From positions 32,001 through 96,000 of the IMG/VR virus record IMGVR_UViG_3300027631_000002: DNA of 64,000 bases, one strand, 5' to 3'. The position numbers were made by a program, and so were the translations under genes. Of this stretch, positions 1 to 64,000 are shown one piece after another (the stretch's first letter is position 1; the number at the start of each line of letters is the position of its first letter). The notes beneath the pieces were generated by a model. It saw only the letters and a program-made list of their open reading frames with translations, was not told the origin of the DNA and did not search any database. Origin of the DNA: a virus.

Positions 1-1
1 G

Positions 2-268
2 ATTACTACTGCTTTTAAAGATTTATTGATTGATAAGGGATATGATGAAAAAATGGGTGCTCGTCCATTAAAAAGAGCTATTCAACATTACCTAGAAGAT
101 CCACTTTCAGATGAGATATTAGGTGGTGAATTAGAAGGAAATGTTGTAGTTGATTATGATCCTTCTACTAATAAGATTTTACTTAATGGTAAACCATTTG
201 ATGTAAATGAAAGTAAAAACTTCAAATATCTTAAACCATTAAATGAATTTTTTATAAATAATAAATAA
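2..268 (+). CDS. Clp/Hsp100 ATPase (ClpB/ClpC family) C-terminal fragment, 5'-partial
   Basis: GYDEKMGARPLKRAIQHYLEDPLSDEILGG is the D2-small domain signature; frame is open from base 2. Confidence 0.85.
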   Translation: MTTAFKDLLIDKGYDEKMGARPLKRAIQHYLEDPLSDEILGGELEGNVVVDYDPSTNKILLNGKPFDVNESKNFKYLKPLNEFFINNK

Positions 269-270
269 TA

Positions 271-302
271 AAAAAAACCACTCAAATGAGTGGTTTTTCT
301 TT
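271..302. terminator. bidirectional intrinsic terminator
   Basis: AAAAACCACTC-aaat-GAGTGGTTTTT between convergent genes. Confidence 0.85.
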
Positions 303-719
303 TTATGATTTGTAGAAGTTACCTTTTTCTTCTACATATTTTAATCTTGCTTCTTGGGCTTGAGATCTTAGTTTAACATATTCTTTTCTAAGTAATTGAA
401 TTTGTTTTTCTTTTTGACTTGTTTCTAATACAACTTTAAAGTCAATAACGTTTTTAAGTTTTAAGTACCAGAAGAAATTATTTATTGACTTTTGTCCTGT
501 TTTTTTACCAACAAGAAATAATCGTCTTGCTAACTTTTTCTTTCCGGTTTGTGTTAAGTGATCAATCTTAAAGTTTATCCACTCTAAGTGTTCGTTTATT
601 TCACCGTCAACTTTTATTATATACTTTTTATCAATAGCAACTTGTGTTGCTTTTATCATTAGATTTTTCAAGTTTATATCTAATTCATTTACTCCTGTGT
701 TTGTTTGTTTTGTGTCCAT
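303..719 (-). CDS. hypothetical protein
   Basis: 138-aa ORF, AT-rich codon usage, ends at terminator. Confidence 0.7.
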   Translation of the reverse strand: MDTKQTNTGVNELDINLKNLMIKATQVAIDKKYIIKVDGEINEHLEWINFKIDHLTQTGKKKLARRLFLVGKKTGQKSINNFFWYLKLKNVIDFKVVLETSQKEKQIQLLRKEYVKLRSQAQEARLKYVEEKGNFYKS

Positions 720-829
720 TTTTTTAATATTTTTTTTAGTTATTTTTTAATAATTTTAATCTTCTAAGTTAAAATATTAAGTTGGACCTCTGATTACAAT
801 CTATCTCATGTTGTTTATTTATTTTTTGT

Positions 830-1420
830 TTATATTTCGTTTACTTTTTTTACTTTAAATAGTCTATTGATATTATCAAGTTTTGCTTTAATATCATCAA
901 GTAATTGTCTTTGAACTTTTGTGAAGGTTCTGCCTTGTTCCATCGCATCAACTATTGCACAAGTTTCATTGTAATAGTTAGTTCTGAATCTTTCGGATGC
1001 AGTAAATGCGTCAGCAATGTTATTAAATCTATCAGATAGTTTAATAGTAAAAGCTTTATCAGACATATTTAACATTTTATTTATTAAATAGGTTACTTTA
1101 CTACCATTATATTTATGTTTAATTTCATCTGTATTAGAGGTTAGTTCTAACATAAGATCTGCAACTTCTTTACCAAAAAGTTCTTTTACATCGGCATAAG
1201 CATCCCAAATATCATCATAACAATCTTCTGCCACATCGTGTAGTAAAGCAGCGATTAAAGTTGCTTCATCAGTAGTATATAACTTTAATGTACCGTTTAC
1301 TTTTTGTACGTGTGCATCAAAGTAGGATTCTCCTGTAAATTTTCTTACTTGATCTTTATGAGCTCTTTGGGCAAATTCCCAAGCTAGTTTTTCTTTTGAT
1401 GTGATAGGTGCGTTCGCCAT
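830..1420 (-). CDS. HD-domain small alarmone hydrolase-like protein (RelA/SpoT HD, Mesh1-like)
   Basis: AHKDQVRK..Y..H, AALLHDVAED and KLSDRFNN motifs. Confidence 0.85.
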   Translation of the reverse strand: MANAPITSKEKLAWEFAQRAHKDQVRKFTGESYFDAHVQKVNGTLKLYTTDEATLIAALLHDVAEDCYDDIWDAYADVKELFGKEVADLMLELTSNTDEIKHKYNGSKVTYLINKMLNMSDKAFTIKLSDRFNNIADAFTASERFRTNYYNETCAIVDAMEQGRTFTKVQRQLLDDIKAKLDNINRLFKVKKVNEI

Positions 1421-1448
1421 AACTCTTTTCTTTTTATATATTATAATG

Positions 1449-1456
1449 CAAATATA
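1449..1456 (-). promoter_or_regulatory. Bacteroidota sigma-A type -7 promoter element
   Basis: TATATTTG upstream of 1420. Confidence 0.65.
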
Positions 1457-1461
1457 CGATT

Positions 1462-2337
1462 TTATTTTAATAAATTTAGTACTTGCTTTCCTCTTTTATC
1501 TAATTGTTTAAATTTAATTTTAAAAGAGGTACTCTCAATCCCACCAAACATTGCTGCGTTAGAGTGTAATTCACAAAGTGATGTTACTAATAATGTTAAA
1601 ACGGTTTCGATTGAATTACTTTTAACAAAATCTTCTACTTCATCTGATTTAATAGTATGAAATACCATATCTTTTAAGATTAAATCCGCAACTACTTTGT
1701 TATCAGAAATCTTTGAGAATGTATCAAATGAAACTTGTGCGTGGTTTGGAAAGTGTCTTTTACCTTCTTCGTCAATTATCATACAATAACTTTTCCCACA
1801 ATCGTGCATTACTTGATATTCTTTAATATCTTCTAATGAATGTAAGTTGTTAAGTAAAAACTCATTGTTATCGGTGAACCAAGTTGGTAATTTCCAGTTA
1901 TCGGTATCACCACTGATAAGTTTGTCAAAGTGTTTAGCAACAGATATACCGTGTTCTAATACGTTTTGAGTATCAGTTTGAGGTGTGGCTATCATATCAT
2001 AGATAACTTGTTGATAAGTAAGTTTTGGTTTTTTACCCAATAGTGGAAGATATGAAACTTTCTTTCTGACATCTTTATCTACATATAAGCAAATAGATGT
2101 GAGTTCATCGTTTAAATCTGGTTCGTAAAATTTTGTGACTGAGGTAAGTTTGGATAACTTTAAGTATAAGTCATTTAATTCTTTTTCATTGTTTACTTGT
2201 AAACAGATGATAGAGTTAGATGTGGTTTTCCATTCTTTAAATTGTTGTGGAAACTCGTATGCGAAGTCTGCAATTGAGTGACAACTTTGTTGACTTTGAT
2301 AACCGTAACTAAGATCTGATCTTGTTATAATTATCAT
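1462..2337 (-). CDS. PTH2-like (peptidyl-tRNA hydrolase 2 fold) domain fused to an HD domain
   Basis: N-term IIITRSDLS..Q..H..ICLQV..FYEPDL..TSIC; C-term EHG...HDCGK...HFPNHA. Confidence 0.7.
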   Translation of the reverse strand: MIIITRSDLSYGYQSQQSCHSIADFAYEFPQQFKEWKTTSNSIICLQVNNEKELNDLYLKLSKLTSVTKFYEPDLNDELTSICLYVDKDVRKKVSYLPLLGKKPKLTYQQVIYDMIATPQTDTQNVLEHGISVAKHFDKLISGDTDNWKLPTWFTDNNEFLLNNLHSLEDIKEYQVMHDCGKSYCMIIDEEGKRHFPNHAQVSFDTFSKISDNKVVADLILKDMVFHTIKSDEVEDFVKSNSIETVLTLLVTSLCELHSNAAMFGGIESTSFKIKFKQLDKRGKQVLNLLK

Positions 2338-2381
2338 TTTTGTTTCTTCTTGTTTGTTTTTAATCTAAGTGTTCTTCATAA

Positions 2382-2573
2382 TTACTTGTTTTTATTTTTT
2401 AAAAATTTTTGTTCTTGTTTTGTTAGACTTTTCATACCTTTTTCTGAAATCTTTTCCAGTATTCGATTTAATTCGTCTTCACTTTCTTTTTTTAATTGAT
2501 TAAATTCATAATCATCTATAAATCGTTTTTCAACGTGTTTTGATTTGAATAGTTTTTTAAACCAATTTAACAT
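2382..2573 (-). CDS. small protein with DUF6576-like helical module
   Basis: ELNRILEKISEKGMKSLTKQEQKFL resembles Bacteroidota rhomboid C-terminal domain. Confidence 0.6.
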   Translation of the reverse strand: MLNWFKKLFKSKHVEKRFIDDYEFNQLKKESEDELNRILEKISEKGMKSLTKQEQKFLKNKNK

Positions 2574-2600
2574 AAATATTATCTTTTATTCCTTTTGTTG

Positions 2601-2666
2601 TGGCGATGGAGGGAATCGAACCCTCGGTCTTTGGGTTTAGAATCCTAGAACTCACCTGACAAAGCC
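2601..2666 (-). pseudogene. degenerate tRNA-like element, CUA anticodon by register
   Basis: perfect T arm GAGGG-TTCGATT-CCCTC; acceptor GGCTTTG/CATCGCC (2 mismatches); loop TTCTAAA; D arm reduced to 12 nt; no encoded CCA. Confidence 0.6.
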
Positions 2667-2684
2667 GTTTTCTTTATTGTTTGA

Positions 2685-2714
2685 CAAAGATACGACTAAT
2701 TTTTAATCTACCAA
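2685..2714 (-). promoter_or_regulatory. full Flavobacterium-type promoter TTG-N19-TATCTTTG
   Basis: exact spacing counted; points at the tRNA-like element. Confidence 0.75.
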
Positions 2715-2720
2715 ATAATT

Positions 2721-2960
2721 TTAGAAAAATTTTGGTTCAATAATTTCTGGACCGATTATTTTTATATCATCTTCATACAAACCCATTGAACTTCCGTCTC
2801 CCATTCCACCTGGTAAAAAATAAGGTTCGTCTTCTGGATCTCTTCTTGGTGAAAACCAACAAGGGGTTGGTGTTCTATATCCATTAATAAGTATCCAGTA
2901 CCAACCTTCTTCTGTTGACCAATTTAATTTTTCTTCATTTGATTCACTAAATCTCTTCAT
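2721..2960 (-). CDS. hypothetical protein
   Basis: 79-aa ORF in tightly packed operon. Confidence 0.7.
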   Translation of the reverse strand: MKRFSESNEEKLNWSTEEGWYWILINGYRTPTPCWFSPRRDPEDEPYFLPGGMGDGSSMGLYEDDIKIIGPEIIEPKFF

Positions 2961-2961
2961 A

Positions 2962-3171
2962 TTATTCTTGTTTTTTTAAATCATCAATTGCATATTGTTC
3001 TAATATCTCTGGATTATGTTTCCATTCTTTCCAAACTTCAAAATATTTTAGTCTTTCTAATGTTTCTTTTGGTATTAAAACAAATCCATCTGGTGCAACT
3101 GCACCAAATTTGTGATAGTGTGCGTTCTTAATTTTTTCTTTGATTTCTTCTGTAGTATTTTTTGGGTTCAT
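2962..3171 (-). CDS. hypothetical protein
   Basis: 69-aa ORF in operon. Confidence 0.65.
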   Translation of the reverse strand: MNPKNTTEEIKEKIKNAHYHKFGAVAPDGFVLIPKETLERLKYFEVWKEWKHNPEILEQYAIDDLKKQE

Positions 3172-3364
3172 CTTGTTTTTTAATATCTATTGTCTCAACT
3201 TTTTTAAATTTTAATAACCACCTATATAATTTAGGTGATATTATAAATACTACTTTCTCTATATTTGTTATCCATACATTTTCCCAAGTACCAATATTAC
3301 AAGTGTTACACTCTTTATCATATTGTTGATGAGCACTACATAGTGAGAACCATCTTTCTCTCAA
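3128..3364 (-). CDS. hypothetical protein (C/H-rich N-terminus)
   Basis: 78-aa ORF, TTG start, CSAH..CNTC. Confidence 0.55.
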   Translation of the reverse strand: MRERWFSLCSAHQQYDKECNTCNIGTWENVWITNIEKVVFIISPKLYRWLLKFKKVETIDIKKQDEPKKYYRRNQRKN

Positions 3365-3497
3365 AAAAATCTACCTTTATCTCTCATATAATAGTTATCT
3401 AGAAATTTATTTATTCTTTCGTTTACTACTTTATCATTAGTAAAGTATGTTTTATTCTTATTACTCTGCATTTCAAGTTATATCAAAAAAATGATAT

Positions 3498-4757
3498 TTA
3501 GTTTAATTTTGTTCGGATTCCAGGCATGTAAATCTCAATCAATTGTATCAATTCTTCTTTACATTCCGTAGTCAATGATTTATTTTTATTTTGGTTCATC
3601 AAAATCATAAATGAACTTACTACTTTATTAAATTTAAAAGCATCTGTAAAGTCAAATATAGTTTTCTTAAATGATTCTATATCAATAGTTTCTTCACCTG
3701 TTTTATCCAACCACGTTTTCATTCTATTTATAAATCTTCTAATTCCAATTATATTTTCATCAGACCAAGAACCACCATCAAAGTAGTGACCAATAAACAT
3801 CAAGTAAAATCTAATTTCATCTGGATCATAACCATCTAAACTAACTACATTTCCTTTAGACTTAGACATTTTTTCTCCTTCACTCAATATCATTCCTTGG
3901 TGTACCAATTTAGTAATTGGTTCTTCAAAGTCAATAAAGCCAATATCATACAAAAACATTGTAATAAATCTAATATAAATCAAGTGCATACAAGCATGTT
4001 CTGATCCACCAACATACAAATCAACTGGTTTTGGTTTGATACCTTTCATCAAGCAGTATATAATAGTGTAGATAGAACTATCTACGAACGTATCCATTGT
4101 ATCAGTTTCTCCTTCAATAGGAATAGGACAACCCCAACTTCTTTGTCTTGATACACACCAGTCGTGTTGGTTTTCCAACCAATTTCTTTGTGACTTTATT
4201 GTAGATTCTGGAAAGTCAATCTTATCCAAACCGGCAATCAATCTATCTTTATAGTCGGTAATTTTGAAATACCATTGATTCAATGTTTTCTTCTCTACTT
4301 CTGTAGAACATCTTTCACATTTACCTTCTTTTACTTGTTCTCTAGCCAATACAGTTTCACAACTATTACAGAAGTCAACTTCACCATCTTTTTTATAAGC
4401 CAAATCTTTATCATACAATTGTTTAAACAACCATTGTGTGTACTCAATATAGTTGGGATCTGAAGTAATCAACATTTCCTCATATTGAGTATTCATGTTA
4501 TCCATCTGTATTCTAAAATTTTCTATATTCTCGTAGGTAACTTCTCTTGGATCTCTACCTACTTTCTTAGCATAGTTTTCCGCTGGCAATCCAAATGAAT
4601 CATATCCAAATGGTTGAAAAACCGTTTCGCCTTTGTATCTCAAGTATCTGCAGTAGCTATCCATAATCGCATAGTTATACCAATGTCCACAGTGCAAACC
4701 ACTACCTGAAGGATATGGAAACATCACAGTTACATATTTATAGTTGTTATCATTCAT
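3498..4757 (-). CDS. leuS: minimal leucyl-tRNA synthetase-like protein lacking the CP1 editing domain
   Basis: MFPYPSG..LHCGH (HIGH), GYDSFGLPAEN, CxxC knuckles, DWCVSRQRSWG, KMSKS; 419 aa. Confidence 0.88.
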   Translation of the reverse strand: MNDNNYKYVTVMFPYPSGSGLHCGHWYNYAIMDSYCRYLRYKGETVFQPFGYDSFGLPAENYAKKVGRDPREVTYENIENFRIQMDNMNTQYEEMLITSDPNYIEYTQWLFKQLYDKDLAYKKDGEVDFCNSCETVLAREQVKEGKCERCSTEVEKKTLNQWYFKITDYKDRLIAGLDKIDFPESTIKSQRNWLENQHDWCVSRQRSWGCPIPIEGETDTMDTFVDSSIYTIIYCLMKGIKPKPVDLYVGGSEHACMHLIYIRFITMFLYDIGFIDFEEPITKLVHQGMILSEGEKMSKSKGNVVSLDGYDPDEIRFYLMFIGHYFDGGSWSDENIIGIRRFINRMKTWLDKTGEETIDIESFKKTIFDFTDAFKFNKVVSSFMILMNQNKNKSLTTECKEELIQLIEIYMPGIRTKLN

Positions 4758-4788
4758 CTTATTTATAGTCTTTATTATAGTTTAGTTG

Positions 4789-4796
4789 CAAATATA
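4789..4796 (-). promoter_or_regulatory. -7 promoter element
   Basis: TATATTTG upstream of leuS-like gene. Confidence 0.65.
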
Positions 4797-4807
4797 ATAA
4801 TTATATT

Positions 4808-4816
4808 TAATATATA
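4808..4816 (+). promoter_or_regulatory. putative phage late promoter TAATATATA
   Basis: recurs upstream of structural and tagged genes; 4 nt before ATG 4821. Confidence 0.6.
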
Positions 4817-4820
4817 AACT

Positions 4821-5864
4821 ATGAAGTACATTAAAACGATAAATGATTATGATATTGTCAATGAAGAGTTAGATATTAGTTGGAGACAACTTTTAATTGG
4901 AATTGGAATTATGTGTACTTTGAGATATTATCTTAAAGATCATAAAATTACTACTAAGGAAACTGACAAGATTATTTATGATATAAGTAATAAACCAACT
5001 ACAAAAGAAGGAGTTTTAATAACTAAATTTAAACAAAATTTAATAGATGATATTTTATCAACTAATCAATTAGATTCAATAAAGAAAGATTTGATTGTAT
5101 CTAAAATTAAAGAGATTAGATTTGTGTGTGTTGATACCGAAACTATGGAGTTTATAGGTGGTGAGAAAGGTGTTATGGCATGTTATATGAGACACTTTGA
5201 TGAAAGAGGTAATAAGGTAAAGGCAATTATTGTTGATAAACAAAGACTTAATTCATTAGGATCAGAACAGGTTGTAAATCATGAACTTAGACACTTAGTT
5301 GATGATATTATGAGAGATTCTAATAGTTCATTACCATATAGTGAATTTACTAATATTGTTGATATTTTGGACAAGGATATAGTTCTTCAAAACGATAAAG
5401 GTAAGAAAAAACTACAAAGTAAGATAGATTTTTATTCAAAGCAATTAGTTGAAATAGCGATTAAAAATAAAATAAGTGATATTAAGAATCCCGAAGGTAA
5501 AAAAACTGCAATTGATGCGGTAGATAGTTTTAGAGATCAGTTTCAAAGTATGTTTGATGATAAACATACTACCGACTATTTAACTTCACCCGCAGAGGTT
5601 TATGTTAGATTTCACGGATTAAAAAGATGGATGATACAAAATGGTTATCTAATGGATATGAATGATGTTATAACTCAAGAGAAAATAATTCAAATTTTAT
5701 CAGATACGAAAATTATAACTACTGCTAATAAATATAATTTAGACTTTGTTGAATTACTTTTTTATTTAGATGTTGATTTTACTGGTAAAGAACCACATGA
5801 TTTCAAAAAAGTAAATTCAATAGTAGCAAACTATACAGATTATCTAAATAAACCTACAGTTTAA
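4821..5864 (+). CDS. putative zinc metallopeptidase-like virion protein
   Basis: NHELRHLVD (HExxH) and YLTSPAEVYVR; N-terminal MKYIK..NEE tag. Confidence 0.65.
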   Translation: MKYIKTINDYDIVNEELDISWRQLLIGIGIMCTLRYYLKDHKITTKETDKIIYDISNKPTTKEGVLITKFKQNLIDDILSTNQLDSIKKDLIVSKIKEIRFVCVDTETMEFIGGEKGVMACYMRHFDERGNKVKAIIVDKQRLNSLGSEQVVNHELRHLVDDIMRDSNSSLPYSEFTNIVDILDKDIVLQNDKGKKKLQSKIDFYSKQLVEIAIKNKISDIKNPEGKKTAIDAVDSFRDQFQSMFDDKHTTDYLTSPAEVYVRFHGLKRWMIQNGYLMDMNDVITQEKIIQILSDTKIITTANKYNLDFVELLFYLDVDFTGKEPHDFKKVNSIVANYTDYLNKPTV

Positions 5865-6338
5865 TTACAAGATATATTTTTTTATCATATCTGGACCACC
5901 AAATTGTTCAATCTTTCTAATTGCAGAAGACGAAATATGTTCAAACTCTTGGTCACAAGTAATGTAAACTACATTTATATCTTTTTTAAAGTCATTTATA
6001 AATCTCATTTGATTTACTTCGTAATCTAAATCAACACCATTTCTTAAACCTCTAATTATAACTACATTATAACCTTCTTTTTCATAATCTTCTACAAGTT
6101 CGTGTAAGAATTTACTATAAGTTATTACAGTTCTGTTTATTTTTTGAGAAATAAGTTTTGCTTTATTATCTTGTTCAAATAGGTAAGTTTTATCGTTAGT
6201 ATTTACTTTATCTGGATTGATACCTATTGCAGTAATGACGTTTCCTCTTCCAAAAATACGCTCTGCTTTCTCTAAAATGTTTAAATGACCTACGTGCATA
6301 GGATTAAAAGAGCCTGGATAAATTGCGATTGTTTTCAT
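5865..6338 (-). CDS. coaD: phosphopantetheine adenylyltransferase
   Basis: IAIYPGSFNPMHVGH, IIRGLRN..D..YE, ISSSAIR. Confidence 0.85.
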   Translation of the reverse strand: MKTIAIYPGSFNPMHVGHLNILEKAERIFGRGNVITAIGINPDKVNTNDKTYLFEQDNKAKLISQKINRTVITYSKFLHELVEDYEKEGYNVVIIRGLRNGVDLDYEVNQMRFINDFKKDINVVYITCDQEFEHISSSAIRKIEQFGGPDMIKKYIL

Positions 6339-6394
6339 AAGTTGAAATTATATACAAAGATATAGAAATTATATTATATTTAATAAAATTGTTT

Positions 6395-6402
6395 TATATT
6401 TG
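6395..6402 (+). promoter_or_regulatory. -7 promoter element
   Basis: TATATTTG 4 nt before ATG 6407; divergent TATCTTTG at 6355-6362. Confidence 0.65.
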
Positions 6403-6406
6403 TAGT

Positions 6407-6841
6407 ATGAATACACATAGTAAATTGCGAGAGATAGGTTTTACAAGAACTGATTTTCATAAACCTTATGAATACATGGATGGTGGTACTAATAATATGG
6501 TACTAGATAATGTTGTAAAAAAATGGGCTCAGAGAAAAGACGGCACTTATGGTTGGATAGAAATATCTAAGATACATCCAAAGTCTAATTCGTTTTGGAA
6601 ACTAGTTTTTAATGAAAGACATACAATTTGGATTTCTGTTGTGAATAATATTATAGATAAGGTTTGGTTAGAAGATAAAGAAATAAAAAGACCGATTGGT
6701 TATAGTAGTAGAGATGAAAGTCCATTGAAAACTATTTATACTTATGAAACTATAAATAAAATAACAAGCAAAAGACAAATAATCAATTTACTACCAGCTG
6801 CCATAAAAAGAGATTTTGTAATTAGAGATTTATTAAAATAA
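6407..6841 (+). CDS. hypothetical protein with C-terminal RDxK-type tail
   Basis: start moved to ATG downstream of promoter; ends KRDFVIRDLLK. Confidence 0.75.
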   Translation: MNTHSKLREIGFTRTDFHKPYEYMDGGTNNMVLDNVVKKWAQRKDGTYGWIEISKIHPKSNSFWKLVFNERHTIWISVVNNIIDKVWLEDKEIKRPIGYSSRDESPLKTIYTYETINKITSKRQIINLLPAAIKRDFVIRDLLK

Positions 6842-7044
6842 TGAAAGATATAGTAATAGTTGATCATAACTCTGGTGTAAACCAAGCATATGTTGATAGA
6901 TTTGGACCAATCATCGGTACTGAATTAGATGAGGATACACAGAAATCATATCAGACTATGGCCAAACGACTTAAAGAATTAGCAAAACGAAATATGAGAG
7001 TACTTAAAAGAAAAGAAAAAATAAAAAGAATATGCCAGAATTAG
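6841..7044 (+). CDS. hypothetical protein with RDxK-like tail
   Basis: ends KRKEKIKRICQN; overlaps both neighbours. Confidence 0.65.
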   Translation: MKDIVIVDHNSGVNQAYVDRFGPIIGTELDEDTQKSYQTMAKRLKELAKRNMRVLKRKEKIKRICQN

Positions 7045-7832
7045 CAGAAGTAAGAATTATGAGTGATTATATAAATCATCACTCAAAGAAAAGAAAATTT
7101 ACAAAATTATATCATGTTCAGAAAGGTAATATTCCAATCGACTCTGAACTAATCGAAGATTTTGAAGTAATTGCAGAATCTTTTGGTAAAGAACTACAAT
7201 TAAAAACAACAAATGATACAAAAACATTAGACTTCTCTGTATTTATGGGTATGTCTGGTAATTGGAAGTTTGTTCCTACTGAAAACTGGAATGATACTAA
7301 GTTTGTTAGAATGAGAATTGACACGGATGATGGTAATTCCTTATTACTTTATGGTTCATATATGGGACCAAGATACCGATTAGGTGCATTCACTGGTGTG
7401 AAAAGAGGACCAGACCCTACAAAAGAGTTTGATAAATTTAAAAGTAATGTTTTAGATAATTTAAAACTGAAAGCATTTGATAAACCAATTTGTGAGGTTC
7501 TTTTAAATCAAAAATACTTTAATGGAATCGGTAATTACTTACGTTCTACTATTCTTTATTATATAAATGTAAATCCATTTGAATCTGCTAGAACCATTAT
7601 CCTAGAGAATCCAGATATATTAGATTTTTGTAGAGATGTTCCAATTAAAGCTTACACATTAAATGGTGGTCAGCTTACTGATTGGACTAATCCATTCGAT
7701 TCTGATTATGAAGAGTTTAAGAAGTGGGTATTTTATCAGAAAGGTTTATCTTGTAGAGATAATACTGGTAGAACTTTCTGGTATGATGAGAAATGGGATT
7801 CTTATTCCATATATAAAAGTAAAACTAAATAG
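7032..7832 (+). CDS. nei: Fpg/Nei family DNA glycosylase (NEIL1-like, no Zn finger)
   Basis: N-terminal MPELAEV, FMGMSG, H2TH motif LLNQKYFNGIGNYLRSTILY. Confidence 0.88.
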   Translation: MPELAEVRIMSDYINHHSKKRKFTKLYHVQKGNIPIDSELIEDFEVIAESFGKELQLKTTNDTKTLDFSVFMGMSGNWKFVPTENWNDTKFVRMRIDTDDGNSLLLYGSYMGPRYRLGAFTGVKRGPDPTKEFDKFKSNVLDNLKLKAFDKPICEVLLNQKYFNGIGNYLRSTILYYINVNPFESARTIILENPDILDFCRDVPIKAYTLNGGQLTDWTNPFDSDYEEFKKWVFYQKGLSCRDNTGRTFWYDEKWDSYSIYKSKTK

Positions 7833-8017
7833 TGAAGATTGAGTTTGATAAAAATCATTATGTTGTTTGTGAAGGAATTACTTTACCTTTAACAAGGGAA
7901 CAGATTATGGATATGCAATCATATGGTTATGATGCTCAAAATGTCATAGAAGATTTTTATAGAAAAAGTACTGCATATGTTAGGGATCAAAAGATTGATT
8001 TAATACTAAAAAAATAA
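7832..8017 (+). CDS. small protein with RDxK tail
   Basis: ends VRDQKIDLILKK. Confidence 0.65.
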   Translation: MKIEFDKNHYVVCEGITLPLTREQIMDMQSYGYDAQNVIEDFYRKSTAYVRDQKIDLILKK

Positions 8018-8040
8018 AGAGAGACTTTCGTCTCTCTTTA
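8015..8040. terminator. bidirectional terminator
   Basis: TAAAGAGAGAC-tttc-GTCTCTCTTTA. Confidence 0.85.
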
Positions 8041-8043
8041 TTT

Positions 8044-8898
8044 TTATACTACATCTTGCATTAATTCAAATGCTTCTTTTTCTATTTCTTTTTGAAGTAA
8101 CTCCATAGCTCTTGCTAATCTTGTTAAACCAATTCCTGCACCAAATCTTGGAAAGAAGTCAAATTTTAAGAAATCTTCTAATTCTTTTTCTACTCTTTCT
8201 TTTCCAAATAATTCAAATAGTTTTTCAGAATATCCACCATTTTCTATTGTATAAAACATTTTTCTCATAGAGTCAACTTCACAACTTCTTTCTGCCGCAC
8301 CTATTGTTTCTTGTCCATATAATATTACATCAACTTTGTTGAATAAATCATCTTGTTGATTTTTCATATTCCAAAATGGATTAGTTCTTAATGGAAAGTT
8401 TTGAAGAGAAACGCAATGACTTACTTCATTCCACATTTTACTTTCATGTTCATTTTCTAAAATTGATACGTCTCCATATTCTTTACAAGTTTTATTGTAA
8501 TCCATTTCAACAGGTGATCCAAATCCTAAATACTCAAGAAGTTCTTTTTCTAATAGAATTAAATCTTTATATTTACCTTTTGATTCAAACTCAAACATTG
8601 GAAAGATTAGTTCATGTCTTCCAGGAATTGGATTTTTTTCTGCTCTGTAGCTTGTAGATACACAGAAAACTCCTTCCCAAGTAGGATTTTTTAGAAGTTC
8701 ATACTCGAGCCACATTTGCCCTGTTTGTGGTAAAGGCCATATCTCACCATTGTATTCAAAGGTTGATACTGAGTGTGGGTTTTCACAAGCTGCTAAAATT
8801 GATAGTCTAGATTGTGTTGGTACTTCTACGAAGTTTTTTTCCAAAAAAAATTCTCTTAGTTTCTGAACTAGAGAATTGTACATTAAAGTGTTTGTCAT
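8044..8898 (-). CDS. class II aaRS catalytic-domain-only protein (AsnRS/AspRS-like, no anticodon OB domain)
   Basis: motif 1 LREFFLEKNFVEVPT, motif 2 SYRAE..RH..FPMFEFE, motif 3 GAGIGLTRL; 284 aa. Confidence 0.8.
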   Translation of the reverse strand: MTNTLMYNSLVQKLREFFLEKNFVEVPTQSRLSILAACENPHSVSTFEYNGEIWPLPQTGQMWLEYELLKNPTWEGVFCVSTSYRAEKNPIPGRHELIFPMFEFESKGKYKDLILLEKELLEYLGFGSPVEMDYNKTCKEYGDVSILENEHESKMWNEVSHCVSLQNFPLRTNPFWNMKNQQDDLFNKVDVILYGQETIGAAERSCEVDSMRKMFYTIENGGYSEKLFELFGKERVEKELEDFLKFDFFPRFGAGIGLTRLARAMELLQKEIEKEAFELMQDVV

Positions 8899-8960
8899 AT
8901 AAGATTTTTTTTTTAATCAAAGTATAAATACCCTGATTAAAATTTATTCTTGATATATAT

Positions 8961-8992
8961 AAAAAAAATCCACTTTTGTTTAGTGGATTTTT
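8961..8992. terminator. intrinsic terminator
   Basis: AAAAATCCACT-tttgttt-AGTGGATTTTT. Confidence 0.75.
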
Positions 8993-9001
8993 AATTTTTT
9001 T

Positions 9002-9340
9002 TTATGTCAATAGATCAATTTTTAAATCTCTTCTATTTTCTATAGTATCATATGTAGCTTTTTGTGTAAACCAATCGTGTACCACATCAATGTCTGTTTT
9101 TTGGTAGTCTAACCAACAGTTATCCTGTGTACTATACTTCATAAACTTTGTAAGTTCTTCGCTAGTATATTTTTTAAGTTTCATTTCTCTGATACGGTTA
9201 CCTTCTAATGTAATTATTATACCATTATCGGTTATATCTAAAATTCCTAACCAAAATGTTAGCATTTCTTGAAAAATCATTCCTTTTTCAAATAGTCCAT
9301 TGAAAACTATTTCATTTGTTTTATCGTTTATCTTACTCAT
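9002..9340 (-). CDS. hypothetical protein with RDxK tail
   Basis: ends RRDLKIDLLT; TATATTTG at 9357-9364. Confidence 0.72.
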   Translation of the reverse strand: MSKINDKTNEIVFNGLFEKGMIFQEMLTFWLGILDITDNGIIITLEGNRIREMKLKKYTSEELTKFMKYSTQDNCWLDYQKTDIDVVHDWFTQKATYDTIENRRDLKIDLLT

Positions 9341-9375
9341 ATCTATTTATATAAAACAAATATACAAAATAAATA

Positions 9376-9759
9376 TTAAACTCCAATAGAATTTAATTTT
9401 TCATTTCTAAAATAAGAAACAAGTTTTTCCGATAATATTTCAAATGCTTTTACTTCAAAGTCTTCAAGTCTAGAAACTTTGTATCTTAGTGAACTACCAG
9501 AATTTTTCTTTGAAAGAAGTTCTTGATAAATTTGTATCATTTCTTCTTCACTAGGTTCTAATTCCTCTTTAAAATTAGAGAAATCTAGTTGTGAAATATG
9601 TGTACTATTGTGGTATAAATCTTGTGTTAGTTCTGCGGATATTCTACCTGATAATGTAATAAATTGGTTCCTCGAATGCTCATAAAAAATTGCGGTTAAA
9701 GTGTTTTTAAGTGATTCTTGTTGATAAGTGATCTTGCAATTTATTAGTATGTTTTTCAT
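9376..9759 (-). CDS. hypothetical protein with RDxK-like tail
   Basis: ends FRNEKLNSIGV. Confidence 0.72.
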   Translation of the reverse strand: MKNILINCKITYQQESLKNTLTAIFYEHSRNQFITLSGRISAELTQDLYHNSTHISQLDFSNFKEELEPSEEEMIQIYQELLSKKNSGSSLRYKVSRLEDFEVKAFEILSEKLVSYFRNEKLNSIGV

Positions 9760-9808
9760 CGTAGGAATTTATTTTTCATTATATATTCAATAGTGAAATT
9801 CCTTTTCC

Positions 9809-10276
9809 TTAAATTTTAACAAAAATAAAGGTATAGTACTTACGTCCAATAGAATCTTGTTTTATTGCAATACCAAAGTTAGTAAAATCACCTTCTATTA
9901 TTTTTTTATGTGATGGTGAATTTATCCACGCATTTAAAACAGACTGCGGATAATTATAATTATAAGCTAGAACTTCACCTACACGTTCTGCGTGTAATGT
10001 TCTAATTAGGTTATCTGATCTTTGTTGAAAATAGTCATGTGTCATTGTATCTTGTTCAATCATATAAATATTGTGTTCTTCACTTATATAACCAATATGT
10101 TGAATCTTTTTTAAAGTATCTAGTCCTATTTGATTTCTATAAACATTAGTAACATTCATTACATCAATCTCTTGTTGACTAAAATTATAAGGGTATTGTG
10201 GATATATTTCTTGATCTTTTGATTTTGAGCAAGATATGAATAATAATGATATAAGTAGAAATATTTTTACTTTCAT
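9809..10276 (-). CDS. CAP/SCP-domain lipoprotein
   Basis: lipobox LFISC; GEVLAYN, AWINSPSHKKII, FGIA. Confidence 0.85.
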   Translation of the reverse strand: MKVKIFLLISLLFISCSKSKDQEIYPQYPYNFSQQEIDVMNVTNVYRNQIGLDTLKKIQHIGYISEEHNIYMIEQDTMTHDYFQQRSDNLIRTLHAERVGEVLAYNYNYPQSVLNAWINSPSHKKIIEGDFTNFGIAIKQDSIGRKYYTFIFVKI

Positions 10277-10297
10277 TATTTATATATTAAGAGAGTA

Positions 10298-10573
10298 TTA
10301 TTCCTCTTTCAATATATTTTCTAACTTTTCTTCTCTTTTAACCGCAAGCTCCCACACCATGTAATCTTCTTCTGACATTAGTTCAGATTCTTTAAAAAGA
10401 CGCGCATTTCTATTATACTTTGTAACAACGTCAGCGAGGCAACCACTATACTCACAATCATATTGATTTTCTGTATCTGGTTCATCTAGGTTAGCTTCTA
10501 AATAACGTTGTATAGACATTTTACCATAAGATTTATGATAAACGGGTTTATTAAGGTCAAATTTATTTCTCAT
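10298..10573 (-). CDS. hypothetical protein with RDxK-like tail
   Basis: ends KREEKLENILKEE; TAACTTTG 4 nt before ATG. Confidence 0.72.
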   Translation of the reverse strand: MRNKFDLNKPVYHKSYGKMSIQRYLEANLDEPDTENQYDCEYSGCLADVVTKYNRNARLFKESELMSEEDYMVWELAVKREEKLENILKEE

Positions 10574-10624
10574 ACTACAAAGTTACATTTAATTTTTAAT
10601 ATATACAAAAAAGTAATTTTTATA

Positions 10625-11323
10625 ATGAGATTTATTAAAGAGTTTAAAATATTTGAAGGAGTTGAAGCTATGCCAGAACTTGGTACTAAATGGATCAATG
10701 ATAAAGGTGAAAAGATATTTATATTAAAGTCAGACCAGTATAATGAATTTATTGGTTATTATAAGTTATCTGATCCAGGATCTAAAAAATATATCGAACC
10801 TAAGAAGTTTTATTCAGAGTATAAACCATTAGATAAACACATTTATAGAGATGATATTGAATTTGATTTTGATAAAGCTACTTATTTATCTGATGAAAGA
10901 GCTATAATTGGTGCCTATTTTATTACTAAACAAAATGAGAAGTCAATTGAAATCTTGAATATAAAAGAGTTTGCACCAGATACTGCAACTTTTGGTGATA
11001 ATGCAAGACCTTATTCTGTTACTTTCCACAAGGGTACTTTACCAACTTCACAAATTGAAATTTTAGGAGAAGTTCCTGAGAAAGAAGGATTTTTCTATGT
11101 TAAAGTTCCTTATTGGTTATACAAAGAAAATCCAGAGTTAAATATTAAAAGAATAGTTGGTGATTTTCATCATATGAAAAGATTAGATCTTAGAGATCAT
11201 AGTTTACGTAATAATGAATTGATGTCTAATTTCAAAAATCCTGATGTAATAAAATACTTTGCTGCTTCTGATAAAGATGATAGAACTCAACAACAAGTAA
11301 TAAATTATGGAAGACGTTCATAA
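10625..11323 (+). CDS. tagged putative virion protein
   Basis: start corrected to MRFIKEFKIFEG; TAATATATA upstream. Confidence 0.7.
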   Translation: MRFIKEFKIFEGVEAMPELGTKWINDKGEKIFILKSDQYNEFIGYYKLSDPGSKKYIEPKKFYSEYKPLDKHIYRDDIEFDFDKATYLSDERAIIGAYFITKQNEKSIEILNIKEFAPDTATFGDNARPYSVTFHKGTLPTSQIEILGEVPEKEGFFYVKVPYWLYKENPELNIKRIVGDFHHMKRLDLRDHSLRNNELMSNFKNPDVIKYFAASDKDDRTQQQVINYGRRS

Positions 11324-11796
11324 GTTAGATAACTAAAGTCATATTTGTGTCTTTCATCTACTGGATGGTATTCTTCTTTAACTAATTCCCACTCTTCCCC
11401 AATTTCTGGAAAGAAAGTATCTGCTTCAAACTCTGAATGAACTCTTGTTAGTTCAATTCTATCCGCAATTTCCATTGATTGTTTGTAGATTTCTCCGCCA
11501 CCTATTATCCAAATATTATTATCCGAATGTTCCAATACTTCATCTAATGCAGATTGAATACTATCAAATGTGAAACATTTTTCTGGTACTGAATAGTCAT
11601 TTTGTCTTGTTATAATTAGATGTGTTCTATTAGGTAAAGGTTTAGGGAATGTTTCAAACGTCTTTCTACCCATAAGTATATGATTACCTGATGTAAGTTC
11701 TTTAAATCGTTTAAAATCGTCTGGTAAGTGCCAGACTAAGTCATTGTCTTTACCTAAAGAATTGTTTTCTCCGGCTGCAGCTATAATTGTTATCAT
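11305..11796 (-). CDS. folA: dihydrofolate reductase
   Basis: IIAAAGENNSLG..LVWHLPDDFKRFK, MGRKTFE, LPNR, IIGGGEIY, DTFFP; start corrected. Confidence 0.95.
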   Translation of the reverse strand: MITIIAAAGENNSLGKDNDLVWHLPDDFKRFKELTSGNHILMGRKTFETFPKPLPNRTHLIITRQNDYSVPEKCFTFDSIQSALDEVLEHSDNNIWIIGGGEIYKQSMEIADRIELTRVHSEFEADTFFPEIGEEWELVKEEYHPVDERHKYDFSYLTYERLP

Positions 11797-11825
11797 AAAT
11801 ATTTTATGAAAAAAAATTAAAAAGT

Positions 11826-12371
11826 TTAATCTTCTGATATTGGAGAAGTGTAACAATCATTACTAAATGTAAACTTAATACATTCGGTGGTTGTAAAGAA
11901 GTCTTCTTTATGTGCTCCACCACTAGGAATTGAATGTATTGATAAAGTTACATATTTATAATCGGTTAGTCTTAGTAATTTAATTGCAGATTCAAATCCT
12001 ATGTAACGAAGATACTCTTGTTCTTTAGGAATTTCATAGTTTTTCTTTCTCCAAACATTACCATATTGAAATCCACTATAGTCTCCATTTCTTTCGATAC
12101 CGGTCGCTTGTAAAATCCATCTTCCTTTATCACTTGGTACGTTAAATCTATCAGTTCTTTCATTTTTATTAGTATCACATCTTCTAACAAATGAAAGCAT
12201 ATTCACTGGTGTGCTCGAAAATCGCACTGTACTAGTAAAGTTAAAGTGTGCAATCATTTTAGAAAGATCTCCATTAAAAGTAAAACCTTCATCCAATATT
12301 TCTAATACTGAATAAGTTACATCATCTTCTGTAAGTCTTTTAGACTCATTAAATTTCTTCAAGTATATCAT
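11826..12371 (-). CDS. tagged hypothetical protein
   Basis: MIYLKKFNES N-terminus. Confidence 0.7.
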   Translation of the reverse strand: MIYLKKFNESKRLTEDDVTYSVLEILDEGFTFNGDLSKMIAHFNFTSTVRFSSTPVNMLSFVRRCDTNKNERTDRFNVPSDKGRWILQATGIERNGDYSGFQYGNVWRKKNYEIPKEQEYLRYIGFESAIKLLRLTDYKYVTLSIHSIPSGGAHKEDFFTTTECIKFTFSNDCYTSPISED

Positions 12372-12374
12372 AAT

Positions 12375-13772
12375 TTAGTTACATTCATAACAATCAACTC
12401 TACCACTACCTCCACATTCATCACATTCTGATGTTCCATCACCATCACATCTTCCACATTCTTCTAGACCACGACCTCCACATTCTTTACATTCTACTGT
12501 ACATTCTCCGTCACATTTATCACAAGTTGATCTACCATCACCATGACAATCATCACATGATTTTTTCCCATTTCCTTCACAGTCAGTGCATTCTTCACCT
12601 TCTTCATCAGTTCCGTCTCCATCACAAGTTTCACACTCTACTTCGCCATAACCATCACAATCACGACACTCTACTTCACCATCTCCATCACATTTTGGAC
12701 AGTTCTCTGTTCCATCACCTTCACATTCAGAACATTCTTGTTCTCCTTCTCCATCACATCTGTAACATTGTCTTTCTCCTGCATCACATTCTTCACATTC
12801 AAAACTACCTCTTCCACCACAATTATCACAAGAACCATCTCCACCATCGGTACTAGTTAGTTCTGCATCGTAGTTTGAGTTATAGTTTGTACTAAGTTGT
12901 CCTTTGTCTCTTAGAAGATATTTCAGTGTATCCATATAAGGATAATCATCAAAATTTGATTGTTCTAATGTAACATAAACCCAGCTATCTTCTCTTTCAA
13001 GTTGTTCTCCATTAAACATAATAGGATCACCTGTGTGGAATGTTTGATTCATTTTATAATAGAATTCGTTTTCTTTTGCAAAGTCTATAAATAATTCAGT
13101 ATCAGAATGGTTTATAATATAAACTCGGTCCATAAATTTTCTTCCTTTATCATCTAACCAAAGAAGTGCTCTAGCTGTAATTTTATCTGGATTCTCTACA
13201 GATCTTAATATAATAAGTGATACTCTATCCGGATTATCGGAATAGATTGATAAGAATTGTTGACATTTTGGATATCTCATGCAGGAAGAACCTAGTGTTC
13301 CTAATTCTTTATCGTAATTTTCTACGTGATACCATTTTTTAATATCGTTACCATTAACTATTTCAAATCTTGTAAAAGATTCTTTCTCTATTAAGATAGT
13401 TGCTTTATATTTACTTACAAAATCTTCAAGATCTTTTGGTTTAACTTCGATGCCTGCTTTGGTTAGAATTGCTCTTACAAATCTACCAACATTCATGTCA
13501 GATTTTTTAATTGTTTTAGGATCTTCTACTTTTTTTGCTTTATCATCTGGTGTAAAGAATACTTTATCTTCTTTATCTACATCATATGAGATATAGTTAT
13601 AGTTAGTATCTACCTCTTCACCGTCTAATTTTAATAATTCAGATGCAACTGGAGATTTTATTTTTTTCAATAAGTCATAAAACTTATCATCTAGTACAAT
13701 TGTTGCTTCTAATAAAAGCATCATGTCTTTTTCTAGTAAAAATTCGTCGTATTTTGATATTTTATTATTCAT
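12375..13772 (-). CDS. paralogue A: conserved SCM/RALLW/MDRVY core plus 14 CxxC(xGxG) DnaJ-type Zn repeats
   Basis: translation; start corrected to MNNKISKYDEFLLEK. Confidence 0.8.
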   Translation of the reverse strand: MNNKISKYDEFLLEKDMMLLLEATIVLDDKFYDLLKKIKSPVASELLKLDGEEVDTNYNYISYDVDKEDKVFFTPDDKAKKVEDPKTIKKSDMNVGRFVRAILTKAGIEVKPKDLEDFVSKYKATILIEKESFTRFEIVNGNDIKKWYHVENYDKELGTLGSSCMRYPKCQQFLSIYSDNPDRVSLIILRSVENPDKITARALLWLDDKGRKFMDRVYIINHSDTELFIDFAKENEFYYKMNQTFHTGDPIMFNGEQLEREDSWVYVTLEQSNFDDYPYMDTLKYLLRDKGQLSTNYNSNYDAELTSTDGGDGSCDNCGGRGSFECEECDAGERQCYRCDGEGEQECSECEGDGTENCPKCDGDGEVECRDCDGYGEVECETCDGDGTDEEGEECTDCEGNGKKSCDDCHGDGRSTCDKCDGECTVECKECGGRGLEECGRCDGDGTSECDECGGSGRVDCYECN

Positions 13773-13830
13773 AATGTATATATTATTTTTTTTTATGTGA
13801 AAAGTCAATTATTTTTTTAATATATAGTTT

Positions 13831-15555
13831 ATGAGAGTTTTAAAGTATCTTAAATTTTTTGAAGAAGTTGAACTTAACCTAGGTGAGTTAGAAAAGAGTA
13901 GAGGTGGTGAAAAGAGGGGTAATGCTTTAATAAAGAAATTACAAGAGCCAGAAGTTAAATTAACTATAAAAGGAGAAGGTGAACGAACTATTGATCATAT
14001 AAAAGTTGATGGTGAGGATGTAGTTCCTAGTATTGCAGCAAATGCTATTAAGAAAGGAAATACTAATACTTATGATGATATTAAAGGTGCTAAGTTATTC
14101 GGTAAGCCTAGATATAAAGATGTTTTTGTTTCTGGTAAAGAAGAATTTAGACTAAATCAAATAAAGAAAACTACAGAATTTGGTGCAGTTGGTCCAGGTG
14201 TTTTAACTAGGGAATATGAAGCAATTCAATGTTTATTTATAGCATATAAGTTAAAGTATCCTGAAAAACCTATCCTTATTTCTGAAGTTTTAGATTTTTG
14301 GGAAAGTTATTGTAACAAAGATGCGGAAGCATTAAAAAGAATTCATATTTATTTAGATAGTAATGTTGTAATCACAGAAGATATGTTAGATAGTTTATCT
14401 TCTAATAGAGATTGGTTCAATACTTTTGTTAAAGTACCTGAGGAGTTATTAAAATTTAGAGGTAAGTTTTCAACGGGAAAGAGTTATTCTGTTTTTCATG
14501 AGTCTAATAATGATAAACAGTCACCTGTTCGTTTATTGATAGAAAAGTTCAATGAGTTAAAAAATAAAAAAGTGGTTGGTAAAAATAAAAATGGTTCAAA
14601 TAAGACAGCTTCTATTAATTTTTCTAAATTTTGTCCAGCAGATGTTTATATTATACAGACAGACTTTATTACAGAATTAAATAAAGCAATTGAGGATTGT
14701 AAGATTAGTATAGATTCTTTGAAACCCTTAGAGAATTTAATAAATATTATGGATGATTATTTTGATCGTAATATTTTAATACCAATATCACTTAAAAAGA
14801 TAAAATCTGGTAAGGAAACATTTCAAATAATTGTAAATAAAGAAAGAAATAAAAAACTACCTGATTTTGATATTAAATATTTTAGAATAACACAAGATCC
14901 TACTAAAGGAATTGGGTCAAAAATTTCTACCATATCTAAATGGAGTGAAGAACGTACTACAGATGGAGAAGAAAATACAATTAGAAAAAATAGAGATATT
15001 ACTATTGACTCATCAAATACTGGCAACTCTGTAAATGTTGATGGTGAGGTAATTGGTTCTTCGTCGAGACATGGAAAAATATCTTTTACTGCAATAAAAT
15101 CTATATTAGATATTTATAAAGATGATAAAAGGTTTAATTTAGATGAGATAGAGAAGCATTCTGAACTTAAAAAAAGAACTCTTATGGATTTAAGAAATTC
15201 TATTAGTATTTTATACAATGAATTACTTAGTCTAAGAGAATTTGCAAATGGTGTTGATATTATGGAAATGCCTTCTACTCAGCAAATTCCAAATATTAAA
15301 AAAGGTGAATTTACTGGTACTTCTTGGGATAAAGTTATTAAATATACTGATTTATCTAAAACTGAAGAGGAAGATGGTAATATTAAAAATAAATTAATAT
15401 CCAAATTACAATCTTTACAAATATTAGTTTCTATCGCAACGATATATAAAGTGGATCCAAATTTAGGTAATGATATTATTACCAAAATGATGAGACACGC
15501 CCTTTCTATTCAAACTTATGATTTTGAAACTCCTAGATATTTAAGAATAATTTAA
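13831..15555 (+). CDS. tagged protein with putative PD-(D/E)xK nuclease-like core
   Basis: MRVLKYLKFFEE; EAIQC, FCPADVYII, LIPISLKK. Confidence 0.55.
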   Translation: MRVLKYLKFFEEVELNLGELEKSRGGEKRGNALIKKLQEPEVKLTIKGEGERTIDHIKVDGEDVVPSIAANAIKKGNTNTYDDIKGAKLFGKPRYKDVFVSGKEEFRLNQIKKTTEFGAVGPGVLTREYEAIQCLFIAYKLKYPEKPILISEVLDFWESYCNKDAEALKRIHIYLDSNVVITEDMLDSLSSNRDWFNTFVKVPEELLKFRGKFSTGKSYSVFHESNNDKQSPVRLLIEKFNELKNKKVVGKNKNGSNKTASINFSKFCPADVYIIQTDFITELNKAIEDCKISIDSLKPLENLINIMDDYFDRNILIPISLKKIKSGKETFQIIVNKERNKKLPDFDIKYFRITQDPTKGIGSKISTISKWSEERTTDGEENTIRKNRDITIDSSNTGNSVNVDGEVIGSSSRHGKISFTAIKSILDIYKDDKRFNLDEIEKHSELKKRTLMDLRNSISILYNELLSLREFANGVDIMEMPSTQQIPNIKKGEFTGTSWDKVIKYTDLSKTEEEDGNIKNKLISKLQSLQILVSIATIYKVDPNLGNDIITKMMRHALSIQTYDFETPRYLRII

Positions 15556-15845
15556 AAATATCTTTTAATATTTCCTACTTTATCTATAAGAACATTTTTA
15601 CCATCTTTCTTACGAACTAGAATATCTGTTCCTGAAAATCTTGCTTCTAATACACCGTGTGATAAAACTCTTATCGGATTACCACCAATATCTTTAGTTT
15701 CTAATTTACCATCTATACTGGTTATTAAAAAAATATTCTGTGATTCATCATATGTACCAAAGGCAACATTTTCAGATATTTTTCTACCAAGATTCCCCAT
15801 AGTATCACATATGTATAATGATTGATTTAGTATTTTAAACATCAT
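15552..15845 (-). CDS. hypothetical beta-rich protein
   Basis: 97-aa ORF; overlaps stop of neighbour. Confidence 0.65.
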   Translation of the reverse strand: MMFKILNQSLYICDTMGNLGRKISENVAFGTYDESQNIFLITSIDGKLETKDIGGNPIRVLSHGVLEARFSGTDILVRKKDGKNVLIDKVGNIKRYF

Positions 15846-15879
15846 AACTTTTATATAATTTTATTATATATATAATAAT

Positions 15880-16026
15880 ATGGAAAAGAAAAATATATTT
15901 CTTTTATTAGATGATGAAATTGTTACACGTTACAAAGAACATCTAGATAAGGTAGGATATGATAAAAATAAGTTATTTGAAAGAATAATTATTGATTTTT
16001 TGAAGAAAAACACAATAAAGTCTTAA
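15880..16026 (+). CDS. small ribbon-helix-helix-like DNA-binding protein (not in ORF track)
   Basis: MEKKNIFLLLDDEIVTRYKEHLDKVGYDKNKLFERIIIDFLKK, 48 aa, translated by hand. Confidence 0.55.
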   Translation: MEKKNIFLLLDDEIVTRYKEHLDKVGYDKNKLFERIIIDFLKKNTIKS

Positions 16027-16077
16027 AAAGGTACTTTTAGGTAATTTTTATTTATATATAGCATAAGGAAAATAATT

Positions 16078-16287
16078 ATGAGGTACTTGAAAGAATTTAA
16101 CGAAAATAAGGATGTATTCATGGAATACCTACTTGAGTTTACTGAGAACGGTAAGCCAGAGGAGTTGTATAGTAGTAGATTAACTAAATTACTTAGATTT
16201 GTGAGAATGGAAGGCCTTAAAGATTATACTATAAAAGGAATAACTCGTTCAGCAGAACATAAGATAATTTTAAAAATAGGAAAATGA
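16078..16287 (+). CDS. tagged small protein
   Basis: MRYLKEFNEN. Confidence 0.7.
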   Translation: MRYLKEFNENKDVFMEYLLEFTENGKPEELYSSRLTKLLRFVRMEGLKDYTIKGITRSAEHKIILKIGK

Positions 16288-16288
16288 A

Positions 16289-16313
16289 GAACCCACTCGA
16301 AAGTGGGTTTTTT
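16289..16313. terminator. bidirectional terminator
   Basis: AACCCACT-cgaa-AGTGGGTT plus T tract. Confidence 0.85.
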
Positions 16314-17281
16314 TAGTTCATATACTCTGTGAAAAATTGTTCAAAGATAGCTTGCATTACTGGAACACATATTGAATTTCCAGCTAGTGCTACGTGTTGT
16401 TTAGTTGTTAAACTTGTAGTTAGTAAATTATCAATATCCTCATCTTTAACTCCCATAAAACGATAACCTTCTCTTGCAGTTAAAGTTCTAATTTTCTTAT
16501 CATCTAACATAATTTGTGGTGAACCTGATGTAGTTAAACAAGGTGAACAACCATCTATTGAGTAGATTCTTCTTGTTTGATCATATTTTATATCACTTCT
16601 TCGAGCAATCATTCTACAAACAGAGTTTAGTTTAGGCGTATTTATTTCATAAGGTGGTGTAATAAATAAACTATTATCCGCAGTTGTATCAATAAATGGT
16701 TTCATTGGAACTCTAGTTTTTTTATGATTGTGAACACTCATCATTTTATTAGAAACATCTAAAGAAGATTCTCCTAATACTGAAAACATGAAAACTCTTT
16801 CTCTATTTTGAGGACAGCCGAAGTCGGCACCATTAAGTACCATCCAAGCTGAACCATAACCTAAAGAGTTAAGTTTTTCAATGTAATCATTAAATTTTTT
16901 GATGTGATTTTTTGAAACTAAATTTTTCACATTTTCCATTAGTAGATACTTTGGTTTATTATGTTCTACGATTCTTTCTACTTCGTATAATAAACCACTT
17001 CGTGTTCCTTTTTCAATACCACGTTGTACACCAGAGATAGATATATCTTGACAGGGAAATGAGTATGTTAAAAAATCACAATGTGGGAAAGTTTTTTCAT
17101 CAACTTTAGATACATCACCTAAATTACCTTGTTCGGTAGTGTGTAGTGAGTCGTACGCTTCGTTTGCTGATTTAAGAATGTCACAATTTGCGACGTTACG
17201 GTATTTAATACCACTATACTTTAGTGCTAGTTCTTGAGTGCCATACCCTGAGAATAGGCTTATAATTTTTAATTCTTCCAT
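16313..17281 (-). CDS. dcm: DNA (cytosine-5) methyltransferase
   Basis: SLFSGYG, FPCQDIS, ENV, QNRERVF, LAGNSI motifs. Confidence 0.93.
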   Translation of the reverse strand: MEELKIISLFSGYGTQELALKYSGIKYRNVANCDILKSANEAYDSLHTTEQGNLGDVSKVDEKTFPHCDFLTYSFPCQDISISGVQRGIEKGTRSGLLYEVERIVEHNKPKYLLMENVKNLVSKNHIKKFNDYIEKLNSLGYGSAWMVLNGADFGCPQNRERVFMFSVLGESSLDVSNKMMSVHNHKKTRVPMKPFIDTTADNSLFITPPYEINTPKLNSVCRMIARRSDIKYDQTRRIYSIDGCSPCLTTSGSPQIMLDDKKIRTLTAREGYRFMGVKDEDIDNLLTTSLTTKQHVALAGNSICVPVMQAIFEQFFTEYMN

Positions 17282-17311
17282 ATTAGATTATATGTGAGAA
17301 TTAAAAAATGT

Positions 17312-17785
17312 TTAGTCTAAGTGTCTAATATCTTTATGTGAAGATTTTTCGTTACCGTTGTGAGACCACAATCTTGCAAATGGTGTAGTAAAGTAATCAT
17401 TATAACATAAAGTATCATCAATATGAAGGTCTATATTATTTTCTTTACAATATTCTGCTTTTGTTGAATCCCATAAAACATCATCGAATTTTTTCTGAAT
17501 AGTTCCATCCGGAAATTCAATCTCACCTAAGATTTCTGCGGTTTTTAATAGGTGATCATAAACTGAGAATTTATGAGTATAGTTTATACCGTGTAGTTGT
17601 TTTTCTAATTTATCTGTCCATTCCCCTCCAGTGATTACATGCACTTCACCACCATTTTTTATAACAGAGTCTGCTAAAAATACAAAGAATTCTGGAATTG
17701 CATCGATTACTCCGTGTATATCGATACCAATTTTGAATTTTGCTGTTGAACTTTCGTTCACTATACTACTAAATTTTGTTATCAT
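17312..17785 (-). CDS. HAD-superfamily phosphatase-like tagged protein
   Basis: IGIDIHGVID, HVITG, LHIDD. Confidence 0.65.
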   Translation of the reverse strand: MITKFSSIVNESSTAKFKIGIDIHGVIDAIPEFFVFLADSVIKNGGEVHVITGGEWTDKLEKQLHGINYTHKFSVYDHLLKTAEILGEIEFPDGTIQKKFDDVLWDSTKAEYCKENNIDLHIDDTLCYNDYFTTPFARLWSHNGNEKSSHKDIRHLD

Positions 17786-17795
17786 AATTTATATA

Positions 17796-18188
17796 TTAAA
17801 TTATTTCTTCAATTTTCTTATCTCTCATTTCTGCAGTAGATAAAATTTCTTTTACAAAGATATGAAAATTACTCGTAAAAGTAATCAAGTTGAATGAAAT
17901 ATTTGTACTCATTCCGGCACCACTTGATTGACTATCTAAAGTTGGATTTGTCTTTGTAATACTTCCCCAATAGTTAAATCCAAATGATGGTTCATAAATA
18001 GCACTATTACTACTTCTTTCATTCCAAAATTCTATTACAAATGTTTTGCTTTCTGTTTCGTTACTGTCATATTCATATAAAATTGTAAATTGATCATTGT
18101 CATAAAATATATTTAAAATCTTACTGTAAGCAGGTAAATGAAAGCTTGCTTGATTATAACTGGTGTGTGTTGATTGTGTTGTTATCAT
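17796..18188 (-). CDS. hypothetical protein with RDxK tail
   Basis: ends MRDKKIEEII. Confidence 0.72.
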   Translation of the reverse strand: MITTQSTHTSYNQASFHLPAYSKILNIFYDNDQFTILYEYDSNETESKTFVIEFWNERSSNSAIYEPSFGFNYWGSITKTNPTLDSQSSGAGMSTNISFNLITFTSNFHIFVKEILSTAEMRDKKIEEII

Positions 18189-18550
18189 ATTCCTAATTTA
18201 CTTAAAATTTTATCTCTATAGAAACTTATATCATCAACAATAAAAAGGTTTGAATCTGTAATAATTAGATCATCAATAATCTCAATAATCTTTGATGTTT
18301 TTTGTAGTGACATAATTCCTACATTTTGATTACTTGTAACTATTTGATCTATTTCTAATAAATCTACATTAGCTGGTTCTTGATTTACAATACCTTTACA
18401 TCTTTGTATAGAATACTTATCTATAAATTCTTTATTATTTAATATTTTTTTATAGAATTTATTTTCAGTATCTACCATAACATAGGAAACCTCGGTAGAT
18501 TTCCCACCGAGGTGATTATGAATTAAATCTCCTACCTTAATTAGTTTCAT
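18185..18550 (-). CDS. hypothetical protein with RDxK-like tail
   Basis: IKVGDLI N-terminus; ends YRDKILSKLGI. Confidence 0.72.
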   Translation of the reverse strand: MKLIKVGDLIHNHLGGKSTEVSYVMVDTENKFYKKILNNKEFIDKYSIQRCKGIVNQEPANVDLLEIDQIVTSNQNVGIMSLQKTSKIIEIIDDLIITDSNLFIVDDISFYRDKILSKLGI

Positions 18551-19383
18551 TATAGTATTTTAGTGCCTGGTTTGGCATTTACCACAAATACTGGTGTACC
18601 ATTTTCTAATTCACCTGGCATAATCATCGCGTGTGACTCAATCCCCATCATCTTAACAGGTTTTAAATTTGTTATGAACAAGAAAGAGTACCCTTCTAAT
18701 TTATCAACGTAGTTCTCACCTAAAGAAGGTTTAATGTTTGTTACAACAACTCTCGGTGTATCTTCACCAAAATCAACTTCTAACTTAATAAGTTTATCTG
18801 ATTTAGGTACATCTGTTACTGATATAATCTTACCTGTTTTAATTTCTAATTTAGATGAAGCATCTAAAAATTCCGAAAATTCTATTTTATCTTTCATGTT
18901 TAATATATTTATTGCTTTAATTTTACATTCTTCTTTTAGTCCTGGAATTCCTAATTTCCAAGGTTTTACTGGTTCTCCTGTTGAACAATTTACAAAATAA
19001 TCTTGTTGTTCGTCCAGGAAATCTTGTATATCATCAAATATAACATACTGGGTTACTTCTGGGTGTCTATCTAACCAAAGTTTAATTTCATGACCTCTTT
19101 TTACTTGGTCATAATAAACTATATTGGTTGATTCACATACATCTACACAATCTGGTGTTACATCAATAATTTCACCTGGTAGTTGACGTTCTTTCCATAG
19201 ATCTAACATTCTTTGAATACCTTTATCTTTCCAAGTGGAAGAGATAACGATTTTCGCACCTGTTTTTTCAATAATTTCCTTTAAGTTCTGGACGTATTCA
19301 TCCCTGAAGATATGACCGAATTGGTCTTTATCATCATAATCTACGTTTAGAACGCCGTCTATGTCAAGAAATATTGTTTTCAT
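18550..19383 (-). CDS. HAD domain (Swiss-Army-knife RNA repair type) fused to a Trbp111/CsaA-like tRNA-binding OB domain
   Basis: IFLDIDGVLN, IVISSTW, YVIFDD; then IKTGKIISV..SDKLIKLEVDFG..TNLKPVKMMGIESHAMI. Confidence 0.8.
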   Translation of the reverse strand: MKTIFLDIDGVLNVDYDDKDQFGHIFRDEYVQNLKEIIEKTGAKIVISSTWKDKGIQRMLDLWKERQLPGEIIDVTPDCVDVCESTNIVYYDQVKRGHEIKLWLDRHPEVTQYVIFDDIQDFLDEQQDYFVNCSTGEPVKPWKLGIPGLKEECKIKAINILNMKDKIEFSEFLDASSKLEIKTGKIISVTDVPKSDKLIKLEVDFGEDTPRVVVTNIKPSLGENYVDKLEGYSFLFITNLKPVKMMGIESHAMIMPGELENGTPVFVVNAKPGTKIL

Positions 19384-19400
19384 AATAGCAAAGATAAGAA

Positions 19401-19643
19401 TTATTTTTGATTTATTAGAGAAATTTTTTGAATTCTTGTTAGTTGTTTAATTCTCCACTCTTCTTTTGCTGCCAAAGATTTTGTTTCAAATTCACACTGA
19501 TACATCAGTTTTACTGGTGTTCTTGTCTTGGTGTATTTAGCACCTTTCTTCTTATTATGTGTATCAATTCTCTTTTCTACGTTATTGGTTATACCGGTAT
19601 ATAACGTCAAATCACTACACTCTAAAATATAAACATACCACAT
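19401..19643 (-). CDS. GIY-YIG nuclease family protein (YhbQ-like)
   Basis: WYVYILEC..LYTGITNN..R..HN..GAKYT..E..IK. Confidence 0.9.
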   Translation of the reverse strand: MWYVYILECSDLTLYTGITNNVEKRIDTHNKKKGAKYTKTRTPVKLMYQCEFETKSLAAKEEWRIKQLTRIQKISLINQK

Positions 19644-19730
19644 TATCTATATATTCACTTTCATGCAACATCATGATATATAACTAAATAATAATATAAT
19701 TTTTGTTTTTAAAATTTAATATATACTCTT

Positions 19731-20168
19731 ATGAAATACATAAAATTATTTGAGAATGCTATACCTCTACGACAGCCTTCTTATAAGAAAGGTGAGATAA
19801 TAATTTGGTCGGATCAGATTAAAAATAAAGATGTTGATTATGATTTTGCTAAGAAATTGCTTGATCGAGTAGGTCTTAAATTAGTAGGAGAACCTTATGA
19901 TGGTGGATTTTTAGTAGAATGTGAACCAGGTAAAGAAGTAGAAAGTGCAGAAATGGCAATTTCTAGGTTTCCTGAATTTTTTGATAGTTACCAAAGAGAA
20001 GATATAAGAATGCCATTTATTTGGGATAAAATGGAAGAAATAACCGATAAAGTTGCGGGTATAGAAGATTTCTTTGAAAGAATTGATAAGAAATTTGTAA
20101 ATATTAAAAAGTATAATGATTATCTTGATGATATAATAAGTGAACTTGATAATTTAAAAATAAAATAA
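19731..20168 (+). CDS. tagged hypothetical protein
   Basis: MKYIKLFENA; TAATATATA at 19717-19725. Confidence 0.75.
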   Translation: MKYIKLFENAIPLRQPSYKKGEIIIWSDQIKNKDVDYDFAKKLLDRVGLKLVGEPYDGGFLVECEPGKEVESAEMAISRFPEFFDSYQREDIRMPFIWDKMEEITDKVAGIEDFFERIDKKFVNIKKYNDYLDDIISELDNLKIK

Positions 20169-20171
20169 AAA

Positions 20172-20205
20172 ATGAAACCCTTACTCTTTCAAGTAAGGGT
20201 TTCAT
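20172..20205. terminator. bidirectional terminator
   Basis: ATGAAACCCTTACT-ctttca-AGTAAGGGTTTCAT. Confidence 0.8.
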
Positions 20206-20207
20206 AT

Positions 20208-20254
20208 AATAAGTAAAGTTGTGTTACTCACTAACCATCGCTTCACGAATTTTT
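20208..20254. repeat. 47-bp direct repeat copy 1 (degenerate hairpin)
   Basis: 43/47 identical to 21340-21386. Confidence 0.9.
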
Positions 20255-20456
20255 CTTTTTCATAATTATCTACATTCACCAATTTTAGGAATTTGCGAAG
20301 CAACTGTTGTCGTATGATTTCTTTCCCTCTGAACTCCTGTACAGTCATTAATTGTTATATAATAAGTAGAAAAATTCATCGCTGGATTCTGTGGTGTACC
20401 CACAACATTGAAGGTAGTTGCCTAAATATATCTGAGTATCGTTATACATAATATTT

Positions 20457-20891
20457 TTAATTATTACTATACCAAATTTTTTCTATTTCTTCGATATCAT
20501 TAAAAGGTATTATAAATGCAAATGAATTTTTGTTTTTACTTCTATCAAAAAATAGTCTATGATGTCCATCCATTATCCACAAATTCTGATGTTTATCCTC
20601 AACTAAAATTATATCAGACTTTTTGTATGTTTGGTCATCTAAACTATCGATAAAATTTTTAGATAGGTATTTTTGTGTAGTGAGTAGTGGTATTGATTTA
20701 TCTATTTCTTCTTTTTCATAAGGAAACGCTTCTAATGTATCATCCCAATAGTTTATTGAAGTATCACGAATATTGTATAGGTAATCTGGTAATCTCTCAA
20801 GAAAGATTATGTTATGATATTTTTTAGATAAATCTATTTTATCATCTGAGATGTTTTCATTGAAACTAAAAAATTTTTTTATTAAACTCAT
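20457..20891 (-). CDS. ParB/Srx-like N-terminal domain protein, tagged
   Basis: IILVED..LWIMDGHHRL. Confidence 0.7.
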   Translation of the reverse strand: MSLIKKFFSFNENISDDKIDLSKKYHNIIFLERLPDYLYNIRDTSINYWDDTLEAFPYEKEEIDKSIPLLTTQKYLSKNFIDSLDDQTYKKSDIILVEDKHQNLWIMDGHHRLFFDRSKNKNSFAFIIPFNDIEEIEKIWYSNN

Positions 20892-21058
20892 AAAATATTA
20901 ACTTTTTTATAATCCCCATATACTAAAAGTTTTCCCGTTAGAGTTTCATACCAGAATCTCAATTTTTTGTTGTTCTCATCATAACATTGAAGAATCATTT
21001 CTTTTTTAACATAAAAAATAGATGTTGCATTGATAAAATTTGTTCTCTTTATTTCCAT
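20888..21058 (-). CDS. small hypothetical protein (not in ORF track)
   Basis: 56 aa MEIKRTNFINATS...; ATGA overlap with the next gene. Confidence 0.6.
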   Translation of the reverse strand: MEIKRTNFINATSIFYVKKEMILQCYDENNKKLRFWYETLTGKLLVYGDYKKVNIL

Positions 21059-21081
21059 ATCTTATATATATTAAAAACTGA

Positions 21082-21135
21082 ATATAACAAATGATAAACA
21101 ACATTAAAACGATTGTTTATCATCAGACGTTATAC
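21082..21135 (+). other. attC-like imperfect palindrome
   Basis: ATATAAC-aa-ATGATAAACAA-11 nt-TTGTTTATCAT-cagac-GTTATAC. Confidence 0.5.
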
Positions 21136-21188
21136 ACAATACTACATTAGTGTTTCAAATTAAGTTCCGTGTAAAAAACTTTTAAAAA

Positions 21189-21293
21189 TTATGGTTTAAT
21201 CGTTCTTTGATACCAACTTTCCAAAATAACAACATCTTCTTTTCTTGCTTCAACTTCACCACCAAACATTCTAATCCAAGTAAAATCGCCAAT
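21189..21293 (-). pseudogene. orphan 3' gene fragment
   Basis: IGDFTWIRMFGGEVEARKEDVVILESWYQRTIKP* preceded by an in-frame TAG and a terminator. Confidence 0.4.
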
Positions 21294-21339
21294 CTAAAAA
21301 TAAAATAAAAAGTCCTCATATGAGGACTTTTTATTAAAC

Positions 21340-21386
21340 AATAAGTGAAGTTGTGTTACTCACTAACCACAACTTCACGAATTTTT
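21340..21386. repeat. 47-bp direct repeat copy 2 (hairpin GTGAAGTTGTG..CACAACTTCAC)
   Basis: overlaps 3' end of 21356-21673. Confidence 0.9.
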
Positions 21387-21673
21387 GTGAATTCACCATT
21401 ACTTACAGCTTTGCTGATCCACCTGTTTAAATCTGAACCTTTCATTTCTGACTCGAATGTAGTTGTGCCTAAATCAGAAGATAATCTGGTTTCTAATACT
21501 TCGTCACCTTTATTATCAAATCCACAATTTCCAACTTCAACAGTAGCGATAGGAAATTGATAAACACCGTCAGCTAACTCTACTGTATAGTAAAGATTAC
21601 CACTAACATAGTGACTTAATTTTGCCATTGCTTTAGATTTGTATAAATCTTTTTTAATATCGTTTAATTCCAT
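21356..21673 (-). CDS. hypothetical protein
   Basis: 105-aa ORF downstream of tRNA. Confidence 0.75.
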   Translation of the reverse strand: MELNDIKKDLYKSKAMAKLSHYVSGNLYYTVELADGVYQFPIATVEVGNCGFDNKGDEVLETRLSSDLGTTTFESEMKGSDLNRWISKAVSNGEFTKIREVVVSE

Positions 21674-21695
21674 TTTGAATTTTTATTTTTAATTG

Positions 21696-21774
21696 TGGTG
21701 GCGATTGAGGGATTTGAACCCCCGACCTTCTCGTTATGAGCGAGCTACTACTTACCAGACTGAGTTAAATCGCC
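21696..21774 (-). tRNA. tRNA with CAU anticodon (elongator Met or Ile2), encoded CCA
   Basis: GGCGATT/AATCGCC acceptor, loop CTCATAA, T arm GGGGG-TTCAAAT-CCCTC, ACCA end; TATCTTTG at 21785-21792. Confidence 0.92.
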
Positions 21775-21889
21775 TATCATTCTACAAAGATATATATATA
21801 TACTTGTATTTCGTATTTGTTTTACAAAAGTACAAAAAATAATTGAAAAAAAAATTAAATAAATAGGAAAAATATACTATCTTTGTGAA

Positions 21890-22255
21890 ATGGAAATTAT
21901 ACAGCGACATGGCATTGCCTTTAAAGTAATAGAAAGAAAGATGAATTTCCCTTTCATAACTGATTGTGATGATATGTTATGTGAAGATATAAGTTCATTT
22001 TATTCAGACCCAAACACACAATCTATTGTTCTAATTAGAGATAACTATTCTAAACCTATTATGACTTATCAAGATGTTCTTGATGAGATAGAGTATCTAT
22101 ATGATAATAGTATTCGTTGGAGAAGTGAAGAAAGAAGAGATAGTTTAAGAACTTACTATCATAAAGTCTCTAATATAATGAAAACTTACAAAAGACAAGA
22201 ACAAATAAATAAGGTATTAAATAGTAACGAATGTACATTTCACCTAGCATGTTAA
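21890..22255 (+). CDS. hypothetical protein with RDxK-like tail
   Basis: KRQEQINKVL; TATCTTTG 4 nt upstream. Confidence 0.72.
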   Translation: MEIIQRHGIAFKVIERKMNFPFITDCDDMLCEDISSFYSDPNTQSIVLIRDNYSKPIMTYQDVLDEIEYLYDNSIRWRSEERRDSLRTYYHKVSNIMKTYKRQEQINKVLNSNECTFHLAC

Positions 22256-22767
22256 AAAACAAATTATACTTATTCGATAAGTGGTTATACAAAGATAGAA
22301 ACTCATTACTTGTTTTACTATTAGTTGTTGGTTCTACATTTATGATTAGTTATGAACCTACTATTTTTTATGGTATTGGATTATTATCTATCATATGTTT
22401 TTATGTTGTCTTTATAAAAGCAAAAATTTTAGGTCAAGATTGGAAACTAGATAAGTCAGTATATGATGTACCACAAGAACAAGAAATTATAGTAACGACA
22501 AAAGATTTTTATTGGGATGGTTATGTCAAATCAAATCACATACATAGTCATACTAGTAAACCTAATACACTTTTTGTAAAGAAAGGAACAGAATTTAAGA
22601 TTATTGATTTAAAAGAAGAGAAAGAAGATTGGAGACTAATGCTAAAAAAAGGTAATGGTGAAATGATTATTACGGTAGGTTACTTTGAATCAAGAAAGTA
22701 TTATAAAACAAAGTCTCAAATTAGAGAAGAAAAATTAAAGAAATTATTAAGTAAAAAAATATGGTAA
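22231..22767 (+). CDS. membrane protein with RDxK-like tail
   Basis: two N-terminal hydrophobic segments; IREEKLKKLL. Confidence 0.72.
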   Translation: MYISPSMLKNKLYLFDKWLYKDRNSLLVLLLVVGSTFMISYEPTIFYGIGLLSIICFYVVFIKAKILGQDWKLDKSVYDVPQEQEIIVTTKDFYWDGYVKSNHIHSHTSKPNTLFVKKGTEFKIIDLKEEKEDWRLMLKKGNGEMIITVGYFESRKYYKTKSQIREEKLKKLLSKKIW

Positions 22768-23471
22768 AATTACTACCCGCAACATTCAAATGGGTTCCCA
22801 AATTAGATGATGTTATCAAGATTTCCGGTCTACATCCAAGTCGAGTATTTAACGTAACTATTTTTGGTTCACGTGTTTATGGTAATTATGATTCAGCATC
22901 TGACTGGGATATTATTATAGTTGCAAATAATTCAGTAGAAGCAATTGAGTTAAAAGAAACTGTGCAAGACGAGTATTCTTATAATATGAATCATAGATTT
23001 ATTACATATAACATTCACATTTATACACCAGATAGATTTCAAAAGGATTTAGATTGGCATCGTATGAATAATCTTGAATGTATCTTTGCACCAGACTGGG
23101 CTAAGTTAAAAGAAGATAAAAAATATGAGTTTAACTTAGACTTAAAAAAATTAAGACATGCTTCATCACATATTAGTTCTAATTCTTGGATAAAATGTAA
23201 GAAAAAACTATTGATTGATGATCAGTATCGTACTGCTATAAAATCATTCTATCATTCTATAAGAATACCTATGTTTGCAACACAAATTGCTAGAAGTGGT
23301 AGAATAACTGACTTTACAACTGCTAACTTTATTTGGAGAAGACTTATGTTTGATGAAGTTCCTAGTTATCAAAAGAAAGATAGTAAATGGGATTGGGATT
23401 CTTTAAATTTAGAGTTTAAAATTACATATAATCTAATGTTAAGTTTATTTAGAAAAGTAACTGATAAATAA
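22761..23471 (+). CDS. Pol-beta superfamily nucleotidyltransferase
   Basis: IFGSRVYG..SDWDIIIV. Confidence 0.82.
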   Translation: MVKLLPATFKWVPKLDDVIKISGLHPSRVFNVTIFGSRVYGNYDSASDWDIIIVANNSVEAIELKETVQDEYSYNMNHRFITYNIHIYTPDRFQKDLDWHRMNNLECIFAPDWAKLKEDKKYEFNLDLKKLRHASSHISSNSWIKCKKKLLIDDQYRTAIKSFYHSIRIPMFATQIARSGRITDFTTANFIWRRLMFDEVPSYQKKDSKWDWDSLNLEFKITYNLMLSLFRKVTDK

Positions 23472-23707
23472 TGGAAGAAGAATTAGAAAAATTATATCAA
23501 GATTTACTTACAAATAGACAAACCTATAGAGGTCAAGGTTTATTACAAGTTAGTCCGCCACAACCACATCAGAATTTAATTGATAATCCAACGGTTATAA
23601 ATTATGATTTTGCTTCTTTGTATCCAAGTGTTCAGAAAAAGTATTATTATAAAATAAGTATGAAAGTTTCTATTAGAAAAAGAAAGATTAGAAATATATT
23701 ACAATAA
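23471..23707 (+). CDS. mini-protein carrying a family-B polymerase motif A peptide and an RDxK-like tail
   Basis: YRG..VSPP..VINYDFASLYPSV; ends IRKRKIRNILQ. Confidence 0.65.
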   Translation: MEEELEKLYQDLLTNRQTYRGQGLLQVSPPQPHQNLIDNPTVINYDFASLYPSVQKKYYYKISMKVSIRKRKIRNILQ

Positions 23708-23737
23708 AAAAACACATCGTTAAGATGTGTTTTTTGT
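23706..23737. terminator. bidirectional terminator
   Basis: AAAAAAACACATC-gttaa-GATGTGTTTTTTT. Confidence 0.85.
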
Positions 23738-25291
23738 TTAATTACATTCTGGACATCCAACTTCACCTCGTCCATTACATATATCACAAGATTCTTCACC
23801 TCGTCCATCACAGTTATAACATTCTCCTCTTTTCTCACCTTCACAGGTTTCACATTCATTTTTACCTGTTCCCGAACAAGTAGCACATTCTACTTCACCA
23901 GATAATAATTCTATTGTTCCGGTTCCAGAACATTCATTACAATCTACTTCACCATGTCCTTCACATTCAGAACAATCTGATTCACCAGTACCATGACAAA
24001 CACGACAATTTGTAGTACGTTCTCCTTCACATTCAGGACAATCAACTATTCCACTACCTTCACATATATCACAACCTTGTCCATTAGAACCATTAGTTTG
24101 AGTTAGTGTATAATATGTTGTGTGATTCGACCAGGGGAACTCTCTATTAGAGATTATACCAAGATCTGGGCTATAATACTTCATAGTATCCATATAAGGA
24201 TAATAGTCATAATATTCTCTTCTAAGTTTGACTGTTACTACACTTTCTTTACCATATACTTCATTTCCGTTAAAAACTAAACTAGAATCTTCTTCATAGC
24301 TTTGTTCTGATTTGTGATAATAATCATGTTTATAACAATACTCTTTGAATAGAAGTATATCAGAATTTCTAATAGTGTATATTCTGTCCATAAATCTTCT
24401 TCCTTCTTCATCTAACCAAAGAATAGCTCTACCAGAAATTTTAGTAGAATCTTCTTCACTTATTAAAATAATCATTGATACTTTATCAGAATTTTCAGTA
24501 TAAATATCAAAATATTTTTGACATTCTGAATGTCTCATACAAGATCCACCTAATGGTCCTCCAATTTTTTCATAATTATCTTCTAAATACCACTTTTTTA
24601 TTTCATCACCTTTAACTTCTTTAAATCTTTTAAAAACATTCTTTTGTAATTCTAATACTTTTTTATATTTATCAACAAAGTCTTCAATCTCTTTATCTTT
24701 ATATTCTAATCCTAAATTTTTTAGAAAGGCTCTAACAAATCTTCCAACATTTACCTCAGTAGGGGTAATTTTAGAAACATCTTTCACAAGATAATTGTCT
24801 AAGACTATTGCTTCATAGGTTTTACCTCTTTCTTCAAATTGAAAAACAAATAATTGTTGGTTATTATCGTACATATAAGACCAAACACCTGGATTATTTG
24901 GTGAAATTTTTAGAACTTCTTCTAAAGTAAACTTTTTTATAACCGTCCCGGTTTGACCATCAGATGGCTCTTTCCAACCGTGTATAATACCCATATTATC
25001 TGCTACCTTAGATAGATTATCATAAACACCTCCATTACTACGTAATGTGTATATAGCTTTATCAATTTTATCTTGAGGTTTAAAAAATATACTATCAGTT
25101 TTATCTCTATTTATATCAATATAGTTTCTGGTAACATCCATATCTCTACCCTTATATGATAAAATTTGAGCGGCTATATTAGAATCTATCTTATCTAATA
25201 CATCTAAAAATTGTTGTGTATAAACTATTTTAGCTTCTAAAAGAAGTTCTAGTTTACTTTCTGTAATAAAATCTAAGTAATTTGAAATCAT
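23738..25291 (-). CDS. paralogue B: SCM/RAILW/MDRIY core plus 10 CxxC repeats
   Basis: translation; TAATATATA at 25296-25304. Confidence 0.8.
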   Translation of the reverse strand: MISNYLDFITESKLELLLEAKIVYTQQFLDVLDKIDSNIAAQILSYKGRDMDVTRNYIDINRDKTDSIFFKPQDKIDKAIYTLRSNGGVYDNLSKVADNMGIIHGWKEPSDGQTGTVIKKFTLEEVLKISPNNPGVWSYMYDNNQQLFVFQFEERGKTYEAIVLDNYLVKDVSKITPTEVNVGRFVRAFLKNLGLEYKDKEIEDFVDKYKKVLELQKNVFKRFKEVKGDEIKKWYLEDNYEKIGGPLGGSCMRHSECQKYFDIYTENSDKVSMIILISEEDSTKISGRAILWLDEEGRRFMDRIYTIRNSDILLFKEYCYKHDYYHKSEQSYEEDSSLVFNGNEVYGKESVVTVKLRREYYDYYPYMDTMKYYSPDLGIISNREFPWSNHTTYYTLTQTNGSNGQGCDICEGSGIVDCPECEGERTTNCRVCHGTGESDCSECEGHGEVDCNECSGTGTIELLSGEVECATCSGTGKNECETCEGEKRGECYNCDGRGEESCDICNGRGEVGCPECN

Positions 25292-25359
25292 AGGTTATAT
25301 ATTAAATTAGTATCATGAAAAAATCCCTTTAGAAAGGGATTTTTTTTAATTTTTATTTG

Positions 25360-26787
25360 TTAGTAATCACCTTCACAGTCTGGACAAGTAATCTGATCAT
25401 CACCATCACATTGTGAACAAGTTTTCTTACCTTCACCACCACATGTTTCACATTCCATATCATCTATTTCACCATCTCCATTACATTCAGTACAAACTTC
25501 TTCACCATCTCCATTACAAGTTGGACAAGTAATAGTACCATCTTGTTCACAAGTTGCACAAAGTTTATCATAATAACCTTCAGTTGATTCACAATAATAA
25601 ACTACTCCACTTTCTGAATTTTCATTTGATATAATTCCAGTTTCAGGACTATAGTATTTTAAAGTATCCATATAAGGAAAATTTTCATGTCTTTTATGTA
25701 ATTGAACTTGTGCAGTAAAATAGTTTTCCTGTTGACCTTCTGGTCCAATAGCATTTATAGTTGAAGAACTATTATTATTTGATTTATACCACCAACCACT
25801 ATCTTGTGCAAATTGTTTGAACAGTTCAACATCAGAATCAGAATTAGTATAAACCCTATCCATTAATTTTTTACCATTTAAACATTCCCAAAGAATTGCA
25901 CGTCCAATAATTTTACTATCATCATCTTGTGATTTATAAATAATTAAAGATACAGTGTTGTTTTCAGTATATGGATCTAACCAACTAGATTCAGCTTCTG
26001 CCATACAAGAATTTGCTAATGTACCACTTGGATCATAGTAATTATCATACTGATATTTATAATAAATATCATCACCTTGAACAACATCAAAGAATGAGAA
26101 TTTATCATTGAATTTATCCATCTGAGCTTTATATAAATTCACAAAGATTTCAATATCTCTTGCTGTAAATTTGGCAGTATCATCTTCTCTAGCAGCTAAA
26201 GTTAAAAGAGCATTCATTGATCTACCAACTCTAACATCTTGACGATTTTTTGACCAAACCAATTTGTTTCTATCATCAACTGGTCTCAATTTCTCTAAAT
26301 TAAAAACACCTTGACCATTTGCAAATTTTAACCAAATCCAAGTTTTACCAGATTTTTCAGAAACTATCTTTTCAACAACTTCACCAACTTCTGCTGATGT
26401 AGGTTTATAAACATCTCCTTCTGGTACATATCCTAATCTACCAAAAATTCCATTATTTGCTTCACCGTGAGTTAGCCATCCACCATTATTTCCTACAAAA
26501 CGATATAATTCTTTTGGATCATTTAAAATCTCTTGAGCTTTTCTATCTGCAGTAAAGTACAAATAATCATTTCTTACTGGATCTATATCAAAGTAGTTAG
26601 CAACTACTGGTAAGTCTTTCTTTTCTAATCCTAGAATCTTTTTAGCAACAGGACTATCAATTTTACCTAATACTTTCTTAAAATTATCTGAAAACATTAC
26701 ATCCGACTCTAATAAAAGTTCAATCAATTGAGATTCTGTTATTAAATCATGTGATTCTGTTATAAAATCAATATATTTTTTTAACAT
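25360..26787 (-). CDS. paralogue C: SCM/RAILW/MDRVY core plus 6 CxxC repeats
   Basis: translation; MLKKYIDFITES. Confidence 0.8.
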   Translation of the reverse strand: MLKKYIDFITESHDLITESQLIELLLESDVMFSDNFKKVLGKIDSPVAKKILGLEKKDLPVVANYFDIDPVRNDYLYFTADRKAQEILNDPKELYRFVGNNGGWLTHGEANNGIFGRLGYVPEGDVYKPTSAEVGEVVEKIVSEKSGKTWIWLKFANGQGVFNLEKLRPVDDRNKLVWSKNRQDVRVGRSMNALLTLAAREDDTAKFTARDIEIFVNLYKAQMDKFNDKFSFFDVVQGDDIYYKYQYDNYYDPSGTLANSCMAEAESSWLDPYTENNTVSLIIYKSQDDDSKIIGRAILWECLNGKKLMDRVYTNSDSDVELFKQFAQDSGWWYKSNNNSSSTINAIGPEGQQENYFTAQVQLHKRHENFPYMDTLKYYSPETGIISNENSESGVVYYCESTEGYYDKLCATCEQDGTITCPTCNGDGEEVCTECNGDGEIDDMECETCGGEGKKTCSQCDGDDQITCPDCEGDY

Positions 26788-26865
26788 TATTATAATATAA
26801 TTTTTTATTATATATTATTATTTCATTCTCATAAATTATACTTATATTTGTTCAAATTATATAAA

Positions 26866-27222
26866 ATGAGTACATTCGGTAAGAAAGCGTTAGTTTTTTG
26901 GAATTACGATTCTAATGAAACAAATCGTTTTAGTAAAACACCAATAGAAATACAACTAAAGATACTAGAGAAATGGTATCCAATTGGATATATGTGTAAA
27001 TTTTTTCCACCGACTTATCCTTCTGATCGAGTCTATCAAATAAAAGACTACTTATTACATGTAGGTGGTTTTTATACAGTACTTATAGAGCAAAAGATTA
27101 CAGAAGGATATTCATCGATGATAGTAAAGAATGGATATAATCCTTTAAGATTAGATATGATAGATAAACAGATACTATTAAGAGATTATAAATTAGAGAG
27201 AATATTAAAAAACCCATCTTAA
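26866..27222 (+). CDS. hypothetical protein with RDxK tail
   Basis: start corrected past TATATTTG (26843-26850); LRDYKLERILK. Confidence 0.72.
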   Translation: MSTFGKKALVFWNYDSNETNRFSKTPIEIQLKILEKWYPIGYMCKFFPPTYPSDRVYQIKDYLLHVGGFYTVLIEQKITEGYSSMIVKNGYNPLRLDMIDKQILLRDYKLERILKNPS

Positions 27223-27240
27223 TTAAGATGGGTTTCTTTG

Positions 27241-27981
27241 TTATGCTTTTCTTAAAACTTCTTTAGTATAGTAATCTTCAAAACCATCTAGGTAAGTAGT
27301 AATCGGTGTTGATTTATCAGTGATAATGATTTCATCAATAAATCCAAAGTCTAAAGCTTCTTGTGAGTTTAACCAATTATCTCTTCTAGCACTTTCAAGT
27401 ACATAATCAAAATCTCTACCACTATTCTCTGCAAGCATCTTGAATAATATATAGTTGTATTTTTCTGATTCCATTTGAGAAATACGATTATCTTCAACGT
27501 GTCCTGATGCACCAGAAGAAACTTGATGTATCATTACTTTAGAGAAGTTTAATGATGCTCTTTTACCTTTAGTTCCTGATGATAATAAGATAGAACCCAT
27601 TGATGCTGCCATACCTGTATTGATAGTTTCAACATCCGAATTGATATATCTCATAACATCAACCATACCTAATCCAGCTAAAACTGAACCACCTGGTGAG
27701 TCAATGTGCATCTTAATATCTTTTTTCTCAACAGAGTCTAAATACATCAATTGAGCTTGAACAACGGTTGACATTTGTGTGTTTACAACACCAGCAACCC
27801 ATAATATACGATCACGCATGAGTCTACTAAAAATGTCCATCTGCGTTACTCTCATTTCTCTTTCTTCAAGAATATATGGTGTCATACTATTCTCTACTAA
27901 ACCTTTTTCAAAGTAGTCTAAGTTTAAAGAAGAAATTCCTTCACTTAAAGCATACTTTTTAAAATCTTTTCCAAAATCCAT
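27241..27981 (-). CDS. clpP: ATP-dependent Clp protease proteolytic subunit
   Basis: DIFSRLMRDRI, IDSPGGSV, GMAASMGS (catalytic Ser), MIHQ, RDNWL. Confidence 0.96.
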   Translation of the reverse strand: MDFGKDFKKYALSEGISSLNLDYFEKGLVENSMTPYILEEREMRVTQMDIFSRLMRDRILWVAGVVNTQMSTVVQAQLMYLDSVEKKDIKMHIDSPGGSVLAGLGMVDVMRYINSDVETINTGMAASMGSILLSSGTKGKRASLNFSKVMIHQVSSGASGHVEDNRISQMESEKYNYILFKMLAENSGRDFDYVLESARRDNWLNSQEALDFGFIDEIIITDKSTPITTYLDGFEDYYTKEVLRKA

Positions 27982-28099
27982 TTTTTATAATTTAAAGTTA
28001 TTAAACTGATATGTCAAAAAGTGATAAAAGTTTATCAATAATAATTTTTTAGTTTCACTTATTTATACATATCTTTGTCTTTTAAACTAAAAAATATAT

Positions 28100-28717
28100 A
28101 TGAAAAACGCTTTTAAGTTATTTGACTTTATGGGAACTCCAGTTTATTTGAAATACTGGTTCTTTATCTTACTTCCTTTATTTATGTTACAATCTGGTGG
28201 ATTTACAGAACAAGGATTTCTAACTGGGTTAGATTGGTTCTTATCAATCTTTGCCGCAGTCTTATTACATGAATTGGCACATACTGCAGTTGCTAAAAAA
28301 TTGAATCATCCAGTAGATCATGTTTATTTAGATGTGTTTAATGGTGCGGCCGCAATTGATACAACCTACTCTTCTTATAAAGATACTATTCTTATTGTAT
28401 TGGCCGGCCCACTCTCAAATTTAGTATTATGGATTATTGGTTCTTATTTAGGACTGGATATATTTGTACAAGTGAATATGTTTTTATTCATATTTAATAT
28501 TTTACCTATTTATCCAATGGATGGTGGTCGAATTTGTAAAGCAATTTGTCAATGGATGACTAAACCTTCGCTCGGAAGAAAAATAAATGGATATATCTCG
28601 ATCATTTTTAGTTCATTACTATTTATTGCATCGATTATGACTACTAATGTTATTATGGCTATATTTGCAGTCTTTTTTATCTTTCTTTCATATAAGGAAA
28701 TAGAACAAAAATATTAA
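28100..28717 (+). CDS. M50 family (site-2) intramembrane zinc metalloprotease
   Basis: LHELAH, AGPLSN, FNILPIYPMDGGR, multiple TM segments. Confidence 0.92.
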   Translation: MKNAFKLFDFMGTPVYLKYWFFILLPLFMLQSGGFTEQGFLTGLDWFLSIFAAVLLHELAHTAVAKKLNHPVDHVYLDVFNGAAAIDTTYSSYKDTILIVLAGPLSNLVLWIIGSYLGLDIFVQVNMFLFIFNILPIYPMDGGRICKAICQWMTKPSLGRKINGYISIIFSSLLFIASIMTTNVIMAIFAVFFIFLSYKEIEQKY

Positions 28718-28719
28718 AA

Positions 28720-29238
28720 ATGTTAGACATTGGTAAAACAAATCTTTTCCTAAATGACAAAGCTAAATATGTTGTTAGTAAACTAATAGACGATTATGAT
28801 CTTATGGGTCAAAATTGTTTGTTTTTAACTCATAAGAATGACACGTTACAACTTAAATGTGCTTCTTGTACTTATACTACTTATGATTCAATACCAGATA
28901 TTTTATCTGAGAATTTATTTAGAGTAAATATTATTATTGTCGAGTCAAATAGAAAATTTAATTTTTTACTTGATTCTATAAGAGAAGTAACAGATTTACC
29001 AGTTATTGTAGTTACTGATGATTTATCATATGATTATCCAGATTATAGATTTGATTATATTTATAAACTTTATAGACAAGAAAGAGATATAAATTTCCCA
29101 TTAAATATAGATAGATTTGAAGAAGAATTTTTAAATAGTTCACATATAACAGATGTTAAAAATAATTGGAGCACATCTTTGGCAGATTTAAGAACACAAT
29201 ACATTAGAGATAAAAAAATTAACGATTTATTAAAATAA
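28720..29238 (+). CDS. hypothetical protein with RDxK tail
   Basis: ends IRDKKINDLLK. Confidence 0.72.
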   Translation: MLDIGKTNLFLNDKAKYVVSKLIDDYDLMGQNCLFLTHKNDTLQLKCASCTYTTYDSIPDILSENLFRVNIIIVESNRKFNFLLDSIREVTDLPVIVVTDDLSYDYPDYRFDYIYKLYRQERDINFPLNIDRFEEEFLNSSHITDVKNNWSTSLADLRTQYIRDKKINDLLK

Positions 29239-29240
29239 AA

Positions 29241-29666
29241 ATGAAAGCACACGTAATTGTAAAAAAAGGTTATGAGTATGATGATAGCATCTATACTGAG
29301 TCAGAGGGTGGAAATCCTGAATTGATTTGTTTCTCAAAAGAGGATGCGGATAATAAAGTAAATGAATTAAATAAACAGGAGTTTAAAACAACTTCACTTA
29401 GTTATTATTCATATGAATTAGAAGACATATTAAATGTTGATATTGAAGAATATGAAAAGTTCAATCAATCCTTGGTTGAAAAGTATGGTAAGATAGCGAA
29501 AAAAGATTCTTGGAATGATGTTGAAAATACTTTACATCCAATGGCAAATGATGAAGAGATTGAGAAATATATAAAGATGGTTAGTATAAGTTTTTATGAA
29601 GTAAAACCGACAGACATTGATGTTCAAAGTTTTAGAGATTATAAAATTGATGAAGTATTAAAATAA
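29241..29666 (+). CDS. hypothetical protein with RDxK tail
   Basis: ends FRDYKIDEVLK. Confidence 0.72.
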   Translation: MKAHVIVKKGYEYDDSIYTESEGGNPELICFSKEDADNKVNELNKQEFKTTSLSYYSYELEDILNVDIEEYEKFNQSLVEKYGKIAKKDSWNDVENTLHPMANDEEIEKYIKMVSISFYEVKPTDIDVQSFRDYKIDEVLK

Positions 29667-29692
29667 GAAAATGAAGAAAGAATATATATGTT

Positions 29693-30571
29693 ATGAGATA
29701 TATATTCTTTCTTTTTCTATTTATATTATTTTCTTGTAAAACTACAAAGAATACAATTGTGTTACCTACACCTTTAGAAACTTTTTGTGATAGTGATGAG
29801 GATGGTGTTGATGATATGTATGATAAATGTCCTGATATAAAAGGTAGAGTAGAAAATATGGGTTGTCCTGATATTGAGGAAAATGAAAAGTATTCCGGAA
29901 CAAAAGATGATATTGAAATTGTTGGATCACCAAAAGAGCCAGTTCCTGTAATAGTTGCTAAAGATAGAAATACTAAAACTGGTACAAAAAAAAATGATCC
30001 ACTGGTAATTAAACCTAAAGAGGTTAGACCTAGAGGTTTAATAGCTTATTCTGTACCAAATGAAATGCAAGTTGGTGATGATTATTTAGTAAAAGTTAGA
30101 ATAAGTAAACTGAATGATAGAACTGTTTTATTAGTTGGTGATAGAGAGATTCCTATATCTGATAATTTAGAGGATGTTAAAGTTGAATCAATTACAGTTT
30201 CTCCAATAATGTCTGCGAGTTTATTATCAAGTAAAAGAGATTTTGAGATAACTACATTATCAACAGAAATTCAAAATATAGATGATGAAGGATATACTGA
30301 ATGGAGTTGGAGTGTAATTCCTTTACAAGGTGGTGAAAATAATTTAAAACTTAATGTAAAAATTAGAATACAAGAAGAAGGTAAAGACTATTATAAGGAT
30401 ATTACCGTCTTTGAAAGAAAGATAAAAGTCAAGTCTAATATTGGTTCCAGTATAAAAGACTTCATATTCAAAAACTGGGAGTGGTTTATGGGAGTGGTTT
30501 TTATCCCGATTTTTCAATGGTTTTGGCTATTGTGGAAGAGGAAAAAAGAAGATAAAAAAGAAGATGTTTAA
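29693..30571 (+). CDS. lipoprotein with TSP3-like Ca-binding repeat and C-terminal TM helix
   Basis: ILFSC lipobox; DSDEDGVDDMYDKCP; WEWFMGVVFIPIFQWFWLLW. Confidence 0.75.
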   Translation: MRYIFFLFLFILFSCKTTKNTIVLPTPLETFCDSDEDGVDDMYDKCPDIKGRVENMGCPDIEENEKYSGTKDDIEIVGSPKEPVPVIVAKDRNTKTGTKKNDPLVIKPKEVRPRGLIAYSVPNEMQVGDDYLVKVRISKLNDRTVLLVGDREIPISDNLEDVKVESITVSPIMSASLLSSKRDFEITTLSTEIQNIDDEGYTEWSWSVIPLQGGENNLKLNVKIRIQEEGKDYYKDITVFERKIKVKSNIGSSIKDFIFKNWEWFMGVVFIPIFQWFWLLWKRKKEDKKEDV

Positions 30572-30638
30572 TTACATCTTTTTTTATTTTATAAACATAA
30601 TTGTATAATTTGAATACAAATAAAAATAAAAAAATATT

Positions 30639-31871
30639 ATGGATAATATAAATCTAGTAGAGTCTTTTACTGAGTTAAAAGATGTTAAAAACATTGATAA
30701 ATCATCAATGATTAAAATAATGCAAGAAGTTTTTCAAACTATAATCATAAAGAAATATGGTTCTGCTGATAACTTTGATATTATTGTAAATCCAAATAAA
30801 GGAGATTTAGAGATATGGAGAAATCGAACAATTGTAGAAGATAATTATGAAGAGTTTGATGAAAACTTACATATTAAATTGACTGATGCGCATAAAGTAG
30901 AATCTGATTTTGAAGTTGGAGAAGACTTAACTGATGAAGTTAAGATTGCGGACTTTGGAAGACGTTCAATTTCATCAATTCGTCAAATACTTAAATCTAA
31001 AATTATTGATTTAGGTAAAGAATCTTTATATAAAAAATATAAAGATAGAGAAGGTGAAATTTTTACTTGTGAAGTATATCAAATTTTAAGAAAAGAAACA
31101 ATTGTTATTGATGATGAAGGTAATGAATTTGTTTTACCTAAAACAGAACAAGTACCTGGTGATTTTTATAGAAAAGGAGATTCAATTAGAGCTATTTTAC
31201 AAACTGTTTCTATTGATAATGGTAAACTTTTTATGACACTATCAAGAACTTCTAATAGATTCTTAGAAAAATTATTTGAACTTGAAATACCTGAGGTATT
31301 TGATGGTTTAATTACCGTTAAAGCAGTTGTTAGAGAGCCTGGTTCTAAAGCAAAAGTTGCGGTTGAGTCTTATGATGATAGAATTGATCCTGTTGGAACT
31401 TGTGTTGGTGTTAAAGGTAGTAGAATACATAGTATTGTAAGAGAACTTAACAACGAAAACATTGATGTTATTAGTTACACTACAAATAAATCATTATTTG
31501 TTACAAGAGCACTTGGTCAAAGTAAGGCAACTGTAGAGTTAGATGAGGAAAAGAAAACCGCTAATGTGGTTATACCTTCTGAAAACATTTCATTGGCAAT
31601 TGGTAAAGGTGGTATGAATATTAAACTAGCAAGTAGAATAAGTGGATATAAAATAAATGTATTCTCTGATGTTGAACATAATGAAGATGTTTTATTAGAA
31701 GATTTCTCTGATGAAATTGATGGTTGGATTATCGATGAGTTTAAGAAAGTTGGATTTGATACTGCCAAAAGTGTTTTAAAAGCAGACTTTAACTACATTG
31801 TAAAACAAACAGATTTAGAAGAAGAAACAATAAGAGAAGTTATTAAAATTTTAGAAATCGAATTTAATTAA
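30639..31871 (+). CDS. nusA: transcription termination/antitermination factor NusA
   Basis: DFGRR, S1 domain, VREPGSKAKVAV, DPVGTCVGVKGSRI, AIGKGGMNIKLAS, HhH tail. Confidence 0.95.
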   Translation: MDNINLVESFTELKDVKNIDKSSMIKIMQEVFQTIIIKKYGSADNFDIIVNPNKGDLEIWRNRTIVEDNYEEFDENLHIKLTDAHKVESDFEVGEDLTDEVKIADFGRRSISSIRQILKSKIIDLGKESLYKKYKDREGEIFTCEVYQILRKETIVIDDEGNEFVLPKTEQVPGDFYRKGDSIRAILQTVSIDNGKLFMTLSRTSNRFLEKLFELEIPEVFDGLITVKAVVREPGSKAKVAVESYDDRIDPVGTCVGVKGSRIHSIVRELNNENIDVISYTTNKSLFVTRALGQSKATVELDEEKKTANVVIPSENISLAIGKGGMNIKLASRISGYKINVFSDVEHNEDVLLEDFSDEIDGWIIDEFKKVGFDTAKSVLKADFNYIVKQTDLEEETIREVIKILEIEFN

Positions 31872-31900
31872 AAAAAGAGACTCAAATGAGTCTCTTTTTT
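31869..31900. terminator. bidirectional terminator
   Basis: AAAAAAGAGACTC-aaat-GAGTCTCTTTTTT. Confidence 0.85.
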
Positions 31901-32483
31901 ATTTTATTAAGTAAAGTTTGAAATTACTAAATTTTGGTTTTTCATTTAGAAAGTAATACTTTTCTGTTATACCATTATATTTTATAATCTTTAAGAAAGC
32001 ATCTGGTACTGTTGCACCAGTTGGTAACTTAATTGATTTATCAGAAAAGATAAGTTTTATCTCAACATCAACTTTATAACTTTTGGCTACTTTTCTTTCA
32101 TATACTTCTAAAAATCTCCAAGTACCTCTATTTAAGTATTGATTTTGTAATGTACAGTTTAGATAAGTAAATGTTTTAAACAACATTACTTTATCACAGT
32201 TAAAGTCTGCGGCGGGTGCACAATGTCCTTTGTCATATATGTTTGTTTCATAATCTTTTGCATCAGATGTCTTATAAAGCTTTTCAGTATAGAATTCCAT
32301 ACCCTGTCTTGATGCTTTACCATCTTGACAAAGTACACGGTACTTAACTCTCAATGGTTGTTCAAATTTTTCTGAATAACTGACTTCAAAAATATCTGTT
32401 TTAACTAACACACTATCTCTAACAACTTGAGAATGGCTCATGAGTGTTGTCATAAATAAGAAAATCGATAATAATTTCTTCAT
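31899..32483 (-). CDS. secreted DNA/RNA non-specific endonuclease (NucA/EndA family)
   Basis: signal peptide; YDKGHCAP, Q..LNRGTWRFLE, VPDAFLKI. Confidence 0.88.
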   Translation of the reverse strand: MKKLLSIFLFMTTLMSHSQVVRDSVLVKTDIFEVSYSEKFEQPLRVKYRVLCQDGKASRQGMEFYTEKLYKTSDAKDYETNIYDKGHCAPAADFNCDKVMLFKTFTYLNCTLQNQYLNRGTWRFLEVYERKVAKSYKVDVEIKLIFSDKSIKLPTGATVPDAFLKIIKYNGITEKYYFLNEKPKFSNFKLYLIK

Positions 32484-32534
32484 TGTTTTTTATTTTTTTA
32501 ACTTATTATATATTAAGTTTTAATATATAATAAT

Positions 32535-32696
32535 ATGAAGATAATAGGTATGACTTTAATTGTGATTTCCTTAGTGATTGGAATATTGGTTGATAACAAC
32601 TATTTTATAGAAATTAGACTTCCTATATTTAGTTCCTTTATTATATTCCTATTAGGAATATATCTTCTTATAGATAAAGATCAATTTACCACATAA
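32535..32696 (+). CDS. small two-TM membrane protein (not in ORF track)
   Basis: 53 aa, two hydrophobic segments, TAATATATA upstream. Confidence 0.5.
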   Translation: MKIIGMTLIVISLVIGILVDNNYFIEIRLPIFSSFIIFLLGIYLLIDKDQFTT

Positions 32697-32896
32697 ATAA
32701 TCACTTTACTATGTTCTTTAATAAATTTAAGTTCACCATAAAATCCTAGTTCTTTGGCTTTTTGTTCATACTTATCATAAATCTCATCAAAGTTATTATC
32801 AACAACTTTAACTTTTTCAATTCCTAGTTTTTTTAATAGTTCCATATTGTATATATTTTATATTTCAACTCCTAAGAATAATTTCATATAATTATT

Positions 32897-33406
32897 ATGA
32901 AATTAAAAGTTTACATTTCCGGATACGGTGCTGAAGTTACTCAAGGAACTTTAACAAATGAGAAGGTTGAAAAGATATATGAAATTCATGATTCATTAGA
33001 AGAATACTTTAGTCAATATGTTGATGATGATTTTAGTTGGTATGAGATTGATGATAACTTTCATTGCTCTGCTGCTTATTTAGATGAATCTTCTATTCAA
33101 ATTATTGACGAAGAGGGTTCAACTATATATGAAAGACCTTGTGATGAATTGATTTATGATCAAGTAATAACAGAACCTATTTATTCTACAGATGAGAAAT
33201 GTGCTATTACCTGTGTATCTACTGAAAAGGGTACTTTTTTTGAAGGAGATTTTGAAATTGAAGAATTTGATCCAGAGTTACTTACTTTGAAAATTAAAAG
33301 ATTGGAAAGTTTTAAAATGGTTTCTGAAGTATTCTATAATGGTGAGAAGATACCTGGGGATTTTGTTTTCTCAAATGGAAAAGACTTCAATGTTTATATT
33401 GACTAG
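32897..33406 (+). CDS. acidic hypothetical protein
   Basis: 169-aa ORF. Confidence 0.75.
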   Translation: MKLKVYISGYGAEVTQGTLTNEKVEKIYEIHDSLEEYFSQYVDDDFSWYEIDDNFHCSAAYLDESSIQIIDEEGSTIYERPCDELIYDQVITEPIYSTDEKCAITCVSTEKGTFFEGDFEIEEFDPELLTLKIKRLESFKMVSEVFYNGEKIPGDFVFSNGKDFNVYID

Positions 33407-33407
33407 T

Positions 33408-34076
33408 CTATTTTAGAGGTATCTCGGGAGTAATATCAAAATTATCATTAAGATAGATCTTTAACTCATTTTCGATATAATGTTCTGGTACAACCTTGTC
33501 ATTATCTTCTTTACCCATCTTATCACTAATAAATGTTGTAAATTCATCAATCACTTCTGGTTTGAGTGCTTCAATCAATCTGTCTGATACTACAAATGCT
33601 CTTGAGAATCTATCCTTTAAATTTATTTGACCTTCTGGTAGCATCATATAAGTATCAATTGTCTTTTTTAAAAAGTCTGTATATTTAGATTGTGGTTCTA
33701 AATAAGTAAATATTGTATCAAATATCCTATGTACTAAACGAGAAGAACCAAATATAGTACCTATAATTGCAAGTACTGGAAAAAATGGTGCTAATGATAA
33801 TGGAATTGCCATTGGTAAGATATTAAATATATTCTTTTTAAGTGTTGTTCTTTTTTTTGCTTTTATAGCATCTTTAAAAATAGCATTAAGTATTCCAAAT
33901 GTAAAATTATCACCTTTACTGTGTAAATAAGTTGCTAGATGTCCATGTTTAGATAAAGTAACTTGTCTGTCTAGTTCTTCTTTATCTGTCACACCTATAC
34001 TGATAAGATATTCTCTTATATTTCTATCATGTTTCTCAAGAATCAGAAAATCGTTATATTTTTTTACTTTAGTCAT
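33408..34076 (-). CDS. tagged hypothetical protein with central hydrophobic hairpin
   Basis: MTKVKKYNDFLILEK. Confidence 0.72.
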   Translation of the reverse strand: MTKVKKYNDFLILEKHDRNIREYLISIGVTDKEELDRQVTLSKHGHLATYLHSKGDNFTFGILNAIFKDAIKAKKRTTLKKNIFNILPMAIPLSLAPFFPVLAIIGTIFGSSRLVHRIFDTIFTYLEPQSKYTDFLKKTIDTYMMLPEGQINLKDRFSRAFVVSDRLIEALKPEVIDEFTTFISDKMGKEDNDKVVPEHYIENELKIYLNDNFDITPEIPLK

Positions 34077-34142
34077 ATTAAATTACTGCTTGTTTTCAAT
34101 GTATATAAAAACAAAGATTATTTTTTTACTATATATAAAATT

Positions 34143-35486
34143 ATGATAACAGAAAAAACGATTTCAGATTTTCTTTCATGTGAGTATAAAGAATTCGCAA
34201 TGTATTCAATCGAAGGTAGAGCAATACCATCAGTTGTTGATGGTTTTAAGCCAACTCAAAGAAAAATTATTCACATATCCAACCAAATATGGCGAACAGG
34301 TAATGAGAAGAACCTAAAAGTATTTCAACTAGCTGGTAAAGTAGCATCCGATGCATTTTATCATCACGGTAATACTTCATTAGAAAATGCTATTGTTACA
34401 ATGGCACAAAAATTTAAAAATAATGCTGCTTTATTAGAGGAAGATGGACAATTTGGTTCATTACGTTCTCCGCAACCAGGTGCCGCAAGATATATTGGAA
34501 CAAAGTTAAGTGATAATTTTAGATTGATTTACAAAGATTTTGATCTACTTGAATATAAACAAGAAGAAGGTGAAACAATTGAACCTAAATACTTTTTACC
34601 AATTATTCCAACAGTATTATTAAATGGTTCAAGTGGTATTGCAGTAGGATTTGCTTCTAATGTGTTAAATAGAGACATTAAAAGCATTATTGATACATGT
34701 GTGAGAGTTATTGAGGGTAAAAAAATAATGAGTATTAAACCTTCTTTAAACGAGTTTACTGGTGAATTCATACAAGATAAAGAAAATCCTAAAAGATGGA
34801 TAATTAGAGGATTATTTCAAAGAGTAAATACTTCAACTGTAAGAATAACAGAATTACCACCTTCTATGACTTATGAAAAGTATGAAGAGATACTAGATAA
34901 ACTAGTTGATAACAAAGATATTGTATCATATGATGATAATTGTAAAGATAATATAGATTATACAATTAAATTTCAGAGAGCTATTTTAGAAGGTATTGAT
35001 GATACTGCAATGATTAAGTTATTAAAGTTAGAGGAGTCATCGACCGAAATATTTACAACACTTGACGAATTTGGTAAATTAAAAATATTTGAAACATCAG
35101 AAGAGATAATAGAATACTTCACTAAATTTAGATTAAATTATTATGATATAAGAAAACAACATAGTTTGGATAAACTTAATAGAGAATTAAAGATATTAAG
35201 TAATAGAGGTAGATTTATTAAAGCTATTTTAGATGAGAAATTAAAAATAAATAATGTTTCTAAAACGGAAATTATAACAAATATAGAAACACTCGGTTTA
35301 GAACAAATAGATGATTCTTATGATTATTTATTGAGAATGCCACTTTACTCTTTAACAAAAGAGTTGTTTGAAAAAATGAAACAGGACTTCACTGCAAAAA
35401 AAGAAGAAATTAAAATATTAGAATCTACTGATCCAAAAGATATGTATCTACTAGATTTAAGTGAATTAAAAAAGAAGTTTAAATAG
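34143..35486 (+). CDS. type II DNA topoisomerase cleavage subunit (T4 gp52/GyrA-like)
   Basis: RAIPSVVDGFKPTQRK, YHHG, GQFGS..AARY (catalytic Tyr), ITELP. Confidence 0.95.
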   Translation: MITEKTISDFLSCEYKEFAMYSIEGRAIPSVVDGFKPTQRKIIHISNQIWRTGNEKNLKVFQLAGKVASDAFYHHGNTSLENAIVTMAQKFKNNAALLEEDGQFGSLRSPQPGAARYIGTKLSDNFRLIYKDFDLLEYKQEEGETIEPKYFLPIIPTVLLNGSSGIAVGFASNVLNRDIKSIIDTCVRVIEGKKIMSIKPSLNEFTGEFIQDKENPKRWIIRGLFQRVNTSTVRITELPPSMTYEKYEEILDKLVDNKDIVSYDDNCKDNIDYTIKFQRAILEGIDDTAMIKLLKLEESSTEIFTTLDEFGKLKIFETSEEIIEYFTKFRLNYYDIRKQHSLDKLNRELKILSNRGRFIKAILDEKLKINNVSKTEIITNIETLGLEQIDDSYDYLLRMPLYSLTKELFEKMKQDFTAKKEEIKILESTDPKDMYLLDLSELKKKFK

Positions 35487-35516
35487 TTGAACATTGAATT
35501 TTTTTCACTATATTTG
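35487..35516 (+). promoter_or_regulatory. full promoter TTG-N19-TATATTTG
   Basis: exact spacing counted. Confidence 0.75.
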
Positions 35517-35535
35517 TAAAAATTATATAATAGAA

Positions 35536-36804
35536 ATGAAAGAACAACTAAGTCAACTTATAAATGAAAGATCTCCTGGATCTAAACCAATCTTTTTGGT
35601 TGTTAGGGGATCACATGCATATGGAACTAATATAGAAACTTCCGATACTGACTACGCAGGTGTATTTATCCAATCATTGGATGATATTCTTGGTAGTAAA
35701 TACAAACAACAAGTAAATGATGATACTAATGATACTGTAATCTATGAGTTACGTAGATTTTTAGAATTACTATCTAGTAATAATCCAACTGTTTTAGAAT
35801 TACTTAATACTCCAGAGGAATGTATTATCTATAAAGATCCTATTTTTGATCTAATATTAGAGAATAGAGAACAATTTATTACTAAAATCTGTGCTAATTC
35901 TTTCGGTGGTTATGCAAAAGCTCAAATTGGTAAAGCAAAAGGTCAAAATAAAAAACAAAACTGGGAAAAGGATAAAGTAACTCGTAAAGACTTGCTTGAC
36001 TTTTGTTATGTTATTCAAGGAACAAAAGCAATTCCATGGAAAAAATGGAATGATGGTAGATTTGATGAAAGATTTATTGGTGCAGTAAATGTTCCATATG
36101 CAAAAGATGTTTATACTTTATTCTACGATAGTGAAGGTGATATGATGTTCTCTGGAAAAGAGAAAAAAGAGTTGAGTGATATGATGATTCAACAACGTAA
36201 AGATGCTGGTCTTGCATTAGGTCTTGGTTATAAAGGATTAGTTAAAGTAGGTACAACTACTATTGATAGAAGTAAACTTACTAATATGACTGATGAACAA
36301 ATTGATAGACTTGAGTTAGTTTTTCAAAAAGAGGCTGAGAAAAACTTAGGTGTATCAAATCAATTGAGATTATCATCAATTCCAAAAGGTCAAGAACCAT
36401 TTTGTACTATTACTTATAACAAAGATGGTTATTCAGAACACTGTAAAGACTTTAGAGAGTATGAAGAATGGTTATCAAAGAGAAATCTTCAAAGATGGGT
36501 GGATGTTAAGTCTCACGGTCAACAAATTGATGGTAAGAATATGATGCACTGTCGTAGATTGATGGATATGGCTCGTGAGATTGCAGAGGGTAAAGGTATT
36601 CTTGTTAAGAGAGATAATGCACAAGAACTTCTTGCAATTAGAAGAGGTGAAATAGATTTACAAACTTTGATTGATCATGTTGAAAGCGAGATTAAAGAAG
36701 TAGATACTTTGTTTAAAGAATCAAATTTACCAGAAAAGGTAGATGAAAATTTTATAAATAGTTTATTAGTAAAAATTAGAAAATCAGTTTATGGTATACA
36801 ATAA
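35536..36804 (+). CDS. RNA-repair-associated Pol-beta nucleotidyltransferase (RlaP/NrdC.11-like)
   Basis: VRGSHAYGTN..SDTDYAG, NPTVLELL, KNMMHCRRL. Confidence 0.85.
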   Translation: MKEQLSQLINERSPGSKPIFLVVRGSHAYGTNIETSDTDYAGVFIQSLDDILGSKYKQQVNDDTNDTVIYELRRFLELLSSNNPTVLELLNTPEECIIYKDPIFDLILENREQFITKICANSFGGYAKAQIGKAKGQNKKQNWEKDKVTRKDLLDFCYVIQGTKAIPWKKWNDGRFDERFIGAVNVPYAKDVYTLFYDSEGDMMFSGKEKKELSDMMIQQRKDAGLALGLGYKGLVKVGTTTIDRSKLTNMTDEQIDRLELVFQKEAEKNLGVSNQLRLSSIPKGQEPFCTITYNKDGYSEHCKDFREYEEWLSKRNLQRWVDVKSHGQQIDGKNMMHCRRLMDMAREIAEGKGILVKRDNAQELLAIRRGEIDLQTLIDHVESEIKEVDTLFKESNLPEKVDENFINSLLVKIRKSVYGIQ

Positions 36805-37426
36805 CGTTTCAATTATCGCAATTATTATAGGGTTCTTTTGTTTAGGATATTTATTTAATAATCTTTTAAGAAAGATTATTGATGGGTATAATGATGGTAA
36901 GTATAAAAAAGAAATTACGGATATTTTTCAAAATGTATTGGATAATCTTTATACAAATAAGACAAGTTTTATTAGTAGAATCAATAACACTGTTACTATT
37001 ATGACTGAACTAAATGAGGTAGGTGTGGTAAATGTTGTTTATCTAATGGATAGACGTGATATAGCTATATTCAAAGGAGATAAATGTATATATACATCAG
37101 ACTCAATAGATAAGTCAGTGGTCGATGAAATAATTGTGGGTGTGGATGTTTTCTATAAACATGAGATAAATGATGTCGTAAATGTAATGGGTATGGTTTT
37201 CTCTCGTGATGAATTTGAGAATAAGTTCAAAATAAAAGTAGAAGATATGAAGAAGGGTATGTTTGGTGGTTTTCCTAAAGAAGAAATGTCAGATATTGAA
37301 AAAATAAAAAGACAAAATGAGATAAAGTTTAATATAGATGATATATTAGATAGAATTACATCTGTTGGTATTGAAAATCTTACACCAGAGGAAAAAAGAT
37401 TTTTAGATAGCTATAACAATGAATAA
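36791..37426 (+). CDS. membrane-anchored protein with DUF6576-like C-terminus
   Basis: N-terminal TM; NIDDILDRITSVGIENLTPEEKRFL. Confidence 0.7.
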   Translation: MVYNNVSIIAIIIGFFCLGYLFNNLLRKIIDGYNDGKYKKEITDIFQNVLDNLYTNKTSFISRINNTVTIMTELNEVGVVNVVYLMDRRDIAIFKGDKCIYTSDSIDKSVVDEIIVGVDVFYKHEINDVVNVMGMVFSRDEFENKFKIKVEDMKKGMFGGFPKEEMSDIEKIKRQNEIKFNIDDILDRITSVGIENLTPEEKRFLDSYNNE

Positions 37427-37760
37427 TCTAGAATTAAATGGATTTAACTCTAATTTTGGTGATTTTAAAATAGTATCTATTTTAAGTGATTATGAAAGTC
37501 ATTGGATATTGGGTTTAACTTCTATTATTCTTGAAAAAGATAGTTTATATTTTTTTATTCAAGATGATAAAGAGAAAATTAGTGATGTTTCTAAGATGCC
37601 GATTTATATAAAAGAGGATTGGATAAATTATAATAAAAATGATTTAAGTTTAGATATTATAAATAAACATATTAAGTATTATAAAAATGATGATGAAGAT
37701 ATGTTTAACTTGCTAATGACAATACGAAGAGATTTTATACTTACAAAGTATATTAAATAA
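37419..37760 (+). CDS. hypothetical protein with RDxK-like tail
   Basis: ends RRDFILTKYIK. Confidence 0.7.
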   Translation: MNNLELNGFNSNFGDFKIVSILSDYESHWILGLTSIILEKDSLYFFIQDDKEKISDVSKMPIYIKEDWINYNKNDLSLDIINKHIKYYKNDDEDMFNLLMTIRRDFILTKYIK

Positions 37761-37801
37761 AAAAAACCACTCAATGAGTGGTTTTTCTTTTATTATTAAG
37801 A

Positions 37802-38323
37802 TTAAAGTGGTAATTCTTCCTCTTCATCCTCTTCTTGAGCTTGTCCTTGTGCAGGTTCTTGAGCTTGTCCTTGTGGTTGAGCTTGTCCTTGTGTAGGTTC
37901 TTCAAATTCTCCTTCTGTAGGTTCTTGAGCTTGTGGTTGAGCTTCAGTTTGTACTTGTGGTTGAGCTTGTGCTTGAGGTTCAGTCTGTGCTTGAGGTTCA
38001 GTCTGTACTTGAACTTGTCCTTGTGTTTGTGCTTGTGTTTGACCACCCATTATAGCACCACCAGGAATCTTATCTATATCTAAGAAAGTAGTTGTTACAT
38101 ATTTAATAATTTCTTCGGCAATATCTACATCACCAAAAAATTGACGTAAGTTTTTACCTGTAGTATCTTTTACTTTTTTAACATAAGCGTTTATTAAAGA
38201 TTGAGGTAAGTCAATCATAGTTTTTACTTTATAAAGATCGTTAACTTGGAAAACAGATTCTTTGATAATCTCTTCTCTATTTTTTTGAATACGAAATTTT
38301 TCAAATGCTTTAACGTGTTTCAT
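37802..38323 (-). CDS. tagged protein with Q/P/E-rich low-complexity tail
   Basis: MKHVKAFEKF; QAQ/QGQ/EPQ repeats. Confidence 0.75.
   Translation of the reverse strand: MKHVKAFEKFRIQKNREEIIKESVFQVNDLYKVKTMIDLPQSLINAYVKKVKDTTGKNLRQFFGDVDIAEEIIKYVTTTFLDIDKIPGGAIMGGQTQAQTQGQVQVQTEPQAQTEPQAQAQPQVQTEAQPQAQEPTEGEFEEPTQGQAQPQGQAQEPAQGQAQEEDEEEELPL
37835..38045. repeat. imperfect coding tandem repeats
   Basis: TTGAGCTTGTCCTTGTG and related units repeated. Confidence 0.75.
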
Positions 38324-38391
38324 GTTTTTGTTTATTTTTTATATGATTTATATATTAAGAATAAAAAGCCATTTTTTGTATTTTTTATAAA

Positions 38392-38901
38392 TTATTGAAT
38401 AATACCCAATGCGGCCAGTACTAATCCTATTATTACTACAGATCCACCTATTCCACCTACAACCATCTTTGTTTTTAGTCTTGATAATTGACTATTTTTC
38501 TCATCAATTACTTTTTGTCTATTGACTATTTCTGTTTCTAGTATTTTATTTTTTTGCATCCAAGCAAGTATCTCACCTTGTAGAGCTTTAATTTTATCAT
38601 CTTTTACTAAAATTTGTCCGTCTAATTTTTTAACAACAATATCTAGTTTGGTGATTGCCTTATTCTTTTCATCAATTACTTTTAATGTTAGTGTCTCATA
38701 ATCTTTCATTTCTTCTGCCAACTTTTCAAATTTTTCTAAAATATTTGAATTATTATTAAGATGCATCGCTTGTGGAATAGTCATTATTATTACTTTTTGA
38801 CCAAGTGAATCAACCTCAAACTTTGGATATTCTATTTGCTTACCCTGTGAAAACATTGTTGTAAAAACTAATGTTATTAGTATTGTAAATAATTTTCTCA
38901 T
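38392..38901 (-). CDS. signal-peptide coiled-coil protein with C-terminal TM (spanin-like)
   Basis: signal peptide, heptad repeats, hydrophobic C-terminus. Confidence 0.55.
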   Translation of the reverse strand: MRKLFTILITLVFTTMFSQGKQIEYPKFEVDSLGQKVIIMTIPQAMHLNNNSNILEKFEKLAEEMKDYETLTLKVIDEKNKAITKLDIVVKKLDGQILVKDDKIKALQGEILAWMQKNKILETEIVNRQKVIDEKNSQLSRLKTKMVVGGIGGSVVIIGLVLAALGIIQ

Positions 38902-38920
38902 TTTTATTTTTATTTTTAAG

Positions 38921-39511
38921 TTACTTAGTAATAATTATCAAAGTTTGTCCTGTTTGTAAACCATTCGCCAAAAACTTATTTTGTTCAATTATTTCAGTTA
39001 TACTTACATTATATAGCTTTGATAAAGAATATAATGTTTCATGTTTTAGTACTTTATGTCTAATTTCTGTTGGTTTATCTACTTTTTGAATCTCTTTTGT
39101 TGTTGTATTTTTTACTAAATCTTTTAAAAGTTCCTCATCAGTTAGAACTTTTGGATTATTTTTCAACTCTTCAATTTCTCTTCGTGTCTGAGCCATATCT
39201 CCTTTTATACTGGAAAGTTCTGACTCAAATTTCGCAGCCATTGCTCTTGCAATCATTACTTCTTTTTTTGCATTGGTAACTTCTATTATCAATTTCTTAT
39301 CTTCTATATCTTTTAGTCGGTATACCTCCTGCCAAGCAGCAACTTTTTCTTCTGCAATTTTTTTCTCTGCTTCTAATTTTTTATAATCTCTTTCAAGTTG
39401 TTTAACTCTTTCTTTTGATTCAGAAAAACCACCGAAGTACCAAGTAAGTCCAAAACCAACTGTTGATATTAGTAAAAATAAAATTAGAATTATATTAAAG
39501 TTAAGTTTCAT
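38921..39511 (-). CDS. TM plus coiled-coil plus LysM protein (i-spanin-like)
   Basis: N-terminal TM; HKVLKHETLYSLSKLYNVSITEIIEQN..LQTGQTLII. Confidence 0.75.
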   Translation of the reverse strand: MKLNFNIILILFLLISTVGFGLTWYFGGFSESKERVKQLERDYKKLEAEKKIAEEKVAAWQEVYRLKDIEDKKLIIEVTNAKKEVMIARAMAAKFESELSSIKGDMAQTRREIEELKNNPKVLTDEELLKDLVKNTTTKEIQKVDKPTEIRHKVLKHETLYSLSKLYNVSITEIIEQNKFLANGLQTGQTLIIITK

Positions 39512-39647
39512 ATTTTTTCATTGTTTTTTATTATATATTAAATTTTTTTAGTCTGGCTAGTAATTCTACTAAAACATATAATAATACTAATAATAGTTTA
39601 TATATTAAATTTTTTTATATATATTTGTATAAAATTTTATAGAAAAT

Positions 39648-40160
39648 ATGGAAATAAAAAAATTGATATGTTTTGACTTTGATGATACTCTTTGTCATAC
39701 CCTTAAACCAGAGGAAGGTAAACCTATCTGGAAAGAAAAATTTGGTACAGATTGGCCTTATAAAGGATGGTGGTCGAAGCCAGAAACTTTGGACTTAGAT
39801 ACTTTTGATACAAAAATAAACCCTTATGTTTACCAAGAATATCTTAAAGCCGTTTCTGATCCTGATAACTATGTTTTTTGTGCAACAGGTCGTATTGAAA
39901 AATTAAGAACTGAAGTGGAAAAAGTTTTACATAAACTAAATTTATCATTCGATGCTCTATATTTAAACAATGGTGGAGACACCTTTACTTTTAAAAGTAG
40001 ATTATTTGAAAAACTAATTAGTGAATTGCAACCAGAGGAATTCATCATGTATGATGATAGATTTGAGCATCTAGTTGAATTTGAAAAATGGACGGAAACT
40101 ATTGATTGTAAAATCACTATAATAGATGTAATAAACAAAACAACAAAAACATTCAATTAA
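39648..40160 (+). CDS. HAD domain, Swiss-Army-knife RNA repair type
   Basis: FDFDDTL, GWWSKPE, ATGR, MYDDR. Confidence 0.75.
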   Translation: MEIKKLICFDFDDTLCHTLKPEEGKPIWKEKFGTDWPYKGWWSKPETLDLDTFDTKINPYVYQEYLKAVSDPDNYVFCATGRIEKLRTEVEKVLHKLNLSFDALYLNNGGDTFTFKSRLFEKLISELQPEEFIMYDDRFEHLVEFEKWTETIDCKITIIDVINKTTKTFN

Positions 40161-40161
40161 A

Positions 40162-40446
40162 ATGCCAACTATTACTAAGAAAAAAACACAGTCTAAAGTA
40201 CAAGAGATTTTATCTAAACCTTATAAACTAATAGTTCATAATGATGATTACAATTCATTTGACCACGTTATTAGTTGTCTAATGAAAGTTTGTGATCATG
40301 AATATGAACAAGCTACACAGTGTGCTCACATAATTCATAATAGTGGAAAATGTGATGTTAAATATGGTGATTTAGAAACCATTTCAGAAATGAAAAATAA
40401 ACTAAGAGGAGCGGGACTCTCTGCTACCATGGAAGTGAATGAATAA
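40162..40446 (+). CDS. clpS: Clp protease N-degron adaptor
   Basis: YKLIVHNDDYNSFDHV..QCAHIIHNSG..V. Confidence 0.92.
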   Translation: MPTITKKKTQSKVQEILSKPYKLIVHNDDYNSFDHVISCLMKVCDHEYEQATQCAHIIHNSGKCDVKYGDLETISEMKNKLRGAGLSATMEVNE

Positions 40447-40476
40447 AAAAAAGACATCTTTAAGATGTCTTTTTTT
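40445..40476. terminator. bidirectional terminator
   Basis: AAAAAAAGACATC-tttaa-GATGTCTTTTTT. Confidence 0.85.
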
Positions 40477-40477
40477 A

Positions 40478-42625
40478 TTATTTACCACCACTATTAAACC
40501 AATTTATTCCAGTTGTATTAGATTCACTAACTGTTTTATTTCTATTTAAAATTTTTCTTCTAACATTTAGTAGTTGTGTATAATCAACAGTTTCTGTAAA
40601 TTCAAGATTTTTTAAACAATCTTCTACATATATCTTAAATGATGGATCTTTTTGTAAAGTATCTTCTACCATCTCTTTAAAATCATTTTTTACAAAAGCA
40701 GATGTTGCATTTACAATAGTCATTACACAGTCATCATGTCCAACATCTGCGGCATATCTAGTATTGCCCGCAGTTGTTGTATGTTTAACAAATGTTGTAA
40801 TCTCTCTAACAGTTTCTTCATTATTTATAGAGAAACCTTTTGAAATCATTAAATCTTGATAATCTTTGACCATCATATTCTTATTCTCACCTACTTTTAA
40901 TCCAACTTTTTCTTCGGTTGCATCAGCTCTATGTTTGTATCTAAGGAAAATAGATGATCCATATTGATTATTCCCATCAAAAACGTGTGGTAGTTCAGCA
41001 AGTAAAGTATTTCCATAGTTATTTAACTCTAAAACTATTTTAACATTATCTGGGTTTAAATACTCAAATGCTAAAATATAAAGTAATTCTGCTAATTGTT
41101 TAACTGAAACTAAGTTACTTCTAAATAATCCAATTTGTTCTAATCTAAAAAAATCTGTAACTGATTTATATGCCAATCTTTGTGATTCTATTGTATCCAT
41201 ATCTTTTTTAGATATTTTAAATATATTTATAATTGAATAATCTTGTCCTAAACCTTCTGCAATATCGACTGATAGTATAATCTTTTCATTTTTCCTATTC
41301 ATTGGTATAAAAATCTCATCATCATCTATCCACCTTAAATCTTTATAACTAAATCTTAATTTACTTTCAAATTCGTAAATCTCCTCAAATTTATAATTTT
41401 TCTTATTATTTAAAAGACTATCAATTATTGCTTCATTTAATAATGACTTACTTGAATTGATAAATCTTAAACCATATTCTTGGTTAAAAGCATCCTCACC
41501 ACCAATATCCTTTACTGCTTCTTCTTTCCAAGTTGTCATCTCACCAATTGCTCTCAAAGGTACTTCGAATCCTTTTGAATCAATAAATGTTAAGTTTTTA
41601 ACATCTTCATCAGTACATCTCTCATTATTAAATACAGAGATGATGTCTTTTTGAAAATCCGAATTGAATCCCATATGAGTTTTTGTTATATTCTCTGGAT
41701 ATGTTTCTTTGATACTACTAAATATTTGTTCTTTTGTTACACCATGTTCATATAATCTATGATCATTTAATCTCAAATATGTAACAAATCTTCCCGGAAC
41801 TTGATGCCAGTAAACACGCATTGCTTTATAGTTATTTTTAAGTGGATCTCCATCTGGCCTTTCTGCATCATTAAGTAATTTATGAAACAAGTTCATACCA
41901 TCTGGTGTTGATGTGATAATAATCTTTGAGTTTTGTACTGCTGACACGGTTGGATAAGCAGCGGTATAGTAAGGTTCGATAATATTTGAGGGAATATGTG
42001 CAAACTCATCAAGATAAAGTACGTCAATCGTAAAACCAATTGCTGGAGTTTTAGACCTTGCGGATGTTTTTATTCTACATCCATTCTCAAATGTTAGAGA
42101 CTTTTGATTCCAAGTTTTAATACCTGGTTTTAAAAAGAATGGTAATAATGAATATATAGACTTAATTTTATCTACAATCTCTACTGCAGTATCTCCTTTA
42201 TTGGCGACAATCATTATATTCTTATCATTACTAAATAGAATTGTATGCAACATGAAAATTGATGCCGATATTGTTTTACCAACCTGACGACTTGCCATTA
42301 GTATGTTAAATCTACTATTTACAAAATTGTCTAATATTTCTTTTTGATACTCTCTCAACTTAATTTGACCTACTGATCCATCTTCTGTTTTTACTTTACA
42401 ATATTGTTCTGTGAAGTAGTGTATATCTAATGCACACTTAATATATTCTTCTTGTTCTTCAGGTGACATCCTAAAAGATACACCTGCTCTTCTTAATCCT
42501 ACTTCAGATTTTAACCAGGGATTTTGGTATCTTTTGATGACGATACCGTCATTTATTTTATCTGTTGATTCATCTACCAGCTTCGTGGTAAAGATCATTT
42601 GTTTTTCTATTATTTCTTTTGCCAT
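40478..42625 (-). CDS. terminase large subunit (T4 gp17-like)
   Basis: ASRQVGKT (Walker A), LDEFAH (Walker B), ITSTPDG, SVDIAEGLGQDYS, GHDDCVM. Confidence 0.95.
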   Translation of the reverse strand: MAKEIIEKQMIFTTKLVDESTDKINDGIVIKRYQNPWLKSEVGLRRAGVSFRMSPEEQEEYIKCALDIHYFTEQYCKVKTEDGSVGQIKLREYQKEILDNFVNSRFNILMASRQVGKTISASIFMLHTILFSNDKNIMIVANKGDTAVEIVDKIKSIYSLLPFFLKPGIKTWNQKSLTFENGCRIKTSARSKTPAIGFTIDVLYLDEFAHIPSNIIEPYYTAAYPTVSAVQNSKIIITSTPDGMNLFHKLLNDAERPDGDPLKNNYKAMRVYWHQVPGRFVTYLRLNDHRLYEHGVTKEQIFSSIKETYPENITKTHMGFNSDFQKDIISVFNNERCTDEDVKNLTFIDSKGFEVPLRAIGEMTTWKEEAVKDIGGEDAFNQEYGLRFINSSKSLLNEAIIDSLLNNKKNYKFEEIYEFESKLRFSYKDLRWIDDDEIFIPMNRKNEKIILSVDIAEGLGQDYSIINIFKISKKDMDTIESQRLAYKSVTDFFRLEQIGLFRSNLVSVKQLAELLYILAFEYLNPDNVKIVLELNNYGNTLLAELPHVFDGNNQYGSSIFLRYKHRADATEEKVGLKVGENKNMMVKDYQDLMISKGFSINNEETVREITTFVKHTTTAGNTRYAADVGHDDCVMTIVNATSAFVKNDFKEMVEDTLQKDPSFKIYVEDCLKNLEFTETVDYTQLLNVRRKILNRNKTVSESNTTGINWFNSGGK

Positions 42626-42672
42626 AATTGGACTTTACTTTTTTTATATATATTGTAAAAAACCGTTTACTT

Positions 42673-43293
42673 ATGTCAAAAAGTGAAGAACAAAGAATTA
42701 GACTACAAGATGAATTCGATCAAATCCAGTCAGAAAACTCGGAATTCGACATCTCTCTACACTTAGCAAAGCCAGAAGATTTACCAGATTTAGGGGAAAT
42801 CGAGATATATGATTATGATGCTGATTTAACTGTGGCTAGTCAACAATCAATGGATGTACTAGAATCATTGGTTGATTTATATCTAAGTGATATACCAAAA
42901 TTAAAAGAACACTCCTATATTAGAAATAAGATGAGAGAGGATGCTATGGTTTATGCTGAAGCAATTTTCTTATCAAAAATGACTAGAAAAAACTTTCTAT
43001 CTCAATTGAGACAAGTTGATAATGGTGATAATGCAGCAAGAATGCATGAAGTCGTCAATCAAACAATTGGTCAGATTAGAGAGAATGGTAAGTTTTTATC
43101 AAATCAAAGAACTGAATTAGAGAAGTTCTATAAAACACTAAGAAAGGACTTAGGTTATAATGAAATTGAAAATCCTGAAGTTAAACAAGCTGAAGCAGAA
43201 AAATCTGATACATCTTCGGAGGGATTAGTTACTAATAATCGAGATCTAAATGATTTGATTAAAAATGCGATGACTAAAAGAGATGAGAAATAA
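42673..43293 (+). CDS. candidate terminase small subunit (gp16-like)
   Basis: divergent from terL; helical; ARMHEV and terminal NRDLNDLIK resemble gp16-like features. Confidence 0.45.
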   Translation: MSKSEEQRIRLQDEFDQIQSENSEFDISLHLAKPEDLPDLGEIEIYDYDADLTVASQQSMDVLESLVDLYLSDIPKLKEHSYIRNKMREDAMVYAEAIFLSKMTRKNFLSQLRQVDNGDNAARMHEVVNQTIGQIRENGKFLSNQRTELEKFYKTLRKDLGYNEIENPEVKQAEAEKSDTSSEGLVTNNRDLNDLIKNAMTKRDEK

Positions 43294-43311
43294 AAAAAGA
43301 CTAACATTATG

Positions 43312-44163
43312 TTAGTCTTTTTTGTATATAAAATTTTCAAAAGTTTTTACAATTTTATTCAGATTTAACTCTACCTTAGTTACAATAAATGGATTTACTT
43401 TATTAAAGGTAACTTGATTTATAATAAGTTCACATTCTTCCATTTTAAGTACCTCTTTTACTTTCTCTTTTACTTCATCATCACTATTCTTTACTAAAAA
43501 TTGAAGTACATCATTTACACCTTTTGCTAATTTGATTGTATTGATGTCATCATCATATAAAGAAACTTCATCATATTTAGTTATTTCTTCTTCTGTAAAC
43601 TTCGTATCAGCAGTCTTTAATCCAATTATATGTTGGAGTACCAATCTTACTTTTTTGTGTACTATATCGTCTCTATCTCTGTTATAGAATGTTTCAGATA
43701 TGAAGTAGAAGTTCTTTATTTTTAGTCCAAAATCTAGAAGTTTTTCTTCTAATTTCTCAATTAGCTTTTCGTAGTTTCTTTTAGAGTTTTTAGAACAAAT
43801 AACATAAATATCATCCTGACTATTATTAAGATGTCTAATGTTCTCTATATGTATTGTAAAGTCACCATTTTCAATAATATCTTTATTCATAAATTCTTGC
43901 ATCGAGAAAGAAAGTTCTGATATATTTACATTATTATTTTTGGATTTAATTTTAATCTTATTAAAAAGTTCTTCACTTAACCAATAAGTTTGTCCATCTA
44001 TATTAAAGTTTATATTATCCTTTTTGTAAACACCTTTTCTTAAAAGATTAAATTCAGACTTTGATATTCTTATCAAAGGTTTATTAGGAGTTCGAGTATT
44101 TACTATCCAAACTTTACTATTCATTGTTATTAGACTATTAAGGTCGAAGAAGTGTGCGTTCAT
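43312..44163 (-). CDS. degenerate HAD-like protein
   Basis: HFFDLNSL..SLYDDD; ends KIVKTFENF. Confidence 0.55.
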   Translation of the reverse strand: MNAHFFDLNSLITMNSKVWIVNTRTPNKPLIRISKSEFNLLRKGVYKKDNINFNIDGQTYWLSEELFNKIKIKSKNNNVNISELSFSMQEFMNKDIIENGDFTIHIENIRHLNNSQDDIYVICSKNSKRNYEKLIEKLEEKLLDFGLKIKNFYFISETFYNRDRDDIVHKKVRLVLQHIIGLKTADTKFTEEEITKYDEVSLYDDDINTIKLAKGVNDVLQFLVKNSDDEVKEKVKEVLKMEECELIINQVTFNKVNPFIVTKVELNLNKIVKTFENFIYKKD

Positions 44164-44215
44164 AGTACTATATATAAATAAAAAAAACCTATCTTTTATG
44201 ATAGGTTTTTATTTT

Positions 44216-44671
44216 TTATCTTAACAATTTTTTACTTAATGCGAAGTCATATAGAACAGGTAAGTTTAAATATTCTATAAAGTGTTTTCTCATATCTTCT
44301 AATGTTTTAGATCTTCTTATAATACTTATAACTAATAATCCAAATTCTTCTTGAAAATCTAAGTAACAATCACACCAAGGTCTATTATAATTCTCTAATG
44401 TTTTCCACTCTTTTTCACCGCCTGTTAGCCAATATAAACTTTTTTCTGGTGATATATTATCAATATTCATTTCTTTAATATCAGTTTTCCAAACTTCGTC
44501 ACTTGCATCACAATTTCTCAACAATAATGAAACTGCTTCTCCTAAATCTGTCGTCATCTCTTTACCTATTTCGAAGAACCATTCATTTCCCTCTCTGCTT
44601 ATTATTATTGTTTTATCATCATAAATGATTTTAGTTCCAATTTCTTTCAGTAAAGTCTTTTTCTTTCTCAT
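44216..44671 (-). CDS. hypothetical protein
   Basis: 151-aa ORF. Confidence 0.72.
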   Translation of the reverse strand: MRKKKTLLKEIGTKIIYDDKTIIISREGNEWFFEIGKEMTTDLGEAVSLLLRNCDASDEVWKTDIKEMNIDNISPEKSLYWLTGGEKEWKTLENYNRPWCDCYLDFQEEFGLLVISIIRRSKTLEDMRKHFIEYLNLPVLYDFALSKKLLR

Positions 44672-44690
44672 AGTTAGTAATTATTTTTAT

Positions 44691-44981
44691 CTAGATAGGT
44701 TTATTCAACCCACTCTTCCAAGTCCCTTTAAAAAATCCATCTTCCCAAATGCCGTTTTCCCATGTTCCATGAAAAGCACCATTCTTGAATATCCCGTATT
44801 TCCAATCTCCATATTTAAAAATACCTTCATGCCAAATTAAGGTTTCTTTCTTAATTTCTATAATAGCATTCTCAACTTCAGAATCAATTAGCCAATTGAA
44901 TCCAAGTTCTTTTAATTTCTTTAAAATTTCTGATTTTGTTGTGATAGATTTATCACTATATTTAAGTTCTATAATTCCCAT
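44691..44981 (-). CDS. small protein with [WF]xxG repeats
   Basis: WHEGIFKYGDWKYGIFKNG..WENGIWEDG. Confidence 0.65.
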   Translation of the reverse strand: MGIIELKYSDKSITTKSEILKKLKELGFNWLIDSEVENAIIEIKKETLIWHEGIFKYGDWKYGIFKNGAFHGTWENGIWEDGFFKGTWKSGLNKPI

Positions 44982-45124
44982 TCTAAAAATAATCTTTTTA
45001 CAAGTATATATATTTTTCAACGTTAGACATTATTTATCTTTTTGTCTAATTTTTCCTCAAAAATGAAGATTTGGATTTGAAAAAAAAATAAAAAATAAAA
45101 AAAACCAAGATTACTCTCGGTTTT

Positions 45125-45634
45125 TTATAATATTTTTATAAGAAATGTTACTTCATTTAATTCAGTATTATCAGATAAATCCTCAAACTCTTCAATTGAT
45201 AATTTATTATCTTCTATATGTACTAACATTTGTACTTTATCATATGTTTTTTCAACCAATTGTGATGTTAGAAGAATGTATTCTTTGACTTCTGATAGTT
45301 TAAAACTGCTTTCTTCATCATCTTCTATGTTTCTAAATATATTTACTTTAAATATGGTTTTAAATTTACCGGTAACCAATTCTCCTTCTTTATTTACATA
45401 AGTATCATTTTCACTAAATCCTACTTCTATTTTAAATCTATCATCTTCTGATAAATAGTTAACTTCATTTTTAATTAGTTTTGACAAGTCTGCTTTTGGA
45501 AATTCATCAGGTAAACTAGGTTTTAGTTCAAACAAAATATTGATTAGTTCGATAACTTCGTGAGTATCTAAGTCTTCGGGTTTAGTATATTTTATCTTAC
45601 CTGAGAAATTCTCATATGTTTTTAGATTTTTCAT
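45125..45634 (-). CDS. tagged hypothetical protein
   Basis: MKNLKTYENF. Confidence 0.72.
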   Translation of the reverse strand: MKNLKTYENFSGKIKYTKPEDLDTHEVIELINILFELKPSLPDEFPKADLSKLIKNEVNYLSEDDRFKIEVGFSENDTYVNKEGELVTGKFKTIFKVNIFRNIEDDEESSFKLSEVKEYILLTSQLVEKTYDKVQMLVHIEDNKLSIEEFEDLSDNTELNEVTFLIKIL

Positions 45635-45679
45635 ATGAGTATATATAAAAAAAACCAGGTGATTTACCTGGTTTTAATA

Positions 45680-46234
45680 TTATTTTCTAAACTTCATTAG
45701 CTTATCAACTTCTGTGTAGTCTTTTCTATCCAATGCGGCATCAATCAATAATTCAATCTCACTTTGTCTTAGTTTTGATAAGTCTTCTGTAATAAGAACA
45801 TCGCTATTATCACTTTGTTTATTTCGTAAAGACTCAATATATCGGTCAAAACTTACCATTCTAATATCATATCCTTTTTCAAGTAAATATAAGTAAGTAT
45901 TTAATGATCTTTCAGTTTTAGGTACTTTAGGTACTTTAACTGGTTTCATATTTTTTAATCTATCATAGATTTTTTTAGTAACTGGTGAAAACTTACTAAA
46001 AACCATGAATCTTGGATCATGAAATTTATTAGTGTATTTACACCATAGTTGTTCTTCCATACCGATAACCTCACCTGTGTTGGATTCAACATATAATTTA
46101 TTAGAACCTGTTTTTTTATCATTTAATAATACCTCAAAATCCCAAGAATATGTTTCTGAAATACTAAAAATTTGTTTTAAATCCATTGTCTTTAGATTTA
46201 AACAAACTACCTTATCAATATTAAAATCTGCCAT
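45680..46234 (-). CDS. hypothetical protein with IDEAL-like C-terminus
   Basis: IELLIDAALDRKD; start corrected past TATCTTTG (46252-46259). Confidence 0.65.
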   Translation of the reverse strand: MADFNIDKVVCLNLKTMDLKQIFSISETYSWDFEVLLNDKKTGSNKLYVESNTGEVIGMEEQLWCKYTNKFHDPRFMVFSKFSPVTKKIYDRLKNMKPVKVPKVPKTERSLNTYLYLLEKGYDIRMVSFDRYIESLRNKQSDNSDVLITEDLSKLRQSEIELLIDAALDRKDYTEVDKLMKFRK

Positions 46235-46330
46235 AGTTATTTTTATTTTAACAAAGATAAAGATAATATTTAAAATATCCAAAAATGATACTTATTATTT
46301 TATATATATACTAAAAATTTTTTTATCATA

Positions 46331-49144
46331 ATGAGATATTTAAACAAAAGAGAAGATTTCTTGAAGAAGAAACAACATATACAAGGAGTACCATATGAAA
46401 CATTATTAGAGATGACATCCAGTGCTGGACCATTTGCAAATGATGTGGGTTGGAATGACTCTTTATTAGGTCGTTTAATAAATCATGTTATTAGAAAAGC
46501 AAGAATCGCTGCAAAAGTACCTAGAATAAAAAGTTTAATTAGTCAGTTAAAAGATGAGTTTGAACAAATTGTAGGTCAAGCTAAAATTTATAGTTTGTCT
46601 TCGGAAGATCAACAACTAGTAATTCAAATAGAGCTAGATGTGTTCTTTAAAGAACTAATATACGCGGTTGAGAATAATTTCAAAGTTGGTATCTTAAAAA
46701 GTTTGACTGATGGTTGTATCAAAAGAGTAACTGATATGGCAGAGTTTGATAAAAAGGCTGTTCTTTTAGAAGAATTGAAGAAATTTAGAGAATTTTTAGA
46801 TCAATTTAAAGATGATGAAGGTTCAAATGATGACGATGAAGATGAAGATAATGAAGAAGATACTACTAGTGGTAATCCTACAGGTATTCCTACTGGTGGT
46901 CCAGTAATTTATGATTTTACTGAAACTAAAACTTATGACACGATAGTTAGAAATTTAAAAGCACTTGCTTTAATTTTAGACAATTATAAAAAGGTTACTC
47001 TTGGTAATTCAGTTGAAAAACCTAAAGCAAAATTTACATATGTGGTAAACCCCGGTGAAACACTAGATAAAATTATAATCGATCCTACTAAAAACCCTAA
47101 TAAATTAGATATTGCTGCTATTAAAGATAAAAATGCTCAAATATTAGCAAAATATATCCAATCATCGAAAGATGATGATGCAAAACTTGGTAAATTGACA
47201 CTTGGTAAAATAAATCTTATCATGGAAGGTGGTACATTTGGAACAGGTGGTTCTTTAGAGAGAAATAAAGTACATACTGGTGAAGATCATTTAACACAAG
47301 CATTTATTAAATTAAAAAAAGATATTGTTGCTTTGATTACTCCTAAATCTGCAGGTATTGTTTCTGATGAAAAGAGAATAGAAGAGTATCGTTTACAATA
47401 TCTAAAATTTATCAATGATATTGTTGCAAATTCAAAAAGTGAGGATAGTAGAAAACTCATAAGAAATCTTTACACTGAGATAAATAGATATTTGGTTGGA
47501 GATAAGAAAGCAACAATACAAGAAAAAGATAAACTTTACAAAGAAGGCATTGAACTTTTAAAAGACAAAAATAAAACAGTTGAGTTTGCTGAGAAAATTG
47601 CAAGATTTTCAAAAAGAGCTCTTCAGTTCAATAAACAAAACTTATATGGTGGTCTAGGTAATCTAAGTACACCGTTGAAAGACTTTGTTGATACGATGTT
47701 AGTAATAAATAGTGTTCCTAAAATTACTCCACAAAAAGAGTCATTACTAAATTATAAGTCATTCTTAGAAGCAATATTATCGGATGATCGTACGGAAGAA
47801 GAGAAAAAGAATGGTGGTGCTAATAATAAACAAACAACTACACAAAAACCTACTGGTAATAATAAACCTACTACACCTACATCCGGAACTGCATCACAGG
47901 CACAGGGACAAGGTGATGGTGAGGGTGGTGATGTATCTACAAAAATATTAGAGTTCTTCAATAAAACTTGTATTGAAGTAAGAGCTTATACTGTTTCTGA
48001 TGAAGAAAGAAAGTCAATACAAACTAAAATAGAACAAGTAAAAACAGAGGATGGTAAAAAGATTGAGATGACAATGGATCCAATTATTGCAATAATGAAT
48101 TTATTTATTAAAGCATATAAAACTTATACTGTTAAAACTATTACTAAAAGAACAGAAGGGGTTGATACAAACACATTATCAGAATATACGTCATTTGGTC
48201 AATCAGGTGAAGATGGTGGTAAAACAGGTCCTTATAGAAATAACAAATTATTTGATATGTGGGAAGAAGCGGTAAATAATATAAGAAAAGATCGTAAGTA
48301 CCAAGCAATATTTACTGATAATGCAAATTTAAGATTGCCGAAAGTAACAGACCCTAATCCTGCCGATCCGGAAGATTGGGTTATTAAACCTAAGGCAGGT
48401 GCATCATTTAGAAAATTTATCAATGATGTTTTAGATGGTGATACACTATATAAAAGTTCTGCCACAACAGGAGCGGTCGCTACATTTGTAGAGAAATATT
48501 TTGGTGATGGTACTGTTAGTGAAGCTAAGGCTGCCACAGATATTGATAGTGCTGCGTTAGCAGAAAGTGCAGAAAGTGCAGAAAAGATTGCAGAGAATGC
48601 TATTAAACTAGAGTTAAAAAAACAAACAGCTATTACTCCCGAAGCATATACATTCTTTATAATAGAGGGTATGAGAGCCAAAGATCCTGCAAAACCAGAT
48701 GTATTTGATGAATCTGTATTAAGAACATTCCTTATAAATAAAACTGAAGCTAGTAAAGTTTGGCTTTTCGGTACAACATTTTTGAAGAAATTTGATTTTG
48801 ATTTATTAGAACCAAAACACCAAATAGATAAAGGTGACTTTGAAAAATTAAGTAGTAGTAAATCAGGGGATTTTTATTATACTTCAATTGGCGTTGAAGA
48901 TTTTAAAAAATTAAAACCTAATCAAAAATTAAAAATAGTTACAGAATCACTAACAGGTACTCTATCTAAGGAAGATAATATAAAGATAACAAATATTTAT
49001 ACACTTAATAAAGTAGATGATGTAGCACCATATAAAATTCCTGATGAACAAGTGACTAAGATTCTTAATACAGGGAAAACCGGTTTAAAAAGTGATGTAA
49101 AGGCTGCAATTAAAAGTGATAAAGTAGAAATAAAAGCAATATAA
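46331..49144 (+). CDS. large tagged virion protein with LysM-like segment
   Basis: MRYLNKREDF; YVVNPGETLDKI; acidic and T/G-rich linkers. Confidence 0.75.
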   Translation: MRYLNKREDFLKKKQHIQGVPYETLLEMTSSAGPFANDVGWNDSLLGRLINHVIRKARIAAKVPRIKSLISQLKDEFEQIVGQAKIYSLSSEDQQLVIQIELDVFFKELIYAVENNFKVGILKSLTDGCIKRVTDMAEFDKKAVLLEELKKFREFLDQFKDDEGSNDDDEDEDNEEDTTSGNPTGIPTGGPVIYDFTETKTYDTIVRNLKALALILDNYKKVTLGNSVEKPKAKFTYVVNPGETLDKIIIDPTKNPNKLDIAAIKDKNAQILAKYIQSSKDDDAKLGKLTLGKINLIMEGGTFGTGGSLERNKVHTGEDHLTQAFIKLKKDIVALITPKSAGIVSDEKRIEEYRLQYLKFINDIVANSKSEDSRKLIRNLYTEINRYLVGDKKATIQEKDKLYKEGIELLKDKNKTVEFAEKIARFSKRALQFNKQNLYGGLGNLSTPLKDFVDTMLVINSVPKITPQKESLLNYKSFLEAILSDDRTEEEKKNGGANNKQTTTQKPTGNNKPTTPTSGTASQAQGQGDGEGGDVSTKILEFFNKTCIEVRAYTVSDEERKSIQTKIEQVKTEDGKKIEMTMDPIIAIMNLFIKAYKTYTVKTITKRTEGVDTNTLSEYTSFGQSGEDGGKTGPYRNNKLFDMWEEAVNNIRKDRKYQAIFTDNANLRLPKVTDPNPADPEDWVIKPKAGASFRKFINDVLDGDTLYKSSATTGAVATFVEKYFGDGTVSEAKAATDIDSAALAESAESAEKIAENAIKLELKKQTAITPEAYTFFIIEGMRAKDPAKPDVFDESVLRTFLINKTEASKVWLFGTTFLKKFDFDLLEPKHQIDKGDFEKLSSSKSGDFYYTSIGVEDFKKLKPNQKLKIVTESLTGTLSKEDNIKITNIYTLNKVDDVAPYKIPDEQVTKILNTGKTGLKSDVKAAIKSDKVEIKAI

Positions 49145-49725
49145 TGAAACATTTAAAAAAATATGATATATTTTTAGAAGAAGCAGAATTTGATGTTCAA
49201 GCAACAGATACTCCTGATGTTAAACTTGCTAAGAATGGTATGAATACTATGAAACTTAATTTAGATGAGTATAAGACAAAGAAATCTTTAATTGATAAGT
49301 TATACTTAGAAGTAAAAGATCCTACTCAAATTGAGACTAAATTAAAGGAAATACTAGGTACTACTGATATACAAAATGGTAAAGATAGAAATCCTTTTTT
49401 GGTAGAATATTCACATTTGGCAAAGTTAAAAGCTGATGTAGAATCAATGAAGCAACAAAATGTATATGATAAAGCGTTTATTGATGATTTTAATCAAGAG
49501 TTAAGAGATTTGGATGCAAATAAGAGTAATGATCCTGCACAAAAATTAGTTATTACTAAAAAAATTGCTGATGTAAATAAAAGAATTATGGATCGAACTC
49601 CTAAATTGACACAAATACAGAATGATTATAATAAAAGTTTCACAGAACATACTACTAAAATCAACAAGACAGGTTCAGATATGACCGAATATATCAAAAA
49701 AATATCTAATGTTAATCAAAAATAG
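49144..49725 (+). CDS. tagged helical protein
   Basis: MKHLKKYDIFLEE. Confidence 0.72.
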   Translation: MKHLKKYDIFLEEAEFDVQATDTPDVKLAKNGMNTMKLNLDEYKTKKSLIDKLYLEVKDPTQIETKLKEILGTTDIQNGKDRNPFLVEYSHLAKLKADVESMKQQNVYDKAFIDDFNQELRDLDANKSNDPAQKLVITKKIADVNKRIMDRTPKLTQIQNDYNKSFTEHTTKINKTGSDMTEYIKKISNVNQK

Positions 49726-49784
49726 AGAAAATATGATTTTTTTCTTTTAATATATACATTATACAAAAAATTAAAATAAAAAAT

Positions 49785-52700
49785 ATGGCAATTCAAATTG
49801 GAAAATACAAAAGACCTGGTATCTTCATCGAAGAAATTGACAAGTCTGTATTCAGTACAGCTACTGTAGAAGGAATAACTAACCTTGTGATGGGAGTTTC
49901 TAAAAAAGGACCTGTTAATACACCGATTAGACTAACAACTGTAAATGACTTAGAAACAGTTTTTGGTCAGTTGGATAGAAACTTGGAAAGAAAAGGTTCA
50001 TTTTTTCACAGAACGGTTTCTAAAATGCTAGAAACAAGTCCTGTCTATGCAATGAACTTAATGATAACTGATGATACATTAGATGTTATTGAATATAAAT
50101 CTTTGTCTTCTTCTGCATTAAAAACTAATGATATTAAGAGAGAAGGACCTTATAGAAGATTCTTTGATACAACTGGTTTCTGGAAAAAAGATACTGAATC
50201 ATTTATAAATTTAACAAAACCTAATACTGGATACTCTGATAGAGCATTAAGTTTTACTAACTTATCCGATAGATATATTACAGTTTTTGTAGTAAAAACT
50301 GCTGTATCTGGATTTGATAGAACTTTATTAGAATGGTATGGTTCTATTGAAAAAATGCCTGCTTATGTAAGTACTGTAGATTATGCATCTGACTATATGG
50401 TTGATGTTATAGTTGTAGGTGGTGATTGGTCTAATTACAAAGAATTGGCGGTTGATAACAGATGGGGTCAATATTTTAATGCAGATGGTTTAATTAAAGG
50501 TCAATTAAGAAATTTTGCAAATGATAGAAATATGACTTTATTAGCTTATTATGAAGGTTTGTCATTGATTCCATATTTTAGAGATTTAAACGGTAAAAAT
50601 ATATTTATCGAAACAACAATAAATAGAGATACTGATTCAACAGGTTTATACTGTGCATTTAATGCAGACTTAGTAGAACAAGACTTCTATACTGGTTTAG
50701 TTGACCTTATAGGTGGTACTTTAGTTGGTTCTGAGAAAAAAACTATTGATTTCTTATCTTATAAAGAAACTATTGTAGAGTCAGTAGAATTTGCACAAGT
50801 TCCATTGGATTTACCTGGAAATGTTGTTGCTTTATTTGGTACTTACTCATACATTGATCAAATGGGTCACGCTTATGGTGATCCTGCTCAATCTGGTGTA
50901 GTTACCGGTGGTAAAAATAGAACTGCTTGGTTTACAGAAGGTGCTGTATTACACGTTAGTGTTTTAGAAGGTGGTCAACCTGGTTCTGGATATACTTATG
51001 CAGGATCTGGTACTTCATCAACAATAAATGTTAAATATTTAGCAGATAATTCACAATTTGAACCATTCTGTATTATAGGTGGACAATATGTTACAGTTGT
51101 AGGTGGTACTGTATCAACTACATTGAGATCGGTAAACTATCCTTATAGTAATGCAACTGCAAGTTATACAACTGCATTTACTCTTAACTCAAGTGGAGTT
51201 ATTTCAAGTGTTAGTAGTTATTCTGCTGGTAACAATCCATCAGTTGGTGCAAGTGATATAGTTTTAGGTTATTTAACAGTTGATATTTTTCAAGGTGGAT
51301 TTATTGAATCATCTATAGACTTTTCACCGGTTGCAATAAGTACATCAGGTGGTATATTTGATTTTGTTGTTCCTGAATATGTTGATGGTGTTTATCTTAC
51401 TGATGGTGTTTCTAATGACCTTGGATTCGGTACAAACTCAACAGTTCATGACTATTATGTTTATGATTTAAGTAATACTCCTGGTTATACACAAGGTGAT
51501 GTTCAATTAGTTTTCTGGGGAACAAATGCTGCGGCAGCTTCTAAAAACTATAATCAATATAGAAAAATAAAAATTTTTAATACAATTTTATCTTTCATCA
51601 ATAGTTCTTATAAAGATAGAGCTACTATGATTGTGAGTGAAGATATAACTGGAAATAGAACTAAGAAAAGTCTAGCAGATATGACTGTAACAAATATAGT
51701 TACTTCAACATCTCAAAACAAATCTTTTGTACTTAAAACTGGTTTATCTGATGTGTCTTACATAGCAGGTGAAGGTAGATTGATTTTCTATAAAGAAGAT
51801 AATGAGTTTATACTAGGTACTGATGGATTACTTACTACTAATATCAGTGCTACTCCAGTACAAGGTGTTGTTGCTAAATATTCTACATTCTATGAAAAAT
51901 ACTTTAATGGTTTGATCAATACTGGTGACTACTTCTATGATAATAGATTACTTGCGGGATCTGATGGAATTGTTAATGATTTTATTGATAATGATGGTAA
52001 TGTCTTAAAAGTAAATGTTACTTTTGTAAATGGTGAAGCTTCTCCAAGTCCAACTAATATAACTGTAACATCTGGTGTTACTGGAGATTATGCAGGATAT
52101 AACTATATTGTTTTTGAAGTAACTGGACTTACTGGTGTTCAAGCAGAGGCTGCTTTAGATTTAGGTCAATTGGAAGAAATTTCATTCCCTCAATCTGAGA
52201 GTAATACTGGTGTATTTACAGTAGTTCAAAACACTGTTCATCCAGAAGATAGTGCAGTTGAATTGGCACAGGCATTAGGATTTACTGCAAGTAATAATTT
52301 CTTTGCGTATACTGTATCTGAGAATGTTACGTTTGAACAAGTATCGGATGTTACTATGGTTTATAATAATTTAGATAAACATTATTTAAAAATGCTTCTA
52401 AATTTAGATGGTACTTTAGAAGTAGACTTTACAGAAAAAACTTTAGAATCAACAGAAAATATTGATATAGAAACTAATTTTACATTTAATATACAGTCAG
52501 AATTAAGTAACTTAAAACAAACTATTGAAATTGAAACACCATCTGGATATGTTGAAGTTCCTAATAAGATTTTAGTAAATGGTTCAAGATATACTGAATT
52601 AAAAGTTGGTGATTTCTTATTAGCAGATAATGAAAATGTTGAATTGGCAATTGGTCAAACTCAACAAAGAAATCTTACAAGAGTTTTAAGTAAAAGACAA

Positions 52701-53879
52701 TATGCTGGTAATACTAGTTTATCTGAAATTACTTGTGATGCAAAAATATTAAAAACTCCATATACTAATGATGCGGGTACTGTAGATTACCAAACAACAA
52801 GATATTCAACTGTTGATCAATATTCAACAACTTACAAAGGTATTGCGATGAAAGGATTTAGAATTAGACAAGCTTCTTTACCAGATGGTACTGAAACTAG
52901 ACAAAATCAAGTTTTAAACTTGGTTGCTAAAGGAACTCCATTATTCAAAGCTTTAATCAATAAAGAAGCATTTGACTTTAGATATTTAATAGATTCATTT
53001 GGTCTAGGTTTGACTGAAAGATCAAAGCAACAATTAGTAGATATTTGTGGTGAAAGATTAAATGTATTTGGTTTCATAAATATGCCATCATTAAAATCAT
53101 TCAAAAACTCTTCATCTCCTAGTTTCGTAAACAATGAAGGTACTTTACAAGTTGAGTTTATTGCTAAAGGTGGTGACCCAGAAAGTAATCCTGCATTCCT
53201 TTACTCATTCGGTGATGGAACTGGTGTTTCTACAGTTGGTTATTTCACACCTTACTTAACAGTAAATGACAATGGTAGACCATTAGATTTCCCACCGGCA
53301 TCTTATGTAGCAACTACTTTTATGAGAAAACATATTTCTAATGTAAGTTCAGTTACTCCTTGGACAATTGCGGCTGGTGTTACAAATGGTAGAATTACAA
53401 ATATTGCGGGTGTTGAACACGAATTTGATCCAACAGATATTGAATTCTTAAACCAAGCACAAATGAATCCAATTGTATTCAAAAGAAATAGAGGATTTGT
53501 GATTGAGACAGAAAATACTGCTTTAACACTTTATAAATCAGCATTATCTTTAATCCACGTGAGAGAAGTTTTAGTTGAGTTAGAAAGAGAACTTTCTTCA
53601 ATGTTACTTGATTACCAATGGAAATTCAATACTCCTGATGTTAGAGCTGAAATTAAATTAAGAGCTGACGTTATTTGTGAAACTTATGTAAACAGAAATG
53701 GTTTATATAACTACTTCAACAAAATGGATGACGAGAATAATACATCTGATATTATTGATAGTCAAATTGGAGTTCTTGATACTTATGTAGAACCAATTAA
53801 AGGTATGGGTATCATTGTAAACAATGTTACAATTTTAAGAACTGGTGCTATTGCAGCTGGAGGATTCCAAAACGCATAA
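49785..53879 (+). CDS. contractile tail sheath protein (gp18-like) with very large central insertion
   Basis: RPGIFIEEID..GPVNTP N-term; FPPASYVA, WTIAAGVTNG, IHVREVL, YVEPIK C-term; TAATATATA at 49748-49756. Confidence 0.93.
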   Translation: MAIQIGKYKRPGIFIEEIDKSVFSTATVEGITNLVMGVSKKGPVNTPIRLTTVNDLETVFGQLDRNLERKGSFFHRTVSKMLETSPVYAMNLMITDDTLDVIEYKSLSSSALKTNDIKREGPYRRFFDTTGFWKKDTESFINLTKPNTGYSDRALSFTNLSDRYITVFVVKTAVSGFDRTLLEWYGSIEKMPAYVSTVDYASDYMVDVIVVGGDWSNYKELAVDNRWGQYFNADGLIKGQLRNFANDRNMTLLAYYEGLSLIPYFRDLNGKNIFIETTINRDTDSTGLYCAFNADLVEQDFYTGLVDLIGGTLVGSEKKTIDFLSYKETIVESVEFAQVPLDLPGNVVALFGTYSYIDQMGHAYGDPAQSGVVTGGKNRTAWFTEGAVLHVSVLEGGQPGSGYTYAGSGTSSTINVKYLADNSQFEPFCIIGGQYVTVVGGTVSTTLRSVNYPYSNATASYTTAFTLNSSGVISSVSSYSAGNNPSVGASDIVLGYLTVDIFQGGFIESSIDFSPVAISTSGGIFDFVVPEYVDGVYLTDGVSNDLGFGTNSTVHDYYVYDLSNTPGYTQGDVQLVFWGTNAAAASKNYNQYRKIKIFNTILSFINSSYKDRATMIVSEDITGNRTKKSLADMTVTNIVTSTSQNKSFVLKTGLSDVSYIAGEGRLIFYKEDNEFILGTDGLLTTNISATPVQGVVAKYSTFYEKYFNGLINTGDYFYDNRLLAGSDGIVNDFIDNDGNVLKVNVTFVNGEASPSPTNITVTSGVTGDYAGYNYIVFEVTGLTGVQAEAALDLGQLEEISFPQSESNTGVFTVVQNTVHPEDSAVELAQALGFTASNNFFAYTVSENVTFEQVSDVTMVYNNLDKHYLKMLLNLDGTLEVDFTEKTLESTENIDIETNFTFNIQSELSNLKQTIEIETPSGYVEVPNKILVNGSRYTELKVGDFLLADNENVELAIGQTQQRNLTRVLSKRQYAGNTSLSEITCDAKILKTPYTNDAGTVDYQTTRYSTVDQYSTTYKGIAMKGFRIRQASLPDGTETRQNQVLNLVAKGTPLFKALINKEAFDFRYLIDSFGLGLTERSKQQLVDICGERLNVFGFINMPSLKSFKNSSSPSFVNNEGTLQVEFIAKGGDPESNPAFLYSFGDGTGVSTVGYFTPYLTVNDNGRPLDFPPASYVATTFMRKHISNVSSVTPWTIAAGVTNGRITNIAGVEHEFDPTDIEFLNQAQMNPIVFKRNRGFVIETENTALTLYKSALSLIHVREVLVELERELSSMLLDYQWKFNTPDVRAEIKLRADVICETYVNRNGLYNYFNKMDDENNTSDIIDSQIGVLDTYVEPIKGMGIIVNNVTILRTGAIAAGGFQNA

Positions 53880-53895
53880 TCACTTAAATAAATAT

Positions 53896-53927
53896 TAAAA
53901 CCCTTAGAGAAATCTAAGGGTTTTTTA
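53896..53927 (+). terminator. intrinsic terminator
   Basis: AAAACCCTTAGA-gaaa-TCTAAGGGTTTTTT. Confidence 0.85.
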
Positions 53928-54007
53928 TTTTAAACCAATTAGTTATTATTTAATATAATAGAGACATTGATTGTATCAATATATAAATAAAAAATAATAA
54001 TTAAATT

Positions 54008-54955
54008 ATGCCAGATAATAAGAAAGATATGAGTGAAGAAGATTACCTAAAAAGACATTTAGGTGATATAGACACTAATAAAAAAAGTAATACACCAAGT
54101 TCATTTGATGATACTATCACTGAACCAGTACTTGAAAGTACAAGAACTAGTGATCTACAATATTTTAGCTTTGATGTTAGAGACTTTCCTTGTGGAAAAT
54201 TCTATCCAATTGGAACTATGTTTATGGTTAGACCTGCACAAGTTAGAGAAATTCAAGCTTACTCAATGGTGGATGATAATAACTTCTATGATGTAGTTGA
54301 AAAAATGAATGATATGTTACAAGCATGTGTTCGTATTAAATATACTGATGGTAGAGTAGGTTCTTTTTTAGAAGTGAAAGATCAAGATAGAATTTATTTA
54401 ATTTTCTTAATTAGAGAACTAACATTTCAGCAAGGTAACTCATTGACCGTAAATGCAAAATGTACCTGTGGTGAAGAATTAGCAATAGAATTAAAAAGAG
54501 ATAACTTTAGATTCCATAAAATTGATGAGAAATTGGATAAATTTTATTCACCTGCATCAAGTTCATTCTCATTTAAAACAATAAACGGTGGTCAGTTTGA
54601 AATAACTCCTCCAAACATTGGATTACAAAAAGCTTTTACTGATTATATCATTAAAGAAAATAATGAGAAAAGTACTCCTAATTTATCTTTCTTAAAAATT
54701 ATTCCATTTATGTTAAATGGTAGATCAAGTATTACTTATGATGGAATTAAAGCAAAATTAAAAGAATTTCAAGAAATGGATGATATTTCATTTCAGTTTT
54801 TAAATGCCGCTATAGGTAAAATGACTTTCGGTATTGAAAAACTTGGTAAGGCTTGTACGTGTGGTGAGGAGGTTACCACAGAAATGCAGTTTCCCAACGG
54901 AACGTCAGGTATTTTCGTTATTCATGATGCCTTTGAAGCATATATTAAAGAATAA
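54008..54955 (+). CDS. baseplate hub assembly protein (gp26-like)
   Basis: FPCGKFY..VRPAQVREI, D..YLIFLIR..CxC..CxC; next to sheath and tube. Confidence 0.7.
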   Translation: MPDNKKDMSEEDYLKRHLGDIDTNKKSNTPSSFDDTITEPVLESTRTSDLQYFSFDVRDFPCGKFYPIGTMFMVRPAQVREIQAYSMVDDNNFYDVVEKMNDMLQACVRIKYTDGRVGSFLEVKDQDRIYLIFLIRELTFQQGNSLTVNAKCTCGEELAIELKRDNFRFHKIDEKLDKFYSPASSSFSFKTINGGQFEITPPNIGLQKAFTDYIIKENNEKSTPNLSFLKIIPFMLNGRSSITYDGIKAKLKEFQEMDDISFQFLNAAIGKMTFGIEKLGKACTCGEEVTTEMQFPNGTSGIFVIHDAFEAYIKE

Positions 54956-55178
54956 ATTATTACTTCAAAAACATTTCCATACTCAGGAAGCAGCAATGGA
55001 TGAATGGCCTTTTTGGATGCTTGAAGAAAACATTAAATTAGTTAATGAAATTCTTGAAGAAGAAGACAAAAACCAGAAAAAAGAAGAAGAGGGTCAAAGA
55101 GGTTCAATGCCAGATACTGGATCAATGATGAAAAGTGCTCAAAGTATGACAGGAAATATGCAAATGCCTAAATTCTAA
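54924..55178 (+). CDS. small baseplate/tail assembly protein (gp51-like)
   Basis: LLLQKHF..MDEWPFWMLE..I; overlaps the gp26-like 3' end. Confidence 0.55.
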   Translation: MMPLKHILKNKLLLQKHFHTQEAAMDEWPFWMLEENIKLVNEILEEEDKNQKKEEEGQRGSMPDTGSMMKSAQSMTGNMQMPKF

Positions 55179-55190
55179 AATAGATAAAAA

Positions 55191-55222
55191 TAAAAAATCC
55201 ATCAAATTGATGGATTTTTTTA
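55191..55222. terminator. bidirectional terminator
   Basis: AAAAAATCCATC-aaatt-GATGGATTTTTT. Confidence 0.85.
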
Positions 55223-55240
55223 TTTTAATATAAGATGATA

Positions 55241-55861
55241 TTAGTAACCAGAAACCAACGGTGGGTTGATTGTAAAGTTGTTATCAATATACTCATCAAT
55301 GAAGTAATCATATGTGAAAGTACCACTAACGTTATCTATGATATTATTTGAACTCCAATCAAGTGAATATCCTGTTAGTTTATATAATTGACAGTTTTGA
55401 AAGGTAACTCTTCTCAAAACAACTCCTTTTTTATCATGTTGATTTACAATAATAGTACCAATCAAATCACTTTTATAGTGAAGTGCTCCATTTTGAGAGT
55501 TGAATGCTAAGTCATACCAAGCTTTCATAGTATTCCAGTTCTCCAAAGAACCCTGTTGATTAACATTAACCTGAATAGGAATAACAATCTCACCCGAAGT
55601 TTTTGTAGGAGTTGAAAGAAACTCTCTTGTAGAGTATTTGAATCTCTGTTGTTTAGAAGTTATATCAAATTCTGTTAAGTTAAGATCGATCTTAGTTGCA
55701 TTTTGTAATAACAAGATCGGATCTCTACCTTGTGCTTGTAAGATAACAGGTAATATAAATGTTATCTCAAATAAGTTTAAATATACTACTTCGTCAGGAA
55801 GAGTTCCTGGTCCTCCAGGTGAGCCTACTCCTTGTAGTTGGGTAAAATGAGGTAATGGCAT
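55241..55861 (-). CDS. tail tube protein (gp19-like)
   Basis: MPLPHF..NLFEITF, MKAWYDL, YKSD..I..DKKG, FTYDYF. Confidence 0.8.
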   Translation of the reverse strand: MPLPHFTQLQGVGSPGGPGTLPDEVVYLNLFEITFILPVILQAQGRDPILLLQNATKIDLNLTEFDITSKQQRFKYSTREFLSTPTKTSGEIVIPIQVNVNQQGSLENWNTMKAWYDLAFNSQNGALHYKSDLIGTIIVNQHDKKGVVLRRVTFQNCQLYKLTGYSLDWSSNNIIDNVSGTFTYDYFIDEYIDNNFTINPPLVSGY

Positions 55862-56017
55862 ATGCTTTTTTATTATTTTTTGTTTAACTTGAATAACAAA
55901 TTATTAAATTATATATTTACTTTTCTGTATTCTCTATCTCTATATATTATAATAAAAAAACGTTTTTTTTCTAACTTTGTAGATAAATATCATATAAATA
56001 AAAAAGAATTTTTATTG

Positions 56018-57136
56018 ATGAGAGTTTTTATGATAACTGATACACATTTCGGTATTTATCTTAATAATTTAGATAAGTGGTTGAATATGATGGAGTCAAC
56101 GTTTTATGAGTTTGTTATACCTTACTTAAAAGAAAATGTAAAAGAAGGTGATGTTTTAATACATCTTGGTGATCTATTTGATAATAGAACTAGTTTACCT
56201 ATTATTGTTTTGAATAAAGTAGAAAAAATACTTAGAGAACTAGCTAAAATTCTTCCTGTTCATATAATGGTTGGAAATCATGATCTGTGGAATAAAGGAT
56301 CTAATGAAGTAAACTCTGTTAGATTATATGGTTATATCGATAACATTACTGTATATGAAGAAACAACAATCTTACAATTAGGTGGTCAAAGAATTGTTTT
56401 AATGCCTTGGGTTGAAAAACGTTTAGATATGGTCAATGAAATTAGATCTAATCAAGGTGATTATCTAATGTGTCACTCTGACTTAAATGGATGTAAAATG
56501 CACCTTAATTCAGTTGCTCACAGAAATGCTGATAAGATTGATGTAGAAGATTTTAAGTCGTATAAGAGAGCTTTCTCTGGCCATATTCACCTTTTGCAAC
56601 ATAATAAAAATTTCACGTTTATAGGGTCTTTATATCAAATGGACAGAAATGATTATGGTGATCAAAAGGGAATAACAATATTAGATTTATCTAATGATGA
56701 AGTAAGTTTTATTCCAAATACATTTTCTCCAGTATTCAGAAAATATAATGTTATTTCAGAAACTGATGTTGATGGGTTAGATGCTTTAAGAAATTCAAAA
56801 GATTATATCGATTTATCTATTTCAAATAACTTACTTATTAGTAATAGAAAGTTAAGAAGAAAGTTAGAAGTTTTATTAGAAAACAGTGGATTTTCTTCTG
56901 TTGATTATATTGATGATATAGTTACTAAGGTTGACGAATCTGTTGATACAACACCTGATGAAGAATTTGATGAAGAAAAATTAGATATTTCTATACAACT
57001 TGATTATTCGGATTATATAAAAGAGTATATAAACAAACAAAAGTATGATAATGATACTTTTAGAGAAGGAGTAGTAACTGAATATGATGAGGTTATTAGA
57101 ATTTATAATGAGAACTATAGTTCTAAAAAAGATTAA
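56018..57136 (+). CDS. Mre11/SbcD/gp47 recombination nuclease
   Basis: ITDTHFG, HLGDLFDNR, VGNHD, FSGHIH, GSLYQ; start corrected past TAACTTTG (55972-55979). Confidence 0.93.
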   Translation: MRVFMITDTHFGIYLNNLDKWLNMMESTFYEFVIPYLKENVKEGDVLIHLGDLFDNRTSLPIIVLNKVEKILRELAKILPVHIMVGNHDLWNKGSNEVNSVRLYGYIDNITVYEETTILQLGGQRIVLMPWVEKRLDMVNEIRSNQGDYLMCHSDLNGCKMHLNSVAHRNADKIDVEDFKSYKRAFSGHIHLLQHNKNFTFIGSLYQMDRNDYGDQKGITILDLSNDEVSFIPNTFSPVFRKYNVISETDVDGLDALRNSKDYIDLSISNNLLISNRKLRRKLEVLLENSGFSSVDYIDDIVTKVDESVDTTPDEEFDEEKLDISIQLDYSDYIKEYINKQKYDNDTFREGVVTEYDEVIRIYNENYSSKKD

Positions 57137-57137
57137 A

Positions 57138-57338
57138 ATGAGGGCAGAAAACGTATTTGAAAGAATTACAAATGGTATATTATATAACCGTAATTTAAAA
57201 GTTTATACAAAAGATTATTTAGAAGGAATTGTAAGAGAACTTGAGCAACAAGAGCAGTTTGAGAAATGTATAAAATTAAATGAATTTATAAGTAAGAGAT
57301 TTAATCACGAGTTAAATTACAAAAACCCTATTATATAG
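57138..57338 (+). CDS. small protein with UVR-like helical hairpin
   Basis: LEQQEQFEKCIKL. Confidence 0.5.
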   Translation: MRAENVFERITNGILYNRNLKVYTKDYLEGIVRELEQQEQFEKCIKLNEFISKRFNHELNYKNPII

Positions 57339-58458
57339 GGTTTTTGTAATTACTCTTTATCTTGTTTGCCAGTTCCTTTGACTTAGTTATATTACCATGT
57401 TCTGTACCAGGTATGATAATTGACGTTGCTTTACCTGTAGTACATTCAGTAACTTCTTTTTCAATTGATGCTATATCTTCTTTCGGCTTAGCTTTGCCCT
57501 CTTTATTACCAGCCAGTAAAGAAATTACTTCAACACCTTCCAATTTAGGTAATCTTCCTTTACCTGTTTTTTTTGTGCCGTCCATTTTTAGTTCAGAGAT
57601 CTCTATTGGTGTTGTTTCCCTACCCAGTCCAAGCTTCTTTAATGTGTCTTGTTCAACAAAATTTATAAGATTGATAACATCACCTTCTTTAAACGTCATA
57701 CTTTCTACTTCTTTTGGCATAACACTATATCTTTCTTTGAAGTTAGTAGTGTCATACTTATCTTCAATTATATAAACTTCATCTGGAGTTTTCTCATTTA
57801 TAACTTTGGCCGCTGCATCTAATTTAGTATTATCTGGTGGAAAATCTTTACCCAAATATTCTATATAGTTTCCTTTATTTGCTTTTCTGAAATCAACCAA
57901 CTCTTTTTCTGTGTATATTCTTTTAATGGATTTTTCTTCTTCTTCCGTGGAATTTACACCCAATCTAGCTTTACTAATCACTCCCATCGGAGTTGCCATA
58001 GCTGCTCTTGGTGTATTACCTTTAACTATACCTATTGCAAACTCTTCTGTGGAATCAGGGATACCGCTATCTATAAAGAATAATTGGTTATTGAACTTTT
58101 TTGATCCCGACAAAGCACTTGCTAAGTGCCAAGCAATTGCACCACCTATAGAGAATCCACCTACTGCGCACGTCTTAATATTGGGATCAGCCTCTATCTC
58201 CTTTGCAATTTTGTTGGCATAGTCTCTCACATTAAACTCATTGATAAAATTTGCAGTATATACGGAGAAATCATTACCAGGATCGTCAGCCAATGCTTGG
58301 AAATCATCATCACCTTGACCACCATCTTTACCTGCTCCTGGTAGTAGTATAAGTGTTTTATTTCCTTCATTAGAAAGTTGGTAAAGAATACCTTTAGTTT
58401 CTTCTTTATTTTCCTCTTTACTTTCTAAAAAAGATTCATAAGGTTTTAAATATCTCAT
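57331..58458 (-). CDS. alpha/beta hydrolase (thioesterase-like), tagged
   Basis: LLPGAG, GGFSIGG nucleophile elbow, FIDS, PGTEHG; MRYLKPYESFLES. Confidence 0.78.
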   Translation of the reverse strand: MRYLKPYESFLESKEENKEETKGILYQLSNEGNKTLILLPGAGKDGGQGDDDFQALADDPGNDFSVYTANFINEFNVRDYANKIAKEIEADPNIKTCAVGGFSIGGAIAWHLASALSGSKKFNNQLFFIDSGIPDSTEEFAIGIVKGNTPRAAMATPMGVISKARLGVNSTEEEEKSIKRIYTEKELVDFRKANKGNYIEYLGKDFPPDNTKLDAAAKVINEKTPDEVYIIEDKYDTTNFKERYSVMPKEVESMTFKEGDVINLINFVEQDTLKKLGLGRETTPIEISELKMDGTKKTGKGRLPKLEGVEVISLLAGNKEGKAKPKEDIASIEKEVTECTTGKATSIIIPGTEHGNITKSKELANKIKSNYKNPI

Positions 58459-58715
58459 AATTTCTGTAATCTTATTTTTAAGTCTCCAGTTCCTTTTATA
58501 ACTCTGTGATAAATTCCCATTGGTATAAAAACTTCACCTTGAATAACTTTTGGTAATTCATCATCTAATTGTATTTGCCAATCTGTTTCTCCAATAGATT
58601 CAATTATTCTATCTTCTCTATCACGATGCCAAACGTAATCTCCAGAGTCAGTATCTTGTTTAAACTCTCTGATAAATACATTATCGGATACTATTTCTTC
58701 TTTAAACGGTAACAT
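58455..58715 (-). CDS. small cupin-like protein
   Basis: WHRDRE..FIPMGIYHRVIKG. Confidence 0.65.
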   Translation of the reverse strand: MLPFKEEIVSDNVFIREFKQDTDSGDYVWHRDREDRIIESIGETDWQIQLDDELPKVIQGEVFIPMGIYHRVIKGTGDLKIRLQKL

Positions 58716-59107
58716 TAGCTTACTATTTCTTTATATCTTTCTTTGAATTTATCAATTTTGTCTAACCAATTATCTTTCACATCACAATCTTTCACATAGT
58801 TTTTAACTCTTGGTTCAATATATAATAAAAGTTCTCTTATCTGACCTATAAATGTAGATAACATTTTAGGATTATTATATAATAAACTAAGATTATCAAT
58901 TAGTTCAGCATATGTTTTTCCATTTATAAGAGGCTCTCTAAGTCTTTTCATCATAGAACTCAATTCATCAGTTGCGGTTTGATCAACACCCATTTTAGTT
59001 ATTTGTGAAAATCCCATTGTTATCAACATACCAAAATCAAACAAAAAATCATTGATAAACTTTTTGTTAGCAGATTCAAATATTTTATATTCTTTTAAAT
59101 ATCTCAT
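58715..59107 (-). CDS. tagged hypothetical protein
   Basis: MRYLKEYKIFES. Confidence 0.72.
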   Translation of the reverse strand: MRYLKEYKIFESANKKFINDFLFDFGMLITMGFSQITKMGVDQTATDELSSMMKRLREPLINGKTYAELIDNLSLLYNNPKMLSTFIGQIRELLLYIEPRVKNYVKDCDVKDNWLDKIDKFKERYKEIVS

Positions 59108-59139
59108 ATTATTTATTTTCTTTTATCATAAAGAATTCA

Positions 59140-59715
59140 TTACCAAAAGCCTGGATAAGACTTTCCAAAAATATGAGAATATTTGTTAATCCGACACGCC
59201 CAGTACCCCGCTGTAGTTTTATCTTTTTTCAAATGGCATTTATGTCTTGCTGCAAATGATTTTCTTGCTTTAGGATCACTTACTTTGGCAGTTAAACCAC
59301 CATGAACATCACCAAATGAAATCTTTTTAACATTACCAGTTTTAGGATTTTTAACAAAAACGTGATATTTCTTAGCACCACCTCTCATAGGTTTATTTAA
59401 CTCTACTTCTTTACCTTGGTATTCTGCTTCATTTAATTCATGTATAGTCTCCATTGGTAAATCTAAAGGAACTGAAACTCCTTCATACTCAGCAAATCTA
59501 CCTATATCAGTTGATTCAAATAATTCAGTATCTAAGTCTGATAATTCAATTTGATTGTTATCAAATAATTGTCTTGCTTCTTTGATTAGATTAAAGTATT
59601 GATTAGAACCAGGTCTAAACACATTTTCAACAATAGGTTTATTATTATCAATGTGGTATTGTAGATTTTCTGATATTCTACCAGAAAAAGATTCAAATAG
59701 TTTTAAGTATTTCAT
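59140..59715 (-). CDS. tagged protein with basic C-terminal domain typical of T4-like phages
   Basis: MKYLKLFESF; KISFG..ARKSFAARHKC..AGYWAC. Confidence 0.72.
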   Translation of the reverse strand: MKYLKLFESFSGRISENLQYHIDNNKPIVENVFRPGSNQYFNLIKEARQLFDNNQIELSDLDTELFESTDIGRFAEYEGVSVPLDLPMETIHELNEAEYQGKEVELNKPMRGGAKKYHVFVKNPKTGNVKKISFGDVHGGLTAKVSDPKARKSFAARHKCHLKKDKTTAGYWACRINKYSHIFGKSYPGFW

Positions 59716-59716
59716 A

Positions 59717-60091
59717 TTATTTAAACATTTTTTTAAATTTTTCAGGTGCATTGTCTAATTCTAAAACTCTTGCATTTATAGTTTTGATACCATTTTTAAG
59801 ACATTTTGCTACTCTATGTTGACCATCTAGAACCATTGTAAACTTACCATTTCTTCTAGAAACTAGTATTGGAAATTCTAAATCTGCACTATCTACTCTA
59901 TTTGGATCCCTCTCAACATCTATAATAATATCTTTAAGTAATTCTGTTTCTAGTTCTTCAACTGGTATTCCTTTTTCATCTAGGTATTCAATAACATCAG
60001 TTATTGTTATTTTGTTTCCATCGTTATCTGCCCAAGAGGTATTCAGACCAGTATCAGATGTAAAATCCTCAAATATCTTTAGGTATTTCAT
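59717..60091 (-). CDS. ParB/Srx-like protein, tagged
   Basis: MKYLKIFEDF; FPILV..VLDGQHRVAK. Confidence 0.72.
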   Translation of the reverse strand: MKYLKIFEDFTSDTGLNTSWADNDGNKITITDVIEYLDEKGIPVEELETELLKDIIIDVERDPNRVDSADLEFPILVSRRNGKFTMVLDGQHRVAKCLKNGIKTINARVLELDNAPEKFKKMFK

Positions 60092-60169
60092 TTTAGTAAA
60101 ATAATTTTTATTATATATTAAATATCAAGAACTCAAAATTTAATATATAATCAAAACTTAATAAACTTA

Positions 60170-63100
60170 ATGTCAAGTCACGAAAACTTATATTTCTTTA
60201 ATAAACAGGGAGATGCTCTAAACTTCAGATATGATGAAACAACTCAATTATTTCAAGGAGATATTCTTTTTGATGAGAATTCAACAGATACTTTTAAAAC
60301 ATATGCTCTTTATACATTGGAGAGAATACCATCATTTGAATTTGAGTCACCAGGTGAATTAGGAACTAATAAATTTCAGTTATTTAATGAGTATGGATTT
60401 CATTTTTATGGATGTACAAACTCATTAAACAAACAGATAACTAAGATAGAGCCAGTAAATAATGATCCTGACTTCTATTCTAAATGGATATATGGTAGTA
60501 ACTTTGAATCAACATTTCCAGTAGGAACTTTGATTATATTTAATCAAACATTATTAGAATTTACTAATCCAGATCAAACATTTGTTGTTGTTGGTACAAA
60601 AAAGGGAGCAATTTTAATTATATCAACAGTTGATAACTCTACCTTTGAAAGTAATTATTATGGAGATTATTCTAATACTAATCTATATGTTGGTAAAACA
60701 ATATCTGGTATAAATGCAGTTGGTATTTATAACTATATTGATACAAATTATGTAAATAACTTATCAGTTTGGAATGAACAAAACTTTTATGATAAAGTTT
60801 ATAGAGGTAAAAAGTTAAATGTAGTAAATAGTAATATAAATGATGGTATTTATACTATAAAGGGTCCAGAGATAACAGATATTATACACTTTGAATATTT
60901 AACTAGTCCTGCTTTACTACCGACAAACTCTGATTTAATTATTGAGGTTGTTTTAGGAACAGATTTGCCAAAGTTATATGATGGTGGTTTAGAAATAACA
61001 GCAGATAGTAAAATATTAGTAACTAACTATATATACTATCCAACTATGTTAAAGTCTAGACAAGAATTTAAGGTAGTTGGTTCTGTAACAAATGAAAACT
61101 TCTTTACAACTGCAGATACTTATGACTTTACTTCAAATAATAATATAAAGTTTTATAATTTAGATGATCAAGTTACTTTTGATGGTAAACTATATCAGTG
61201 TGTTCAAGCTTATACTCATAGTCACGCGGATGAGACAACTAGGTTTATAAATCCTTCTAATGATAATACTCACTGGTCAAATCCAACATTTATTAGAGTA
61301 AATGAATCGACAGTGAATGAATCATTATTATTTGCACAGATATATCTAACAAAAGAAAAGTACTACTACGATTATGGTTTTACTCAATCTAGTTATGTAA
61401 CAATGGCTGCCGCGGCAGAGAAATATAAAACTGATTTAGATATATTTAATGTTGATCTTTATTATGATAAGGGTTATTTAAAGGCAGATTTAGTTTATCC
61501 AAGTAGATATGCGGTTGTTAATTTCTATCATACACAGGTTGGACCAACATACTCGATAGGAAGTGAATATAGGTCATTTGAGAGACTTATTGAGGTAAAT
61601 GAGACTCTTAAACCTGAATTTAATTATGATTACTCAGAGAACTTTAAATACAATATAGTTTTTACTGATTTAGATGAGTATGGTTTAAAGATAATTATAA
61701 ACAAAATGGTTTATGAAGAGCAAATATCTTATGTTTATACTGGAATTGGTTTAGACTTACCAAGAACAATTGATAGAACTCTTAGAAATTGGATAACGAG
61801 AAATTATATTAGTTTATATAAACTTGGTATCAACGCTGAGTTGGACTATACATATGTTGCAGGTGGACCTATTAGCTCAGTATTTTTTAATTCAATAGTT
61901 ATTAAAACTGAATATCCTAATGTACCAATTGATGTTAGTTCTGTATTAGTTGGAACTACTGCGAATTATTTTATTGAACATTCAAGAGTACTTTTTAATG
62001 ATTTGGGACCTTCTTTAAATATAAAGATAAATAATAAAGATAATATCATCCAAACATCAAACTTTTATGTATTAGATATAAATGCTAATTTACTACCACT
62101 TAATAGTGAAATTATTGGTGCAACTGCAGGGACATACAGTACAATATTTAGTACCGGTGATACTGCAAATATATCTGTTGGTGTTGATGGAAAGGTATCA
62201 TCAATTGTACTTTCATCAGTTGGTAATATTGGTTATTCAATAGGTGCAACATTTAGTTTAGAATTTGGTAATAGTAGTGGTACATCATCTATTATATTTG
62301 AGGTTGACGACAGAGATTTACAAAGAAAAGCTGACATTCCTAAAACTTTAAAAAGTTGGTGTGATTTGTATTCAAATGATTTAAAAGAGTATGGATTTCT
62401 TATTACTAATATAAATAGTGTTTTAAAGTTTGATATTAAACAAACTGATGTTGCATTTGATTATACTATTACAACAGGTAAAGTAAATCTACCTGGTTTA
62501 AATGATTATAAAATAACAAAAAAGATAAAAGGTAATCAAGGCACTTTAGTTGCTTCTAATGAAGTTATTTTATCCGCATCATCATCATTATCATTTGAAC
62601 AGGAAGGATTCGCCACTGGTATGGTATTTTCACTTAATAATACATACTGGCCTTGGATGAATCAAGAGTTTGCTATTGAGTTCTTAGATCCACATGTATT
62701 AAATTTAAGTTATCAAGGTCCTTTCTGGGATTATAACAATATAATTTGTAATAAATCTCCATTTGTTACTATTGCATTTAATTTAGGATTTGGACAAACA
62801 GAATGTGATCCTATTAGTTCTACTGGTGGCGGTCAGTTTAATCAGTATCAGTTTAGTGATACACAATTTAATATAAACTTTTATCCTAATACTTATGCTG
62901 TTACTGAATATGAATCAACTACTAATTTAGTTGATATTAAGTATATACAACTATCAGAGACTATACTTTCTTTAGGTGATGATTTAGTTGTACATGACTC
63001 ATACAGTGGAACATATATTACGACAATTACTTTACCAGGTAATGTTACTAGTATTAAAATGGAATTTAACCCTATAAATAATTATATTTATTGTTTATCC

Positions 63101-64000
63101 TTAAATAAAGTTTATATTGTTGATCCATCTACAAATTATTTACTTACATCATTTTCTTTAGCTAATGATGTGGCAGACTTATTAGTAAATCCTGATAGTG
63201 GTGATGTTTATATTACTTATAGTAACTTATCCGAGGTACACATCTTTAAATCTACAACATTTAACTCAGTTCAAGATTATACCATTATTTCTACTTTTGG
63301 TAGTACTGGTAGAATGGCTTATAATGAATTTGAGAATGATATTTATGTTGTTACGGTTGATAATATTTTAAGAATTGATGGTAATGCAAGACAAATACAG
63401 GTAATCTATAATCTACCTGGAGTTATTGATTATATATTATATGAACCTGCAAATGAGTCTATGTTTGTTTACGATTCTACAAACCTGTATAAAATTGATA
63501 ATGGAATACTTGTATCTCTATCAATTACAACTCAGTTATTTAATGATATTATTTTTAATAATTTAACTGGTGATATGAATATATCAGACTCTTCTTTTGA
63601 AGTAGCAAAATTAGGATTAGATGGTAATATTTTAAAACAAACCGATATTGCAAACTATGGATATATGGCATTGAATCAATATGATGGTGCGATTTATATA
63701 TCATCACAAAGCGGAAACTCAGTGATTGTTATAGATTCGATAACACAACAGTTGGTTTACTCGAATTCACTTGCCGCACCAACAACAAAAATAATTTATA
63801 ACCCTGATAGAAAATCTATGTGGGTATTACAACCATCATTTAATCAAATAGTTGAAATAGAAGTAGGTCTGAATAACGATGGAACGATAGTGGTTGGTAC
63901 AGCAAGTTATATTAATGATAATGTATATGGTACTTTGGATCCTAATTTTGAGGAAAGAGATGATATGTGGTTAAAAACTAGAGATTATTTTAGAAGACCT
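60170..64000 (+). CDS. large virion structural protein (baseplate/fibre, YncE-like beta-propeller near the end), 3'-partial, missing from ORF track
   Basis: starts MSSHENLYFFNKQG after TAATATATA (60141-60149); same frame at the window end (DMWLKTRDYFRRP); not every codon checked by hand. Confidence 0.8.
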   Translation, partial: MSSHENLYFFNKQGDALNFRYDETTQLFQGDILFDENSTDTFKTYALYTLERIPSFEFESPGELGTNKFQLFNEYGFHFYGCTNSLNKQITKIEPVNNDPDFYSKWIYGSNFESTFPVGTLIIFNQTLLEFTNPDQTFVVVGTKKGAILIISTVDNSTFESNYYGDYSNTNLYVGKTISGINAVGIYNYIDTNYVNNLSVWNEQNFYDKVYRGKKLNVVNSNINDGIYTIKGPEITDIIHFEYLTSPALLPTNSDLIIEVVLGTDLPKLYDGGLEITADSKILVTNYIYYPTMLKSRQEFKVVGSVTNENFFTTADTYDFTSNNNIKFYNLDDQVTFDGKLYQCVQAYTHSHADETTRFINPSNDNTHWSNPTFIRVNESTVNESLLFAQIYLTKEKYYYDYGFTQSSYVTMAAAAEKYKTDLDIFNVDLYYDKGYLKADLVYPSRYAVVNFYHTQVGPTYSIGSEYRSFERLIEVNETLKPEFNYDYSENFKYNIVFTDLDEYGLKIIINKMVYEEQISYVYTGIGLDLPRTIDRTLRNWITRNYISLYKLGINAELDYTYVAGGPISSVFFNSIVIKTEYPNVPIDVSSVLVGTTANYFIEHSRVLFNDLGPSLNIKINNKDNIIQTSNFYVLDINANLLPLNSEIIGATAGTYSTIFSTGDTANISVGVDGKVSSIVLSSVGNIGYSIGATFSLEFGNSSGTSSIIFEVDDRDLQRKADIPKTLKSWCDLYSNDLKEYGFLITNINSVLKFDIKQTDVAFDYTITTGKVNLPGLNDYKITKKIKGNQGTLVASNEVILSASSSLSFEQEGFATGMVFSLNNTYWPWMNQEFAIEFLDPHVLNLSYQGPFWDYNNIICNKSPFVTIAFNLGFGQTECDPISSTGGGQFNQYQFSDTQFNINFYPNTYAVTEYESTTNLVDIKYIQLSETILSLGDDLVVHDSYSGTYITTITLPGNVTSIKMEFNPINNYIYCLSLNKVYIVDPSTNYLLTSFSLANDVADLLVNPDSGDVYITYSNLSEVHIFKSTTFNSVQDYTIISTFGSTGRMAYNEFENDIYVVTVDNILRIDGNARQIQVIYNLPGVIDYILYEPANESMFVYDSTNLYKIDNGILVSLSITTQLFNDIIFNNLTGDMNISDSSFEVAKLGLDGNILKQTDIANYGYMALNQYDGAIYISSQSGNSVIVIDSITQQLVYSNSLAAPTTKIIYNPDRKSMWVLQPSFNQIVEIEVGLNNDGTIVVGTASYINDNVYGTLDPNFEERDDMWLKTRDYFRRP

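Follow-up and report, generated by a model that had tools for sequence, protein, structure and literature searches.

How a leucyl-tRNA synthetase (LeuRS) of half the usual size could be of use to a phage is the question raised by a gene at positions 3498-4757, on the minus strand, of a 64,000-nucleotide stretch of viral DNA (the window; positions 32,001 to 96,000 of IMG/VR record IMGVR_UViG_3300027631_000002), which falls within a 180-kb fragment from a huge phage of the Mahaphage type. In bacterial LeuRS, the C-terminal domain is needed for charging, and the CP1 editing domain keeps isoleucine, methionine, and norvaline from leucine codons. The product of this gene, P0001, has neither.

The Gene and Its Missing Parts

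The gene is an intact ORF encoding 419 aa and ending in a TAA stop (3498-3500); upstream of it, only 8 further codons are open. The missing parts were listed by reference to an alignment, A1, of 58 full-length LeuRS, compared with which the phage enzyme lacks around 28 N-terminal residues, the CP1 domain (173-600 residues, expected after residue 195), a 52-residue insert (expected after residue 214, behind WGCPIP), and around 86 C-terminal residues that form the tRNA-elbow-binding domain; an alignment with T. thermophilus LeuRS gives identical gaps. At the CP1 site, a linker of 3-4 residues (ENQH) takes the place of the editing domain, such that NWLENQH runs directly into DWCVSRQR (NWLENQHDWCVSRQR, residues 192-206, positions 4140-4184, minus strand), a junction that is conserved in all 29 homologues. 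A second scar (WGCPIPIEGETDTMDTF, residues 208-224, positions 4086-4136, minus strand) has about three residues instead of the 52-aa insert of other bacterial LeuRS, which corresponds to the ZN2 region of T. thermophilus. In the A1 insert map, the CP1-less LeuRS of 569-706 aa have both this insert and the C-terminal domain, while the sister protein P0122 retains a 115-aa CP1 remnant that matches PF13603.

What remains, all on the minus strand, comprises the HxGH signature (HCGH, residues 22-25, positions 4683-4694), in which H22, G24, and H25 are invariant in the 29 phage homologues and in A1; the ZN1 knuckle C130/C133/C147/C150 (positions 4308-4370), with its four cysteines kept in 28 of the 29 homologues; the KMSKS loop (residues 296-300, positions 3858-3872), which is likewise invariant or almost so in these homologues and just before which the tetrapeptide SEGE replaces the leucine-specific domain; and nearly all of the helical anticodon-binding domain (residues 311-419, positions 3501-3827), modelled as helices over residues 312-418.

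The first-pass annotation of this DNA had described a 419-aa LeuRS without CP1 and without the C-terminal tRNA-binding domain, and this half-size enzyme is confirmed by A1, by the T. thermophilus alignment, and by the superposition of the AF2 model (see below). Its account of the details needs amending in two respects. HCGH and KMSKS are intact, as it stated, but it had counted Zn knuckles in the plural, whereas there is only one, the ZN2 site falling in the deleted 52-aa insert; and the loss at the C-terminus is that of the terminal elbow-binding domain, but not of the helical anticodon-binding domain. The host-type promoter that it had assigned to the gene is a candidate in part. A putative Bacteroidota-type -7 box (TATATTTG, positions 4789-4796, minus strand), which lies 32 nt before the ATG in a gap of 63 nt, is conserved in the four close relatives L014, L015, L017, and L018, where the flanking bases vary; however, the -33 element is TTTA rather than TTTG, and the motif alone occurs at chance level, TAnnTTTG not being enriched in the window (128 found versus 111 +/- 11 expected).

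Family, Fold, and Active Site

P0001 scores 367.7 bits with the NCBIfam model leuS_bact (TIGR00396) versus 139 bits with that of MetRS (metG), and no other class I family comes close to the LeuRS score. The match to leuS_bact is split into four stretches and stays under the curated cut-off of 548.4 bits, since P0001 has nothing to match half of the model. The top 17 PDB sequence matches are all LeuRS, the best being that of M. mobile (3ZIU, E 1.2e-77), which is also the top match of the predicted structure in Foldseek (TM 0.92). The AF2 model (pLDDT 94.3, pTM 0.92) places 418 residues onto residues 26-791 of the 878 of T. thermophilus LeuRS (Z 37, 2.4 A) and aligns with residues 27-773 of the 860 of the E. 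coli enzyme; across LeuRS structures, Z is 33-37.

One hundred columns are at least 90% conserved among the 58 full-length LeuRS and are represented in P0001; the phage enzyme matches the conserved residue in 85 of them, HxGH, KMSKS, D53, E60, H254, and H258 included. The motifs for the tRNA 3'-end and the adenylate site are all conserved. P0001 hence has the HIGH/KMSKS Rossmann core, the Leu-AMP site residues, and the helical anticodon-binding domain of a bacterial-type LeuRS (EC 6.1.1.4), and it lacks the CP1 editing domain and the C-terminal elbow-binding domain and scores under the equivalog cut-off. With the M. mobile type, it has in common the reduction of CP1 to a short peptide and of the leucine-specific domain to a tetrapeptide, but not the post-WGxPIP insert and the C-terminal domain that bring that type to around 610-640 aa. 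Nor is it a LeuRS urzyme, since neither the anticodon-binding domain nor ZN1 nor any part of the Rossmann fold has been lost.

Relatives and Selection

The compact LeuRS form one clade, which is found in many Mahaphage-type huge phages; the phage that carries P0001 probably infects Bacteroidota. Among the 29 homologues in IMG/VR, 28 are intact ORFs of 410-487 aa. The dN/dS of P0001 against its close relatives is 0.04-0.10, the median across 59 pairs is 0.107, and the helical tRNA-binding domain alone gives 0.05-0.16. The first-pass annotation had named a dN/dS near 1 as the mark of relaxed selection, and the values obtained reveal strong purifying selection instead of decay.

On the LeuRS tree, CP1 was lost in many separate origins, and P0001 and the M. 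mobile LeuRS are not closely related. A genome-contig scan gave no clear donor: the best bacterial LeuRS, with 45-54% identity over the N-terminal half, come from many phyla, none of them Bacteroidota. No paper describing a family of compact phage LeuRS was found. In the metatranscriptome of one lake, two short, low-depth contigs of a relative cover positions 4009-4335, but DNA carry-over is a possible source, and they do not count as evidence of transcription.

Leucine Codons and tRNA-Leu Genes

The P0001 gene encodes its 26 leucines with 24 TTG and 2 TTA codons, whereas genome-wide (133 ORFs) TTG makes up 10% and TTA 58% of leucine codons. The deviation is confined to the leucine family (p = 1e-19), and the next-highest TTG share of any ORF is 33%. 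Most relatives have the same bias in their LeuRS genes (18 of 18 codons are TTG in W01), and around one third have none. In L034, 19 of the 20 leucine codons are CTG, and L034 is the only locus with a tRNA-Leu(CAG) in its gene-adjacent tRNA array. The 735-kb phage LR756501 encodes a 508-aa LeuRS homologue with no leucine at all. A wider rule, whereby phage synthetases avoid their own amino acid, was considered and fails for the GluRS-like gene (genome 29208-30044) and the AsnRS-like gene (genome 8044-8898), in which the content and codons of glutamate and asparagine, respectively, are ordinary. A literature search found no report of such a codon economy in a viral tRNA synthetase. Such leucine-specific spelling is a rare case of the coding sequence itself telling when the protein is needed, and it suggests that Leu-tRNA supply becomes either a bottleneck or contested ground when AT-rich huge phages infect their hosts.

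In six relatives (W02, L026, L034, L035, L036/37, and L038), the nearest tRNA gene upstream of the LeuRS gene is a tRNA-Leu gene, and the arrays there contain between one and seven of them; in L036 and L038, the last tRNA-Leu ends 15-22 nt ahead of the LeuRS ATG. The relatives' tRNAs with leucine anticodons include short-arm species of 74-76 nt that carry A73, in addition to long-arm tRNA-Leu of the ordinary kind. The 180-kb record of the window and the fragments of the five closest relatives (records that are only 15-60% complete) yielded no tRNA-Leu gene, and in the closest clade of this phage there is none near the LeuRS gene.

What the Enzyme Probably Does

We consider it reasonably probable that P0001 is a functional minimal LeuRS without editing, that it charges tRNA-Leu, and that a Mahaphage-type phage can make it when Leu-tRNA is scarce. 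Leucine would be converted to Leu-AMP in the fully conserved class Ia synthetic site and would then be transferred to a tRNA-Leu encoded by the phage, the host, or both. The enzyme would grip this tRNA solely via the catalytic core, the ZN1 module, and the retained helical domain, such that charging would proceed without CP1 proofreading and without a C-terminal contact with the elbow. Its role could be to sustain the supply of Leu-tRNA on which the phage genes, very rich in TTA, would draw during infection, and the design of its own gene would make its synthesis least dependent on the general Leu-tRNA pool: nearly all the leucines are specified by one rare codon, presumably read by a dedicated C34 tRNA, and a distant homologue has done away with leucine entirely. 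We infer leucylation of tRNA-Leu from the tRNA-Leu arrays of the relatives and from the codon economy, and we put it no higher because deletion of the C-terminal domain kills bacterial LeuRS; we know of no natural LeuRS devoid of this domain that charges tRNA. Other points against this reading are that nothing turned up to replace the lost tRNA-binding part, that the fragment has no tRNA-Leu gene and its closest clade none near the LeuRS gene, that around one third of the relatives lack the codon bias, and that the leuS_bact score is under the cut-off. The M. mobile enzyme does charge tRNA-Leu despite missing both CP1 and the leucine-specific domain (PMC3643597). Removal of the C-terminal domain abolishes aminoacylation by the E. 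coli and T. thermophilus LeuRS (PMC3561953).

The same loss could point elsewhere, to a paralogue that still activates leucine, binds tRNA-Leu, or does both, but no longer charges, as with LeuRS-I of Sulfolobus, and that senses leucine, sequesters tRNA-Leu, serves another acceptor, or makes ApnA. LeuRS-I of archaea is able to make the adenylate and to bind tRNA-Leu, yet it does not aminoacylate (PMC9437257), and among the genes near the phage LeuRS gene are ones for proteins resembling an HD_4 alarmone hydrolase and a cytidylyltransferase. We nevertheless judge this unlikely: the adjacent tRNA-Leu arrays and the leucine-avoiding synthesis best suit an enzyme needed when Leu-tRNA is missing, the tRNA 3'-end and adenylate-site motifs are all conserved, and across the relatives no gene for an acceptor or carrier stays next to the LeuRS gene, the synteny around it varying from clade to clade. 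The first-pass annotation was right about the absence of CP1 and of the C-terminal domain, but its equal weighting of ApnA synthesis and of aminoacyl donation outside translation is not supported, as the codon economy, the upstream tRNA-Leu arrays, and the purifying selection on the helical domain indicate tRNA-Leu and translation. Another way around the missing domain would be a partner that replaces it, be it the LeuRS of the host or another protein, from phage or host, that acts in trans. Split LeuRS do exist, and the beta subunit of that of A. aeolicus bears the tRNA-binding C-terminal domain (PMC3561953); moreover, the record holds only around 30% of the phage genome, so the partner could be encoded elsewhere. 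Yet no C-terminal or CP1 piece of LeuRS is detectable in the complete 634-kb relative LR745206, the genes next to the LeuRS gene differ between clades, and a search with full-length LeuRS found no separate piece of either kind in the 180-kb fragment or in two complete relatives. The small downstream ORFs (3128-3364, 2962-3171, and 2721-2960) and the 169-aa ORF that follows the W01 LeuRS gene match no RNA-binding family, and the 60-aa C-terminal extension of the 487-aa L038 homologue resembles neither the LeuRS C-terminal domain nor any Pfam family. A partner seems to us decidedly improbable.

The substrate, rather than the enzyme, might be unusual. An RNA element at 2598-2666 on the minus strand, 840 nt downstream of the LeuRS gene and on the same strand, has a perfect T arm and discriminator A, is preceded by a conserved promoter (TTTGG-N-TATCTTTG), and has longer homologues in L018 and L020 for which a structure with CUA in the anticodon position is possible on paper; this element, or an amber-suppressor-type tRNA, would then be charged instead of an ordinary tRNA-Leu. 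The element is, however, a degenerate tRNA-like remnant, with the D arm deleted and two mismatches in the acceptor stem, which scores below all tRNA thresholds (27 bits against the tRNA-like domain of tmRNA, and 23-28 bits against RF00005 in the relatives) and is missing from most of the relatives that bear the LeuRS. As for an amber suppressor, reading through TAG or TGA adds equal, small lengths to the ORFs, so the fragment gives no sign of recoding. The proposal of the first-pass annotation that the enzyme charges the 2601-2666 RNA, to which it has no specific tie, is not supported as it stands, and such a substrate appears most improbable. The charging of tRNA-Leu by an editing-free enzyme remains the reading that we prefer.

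Significance

A 419-aa natural LeuRS kept by selection in a widespread phage clade would lower the size limit of class Ia synthetases, and, without a C-terminal domain, it would demand a fresh answer to the question of how tRNA-Leu is recognized; its compactness also makes it appealing as a scaffold for orthogonal tRNA-synthetase pairs. A bolder idea, which we offer tentatively and with considerable doubt, is that the huge phages of this clade run a self-starting channel for decoding leucine, composed of the half-size LeuRS, which would neither proofread nor recognize the elbow, phage sets of tRNA-Leu that include the short-arm species, and a LeuRS gene that is either leucine-free or confined to a single rare codon for which the phage would have its own dedicated tRNA. 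If so, the channel would restore Leu-tRNA after the host supply of LeuRS or tRNA-Leu collapses or is shut down by the phage or by host defence, the enzyme would require a new mode of tRNA-Leu recognition (e.g., a MetRS-like reading of the anticodon stem-loop via the helical domain), and it would provide the smallest natural LeuRS scaffold for engineering.

Comparison with Known Systems

The closest known system is the M. mobile LeuRS (PDB 3ZIU, 637 aa), published as an 'exceptionally small' natural LeuRS (PMC3643597). Both enzymes are bacterial-type, with CP1 reduced to a short linker and the leucine-specific domain to a tetrapeptide (GKDG there, SEGE here), but the phage enzyme is shorter by 218 aa. 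Its linker has 3-4 residues compared with nine, and also gone are ~28 aa at the N-terminus, the 52-aa insert that follows WGxPIP, and the entire tRNA-binding domain at the C-terminus; the surplus of 3ZIU amounts to ~65 residues between P0001 positions 227 and 243 and ~100 at the C-terminus. The C-terminal domain is likewise missing from engineered E. coli and T. thermophilus LeuRS, in which its deletion abolishes both aminoacylation and editing (cited in PMC3561953), whereas the phage form occurs naturally and is conserved throughout a large clade, where purifying selection on it is strong. Reduction was taken further in the engineered urzyme LeuAC, from which both CP1 and the anticodon-binding domain were removed to leave ~130 aa (bioRxiv 10.1101/2025.04.05.647346), unlike the phage enzyme with its anticodon-binding domain, ZN1, and whole Rossmann fold.

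An active class Ia enzyme with the same stripped layout is the minimal MetRS of A. aeolicus (in complex with tRNA, PDB 2CT8/2CSX, 465-497 aa; Z 32.7 over 378 residues), which shares with the phage LeuRS a Rossmann fold, a small Zn connective peptide, KMSKS, a stem-contact region, and a helical anticodon-binding bundle. It belongs, however, to another amino-acid family (22% identity; metG 139 versus leuS_bact 368 bits for P0001), and it is an anticodon reader, the phage enzyme being compared here by sequence and predicted fold. The LeuRS-I of Sulfolobaceae (Weitzel 2020, via PMC9437257) resembles P0001 in being an accessory LeuRS whose CP1 is damaged or absent and whose C-terminus is altered, but it is archaeal-type, full-length, and cellular, and neither codon economy nor linkage to tRNA genes is reported for it. 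The short-arm tRNAs of the phage relatives, for their part, recall the type I tRNA-Leu(CAA) of S. coelicolor, which in Streptomyces is charged by a single full-length LeuRS with the help of the leucine-specific domain, a domain that the phage enzyme lacks along with the C-terminal one (PMC6614811).

The spelling of the phage gene also has its precedents in genes that avoid or channel the amino acid that their products supply. In Streptomyces, bldA and TTA constitute a codon gate, and isoacceptors of rare codons are said, in work by Elf in 2003 and by Dittmar in 2005, to be selectively charged during starvation. Amino-acid biosynthetic enzymes, in turn, exhibit a cognate bias (Fasani and Savageau 2014, PMC4209129). 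The phage case differs from these in concerning a viral tRNA synthetase and in being extreme, since one rare codon accounts for 92-100% of the leucines or, in a protein of 508 aa, leucine is dispensed with entirely.

Source Genome and Nearest Phages

The window corresponds to bases 32001–96000 of a 179,626-bp IMG/VR viral record, the completeness of which is put at about 30% by CheckV. Its G+C content is 28%, and its stop usage is standard: TAA ends 160 of the 179 long ORFs, and nothing points to TAG or TGA recoding. Three runs labelled as marine metagenome contain the stretch at a share of at least 0.9, and lake, river, and estuary runs match it partially. The best public relative is the uncultured phage LR745206.1 (634,780 bp), whose LeuRS homologue is 70.8% identical, and a more distant homologue is carried by LR756501.1 (735,411 bp). 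These genomes of 634–735 kb represent the 'Mahaphage' clade of Al-Shayeb et al. (2020), for which Bacteroidetes are the predicted hosts; Al-Shayeb et al. reported that a genome can carry as many as 15 tRNA synthetases and 67 tRNAs, and gave no description of the domain make-up of these synthetases (PMC7162821). A search of the literature did not find a paper on a half-size phage LeuRS of the kind described here.

A LeuRS Reduced to 419 Residues

The compact LeuRS (419 aa) is encoded at window 3498–4757 on the minus strand, where the open frame continues just eight codons upstream. It matches class I synthetase catalytic domains in Pfam, and bacterial LeuRS comes far first among the NCBIfam families (367.7 bits vs. 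139 bits for MetRS), although the match is broken into four stretches and does not reach the 548-bit cut-off. Its top PDB match is the Mycoplasma mobile LeuRS, 3ZIU. In alignment with the T. thermophilus LeuRS, residues 6–196 correspond to 34–226, 198–214 to 420–436, 210–307 to 487–595, and 296–352 to 637–697. An alignment with 58 full-length LeuRS maps the missing parts: about 28 N-terminal residues, the CP1 editing insertion after residue 195 (173–600 aa in the full-length enzymes), an insert of constant length (52 aa) after residue 214, and about 86 C-terminal residues. The HCGH (22–25) and KMSKS (296–300) motifs and one four-cysteine knuckle (C130/C133/C147/C150) are retained. AlphaFold2 models the protein with very high confidence (pLDDT 94.3, pTM 0.92), and all 419 residues superpose on T. 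thermophilus LeuRS 26–791 of 878, on E. coli LeuRS 27–773 of 860, and on M. mobile LeuRS 32–553 (Z 33–37, rmsd 2.0–2.9 Å).

The first-pass annotation had described a LeuRS without CP1 or the C-terminal tRNA-binding domain and with its Zn knuckles intact. Given the alignments, the retained motifs, and the superpositions, this description stands, subject to two refinements: the knuckle above is the one Zn module left, and the C-terminal loss is that of the terminal elbow-binding domain, the helical anticodon-binding domain being retained. The host-type promoter that it had also proposed fared less evenly: a TATATTTG box lies 32 nt upstream of the ATG and is kept in four close relatives with variable flanks, but the accompanying −33 element is not a perfect match, and the window shows no enrichment of the motif.

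Conservation and Origin of the Compact Form

More than 120 protein clusters (90% identity), 75–100% identical to the compact LeuRS and of the same length (382–450 aa), are found on contigs that reach 648 kb. The ORF is intact (410–487 aa) at 28 of 29 IMG/VR loci and interrupted at one. Between the compact LeuRS and its close relatives, dN/dS is 0.04–0.10, the median over 59 unsaturated pairs being 0.107, and the C-terminal helical domain is nearly as constrained as the core (0.05–0.16). Relaxed selection, with dN/dS near 1, had been named beforehand as one outcome that would speak against the enzyme; the values of the close relatives contradict it, and the compact LeuRS stays supported. Full-length LeuRS share 131 columns with at least 90% conservation. 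The deleted parts account for 31 of these; at 85 of the other 100 the compact protein has the same residue, and these 85 include the amino-group-binding aspartate and the HxxxH pair in the leucine pocket. Conservation extends to the two deletion scars (NWLEN(Q/L)H-DWCVSRQR and WGCPIP-x-GE-x-DT-x-DTF).

In one lake run and one marine run, contigs bridge the gene near-exactly at its borders (window 3455–4782), omitting 1147–1319 bases. With short contig sides and the likeness set at 85%, these joins are no more than a hint that some related phages may lack the LeuRS gene.

The compact proteins group as a single clade in a tree built on the shared columns. Their sister, P0122 (530 aa, 57% identical), retains a 115-aa remnant matching the LeuRS editing-domain family PF13603 (74 bits); the reduction therefore passed through an intermediate. 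CP1 loss by itself has occurred many times elsewhere on the tree, where the other CP1-less forms (569–706 aa) keep the 52-aa insert and the C-terminus; the LR756501 homologue (508 aa) has neither CP1 nor the C-terminal domain but retains the insert. No bacterial donor stands out. A full-length LeuRS query finds the compact gene as its sole match in the window's record fragment, and in the complete LR745206 it also picks up three further ORFs resembling class I synthetases, one of which has a CP1 of its own. The C-terminal domain is covered by no match in either, and the small ORFs adjoining the LeuRS gene match no RNA-binding family.

Leucine Codon Economy

TTG encodes 24 of the 26 leucines of the compact LeuRS; across 133 genome ORFs, TTG makes up 10% of leucine codons and TTA 58%, and the runner-up ORF reaches 33%. 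Leucine is the one codon family to deviate strongly (p = 1e-19; alanine is second, at 0.005), so a foreign-gene signature was ruled out. The bias amounts to 92–100% in the window's clade, at loci L024, L026, and L028, and in LR745206 (18/18), and to 74–85% in six further lineages; about one third show none. At locus L034, the LeuRS gene (6001–7260) has switched to CTG (19 of 20 leucines), and this locus is the only one with a tRNA-Leu(CAG) in the neighbouring tRNA array. The 508-aa LR756501 LeuRS (L003:3986–5512) contains no leucine at all, having M or I at the usual conserved positions, and the genes beside it have a normal leucine content.

The codon economy is best read as a way of insulating production of the LeuRS itself from the general pool of Leu-tRNA, with the leucine-free homologue as the limiting case. 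On the selective-charging theory reportedly due to Elf (2003) and Dittmar (2005), rare codons read by a dedicated C34 tRNA draw on a tRNA that stays charged under extreme demand on the major TTA-reading tRNA. An alternative is a bldA-like timing gate, in which translation of the LeuRS waits for a phage tRNA-Leu(CAA); such a gate would likewise connect the enzyme with translation, but it accounts less well than insulation for the leucine-free form.

Two other cut-down synthetases bring the number in about 12 kb to three. One is a 284-aa class II catalytic core (window 8044–8898, minus strand; Pfam tRNA-synt_2, weak AsnRS/AspRS matches) without the N-terminal anticodon-binding OB domain, and the other is a 278-aa GluRS-like ORF (genome 29208–30044, minus strand, about 2 kb before the window) starting MVTRVAPSPTGFFHLGT. 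The AsnRS-like gene shows no bias in Asn codons or content, and the GluRS-like ORF is ordinary in Glu content and codon use; a wider rule by which synthetases avoid their own amino acid was rejected on these genes. The LeuRS region is flanked by a cytidylyltransferase-like (NMNAT/PPAT-type) gene (5865–6338, minus strand) and an Fpg/Nei-like DNA glycosylase gene (7032–7832, plus strand). Also present are a 291-aa protein (1462–2337, minus strand), which matches peptidyl-tRNA hydrolase PTH2 over about its first 68 residues, and, adjoining it, an HD_4 (RelA/SpoT-hydrolase-like) protein (830–1420, minus strand).

tRNA-Leu Neighbours and Arm Length

Upstream of the LeuRS gene, the closest tRNA gene encodes tRNA-Leu in LR756501 and at L026, L034, L035, L036/37, and L038, with one to seven tRNA-Leu genes per array; at L036 and L038, the last ends 15–22 nt short of the LeuRS ATG. 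LR756501.1 has five tRNA-Leu genes immediately upstream (L003:2620–3164), three with a long arm and two with a short one. At L034:4460–5192, seven are located upstream of the LeuRS gene, including both arm lengths for UAA and for CAA, and tRNA-Leu(CAG). To judge from the sequences, this arrangement has been lost in the window's own clade, in the available fragments of which no tRNA-Leu was found. The stretch at window 2598–2715 (minus strand) contains a degenerate tRNA-like element behind a conserved Bacteroidota-type promoter (2685–2715, minus strand; TTTGG..N..TATCTTTG). Its T arm is perfect and its discriminator base is an A, but the D arm is deleted; against the tmRNA tRNA-like domain it scores 27 bits. 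Its homologues at L014–L017 score 23–28 bits against the tRNA model, and in L018 and L020 the element is longer, its D and anticodon stems are 6 bp each, and a CUA register is possible.

The short-arm tRNAs of the relatives (74–76 nt; UAA, CAA, or UAG anticodon; A73; G18G19; variable loop of 4–5 nt) coexist with normal tRNA-Leu of 81–92 nt in LR745206, LR756501, L026, L034, and L036. A long arm is normal for tRNA-Leu except in animal mitochondria (PMC9976931), and in Streptomyces a type I tRNA-Leu exists that the ordinary LeuRS charges (PMC6614811). The same phages have long-arm versions of normally short tRNAs: tRNA-Lys(UUU/CUU) genes of 84–87 nt with a long, paired variable arm (L043:1294–1559 and L045, LR745206.1) and some tRNA-Asn and tRNA-Arg genes of 87–90 nt (L043/L045). 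These are class-II-shaped versions, found in the same genome as short-arm tRNA-Leu; in several isotypes, then, the length of the arm is not fixed. A private pair of compact LeuRS and short-arm tRNA-Leu is possible but unproven.

Proposed Mechanism

Since its synthetic site is intact, the compact LeuRS would make Leu-AMP, and the leucine would then be passed to tRNA-Leu without CP1 proofreading. The codon economy, the tRNA-Leu neighbourhood, and the purifying selection on the retained tRNA-binding helical domain tie the enzyme to translation. Against the transfer step, deletion of the C-terminal domain abolishes charging by the E. coli and T. thermophilus LeuRS (PMC3561953); in its favour, the M. 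mobile LeuRS, a known natural enzyme without CP1, charges tRNA although it lacks both CP1 and the leucine-specific domain (PMC3643597).

Follow-up and report, generated by a model that had tools for sequence, protein, structure and literature searches.

In a genome fragment of an uncultured huge phage, roughly one gene in ten codes for a small protein that is unrelated to the others yet ends in the same tail, R-D/E-x-K-I/L-x-x-I/L-L, a predicted helix of 9-12 residues. The recurrence of this motif at C-termini is genuine and stronger than originally described, and the tail is kept by selection as protein, not as a DNA signal. It may be a helix that is portable between proteins and serves in docking or targeting, recognised by one putative common partner, a reading that we hold tentatively.

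Occurrence and position of the tail

The tail-bearing genes of the window (the whole stretch of 64,000 nucleotides that was analysed) are listed in Table 1. The first-pass annotation had named 15 C-termini, and all 15 were confirmed at their stop codons. Three of them match less well: those ending at 6841 and 37760 have no K at position 4, and the one ending at 22255 carries 11 trailing residues. One further, weak candidate was found in the window. The ORF at 10298-10573(-), already among the 15, was overlooked by gene calling and recovered afterwards.

Table 1. Tail-bearing genes in the window, and the neighbouring clpP gene. Residues after + follow the nine motif positions.
Product	Coordinates	Strand	Tail codons	Tail	Remarks
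150-aa ORFan	6389..6841	+	6809-6835	RDFVIRDLL+K	Imperfect motif (V, not K, at position 4)
67-aa ORFan	6841..7044	+	7009-7035	RKEKIKRIC+QN	Basic sub-type
61-aa ORFan	7832..8017	+	7982-8008	RDQKIDLIL+KK	Terminator-like hairpin 3'; tail kept in orthologues in L088 and L089
112-aa ORFan	9002..9340	-	9005-9031	RDLKIDLLT	Directly at stop; terminator-like hairpin 3'
127-aa ORFan	9376..9759	-	9382-9408	RNEKLNSIG+V	LGI-type ending
91-aa ORF	10298..10573	-	10310-10336	REEKLENIL+KEE	
130-aa ORFan	17796..18188	-	17799-17825	RDKKIEEII	Directly at stop
121-aa ORFan	18185..18550	-	18191-18217	RDKILSKLG+I	Stop/next start overlap (ATGA)
80-aa ORF	19401..19643	-	19410-19436	RIQKISLIN+QK	Weak candidate; outside the earlier list
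121-aa ORFan	21890..22255	+	22193-22219	RQEQINKVL	11 residues follow; atypical, yet conserved in orthologues
178-aa protein, two predicted membrane spans	22231..22767	+	22723-22749	REEKLKKLL+SKKIW	
78-aa ORF	23471..23707	+	23675-23701	RKRKIRNIL+Q	Basic sub-type; contains PolB motif-A-like stretch YDFASLYPS
124-aa ORFan	26848..27222	+	27181-27207	RDYKLERIL+KNPS	Convergent with ClpP
ClpP	27241-27981	-			Convergent with the 124-aa tail bearer
172-aa ORFan	28720..29238	+	29206-29232	RDKKINDLL+K	Immediately downstream of M50 peptidase gene
141-aa ORFan	29241..29666	+	29634-29660	RDYKIDEVL+K	
113-aa ORF	37419..37760	+	37728-37754	RDFILTKYI+K	Weak tail

Genome-wide counts were made on the 179.6-kb contig (G000), which has 230 called genes and 55.5 k residues. 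Of the 13 matches to the pattern R[DE].K[IL]..[IL] in the whole contig, 12 are at most 12 residues away from a stop codon (12 C-terminal vs 1 internal, 204-fold, Fisher p=1e-14). When residues were shuffled within each protein, this strict pattern gave on average 0.05 C-terminal matches and never more than 2. With a looser pattern, there were 22 C-terminal and 10 internal matches (p=8e-21), the N-terminal zone of the 230 genes held 0-1 matches, and the motif was not enriched in 699 off-frame or antisense ORFs. The comparison of C-termini with internal positions and shuffled proteins, which the first-pass annotation had proposed as a check, showed a strong C-terminal excess, and the AT-rich control phages showed no enrichment: C-terminal 2 vs internal 14 (p=0.31) in Tenacibaculum phage PTm1 (29.7% GC) and 0 vs 10 in LR756501.1 (735 kb).

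In the logo built from 159 tails, positions 5, 8 and 9 are aliphatic (I/L), and neither a conserved Q nor an aromatic pair is present. D/E occupies position 2 in 72% of main-clade tails and K position 4 in about 80%; the invariance of R1 is by construction of the search. The consensus allows L or G at position 9, and some bearers have an LGI-type ending. Upstream of R1, an S/T-x-x-E capping box and an aromatic residue often open the tail. In 125 of the 159 tails, R1 lies 9-12 residues from the end (mode 10, in 59; 9 in 27, 11 in 22 and 12 in 17); the distance ranges over 8-20, and the register relative to the last residue is variable, not fixed. Many tails finish in non-polar residues (LGI, IL, LL).

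Selection on the tail peptide

The codons of the tails are diverse, with I/L written as ATT, ATA, TTA, CTA or CTT and R as AGA, CGA, CGT, AGG or CGC, and no long DNA identity was found between tails. Between orthologues, synonymous differences per codon pair were 0.167 at key positions vs 0.182 in the flanks, and non-synonymous differences were 0.164 vs 0.345. Key tail positions were also better conserved than the protein bodies. The tail of the 127-aa ORFan was kept in all of about 45 metagenomic orthologues, at 64-95% identity. The earlier suggestion of selection on the peptide is upheld by these data, since synonymous change is normal and non-synonymous change is halved at the motif codons. 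Because selection keeps the helix at the protein level, the tail looks like a common recognition handle.

Bodies and gene organisation of the tail bearers

No pair among the 23 tail-bearer bodies of G000 gave a BLAST match, so that the description of these proteins as otherwise unrelated holds at the BLAST level; 110 tail-bearer bodies fell into 100 BLAST groups. The few bearers with Pfam domains have mutually different ones (DUF1660, Cse60, Pol-beta NTase and AAA_22). Searches of ten tail bearers with Pfam and PHROGs returned no family, and Foldseek with the model of the 141-aa bearer returned no fold match in the PDB. A single divergent paralogous family was rejected, as body similarity and a shared domain were absent by BLAST and Pfam.

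The tag is carried by 21-37% of genes of 40-200 aa vs 1-4% of genes above 200 aa. The next gene starts within 15 nt of 66% of tail bearers vs 40% of other genes (p=1e-6), and this over-representation in tight tandem arrays makes some tie of the tail to array organisation or gene birth possible. There is no gene close behind 34% of the bearers, and in several cases a terminator-like hairpin or a convergent gene comes next. A Bacteroidota-type promoter scan (TTG-N17-21-TAnnTTTG) did not separate tail-bearing runs from others and was uninformative about the early role that the first-pass annotation had suggested for the bearers. Two proteins, P0001 and P0003, are fusions that carry one internal and one terminal tail.

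Distribution among related phages

Relatives of LR745206.1, a clade of huge phages without cultured members, use the tag throughout, on 20-37% of their proteins of 40-200 aa; the highest share among relatives was 24 of the 51 genes of one 20-kb array. The regions of ±10 kb around terminase in 80 relatives held no tails, as expected for the structural module, and the phage MaF61 is tag-less. The distant LR756504.1 has a variant tail, R-K-x-K/I-I-x-D/E-L-L, in which the charge at position 2 is reversed (55% of tails have K there and about 5% have D/E); the variant pattern was found 47 times at C-termini vs 5 times internally (p=7e-42). No body-level orthologues were found between LR756504.1 and the main clade. 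Such in-step, lineage-wide variation is expected if one common partner reads the tail. The variants could also stem from a separate expansion of tail bearers in each lineage after the split.

The phage collection gave no tblastn match to a 21-aa tail, and the ESM Atlas gave no usable match to the tail region. A profile of 24 tails retrieved from 5.8 billion proteins only orthologues of the G000 tail bearers, every one with the tail, and a profile of 100 tails gave one match at E<=0.001 among 1.84 billion representatives, at the C-terminus of a 76-aa protein; the motif is too short for this last search to gauge the spread of the tail. Literature searches returned no account of such a tag across a phage accessory proteome.

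Predicted structure of the tail

In the AF2 model of the 141-aa bearer, the alpha/beta body has a pLDDT of 80-93 and the terminal helix (residues 128-140) a pLDDT of 59-74. The tail is thus predicted to be helical, with lower confidence than the body. On the helix, the conserved R1, D2, K4, I5, I8 and L9 share one face, and the variable positions 3, 6 and 7 lie opposite. Tails have a mean hydrophobic moment of 0.21 vs 0.28 for control 12-mers, a low value because R1, D2 and K4 share the face with the hydrophobic residues. The amphipathic helix of the first-pass annotation therefore stands in part: the helix is predicted, whereas the usual amphipathicity is absent. The net charge of the tail is about +1, and the last residues of LR756504.1 tails are net negative.

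Comparison with known terminal motifs

Shared terminal docking motifs are well established for clamps, proteases and shells. Clamp-binding peptides (the PIP-box for PCNA; T4/RB69 gp43, gp33 and gp55 for gp45) are likewise short motifs at the extreme C-terminus of unrelated proteins that share one hub, and they have a hydrophobic i, i+3, i+4 core, as in the phage tail. However, the clamp motif (Q-x-x-h-x-x-a-a or L-F-D-M-F-D-F type) has an aromatic pair or hydrophobic plug, and the tail has neither. Clamp clients are replication and transcription factors, whereas the tail bearers are small ORFan proteins and far more numerous (10-35% of small genes). The C-terminal fragment of the phage PolB (genome 159626-160939) ends in ...SVIMDIFNGF, which is T4-like hydrophobic/acidic and not R-D-x-K-I. 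With its own PolB lacking the motif, and no aromatic pair or conserved Q in the consensus, a clamp-binding tail was rejected.

Tethers and degrons of AAA+ proteases (the SspB XB peptide for ClpX, ssrA, the MuA C-terminus, HslU and HbYX tails) are C-terminal recruiting peptides too, and the phage has ClpC and ClpP. They show no sequence likeness to the tail, whose distance from the carboxylate is variable, and tagged relatives without phage Clp exist. Carboxylate-anchored signals (PDZ ligands, PTS1, ssrA-like) need a fixed register, unlike the 8-20 residues spanned here. Poxvirus ankyrin/PRANC proteins and cellular F-box and SOCS-box adaptors follow the same logic of variable heads on one C-terminal docking module, in large viral gene sets, but their modules are folded domains of 40-50 residues read by Skp1/cullin, whereas the tail helix is about 12 residues long and not homologous to them. 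Cargo-loading peptides of encapsulins and encapsulation peptides of microcompartments are short terminal helices, portable across unrelated cargo, that bind a shell. Neither an encapsulin gene nor one for a microcompartment shell was noticed here, and the tail bearers lie in accessory-gene arrays, not beside a shell gene.

Candidate readers

The phage's own Clp protease had been one of the hubs suggested for the tail. G000 encodes a ClpC homologue (686 aa) without the N-domain, in which the VGF ClpP-docking loop is kept, and two ClpP genes (ClpP1/ClpP2). Tags and Clp genes occur together in G000, G004, LR745206.1 and LR756504.1, and PTm1 and MaF61 have neither tag nor ClpP. Many tails are present in G001, which has no ClpP or ClpC (estimated 85% complete; the contig may be incomplete), and G003 has tails and ClpC but no ClpP (estimated 95% complete, with the same reservation). 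Since all or some of these genes are missing from the tag-rich relatives, the tag is apparently not tied to phage ClpC/ClpP, and the phage protease is probably not obligatory as the hub. A complex prediction of ClpC (686 aa) with the 141-aa bearer (score 0.00, mark 0.32) was uninformative either way. The multi-copy SCM/GRALLW family is present in all tag-bearing lineages and missing from PTm1 and MaF61. There was no ground to name it the reader, as it is abundant also in LR756501.1, which is without the main motif, and its GNAT-like fold indicates an enzyme. No reader was found among the candidates examined (phage Clp and the SCM/GRALLW family).

Proposed function and alternatives

In this study, we believe that the C-terminal enrichment, the selection on the peptide, the unrelated bodies, the predicted helix, the clade-wide use and the lineage variants together support docking. 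The tail would be a portable recognition helix of about 12-14 residues that a huge-phage lineage has placed on numerous small accessory proteins of unrelated kinds, and its conserved face would dock into a groove of one common partner. Docking would bring many different heads to one machine, place or fate (localisation, recruitment or turnover). We infer a single reader, of phage or host. A wider version, to which we give less credit and which is possible but doubtful, is a proteome-wide peptide address code, in which a lineage-specific helix on a tenth to a third of all small proteins would send dozens to hundreds of unrelated accessory proteins to a single phage-specified reader (machine, compartment or protease). 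Reader and tag would then co-evolve, as the charge flip at position 2 in LR756504.1 may suggest.

Other explanations have to be weighed against docking. The tail might time the degradation of small accessory proteins by an AAA+ protease, directly or via an adaptor, and the protease might be that of the host or the phage ClpC without N-domain acting with ClpP1/ClpP2. The motif lies close to the free C-terminus, non-polar endings are frequent, the genome carries ClpC with its VGF loop and two ClpP genes, and the presence of ClpP in the tagged LR745206.1 and LR756504.1 and its lack in the tag-less PTm1 and MaF61 agree with such a degron. We nevertheless consider it unlikely, since G001 and G003 are tagged without the full set of Clp genes, the carboxylate distance is not fixed, and a structured helix with a conserved polar/hydrophobic face differs from known pore-engaged degrons. 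It is also rather unlikely that the tail is baggage of gene birth, a 3' end retained in partial duplication or recombination within arrays and then kept for some unspecific benefit, such as capping the fold, aiding solubility or shielding the C-terminus, with no common partner. The enrichment in tight tandem arrays, the fast turnover of bodies, none of which is common to LR756504.1 and the main clade, and the fusions with two tails would suit this origin. However, the polar D/E2 and K4, together with R1 (fixed by the search), are kept across hundreds of proteins and 60-95% orthologue divergence, synonymous change is normal at the conserved codons, long DNA identity between tails is absent, and tails also occur on proteins with independent Pfam domains.

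Lineage-wide change in step would be natural if the tails were their own partners, forming homo- or hetero-oligomers that gather small proteins into a common body, and R and D/E could make salt bridges between helices. Such self-association is improbable, as 9-12 residues are very short for a stable helix pair and it is hard to see what promiscuous hetero-association among over 100 unrelated proteins would achieve. A short C-terminal helix with hydrophobic and basic residues also recalls the membrane-targeting sequences of MinD and FtsA, which are strongly amphipathic and cationic without a conserved acid. The tail differs from them: its moment is not above control, one acidic position is conserved, the net charge is about +1, and the final residues in LR756504.1 are net negative. 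Because the tail helix lacks the usual amphipathicity, membrane binding is disfavoured, and we judge it very improbable. A nucleic-acid or translation-level signal (coupling, termination or promoter element) read in frame by chance is hardly credible. The next start is within 15 nt of many bearers, but one third have no close next gene, several face hairpins or a convergent gene, synonymous sites vary freely under conserved amino acids, and off-frame ORFs show no enrichment.

In large phages, the majority of small genes are without an assigned function. If one tenth to one third of them share a handle, as the docking reading would have it, its reader would place hundreds of ORFans together by destination or fate. 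The tail, if this handle is true, would be a transferable tag for protein targeting in infected Bacteroidota-type hosts.

The contig and the enrichment of the tag

The contig (179,626 bp, 28.9% GC) encodes a T4-type large terminase, NusA, topoisomerase, truncated aminoacyl-tRNA synthetases, DHFR, C5 methylase and Clp components. The 635-kb uncultured phage LR745206.1 has a terminase 76% identical to that of the contig; for LR756504.1 and LR756501.1 (636-735 kb) the identity was 40-44%. Among cultured phages, Tenacibaculum phage PTm1 and Flavobacterium phage MaF61 were nearest by terminase (~30%). Together with a CheckV completeness of ~30%, these relationships identify the contig as part of the genome of an uncultured huge phage, and we infer that its host is probably a member of Bacteroidota. 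The phage's translation-related set comprises a full-length IF-3 homologue, aminoacyl-tRNA synthetase fragments, a peptidyl-tRNA hydrolase domain and NusA.

All 15 tagged C-termini listed in the first-pass annotation were present in the sequence. The counts used 230 contig genes, obtained by greedy choice of non-overlapping ORFs. Of 13 matches to the strict pattern R[DE].K[IL]..[IL], 12 ended no more than 12 residues before the stop (Fisher p = 1e-14), against a mean of 0.05 such C-terminal matches when residues were shuffled. A looser pattern gave 22 C-terminal vs 10 internal matches (p = 8e-21). The N-terminal zones of called genes showed no motif enrichment, nor did 699 off-frame or antisense ORFs. 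In the AT-rich controls, C-terminal vs internal matches were 2 vs 14 (PTm1, 29.7% GC) and 0 vs 10 (LR756501.1, 200 kb). These two controls dispel the doubt about AT-biased proteomes that the first-pass annotation had raised. The tail is carried by ~23-25 contig genes (~10%), 16-17 of them inside the window.

Anatomy of the tag and selection on the peptide

Among 159 tails, the consensus was R1, D/E2 (~70%), x3, K4 (~80%), I/L5, polar residues at 6-7, I/L8 and L/G/I9, followed by 0-3 residues; R1 lay 9-12 residues from the end in 125. The two common endings were ...I-L-K/N and ...L-G-I, and many tails came after a helix capping box, S/T-L-x-E-Y/F. The tag occurred in 21-37% of genes of 40-200 aa but in only 1-4% of larger genes. 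Drawn as a helical wheel, the tag has its conserved residues on one side and positions 3, 6 and 7 on the opposite one. The hydrophobic moment (0.21) did not exceed the control (0.28), since R, D and K share their side with the hydrophobic residues, and the term "amphipathic" used at first is a misnomer.

The I/L codons in the motifs were ATT, ATA, TTA, CTA and CTT, and the R codons AGA, CGA, CGT, AGG and CGC. Related IMG/VR contigs (NusA identity 69-94%) supplied six sets of orthologues, in which conservation was 0.83-0.98 at key positions vs 0.69-0.86 in the bodies. At key positions, synonymous differences per codon pair were as frequent (0.167) as in the flanks (0.182), whereas non-synonymous differences were halved (0.164 vs 0.345). 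Several tail bearers are followed by a terminator-like hairpin or face a convergent gene. These observations show that the peptide is the target of selection, as the first-pass annotation had proposed from codon variation.

Bodies of the tail bearers

The 23 tail-trimmed bodies of this genome had no mutual BLAST match, and 110 tail bearers of five genomes fell into 100 BLAST components. Pfam matches were few and differed per protein (DUF1660, Cse60, Pol-beta nucleotidyltransferase, AAA_22, a Gp23 fragment). The claimed unrelatedness of the bodies was therefore confirmed at the BLAST and Pfam level, where a single paralogous family is rejected. In the AF2 model of the 141-aa protein (14-sequence alignment), an alpha/beta body (pLDDT 80-93) is followed after its last strand by a terminal helix at 128-140 (pLDDT 59-74); the model had no fold match in the PDB.

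Two mini-ORFs resemble parts of essential proteins encoded on their own (table), and the "tail" of the Gp23-like one may simply be homologous capsid sequence. Two metagenomic proteins of 227-228 aa (P0001 and P0003) are fused versions of the 93-aa tail bearer. Each has a tag at its C-terminus and another 94 residues before the end, which gives the impression of two tailed genes joined together.

Features of the contig, with positions in the window (bases 32001-96000 of the contig), the genome and fetched DNA pieces (L-numbers)
Feature	Window	Genome	Piece	Strand	Remark
YDFASLYPS mini-ORF	23471-23707			+	PolB motif-A-like stretch; ends in basic tag form R-K-x-K-I-x-N-I/L
Gp23 mini-ORF		105659-105880	L096:9659-9880	+	major-capsid segment, Pfam Gp23 E=3.7e-12 among tail bearers; ends in basic tag form R-K-x-K-I-x-N-I/L
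141-aa tail bearer	29241-29663
93-aa tail bearer		7274-7555
Family-B DNA polymerase, C-terminal half only		159461-160939	L099:3461-4939		interrupted after ...KLVLNGSY; T4-like clamp-binding tail ...SVIMDIFNGF
IF-3 homologue		158894-159427	L099:2894-3424		IF3_N + IF3_C
ClpC homologue	ends at 268	30208-32268	L149:209-2269		aligns to residues 147-741 of B. subtilis ClpC
ClpP paralogue	27241-27981			-
ClpP paralogue		167324-167983		+
M50 peptidase	28100-28717			+	205 aa, site-2 protease family
SCM/GRALLW paralogue	12375-13808			-
SCM/GRALLW paralogue	23738-25291			-
SCM/GRALLW paralogue	25360-26787			-

Distribution among huge phages

When five related IMG/VR contigs of 151-476 kb were searched with a profile of 24 tails, the matches numbered 10, 4, 19, 42 and 10; LR745206.1 had 38. 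Matches in the fetched pieces were overwhelmingly C-terminal (in the related contig G004, 56 vs 10, p = 2.5e-52), and in one array 24 of 51 genes within 20 kb were tail bearers. In LR756504.1 the main pattern was nearly absent and a variant, R-K-x-K/I-I-x-D/E/N-L-L/I, was found 47 times at C-termini vs 5 internally (p = 7e-42), with K at position 2 in 55% of tails and D/E in ~5%. Neither form was found in the LR756501.1 pieces (L129-L138).

The multi-copy SCM/GRALLW family has 7-15 copies per related huge-phage genome and is absent from PTm1 and MaF61. It carries the conserved motifs SCM, GRALLW, MDRxY and PYMDT and a C-terminal DnaJ/BSD2-type CxxCxGxG zinc-finger array. Residues 144-270 of its AF2 model matched only GNAT acetyltransferase folds (Foldseek probability 0.8-0.95, E ~0.01; VIA Z 5.2-7.1, top 50 all GNATs); neither Pfam nor PHROG has a family covering the core.

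Possible functions of the tag

We tentatively favor a portable recognition helix read by one putative common partner, which fits best although we hold it at somewhat below even chance. The charge at position 2 flips in step across dozens of unrelated proteins per genome, as a shared reader would bring about. Mutual tail-tail binding would have the same effect, and a self-association handle is accordingly kept in view as an improbable reading, ranked last of three unlikely ones. Independent expansions after the lineages split could also produce the flip; the sampled DNA held no body orthologues common to LR756504.1 and the main clade. Next to be considered, and doubtful, is that array-born genes inherited their tails with the 3' end and retain them for some generic reason. 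A degron read by a host or phage protease ranks ahead of both, and is itself unlikely.

The phage ClpC homologue has no N-domain, but its M-domain region and VGF ClpP-docking loop are retained. The Clp machine had been suggested as a hub. The related contig G001 carries many tags without ClpP or ClpC, and G003 has ClpC without ClpP, so on gene content Clp cannot be an obligatory reader, unless these contigs are incomplete. Each of the two ClpP genes has a tail-bearing gene as immediate neighbor. The M50 peptidase gene lies downstream of ClpP and directly upstream of two tail-bearing genes, a protease-rich neighborhood. The clamp was rejected as reader: the genome's own polymerase fragment (N-terminal half not on the contig) ends in a T4-like tail, not in the tag.

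A membrane signal is very improbable given the hydrophobic moment, and a MinD-like anchor is unlikely; a membrane span was predicted in 6-9% of tail bearers. A signal at the nucleic-acid level would suit the closer spacing downstream, since the next gene lies within 15 nt after 66% of tail bearers vs 40% (p = 1e-6). However, a third of tail bearers have no close next gene and synonymous sites are free, which speaks against translational coupling or an RNA signal and leaves this reading scarcely credible.

In its logic the tag recalls clamp-binding tails, SspB-type tethers, PRANC/F-box adaptors and cargo-loading peptides, but it fits the definition of none of them as far as testable. Full-text literature searches found no description of such a tag. 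Its presence in relatives, the LR756504.1 variant and its lack in LR756501.1 show that the tag is old in this huge-phage group and lineage-specific in form. The 735-kb LR756501.1 has a small set of proteins ending in K-R-T/S-x-L-I/M-D-x-M-L (6 vs 0) and another recurrent C-terminal motif, DPYGEE[EN]W (8 C-terminal vs 6 internal), so huge phages may carry more than one C-terminal tag.

What the first reader, a model, noticed from the sequence alone, without database searches (positions are those of the whole stretch)
12375..26787. Three paralogues ending in graded nested Zn-hairpin rods of 14, 10 and 6 CxxC motifs
Seen: 12375-13772 has 14, 23738-25291 has 10 and 25360-26787 has 6 CxxC(xGxG) motifs, mostly at 11-aa period. 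In each, the one irregular spacer lies exactly at the midpoint (GTDEEGEE after 7, GTIELLSGEVE after 5, GEIDDME after 3). Established: DnaJ Zn fingers pair motifs in a nested hairpin (1 with 4, 2 with 3). Inference: acidic beta-hairpin rods with 7, 5 and 3 Zn sites, a length series that could act as rulers, reach arms or DNA mimics. No J domain is present.
Basis: partly seen in the sequence, partly recalled or inferred. Interest (0 to 1): 0.8.

Follow-up and report, generated by a model that had tools for sequence, protein, structure and literature searches.

The report
Zinc-ladder stalks on capsid-tagged phage proteins
Three related genes of a very large phage each end in a thin, strongly acidic hairpin that is probably held together by 7, 5 or 3 zinc ions; this is a stretched version of the two-zinc finger of DnaJ and BSD2, and the proteins also carry the kind of N-terminal tag that phage T4 uses to load proteins into its head.

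Summary
Observation confirmed. Three minus-strand paralogues (465, 517 and 475 aa) end in 14, 10 and 6 CxxC(xGxG) motifs at an 11-residue period. Each has one long spacer exactly at the midpoint.

The nested-hairpin reading is supported.
- An AlphaFold2 model of the 6-motif rod superposes on the BSD2 crystal structure at 1.5 A over 52 residues.
- 223 of 238 homologous rods (4-16 motifs, at least 35 independent length changes, all by 2 or 4 motifs) keep the long spacer central.
- In unrelated proteins with such arrays, spacing irregularities are mirrored on the two arms.

Zinc was not measured, and the long rods were not modelled with confidence.

New here:
- The body has a GNAT-like fold but no CoA-loop signature.
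- The N-terminus matches the T4 capsid-targeting sequence and its L/I-x-E cleavage site.
- The genome has a T4-type capsid gene beside a protease-scaffold gene whose repeats resemble the tag.

Most likely these are head-packaged, possibly ejected, proteins on acidic zinc-ladder stalks. The ruler and DNA-mimic ideas remain untested. The 14/10/6 series is particular to this genome. The scan noted the same family on another genome (e1-5689616). Verdict: new variant of a known kind.

The parts
12375..13772 (-). W1 gene, 465 aa: tag + N-terminal domain + GNAT-like domain + 14-motif rod
13731..13751 (-). W1 N-terminal tag YDEFLLE (residues 8-14), followed by K; fits the T4 CTS pattern and an L-x-E site
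12858..13385 (-). W1 residues about 130-305: GNAT-like fold with invariant G-x-L-G-x-S-C-M-R, R-A-x-L-W, M-D-R-x-Y and Y-P-Y-M-D
12378..12830 (-). W1 rod, residues 315-465, 14 CxxC motifs (7 predicted Cys4 sites), net charge -36
12591..12623 (-). W1 tip spacer (residues 384-394) between motifs 7 and 8
23738..25291 (-). W2 gene, 517 aa, with an extra insert of about 90 aa before the core; 10-motif rod
25259..25279 (-). W2 tag YLDFITE (residues 5-11), followed by S
23741..24073 (-). W2 rod, residues 407-517, 10 motifs (5 predicted sites), net charge -20
23888..23929 (-). W2 tip spacer (residues 455-468) between motifs 5 and 6
25360..26787 (-). W3 gene, 475 aa; 6-motif rod
26755..26775 (-). W3 tag YIDFITE (residues 5-11), followed by S; a second I-T-E-S lies 8 residues on
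25363..25560 (-). W3 rod, residues 410-475, 6 motifs (3 predicted sites), net charge -17; the part that was modelled
25453..25482 (-). W3 tip spacer (residues 436-445) between motifs 3 and 4

Best explanation
Each gene encodes a modular phage protein with four parts. (1) An N-terminal tag of about 12 residues, K-Y-x-D/E-F-I/L-x-E, followed by S or K. (2) A conserved N-terminal domain. (3) A domain with a GNAT-like fold that bears the family's invariant polar residues. (4) A C-terminal rod. The rod is a single long beta-hairpin made of BSD2/DnaJ-type CxxCxGxG knuckles at an 11-residue period. Motif i on the outgoing arm and motif N+1-i on the returning arm together give four cysteines to one metal site. 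This makes ladders of 7, 5 and 3 sites, with the long spacer as the turn and the first and last motifs clamped beside the globular body. My odds for this topology are about 0.85; that the metal is zinc is inferred from the family. The rods carry about -2.3 net charge per motif. Length changes by adding or removing a rung, that is, one motif on each arm. The tag has the same pattern as the T4 capsid-targeting sequence and ends in the L/I-x-E site of T4-type prohead proteases. I therefore infer (odds about 0.55) that these proteins are loaded into the prohead core, trimmed, kept in the head and possibly ejected with the DNA. In that picture the body acts as an effector or enzyme (a GNAT-like transferase is a guess, about 0.3) and the rod as a thin, rigid, DNA-repelling or DNA-like stalk. 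Shown: the motif arithmetic, the conservation, the mirror symmetry, the fit of the model to BSD2, the fold hits, the tag match, and the T4-type head genes. Inferred: metal binding, packaging, cleavage, and any activity.
For: Rod topology. The AF2 model of the W3 rod has pLDDT 83-91 over residues 31-60. Its best PDB match is BSD2 6ekb: Foldseek E 1.3e-5, TMt 0.68, and VIA Z 6.8, rmsd 1.5 A over 52 residues, model 22-73, which covers motifs 2-5. BSD2 itself has the 11-residue step between its motifs (alignment). 223 of 238 homologous rods have an even motif number with one long spacer exactly central, N = 4-16. There were at least 35 independent changes of N on the tree of the globular parts, all by +-2 or +-4. 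W2 and its 82%-identical 6-motif relatives share the base motifs and differ in the centre. Gap patterns are mirror-symmetric: in the family, mismatch 57 against 1129 when shuffled; in other architectures 415 against 1305, and 35 of 53 arrays with 3 or more irregular gaps have p<0.05. One example reads 11,11,11,13,13,13,11,19,11,13,13,13,11,11,11. In Brevibacillus phage Jenst a 6-motif rod is inserted inside a distant relative of the core, which requires the two ends of the rod to lie next to each other. Profile hits go to DnaJ CR (1.9e-6) and BSD2 (6e-4), and 65 of 76 relatives hit BSD2_CRD. Acidity: -2.30 +- 0.42 per motif in 241 rods against -0.31 per 11 aa in the cores. Core: pLDDT 80-93; all leading Foldseek and VIA hits are GNAT enzymes, Z up to 6.2. 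Tag: T4 IPIII and IPII begin M-K-T-Y-Q-E-F-I-A-E-A. PMC9026906 states that gp21 cleaves after L/I-X-E, and that CTS residues 4 and 7 target and residues 8 and 10 govern processing. 209 of 240 homologues keep [YF]x[DE]F[ILVM]xE in the first 24 residues, followed by S in 194. The genome has a Gp23-family capsid gene (103 bits). Directly upstream lies a 736-aa ORF with a weak Peptidase_S77 match and ten 14-residue repeats, each containing Y-S-E-Y-[ILV]-A-E.
Against: No metal was measured. AF2 gave pLDDT of only 21-35 for the 14-motif rod within the whole protein, and only about 50-70 for the basal rung of the 6-motif rod. Residue covariation gave no signal. Some relatives have a tip step of only 10 residues, so a site formed by two neighbouring motifs is sterically possible. 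The GNAT resemblance is of middling strength: Z about 6, at most 18% identity, no Pfam acetyltransferase hit, and no Q/R-x-x-G-x-G/A loop (the segment reads Y-I-I-N-H-S-D-T-E-L-F). The Peptidase_S77 match is below Pfam's cut-off (15.6-17.9 bits against 27). The rodless core homologue gp037 of Cellulophaga phage phi38:1 is not among the genes annotated as structural in that record and lies among metabolic genes. A strongly acidic protein inside a DNA-filled head is not what T4's basic IPII and IPIII would lead one to expect (own knowledge).
Confidence: 0.6

Rival explanations
1. The rod is a string of independent zinc fingers, each made by two neighbouring motifs (1+2, 3+4, and so on), not a nested hairpin.
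For: Tip steps of 10 residues exist (for example three 10-motif relatives and one 12-motif relative). A Cys4 site across a 6-7-residue linker is therefore feasible. AF2 was not confident for the long rods. In anti-TRAP, two adjacent motifs form one site (hits).
Against: This model gives no reason for the long spacer to stay exactly central through at least 35 length changes, nor for insertions to be mirrored on the two arms. With 7, 5 or 3 motifs per arm, one pair would have to straddle the spacer anyway. The modelled 6-motif rod fits the nested BSD2 hairpin at 1.5 A.
Confidence: 0.07
2. The cysteines do not hold zinc in the working protein. The ladder would instead be disulfide-bonded, or bind iron as in rubredoxin, or switch between zinc-bound and oxidised states as a redox-sensitive element.
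For: CxxC pairs can form disulfides. DnaJ-type zinc domains have reported thiol-oxidoreductase activity (PMC4428491; PMC7865324, abstract). Nothing here measures the metal.
Against: All solved relatives hit by sequence or fold (DnaJ CR, BSD2, anti-TRAP) bind zinc through Cys4 (own knowledge of these entries). The G-x-G after each CxxC is the knuckle signature of that family, with 96% and 93% Gly. The phage proteins are made in a reducing cytoplasm.
Confidence: 0.1
3. The proteins are not packaged. They are cytoplasmic J-less DnaJ/BSD2-like assembly chaperones or holdases that use the zinc hairpin to grip client proteins, and the N-terminal peptide is a shared leader with some other role.
For: BSD2 and other J-less CxxCxGxG proteins are client-specific assembly factors (PMC5818400 and PMC7865324, abstracts). 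The phi38:1 homologue is not annotated as structural. The S77 protease match is sub-threshold.
Against: The tag matches the T4 CTS pattern residue for residue (Y-x-acid-F-I/L-x-E) at the same distance from the start. It is kept in 209 of 240 homologues. It also resembles the repeats of the scaffold-like ORF next to the T4-type capsid gene. A related leader opens about 24 further ORFs of this genome fragment, against 0.7 expected, as would be expected for a sorting signal. BSD2-type holdases have 2 rungs; there is no reason for 3-8.
Confidence: 0.25
4. The rods are DNA mimics. A rigid acidic rod would occupy the DNA-binding groove of host restriction or nucleoid proteins after ejection, with different lengths for different targets.
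For: Net charge is -2.3 per motif (-4.6 per rung), conserved across 241 rods. By contrast, such arrays in other protein families average -1.2 and a quarter are positive. Each Zn(Cys)4 centre adds a formal -2 (chemistry, own knowledge). T4's injected IPI* is an anti-restriction protein (PMC3012670).
Against: There is no structural measurement of rod width, pitch or charge spacing. No target is known. Rodless members of the family carry plain acidic tails instead, which points to bulk charge rather than DNA-like geometry.
Confidence: 0.15

Closest known systems
BSD2 cysteine-rich domain (Pfam PF25436; PDB 6ekb, 6ekc, 8ilb, 8ilm)
   Same: CxxCxGxG knuckles with the same 11-residue step between motifs on each arm, a hairpin with a long turn, and no J domain. 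The model of the 6-motif rod fits it at 1.5 A over 52 residues.
   Different: BSD2 has 4 motifs and 2 metal sites; here there are 6-14 (up to 16 in the family and 24-29 in other proteins). BSD2 is not strongly acidic. It is a plastid Rubisco assembly factor, not a phage protein.
DnaJ/Hsp40 central cysteine-rich domain (PF00684; PDB 1exk, 1nlt)
   Same: The same motif and nested pairing (1 with 4, 2 with 3; own knowledge of 1exk). Best profile hit in the PDB, E 1.9e-6.
   Different: No J domain, no G/F region and no C-terminal client-binding domains. DnaJ has longer and unequal steps between motifs, and two sites only.
T4 internal head proteins IPII, IPIII and Alt with their capsid-targeting sequence
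   Same: An N-terminal peptide with Y-x-acid-F-I/L-x-E ending in an L/I-x-E protease site. A variable cargo sits behind a conserved tag. There are several paralogues per genome. The genome has a T4-type capsid gene.
   Different: No sequence similarity beyond the tag. Packaging is not shown. The cargo is much larger (about 50 kDa) and acidic.
GCN5-related N-acetyltransferase (GNAT) superfamily
   Same: The order of strands and helices in W1 residues about 130-305. All top structural hits are GNATs.
   Different: No Pfam match and no pyrophosphate-binding loop signature. The conserved residues (S-C-M-R, D-R, Y-P-Y-M-D) are not GNAT motifs. Nearest predicted viral structures are unnamed marine-phage proteins, and more distantly PcfJ-like proteins.
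Anti-TRAP (PF15777; PDB 2bx9, 3ld0)
   Same: A one-rung version of the same knuckle pair; fold hits with rmsd 1.6-1.7 A over 33 columns, and 26 of 76 relatives hit the Pfam model.
   Different: A single site, an oligomeric regulator of TRAP, and not a rod.

Membership tests
DnaJ/BSD2-type cysteine-rich zinc-finger domains (PF00684, PF25436) | Repeated CxxCxGxG motif | tested here: met
   14, 10 and 6 copies. Across the family, Gly is 96% at position 6 and 93% at position 8 of the 11-mer.
DnaJ/BSD2-type cysteine-rich zinc-finger domains (PF00684, PF25436) | Score over Pfam's gathering cut-off | tested here: inconclusive
   W1 scores 27.4 bits for BSD2_CRD against a cut-off of 27. W2 and W3 score about 13 bits. 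65 of 76 relatives match at E<=1, best 8e-8. PDB profile hits: 1exk 1.9e-6, 6ekb 6e-4.
DnaJ/BSD2-type cysteine-rich zinc-finger domains (PF00684, PF25436) | Nested hairpin pairing of motifs (outer with outer, inner with inner) | tested here: met
   Met in the model only: 6ekb fits motifs 2-5 with Z 6.8 and rmsd 1.5 A. Supported by the midpoint and mirror statistics.
DnaJ/BSD2-type cysteine-rich zinc-finger domains (PF00684, PF25436) | Four motifs forming two zinc centres | tested here: not met
   There are 6, 10 and 14 motifs, so 3, 5 and 7 predicted centres. Hence a variant, not a standard member.
DnaJ/BSD2-type cysteine-rich zinc-finger domains (PF00684, PF25436) | Zinc bound by four cysteines | not testable with these tools
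   Needs metal analysis of purified protein.
DnaJ (Hsp40) co-chaperones | J domain with HPD motif | tested here: not met
   No PF00226 hit at E<=1 in any of the three proteins.
GNAT acyltransferases | GNAT fold (beta1-alpha1-alpha2-beta2-beta3-beta4-alpha3-beta5-alpha4-beta6) | tested here: met
   Met at the model level. Secondary-structure order. All 50 top VIA hits and the leading Foldseek hits are GNATs (Z 6.2-4.4, about 110 residues, rmsd 3-4 A). Z below 8 is only moderate support.
GNAT acyltransferases | Q/R-x-x-G-x-G/A pyrophosphate-binding loop between beta4 and alpha3 | tested here: not met
   The segment after strand 212-219 reads N-H-S-D-T-E-L-F; the family consensus is T-x-T-A-D-E-Q-L-F; there are no glycines.
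GNAT acyltransferases | Match to a Pfam acetyltransferase model | tested here: not met
   None at E<=1 for the three proteins or for 76 relatives.
T4-type capsid-targeted internal head proteins | N-terminal capsid-targeting peptide like M-K-T-Y-Q-E-F-I-A-E | tested here: met
   W2 has Y-L-D-F-I-T-E, W3 has Y-I-D-F-I-T-E and W1 has Y-D-E-F-L-L-E, at residues 5-11 or 8-14. T4 sequences were read. 209 of 240 homologues keep the pattern.
T4-type capsid-targeted internal head proteins | L/I-x-E cleavage site at the end of the tag | tested here: met
   I-T-E followed by S (W2, W3) and L-L-E followed by K (W1). The motif is as given in PMC9026906. Cleavage itself is untested.
T4-type capsid-targeted internal head proteins | T4-type head module in the same genome (gp23-family capsid protein, gp21-family protease) | tested here: inconclusive
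   Gp23 is clear at 103 bits. Peptidase_S77 scores only 15.6-17.9 bits against a cut-off of 27, but it lies directly upstream of the capsid gene and is fused to scaffold-like repeats.
T4-type capsid-targeted internal head proteins | Presence in the virion and ejection | not testable with these tools
   Needs virion proteomics. The phi38:1 homologue is not annotated as structural.

The most novel reading that the evidence does not exclude
The 11-residue CxxCxGxG unit is a general building block that grows by whole rungs into rigid zinc ladders of 2 to about 14 sites. This would be a length-tunable protein rod that has not been described. Huge phages would attach strongly acidic versions of it to capsid-targeted effectors, so that a thin, DNA-like stalk travels with the genome and blocks host DNA-binding defences.
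Probability: 0.15. Interest if true: 0.85.

Novelty: new variant of a known kind. Interest (0 to 1): 0.62.

Why it matters
The rods extend a textbook two-zinc finger into ladders with 3 to 8 rungs in this family, and into arrays of up to 24-29 motifs elsewhere (3904 clusters hit at E<=1e-3). Length changes by whole rungs. No solved structure found here has more than two rungs, and no paper found here describes such arrays. If confirmed, this is a simple, designable rigid rod whose length is set by the motif count. It is also a large unannotated class of proteins. Separately, the T4-like tag gives a testable handle on which of the many unknown genes of huge uncultured phages are loaded into the head. 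About 27 of 198 ORFs in this 180-kb fragment carry it or a close variant.

Tried and rejected
1. Residue covariation between motifs (MI with APC, by size class). Nested, adjacent and shifted pairings were not distinguishable, with Neff 11-57. Inconclusive.
2. Complex prediction of the two arms of the W2 rod with 4 Zn. No verdict (0.27 against a mark of 0.32). Not evidence either way.
3. AF2 of whole W1. The rod had low confidence, so the 7-rung geometry is not modelled.
4. Search for a donor of W2's 10-motif rod among the other rods. None apart from its own orthologue.
5. EMB2737 (8xku_R), considered as a possible solved multi-rung ladder. The alignment shows 2+2 motifs around a long loop. Rejected.
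6. T4 MotA C-terminal domain. PDB profile E 0.07-0.22, and 1 of 76 relatives hits MotCF at 0.025. Too weak, and not supported by the fold.
7. PcfJ. Atlas score 0.83 and BFVD probability 0.5-0.8. A lead only.
8. DUF7277, E 0.16-0.26. Dropped.
9. Literature searches for a statement of BSD2/DnaJ hairpin geometry and for long CxxCxGxG arrays. Nothing usable, so the DnaJ 1+4/2+3 pairing is cited from my own knowledge.
10. Functional link to M20 peptidase. It is adjacent in phi38:1 and three genes away in Jenst, but about 100 kb from the three genes here. Not pursued.

Full report
**Setting.** The window is 28% G+C. It is part of a 179.6-kb viral contig judged about 30% complete. The contig carries a tail sheath, a large terminase and a T4-type major capsid gene. 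The closest phage records are uncultured genomes of 634-735 kb, which hold 9-16 matching places each. So this is a fragment of a huge myovirus.

**The observation.** Three ORFs on the minus strand (W1 12375-13772, W2 23738-25291, W3 25360-26787) are paralogues over their whole length: 47% and 39% identity to W1.
- Their C-termini hold 14, 10 and 6 CxxC motifs.
- Start-to-start steps are 11 residues, except for one long step at the exact midpoint (15, 18 and 14 residues) and one 10-residue step in W1.
- The chains stop one to four residues after the last CxxC.
- Pfam gives only BSD2_CRD (W1 27.4 bits, cut-off 27) and sub-threshold DnaJ_CXXCXGXG hits. There is no J domain.

**Is the rod a nested hairpin?** Four lines of evidence bear on this.

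1. *Modelling.* AF2 on whole W1 modelled the body well but not the rod: pLDDT was 21-35, rising to 50-60 at the tip. The 6-motif rod of W3, folded alone with 46 six-motif relatives, reached pLDDT 83-91 over the four central motifs. Its best PDB match is the BSD2 crystal structure. Foldseek gives E 1.3e-5. VIA gives Z 6.8 and rmsd 1.5 A over 52 residues, covering model residues 22-73, which are motifs 2 to 5. BSD2 has the same 11-residue step on each arm (alignment). DnaJ's zinc domain pairs motif 1 with 4 and 2 with 3 (own knowledge of 1exk). I assume the same for BSD2, which I did not check in 6ekb. The basal rung has only pLDDT 50-70.

2. *The midpoint rule in homologues.* Two searches returned 240 relatives.
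   - Of 238 with a rod, 223 have an even motif number (4 to 16) and a single long spacer exactly at the centre.
   - Four more have a slightly short central step.
   - The rest are explained by a degenerate motif or by an extra CxxC just upstream of the rod.
   - On a tree of the globular parts, motif number changed at least 35 times, always by 2 or 4. I set aside four sequences, two without a rod and two with 5 or 13 motifs that I read as degenerate.
   - W2 and its orthologue have 10 motifs, while relatives at 82% identity have 6. The first three and last two or three motifs align, and the centre differs. Length is therefore changed at the tip end while the base is kept.

3. *Mirror symmetry beyond the family.* A search with the W1 rod alone found 3904 clusters at E<=1e-3. 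Many have other N-terminal parts, internal arrays and up to 24-29 motifs.
   - Their spacing patterns read the same forwards and backwards far more often than shuffled patterns do.
   - In the family, summed mismatch is 57 against 1129 when shuffled. In other architectures it is 415 against 1305.
   - Of 53 arrays with three or more irregular steps, 15 are perfect palindromes and 35 have p<0.05.
   - An extra two residues on one arm is matched at the mirrored place on the other arm. That is what two zipped antiparallel arms require, and what independent neighbouring fingers do not.

4. *An inserted rod.* In Brevibacillus phage Jenst a 6-motif rod sits inside a distant relative of the core, before its P-Y-I-D-D motif. 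This only works if the rod's two ends are adjacent.

Residue covariation and a two-arm complex prediction gave no answer. I put the nested ladder at about 0.85. Zinc itself is inferred from the family.

**Properties of the rod.** The 11-mer consensus is C-[SDGE]-[DE]-C-D-G-[DS]-G-[ERK]-[VI]-[ED].
- Net charge is -2.30 +- 0.42 per motif in 241 rods. This is seven times the density of the cores.
- Arrays in other families average -1.2, and a quarter are positive. Acidity is therefore a trait of this phage family and not of the fold.
- The DNA shows only a decayed 33-bp periodicity, 63-80% matches, so the repeats are old.

**The rest of the protein.** W1 residues 21-305 are modelled with pLDDT about 80-93.
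- Foldseek and VIA-align independently list only GNAT acyltransferases for residues about 130-305: Z 6.2-4.4, about 110 residues, at most 18% identity.
- No Pfam acetyltransferase model matches, and the CoA pyrophosphate loop signature is absent.
- The invariant residues (G-x-L-G-x-S-C-M-R, N180, R-A-x-L-W, M-D-R-x-Y, A-D, Y-P-Y-M-D, K284) look like a binding or active site of unknown chemistry.
- The nearest predicted viral structures are unnamed marine-phage proteins of 271-1113 aa.
- Rodless relatives exist. A 379-aa paralogue lies elsewhere on this contig. Members of LR756502 and Cellulophaga phage phi38:1 gp037 end in plain acidic tails.

**The N-terminal tag.**
- W2 and W3 begin with M plus three residues, then Y-L/I-D-F-I-T-E-S. 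W1 has Y-D-E-F-L-L-E-K at residues 8-15.
- T4 IPIII and IPII begin M-K-T-Y-Q-E-F-I-A-E-A.
- PMC9026906 reports that the first ten residues of IPIII suffice for loading into the head, that residues 4 and 7 matter for targeting and 8 and 10 for processing, and that gp21 cleaves after L/I-X-E. These positions are Y, F, I and E, the four that are shared.
- The pattern is kept in 209 of 240 homologues and is followed by Ser in 194. 145 also have L-L-L-E-[AS] a few residues further on.
- The contig has a Gp23-family capsid gene (103 bits). Directly upstream is a 736-aa ORF with a weak Peptidase_S77 match at its start. That ORF also has ten 14-residue repeats, each containing Y-S-E-Y-[ILV]-A-E, the same seven-residue pattern as the tag, followed by an acidic tail.
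- A related leader (M-K-Y/H-L-K-x-F/Y-E-x-F) opens 24 further ORFs of 198 on the contig, where 0.7 would be expected.

I read this as a head-loading signal modelled on the scaffold repeat (about 0.55). Against it: the protease match is below threshold, nothing shows the proteins in virions, and the phi38:1 homologue is not annotated as structural.

The series 14, 10, 6 is real here but is not a conserved set.
- Orthologues of W3 mostly keep 6 and those of W1 keep 14, but the W2 lineage switches between 6 and 10.
- Another huge phage has a different assortment, and the other genome noted in this scan has 6, 6, 14.
- Ruler, reach-arm and DNA-mimic roles all remain open. The conserved high negative charge is the one feature that favours a charge-based role.

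**Comparison and novelty.** The rod is a BSD2/DnaJ-type cysteine-rich hairpin in motif, step length and modelled fold. It fails the family's defining count of four motifs and two sites, and it has no J domain. I found no solved structure with more than two rungs. I found no paper describing long arrays in the library searched. Phage J-less CxxCxGxG modules with two motifs are known in HMO-2011-type DNA polymerases (PMC9038755). I class this as a new variant of a known kind, with moderate to high interest. The topology is well supported in silico, the class is large and unannotated, and the link to head loading is testable.

Noticed in passing
window 59717-60091(-), 59140-59751(-), 58715-59107(-), 57331-58458(-), 49144-49725(+), 45125-45634(-), 37802-38323(-), 33408-34076(-), 10535-11323(+), and others on the contig: About 24 of 198 ORFs on the 180-kb contig open with a shared leader M-K-Y/H-L-K-x-F/Y-E-x-F, where 0.7 would be expected by chance. 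It resembles the tag of the three paralogues and the T4 capsid-targeting sequence. It may mark a large set of head-loaded proteins.
   Followed up: partly
L019:131-2341 (+), which is G000:C1:132430-134640, outside the window: A 736-aa ORF with a weak prohead-protease (Peptidase_S77) match at its N-terminus. It has ten tandem 14-residue repeats containing Y-S-E-Y-[ILV]-A-E (each an L/I-x-E site) and a long acidic H-E-G-rich tail. It lies directly upstream of the Gp23-family capsid gene (L019:2430-4136). It looks like a protease-scaffold fusion.
   Followed up: partly
L001:730-1869 (-), which is G000:C1:141229-142368, outside the window: A fourth, distant paralogue of the core (379 aa; it has G-G-S-C-M and W-P-Y-L-D-T) without a rod and without the N-terminal tag.
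   Followed up: partly
L002:2071-3471 (Brevibacillus phage Jenst JENST_170): A distant relative of the core (G-T-S-C-Q, A-I-A-W-L, Y-L-P-Y-I-D-D) with a 6-motif zinc rod inserted inside the domain instead of at the C-terminus.
   Followed up: partly
L006:2528-3598 and 3629-4957 (phi38:1 gp038, gp037); L002:1-354 (Jenst JENST_167); G000:C1:155190-155714: An M20-family peptidase (a deacylase family) lies next to the core homologue in Cellulophaga phage phi38:1 and three genes away in Jenst. The present contig also has one, but about 100 kb from the three genes. This could be a functional pairing with the GNAT-like core, or coincidence.
   Followed up: no
L012 (LR756502.1:135235-139359) and L016 (LR756502.1:385806-389054): In another huge phage, a 651-aa protein has a 20-motif array with wider, irregular steps. 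A 698-aa protein with a tag-like start carries an internal 6-motif rod on a different body. So the rod is a mobile module.
   Followed up: no
window 11826-12371(-) and 13831-15555(+): The genes flanking W1 have no Pfam match and also begin with leader-like peptides (M-I-Y-L-K-K-F-N-E-S and M-R-V-L-K-Y-L-K-F-F-E-E). The 574-aa one matches only PHROG 1462, of unknown function.
   Followed up: partly
window 12413-12759 and 25366-25518: The rods show a decayed 33-bp tandem periodicity in the DNA (63-80% matches). The repeats are therefore old and not recent slippage products.
   Followed up: yes
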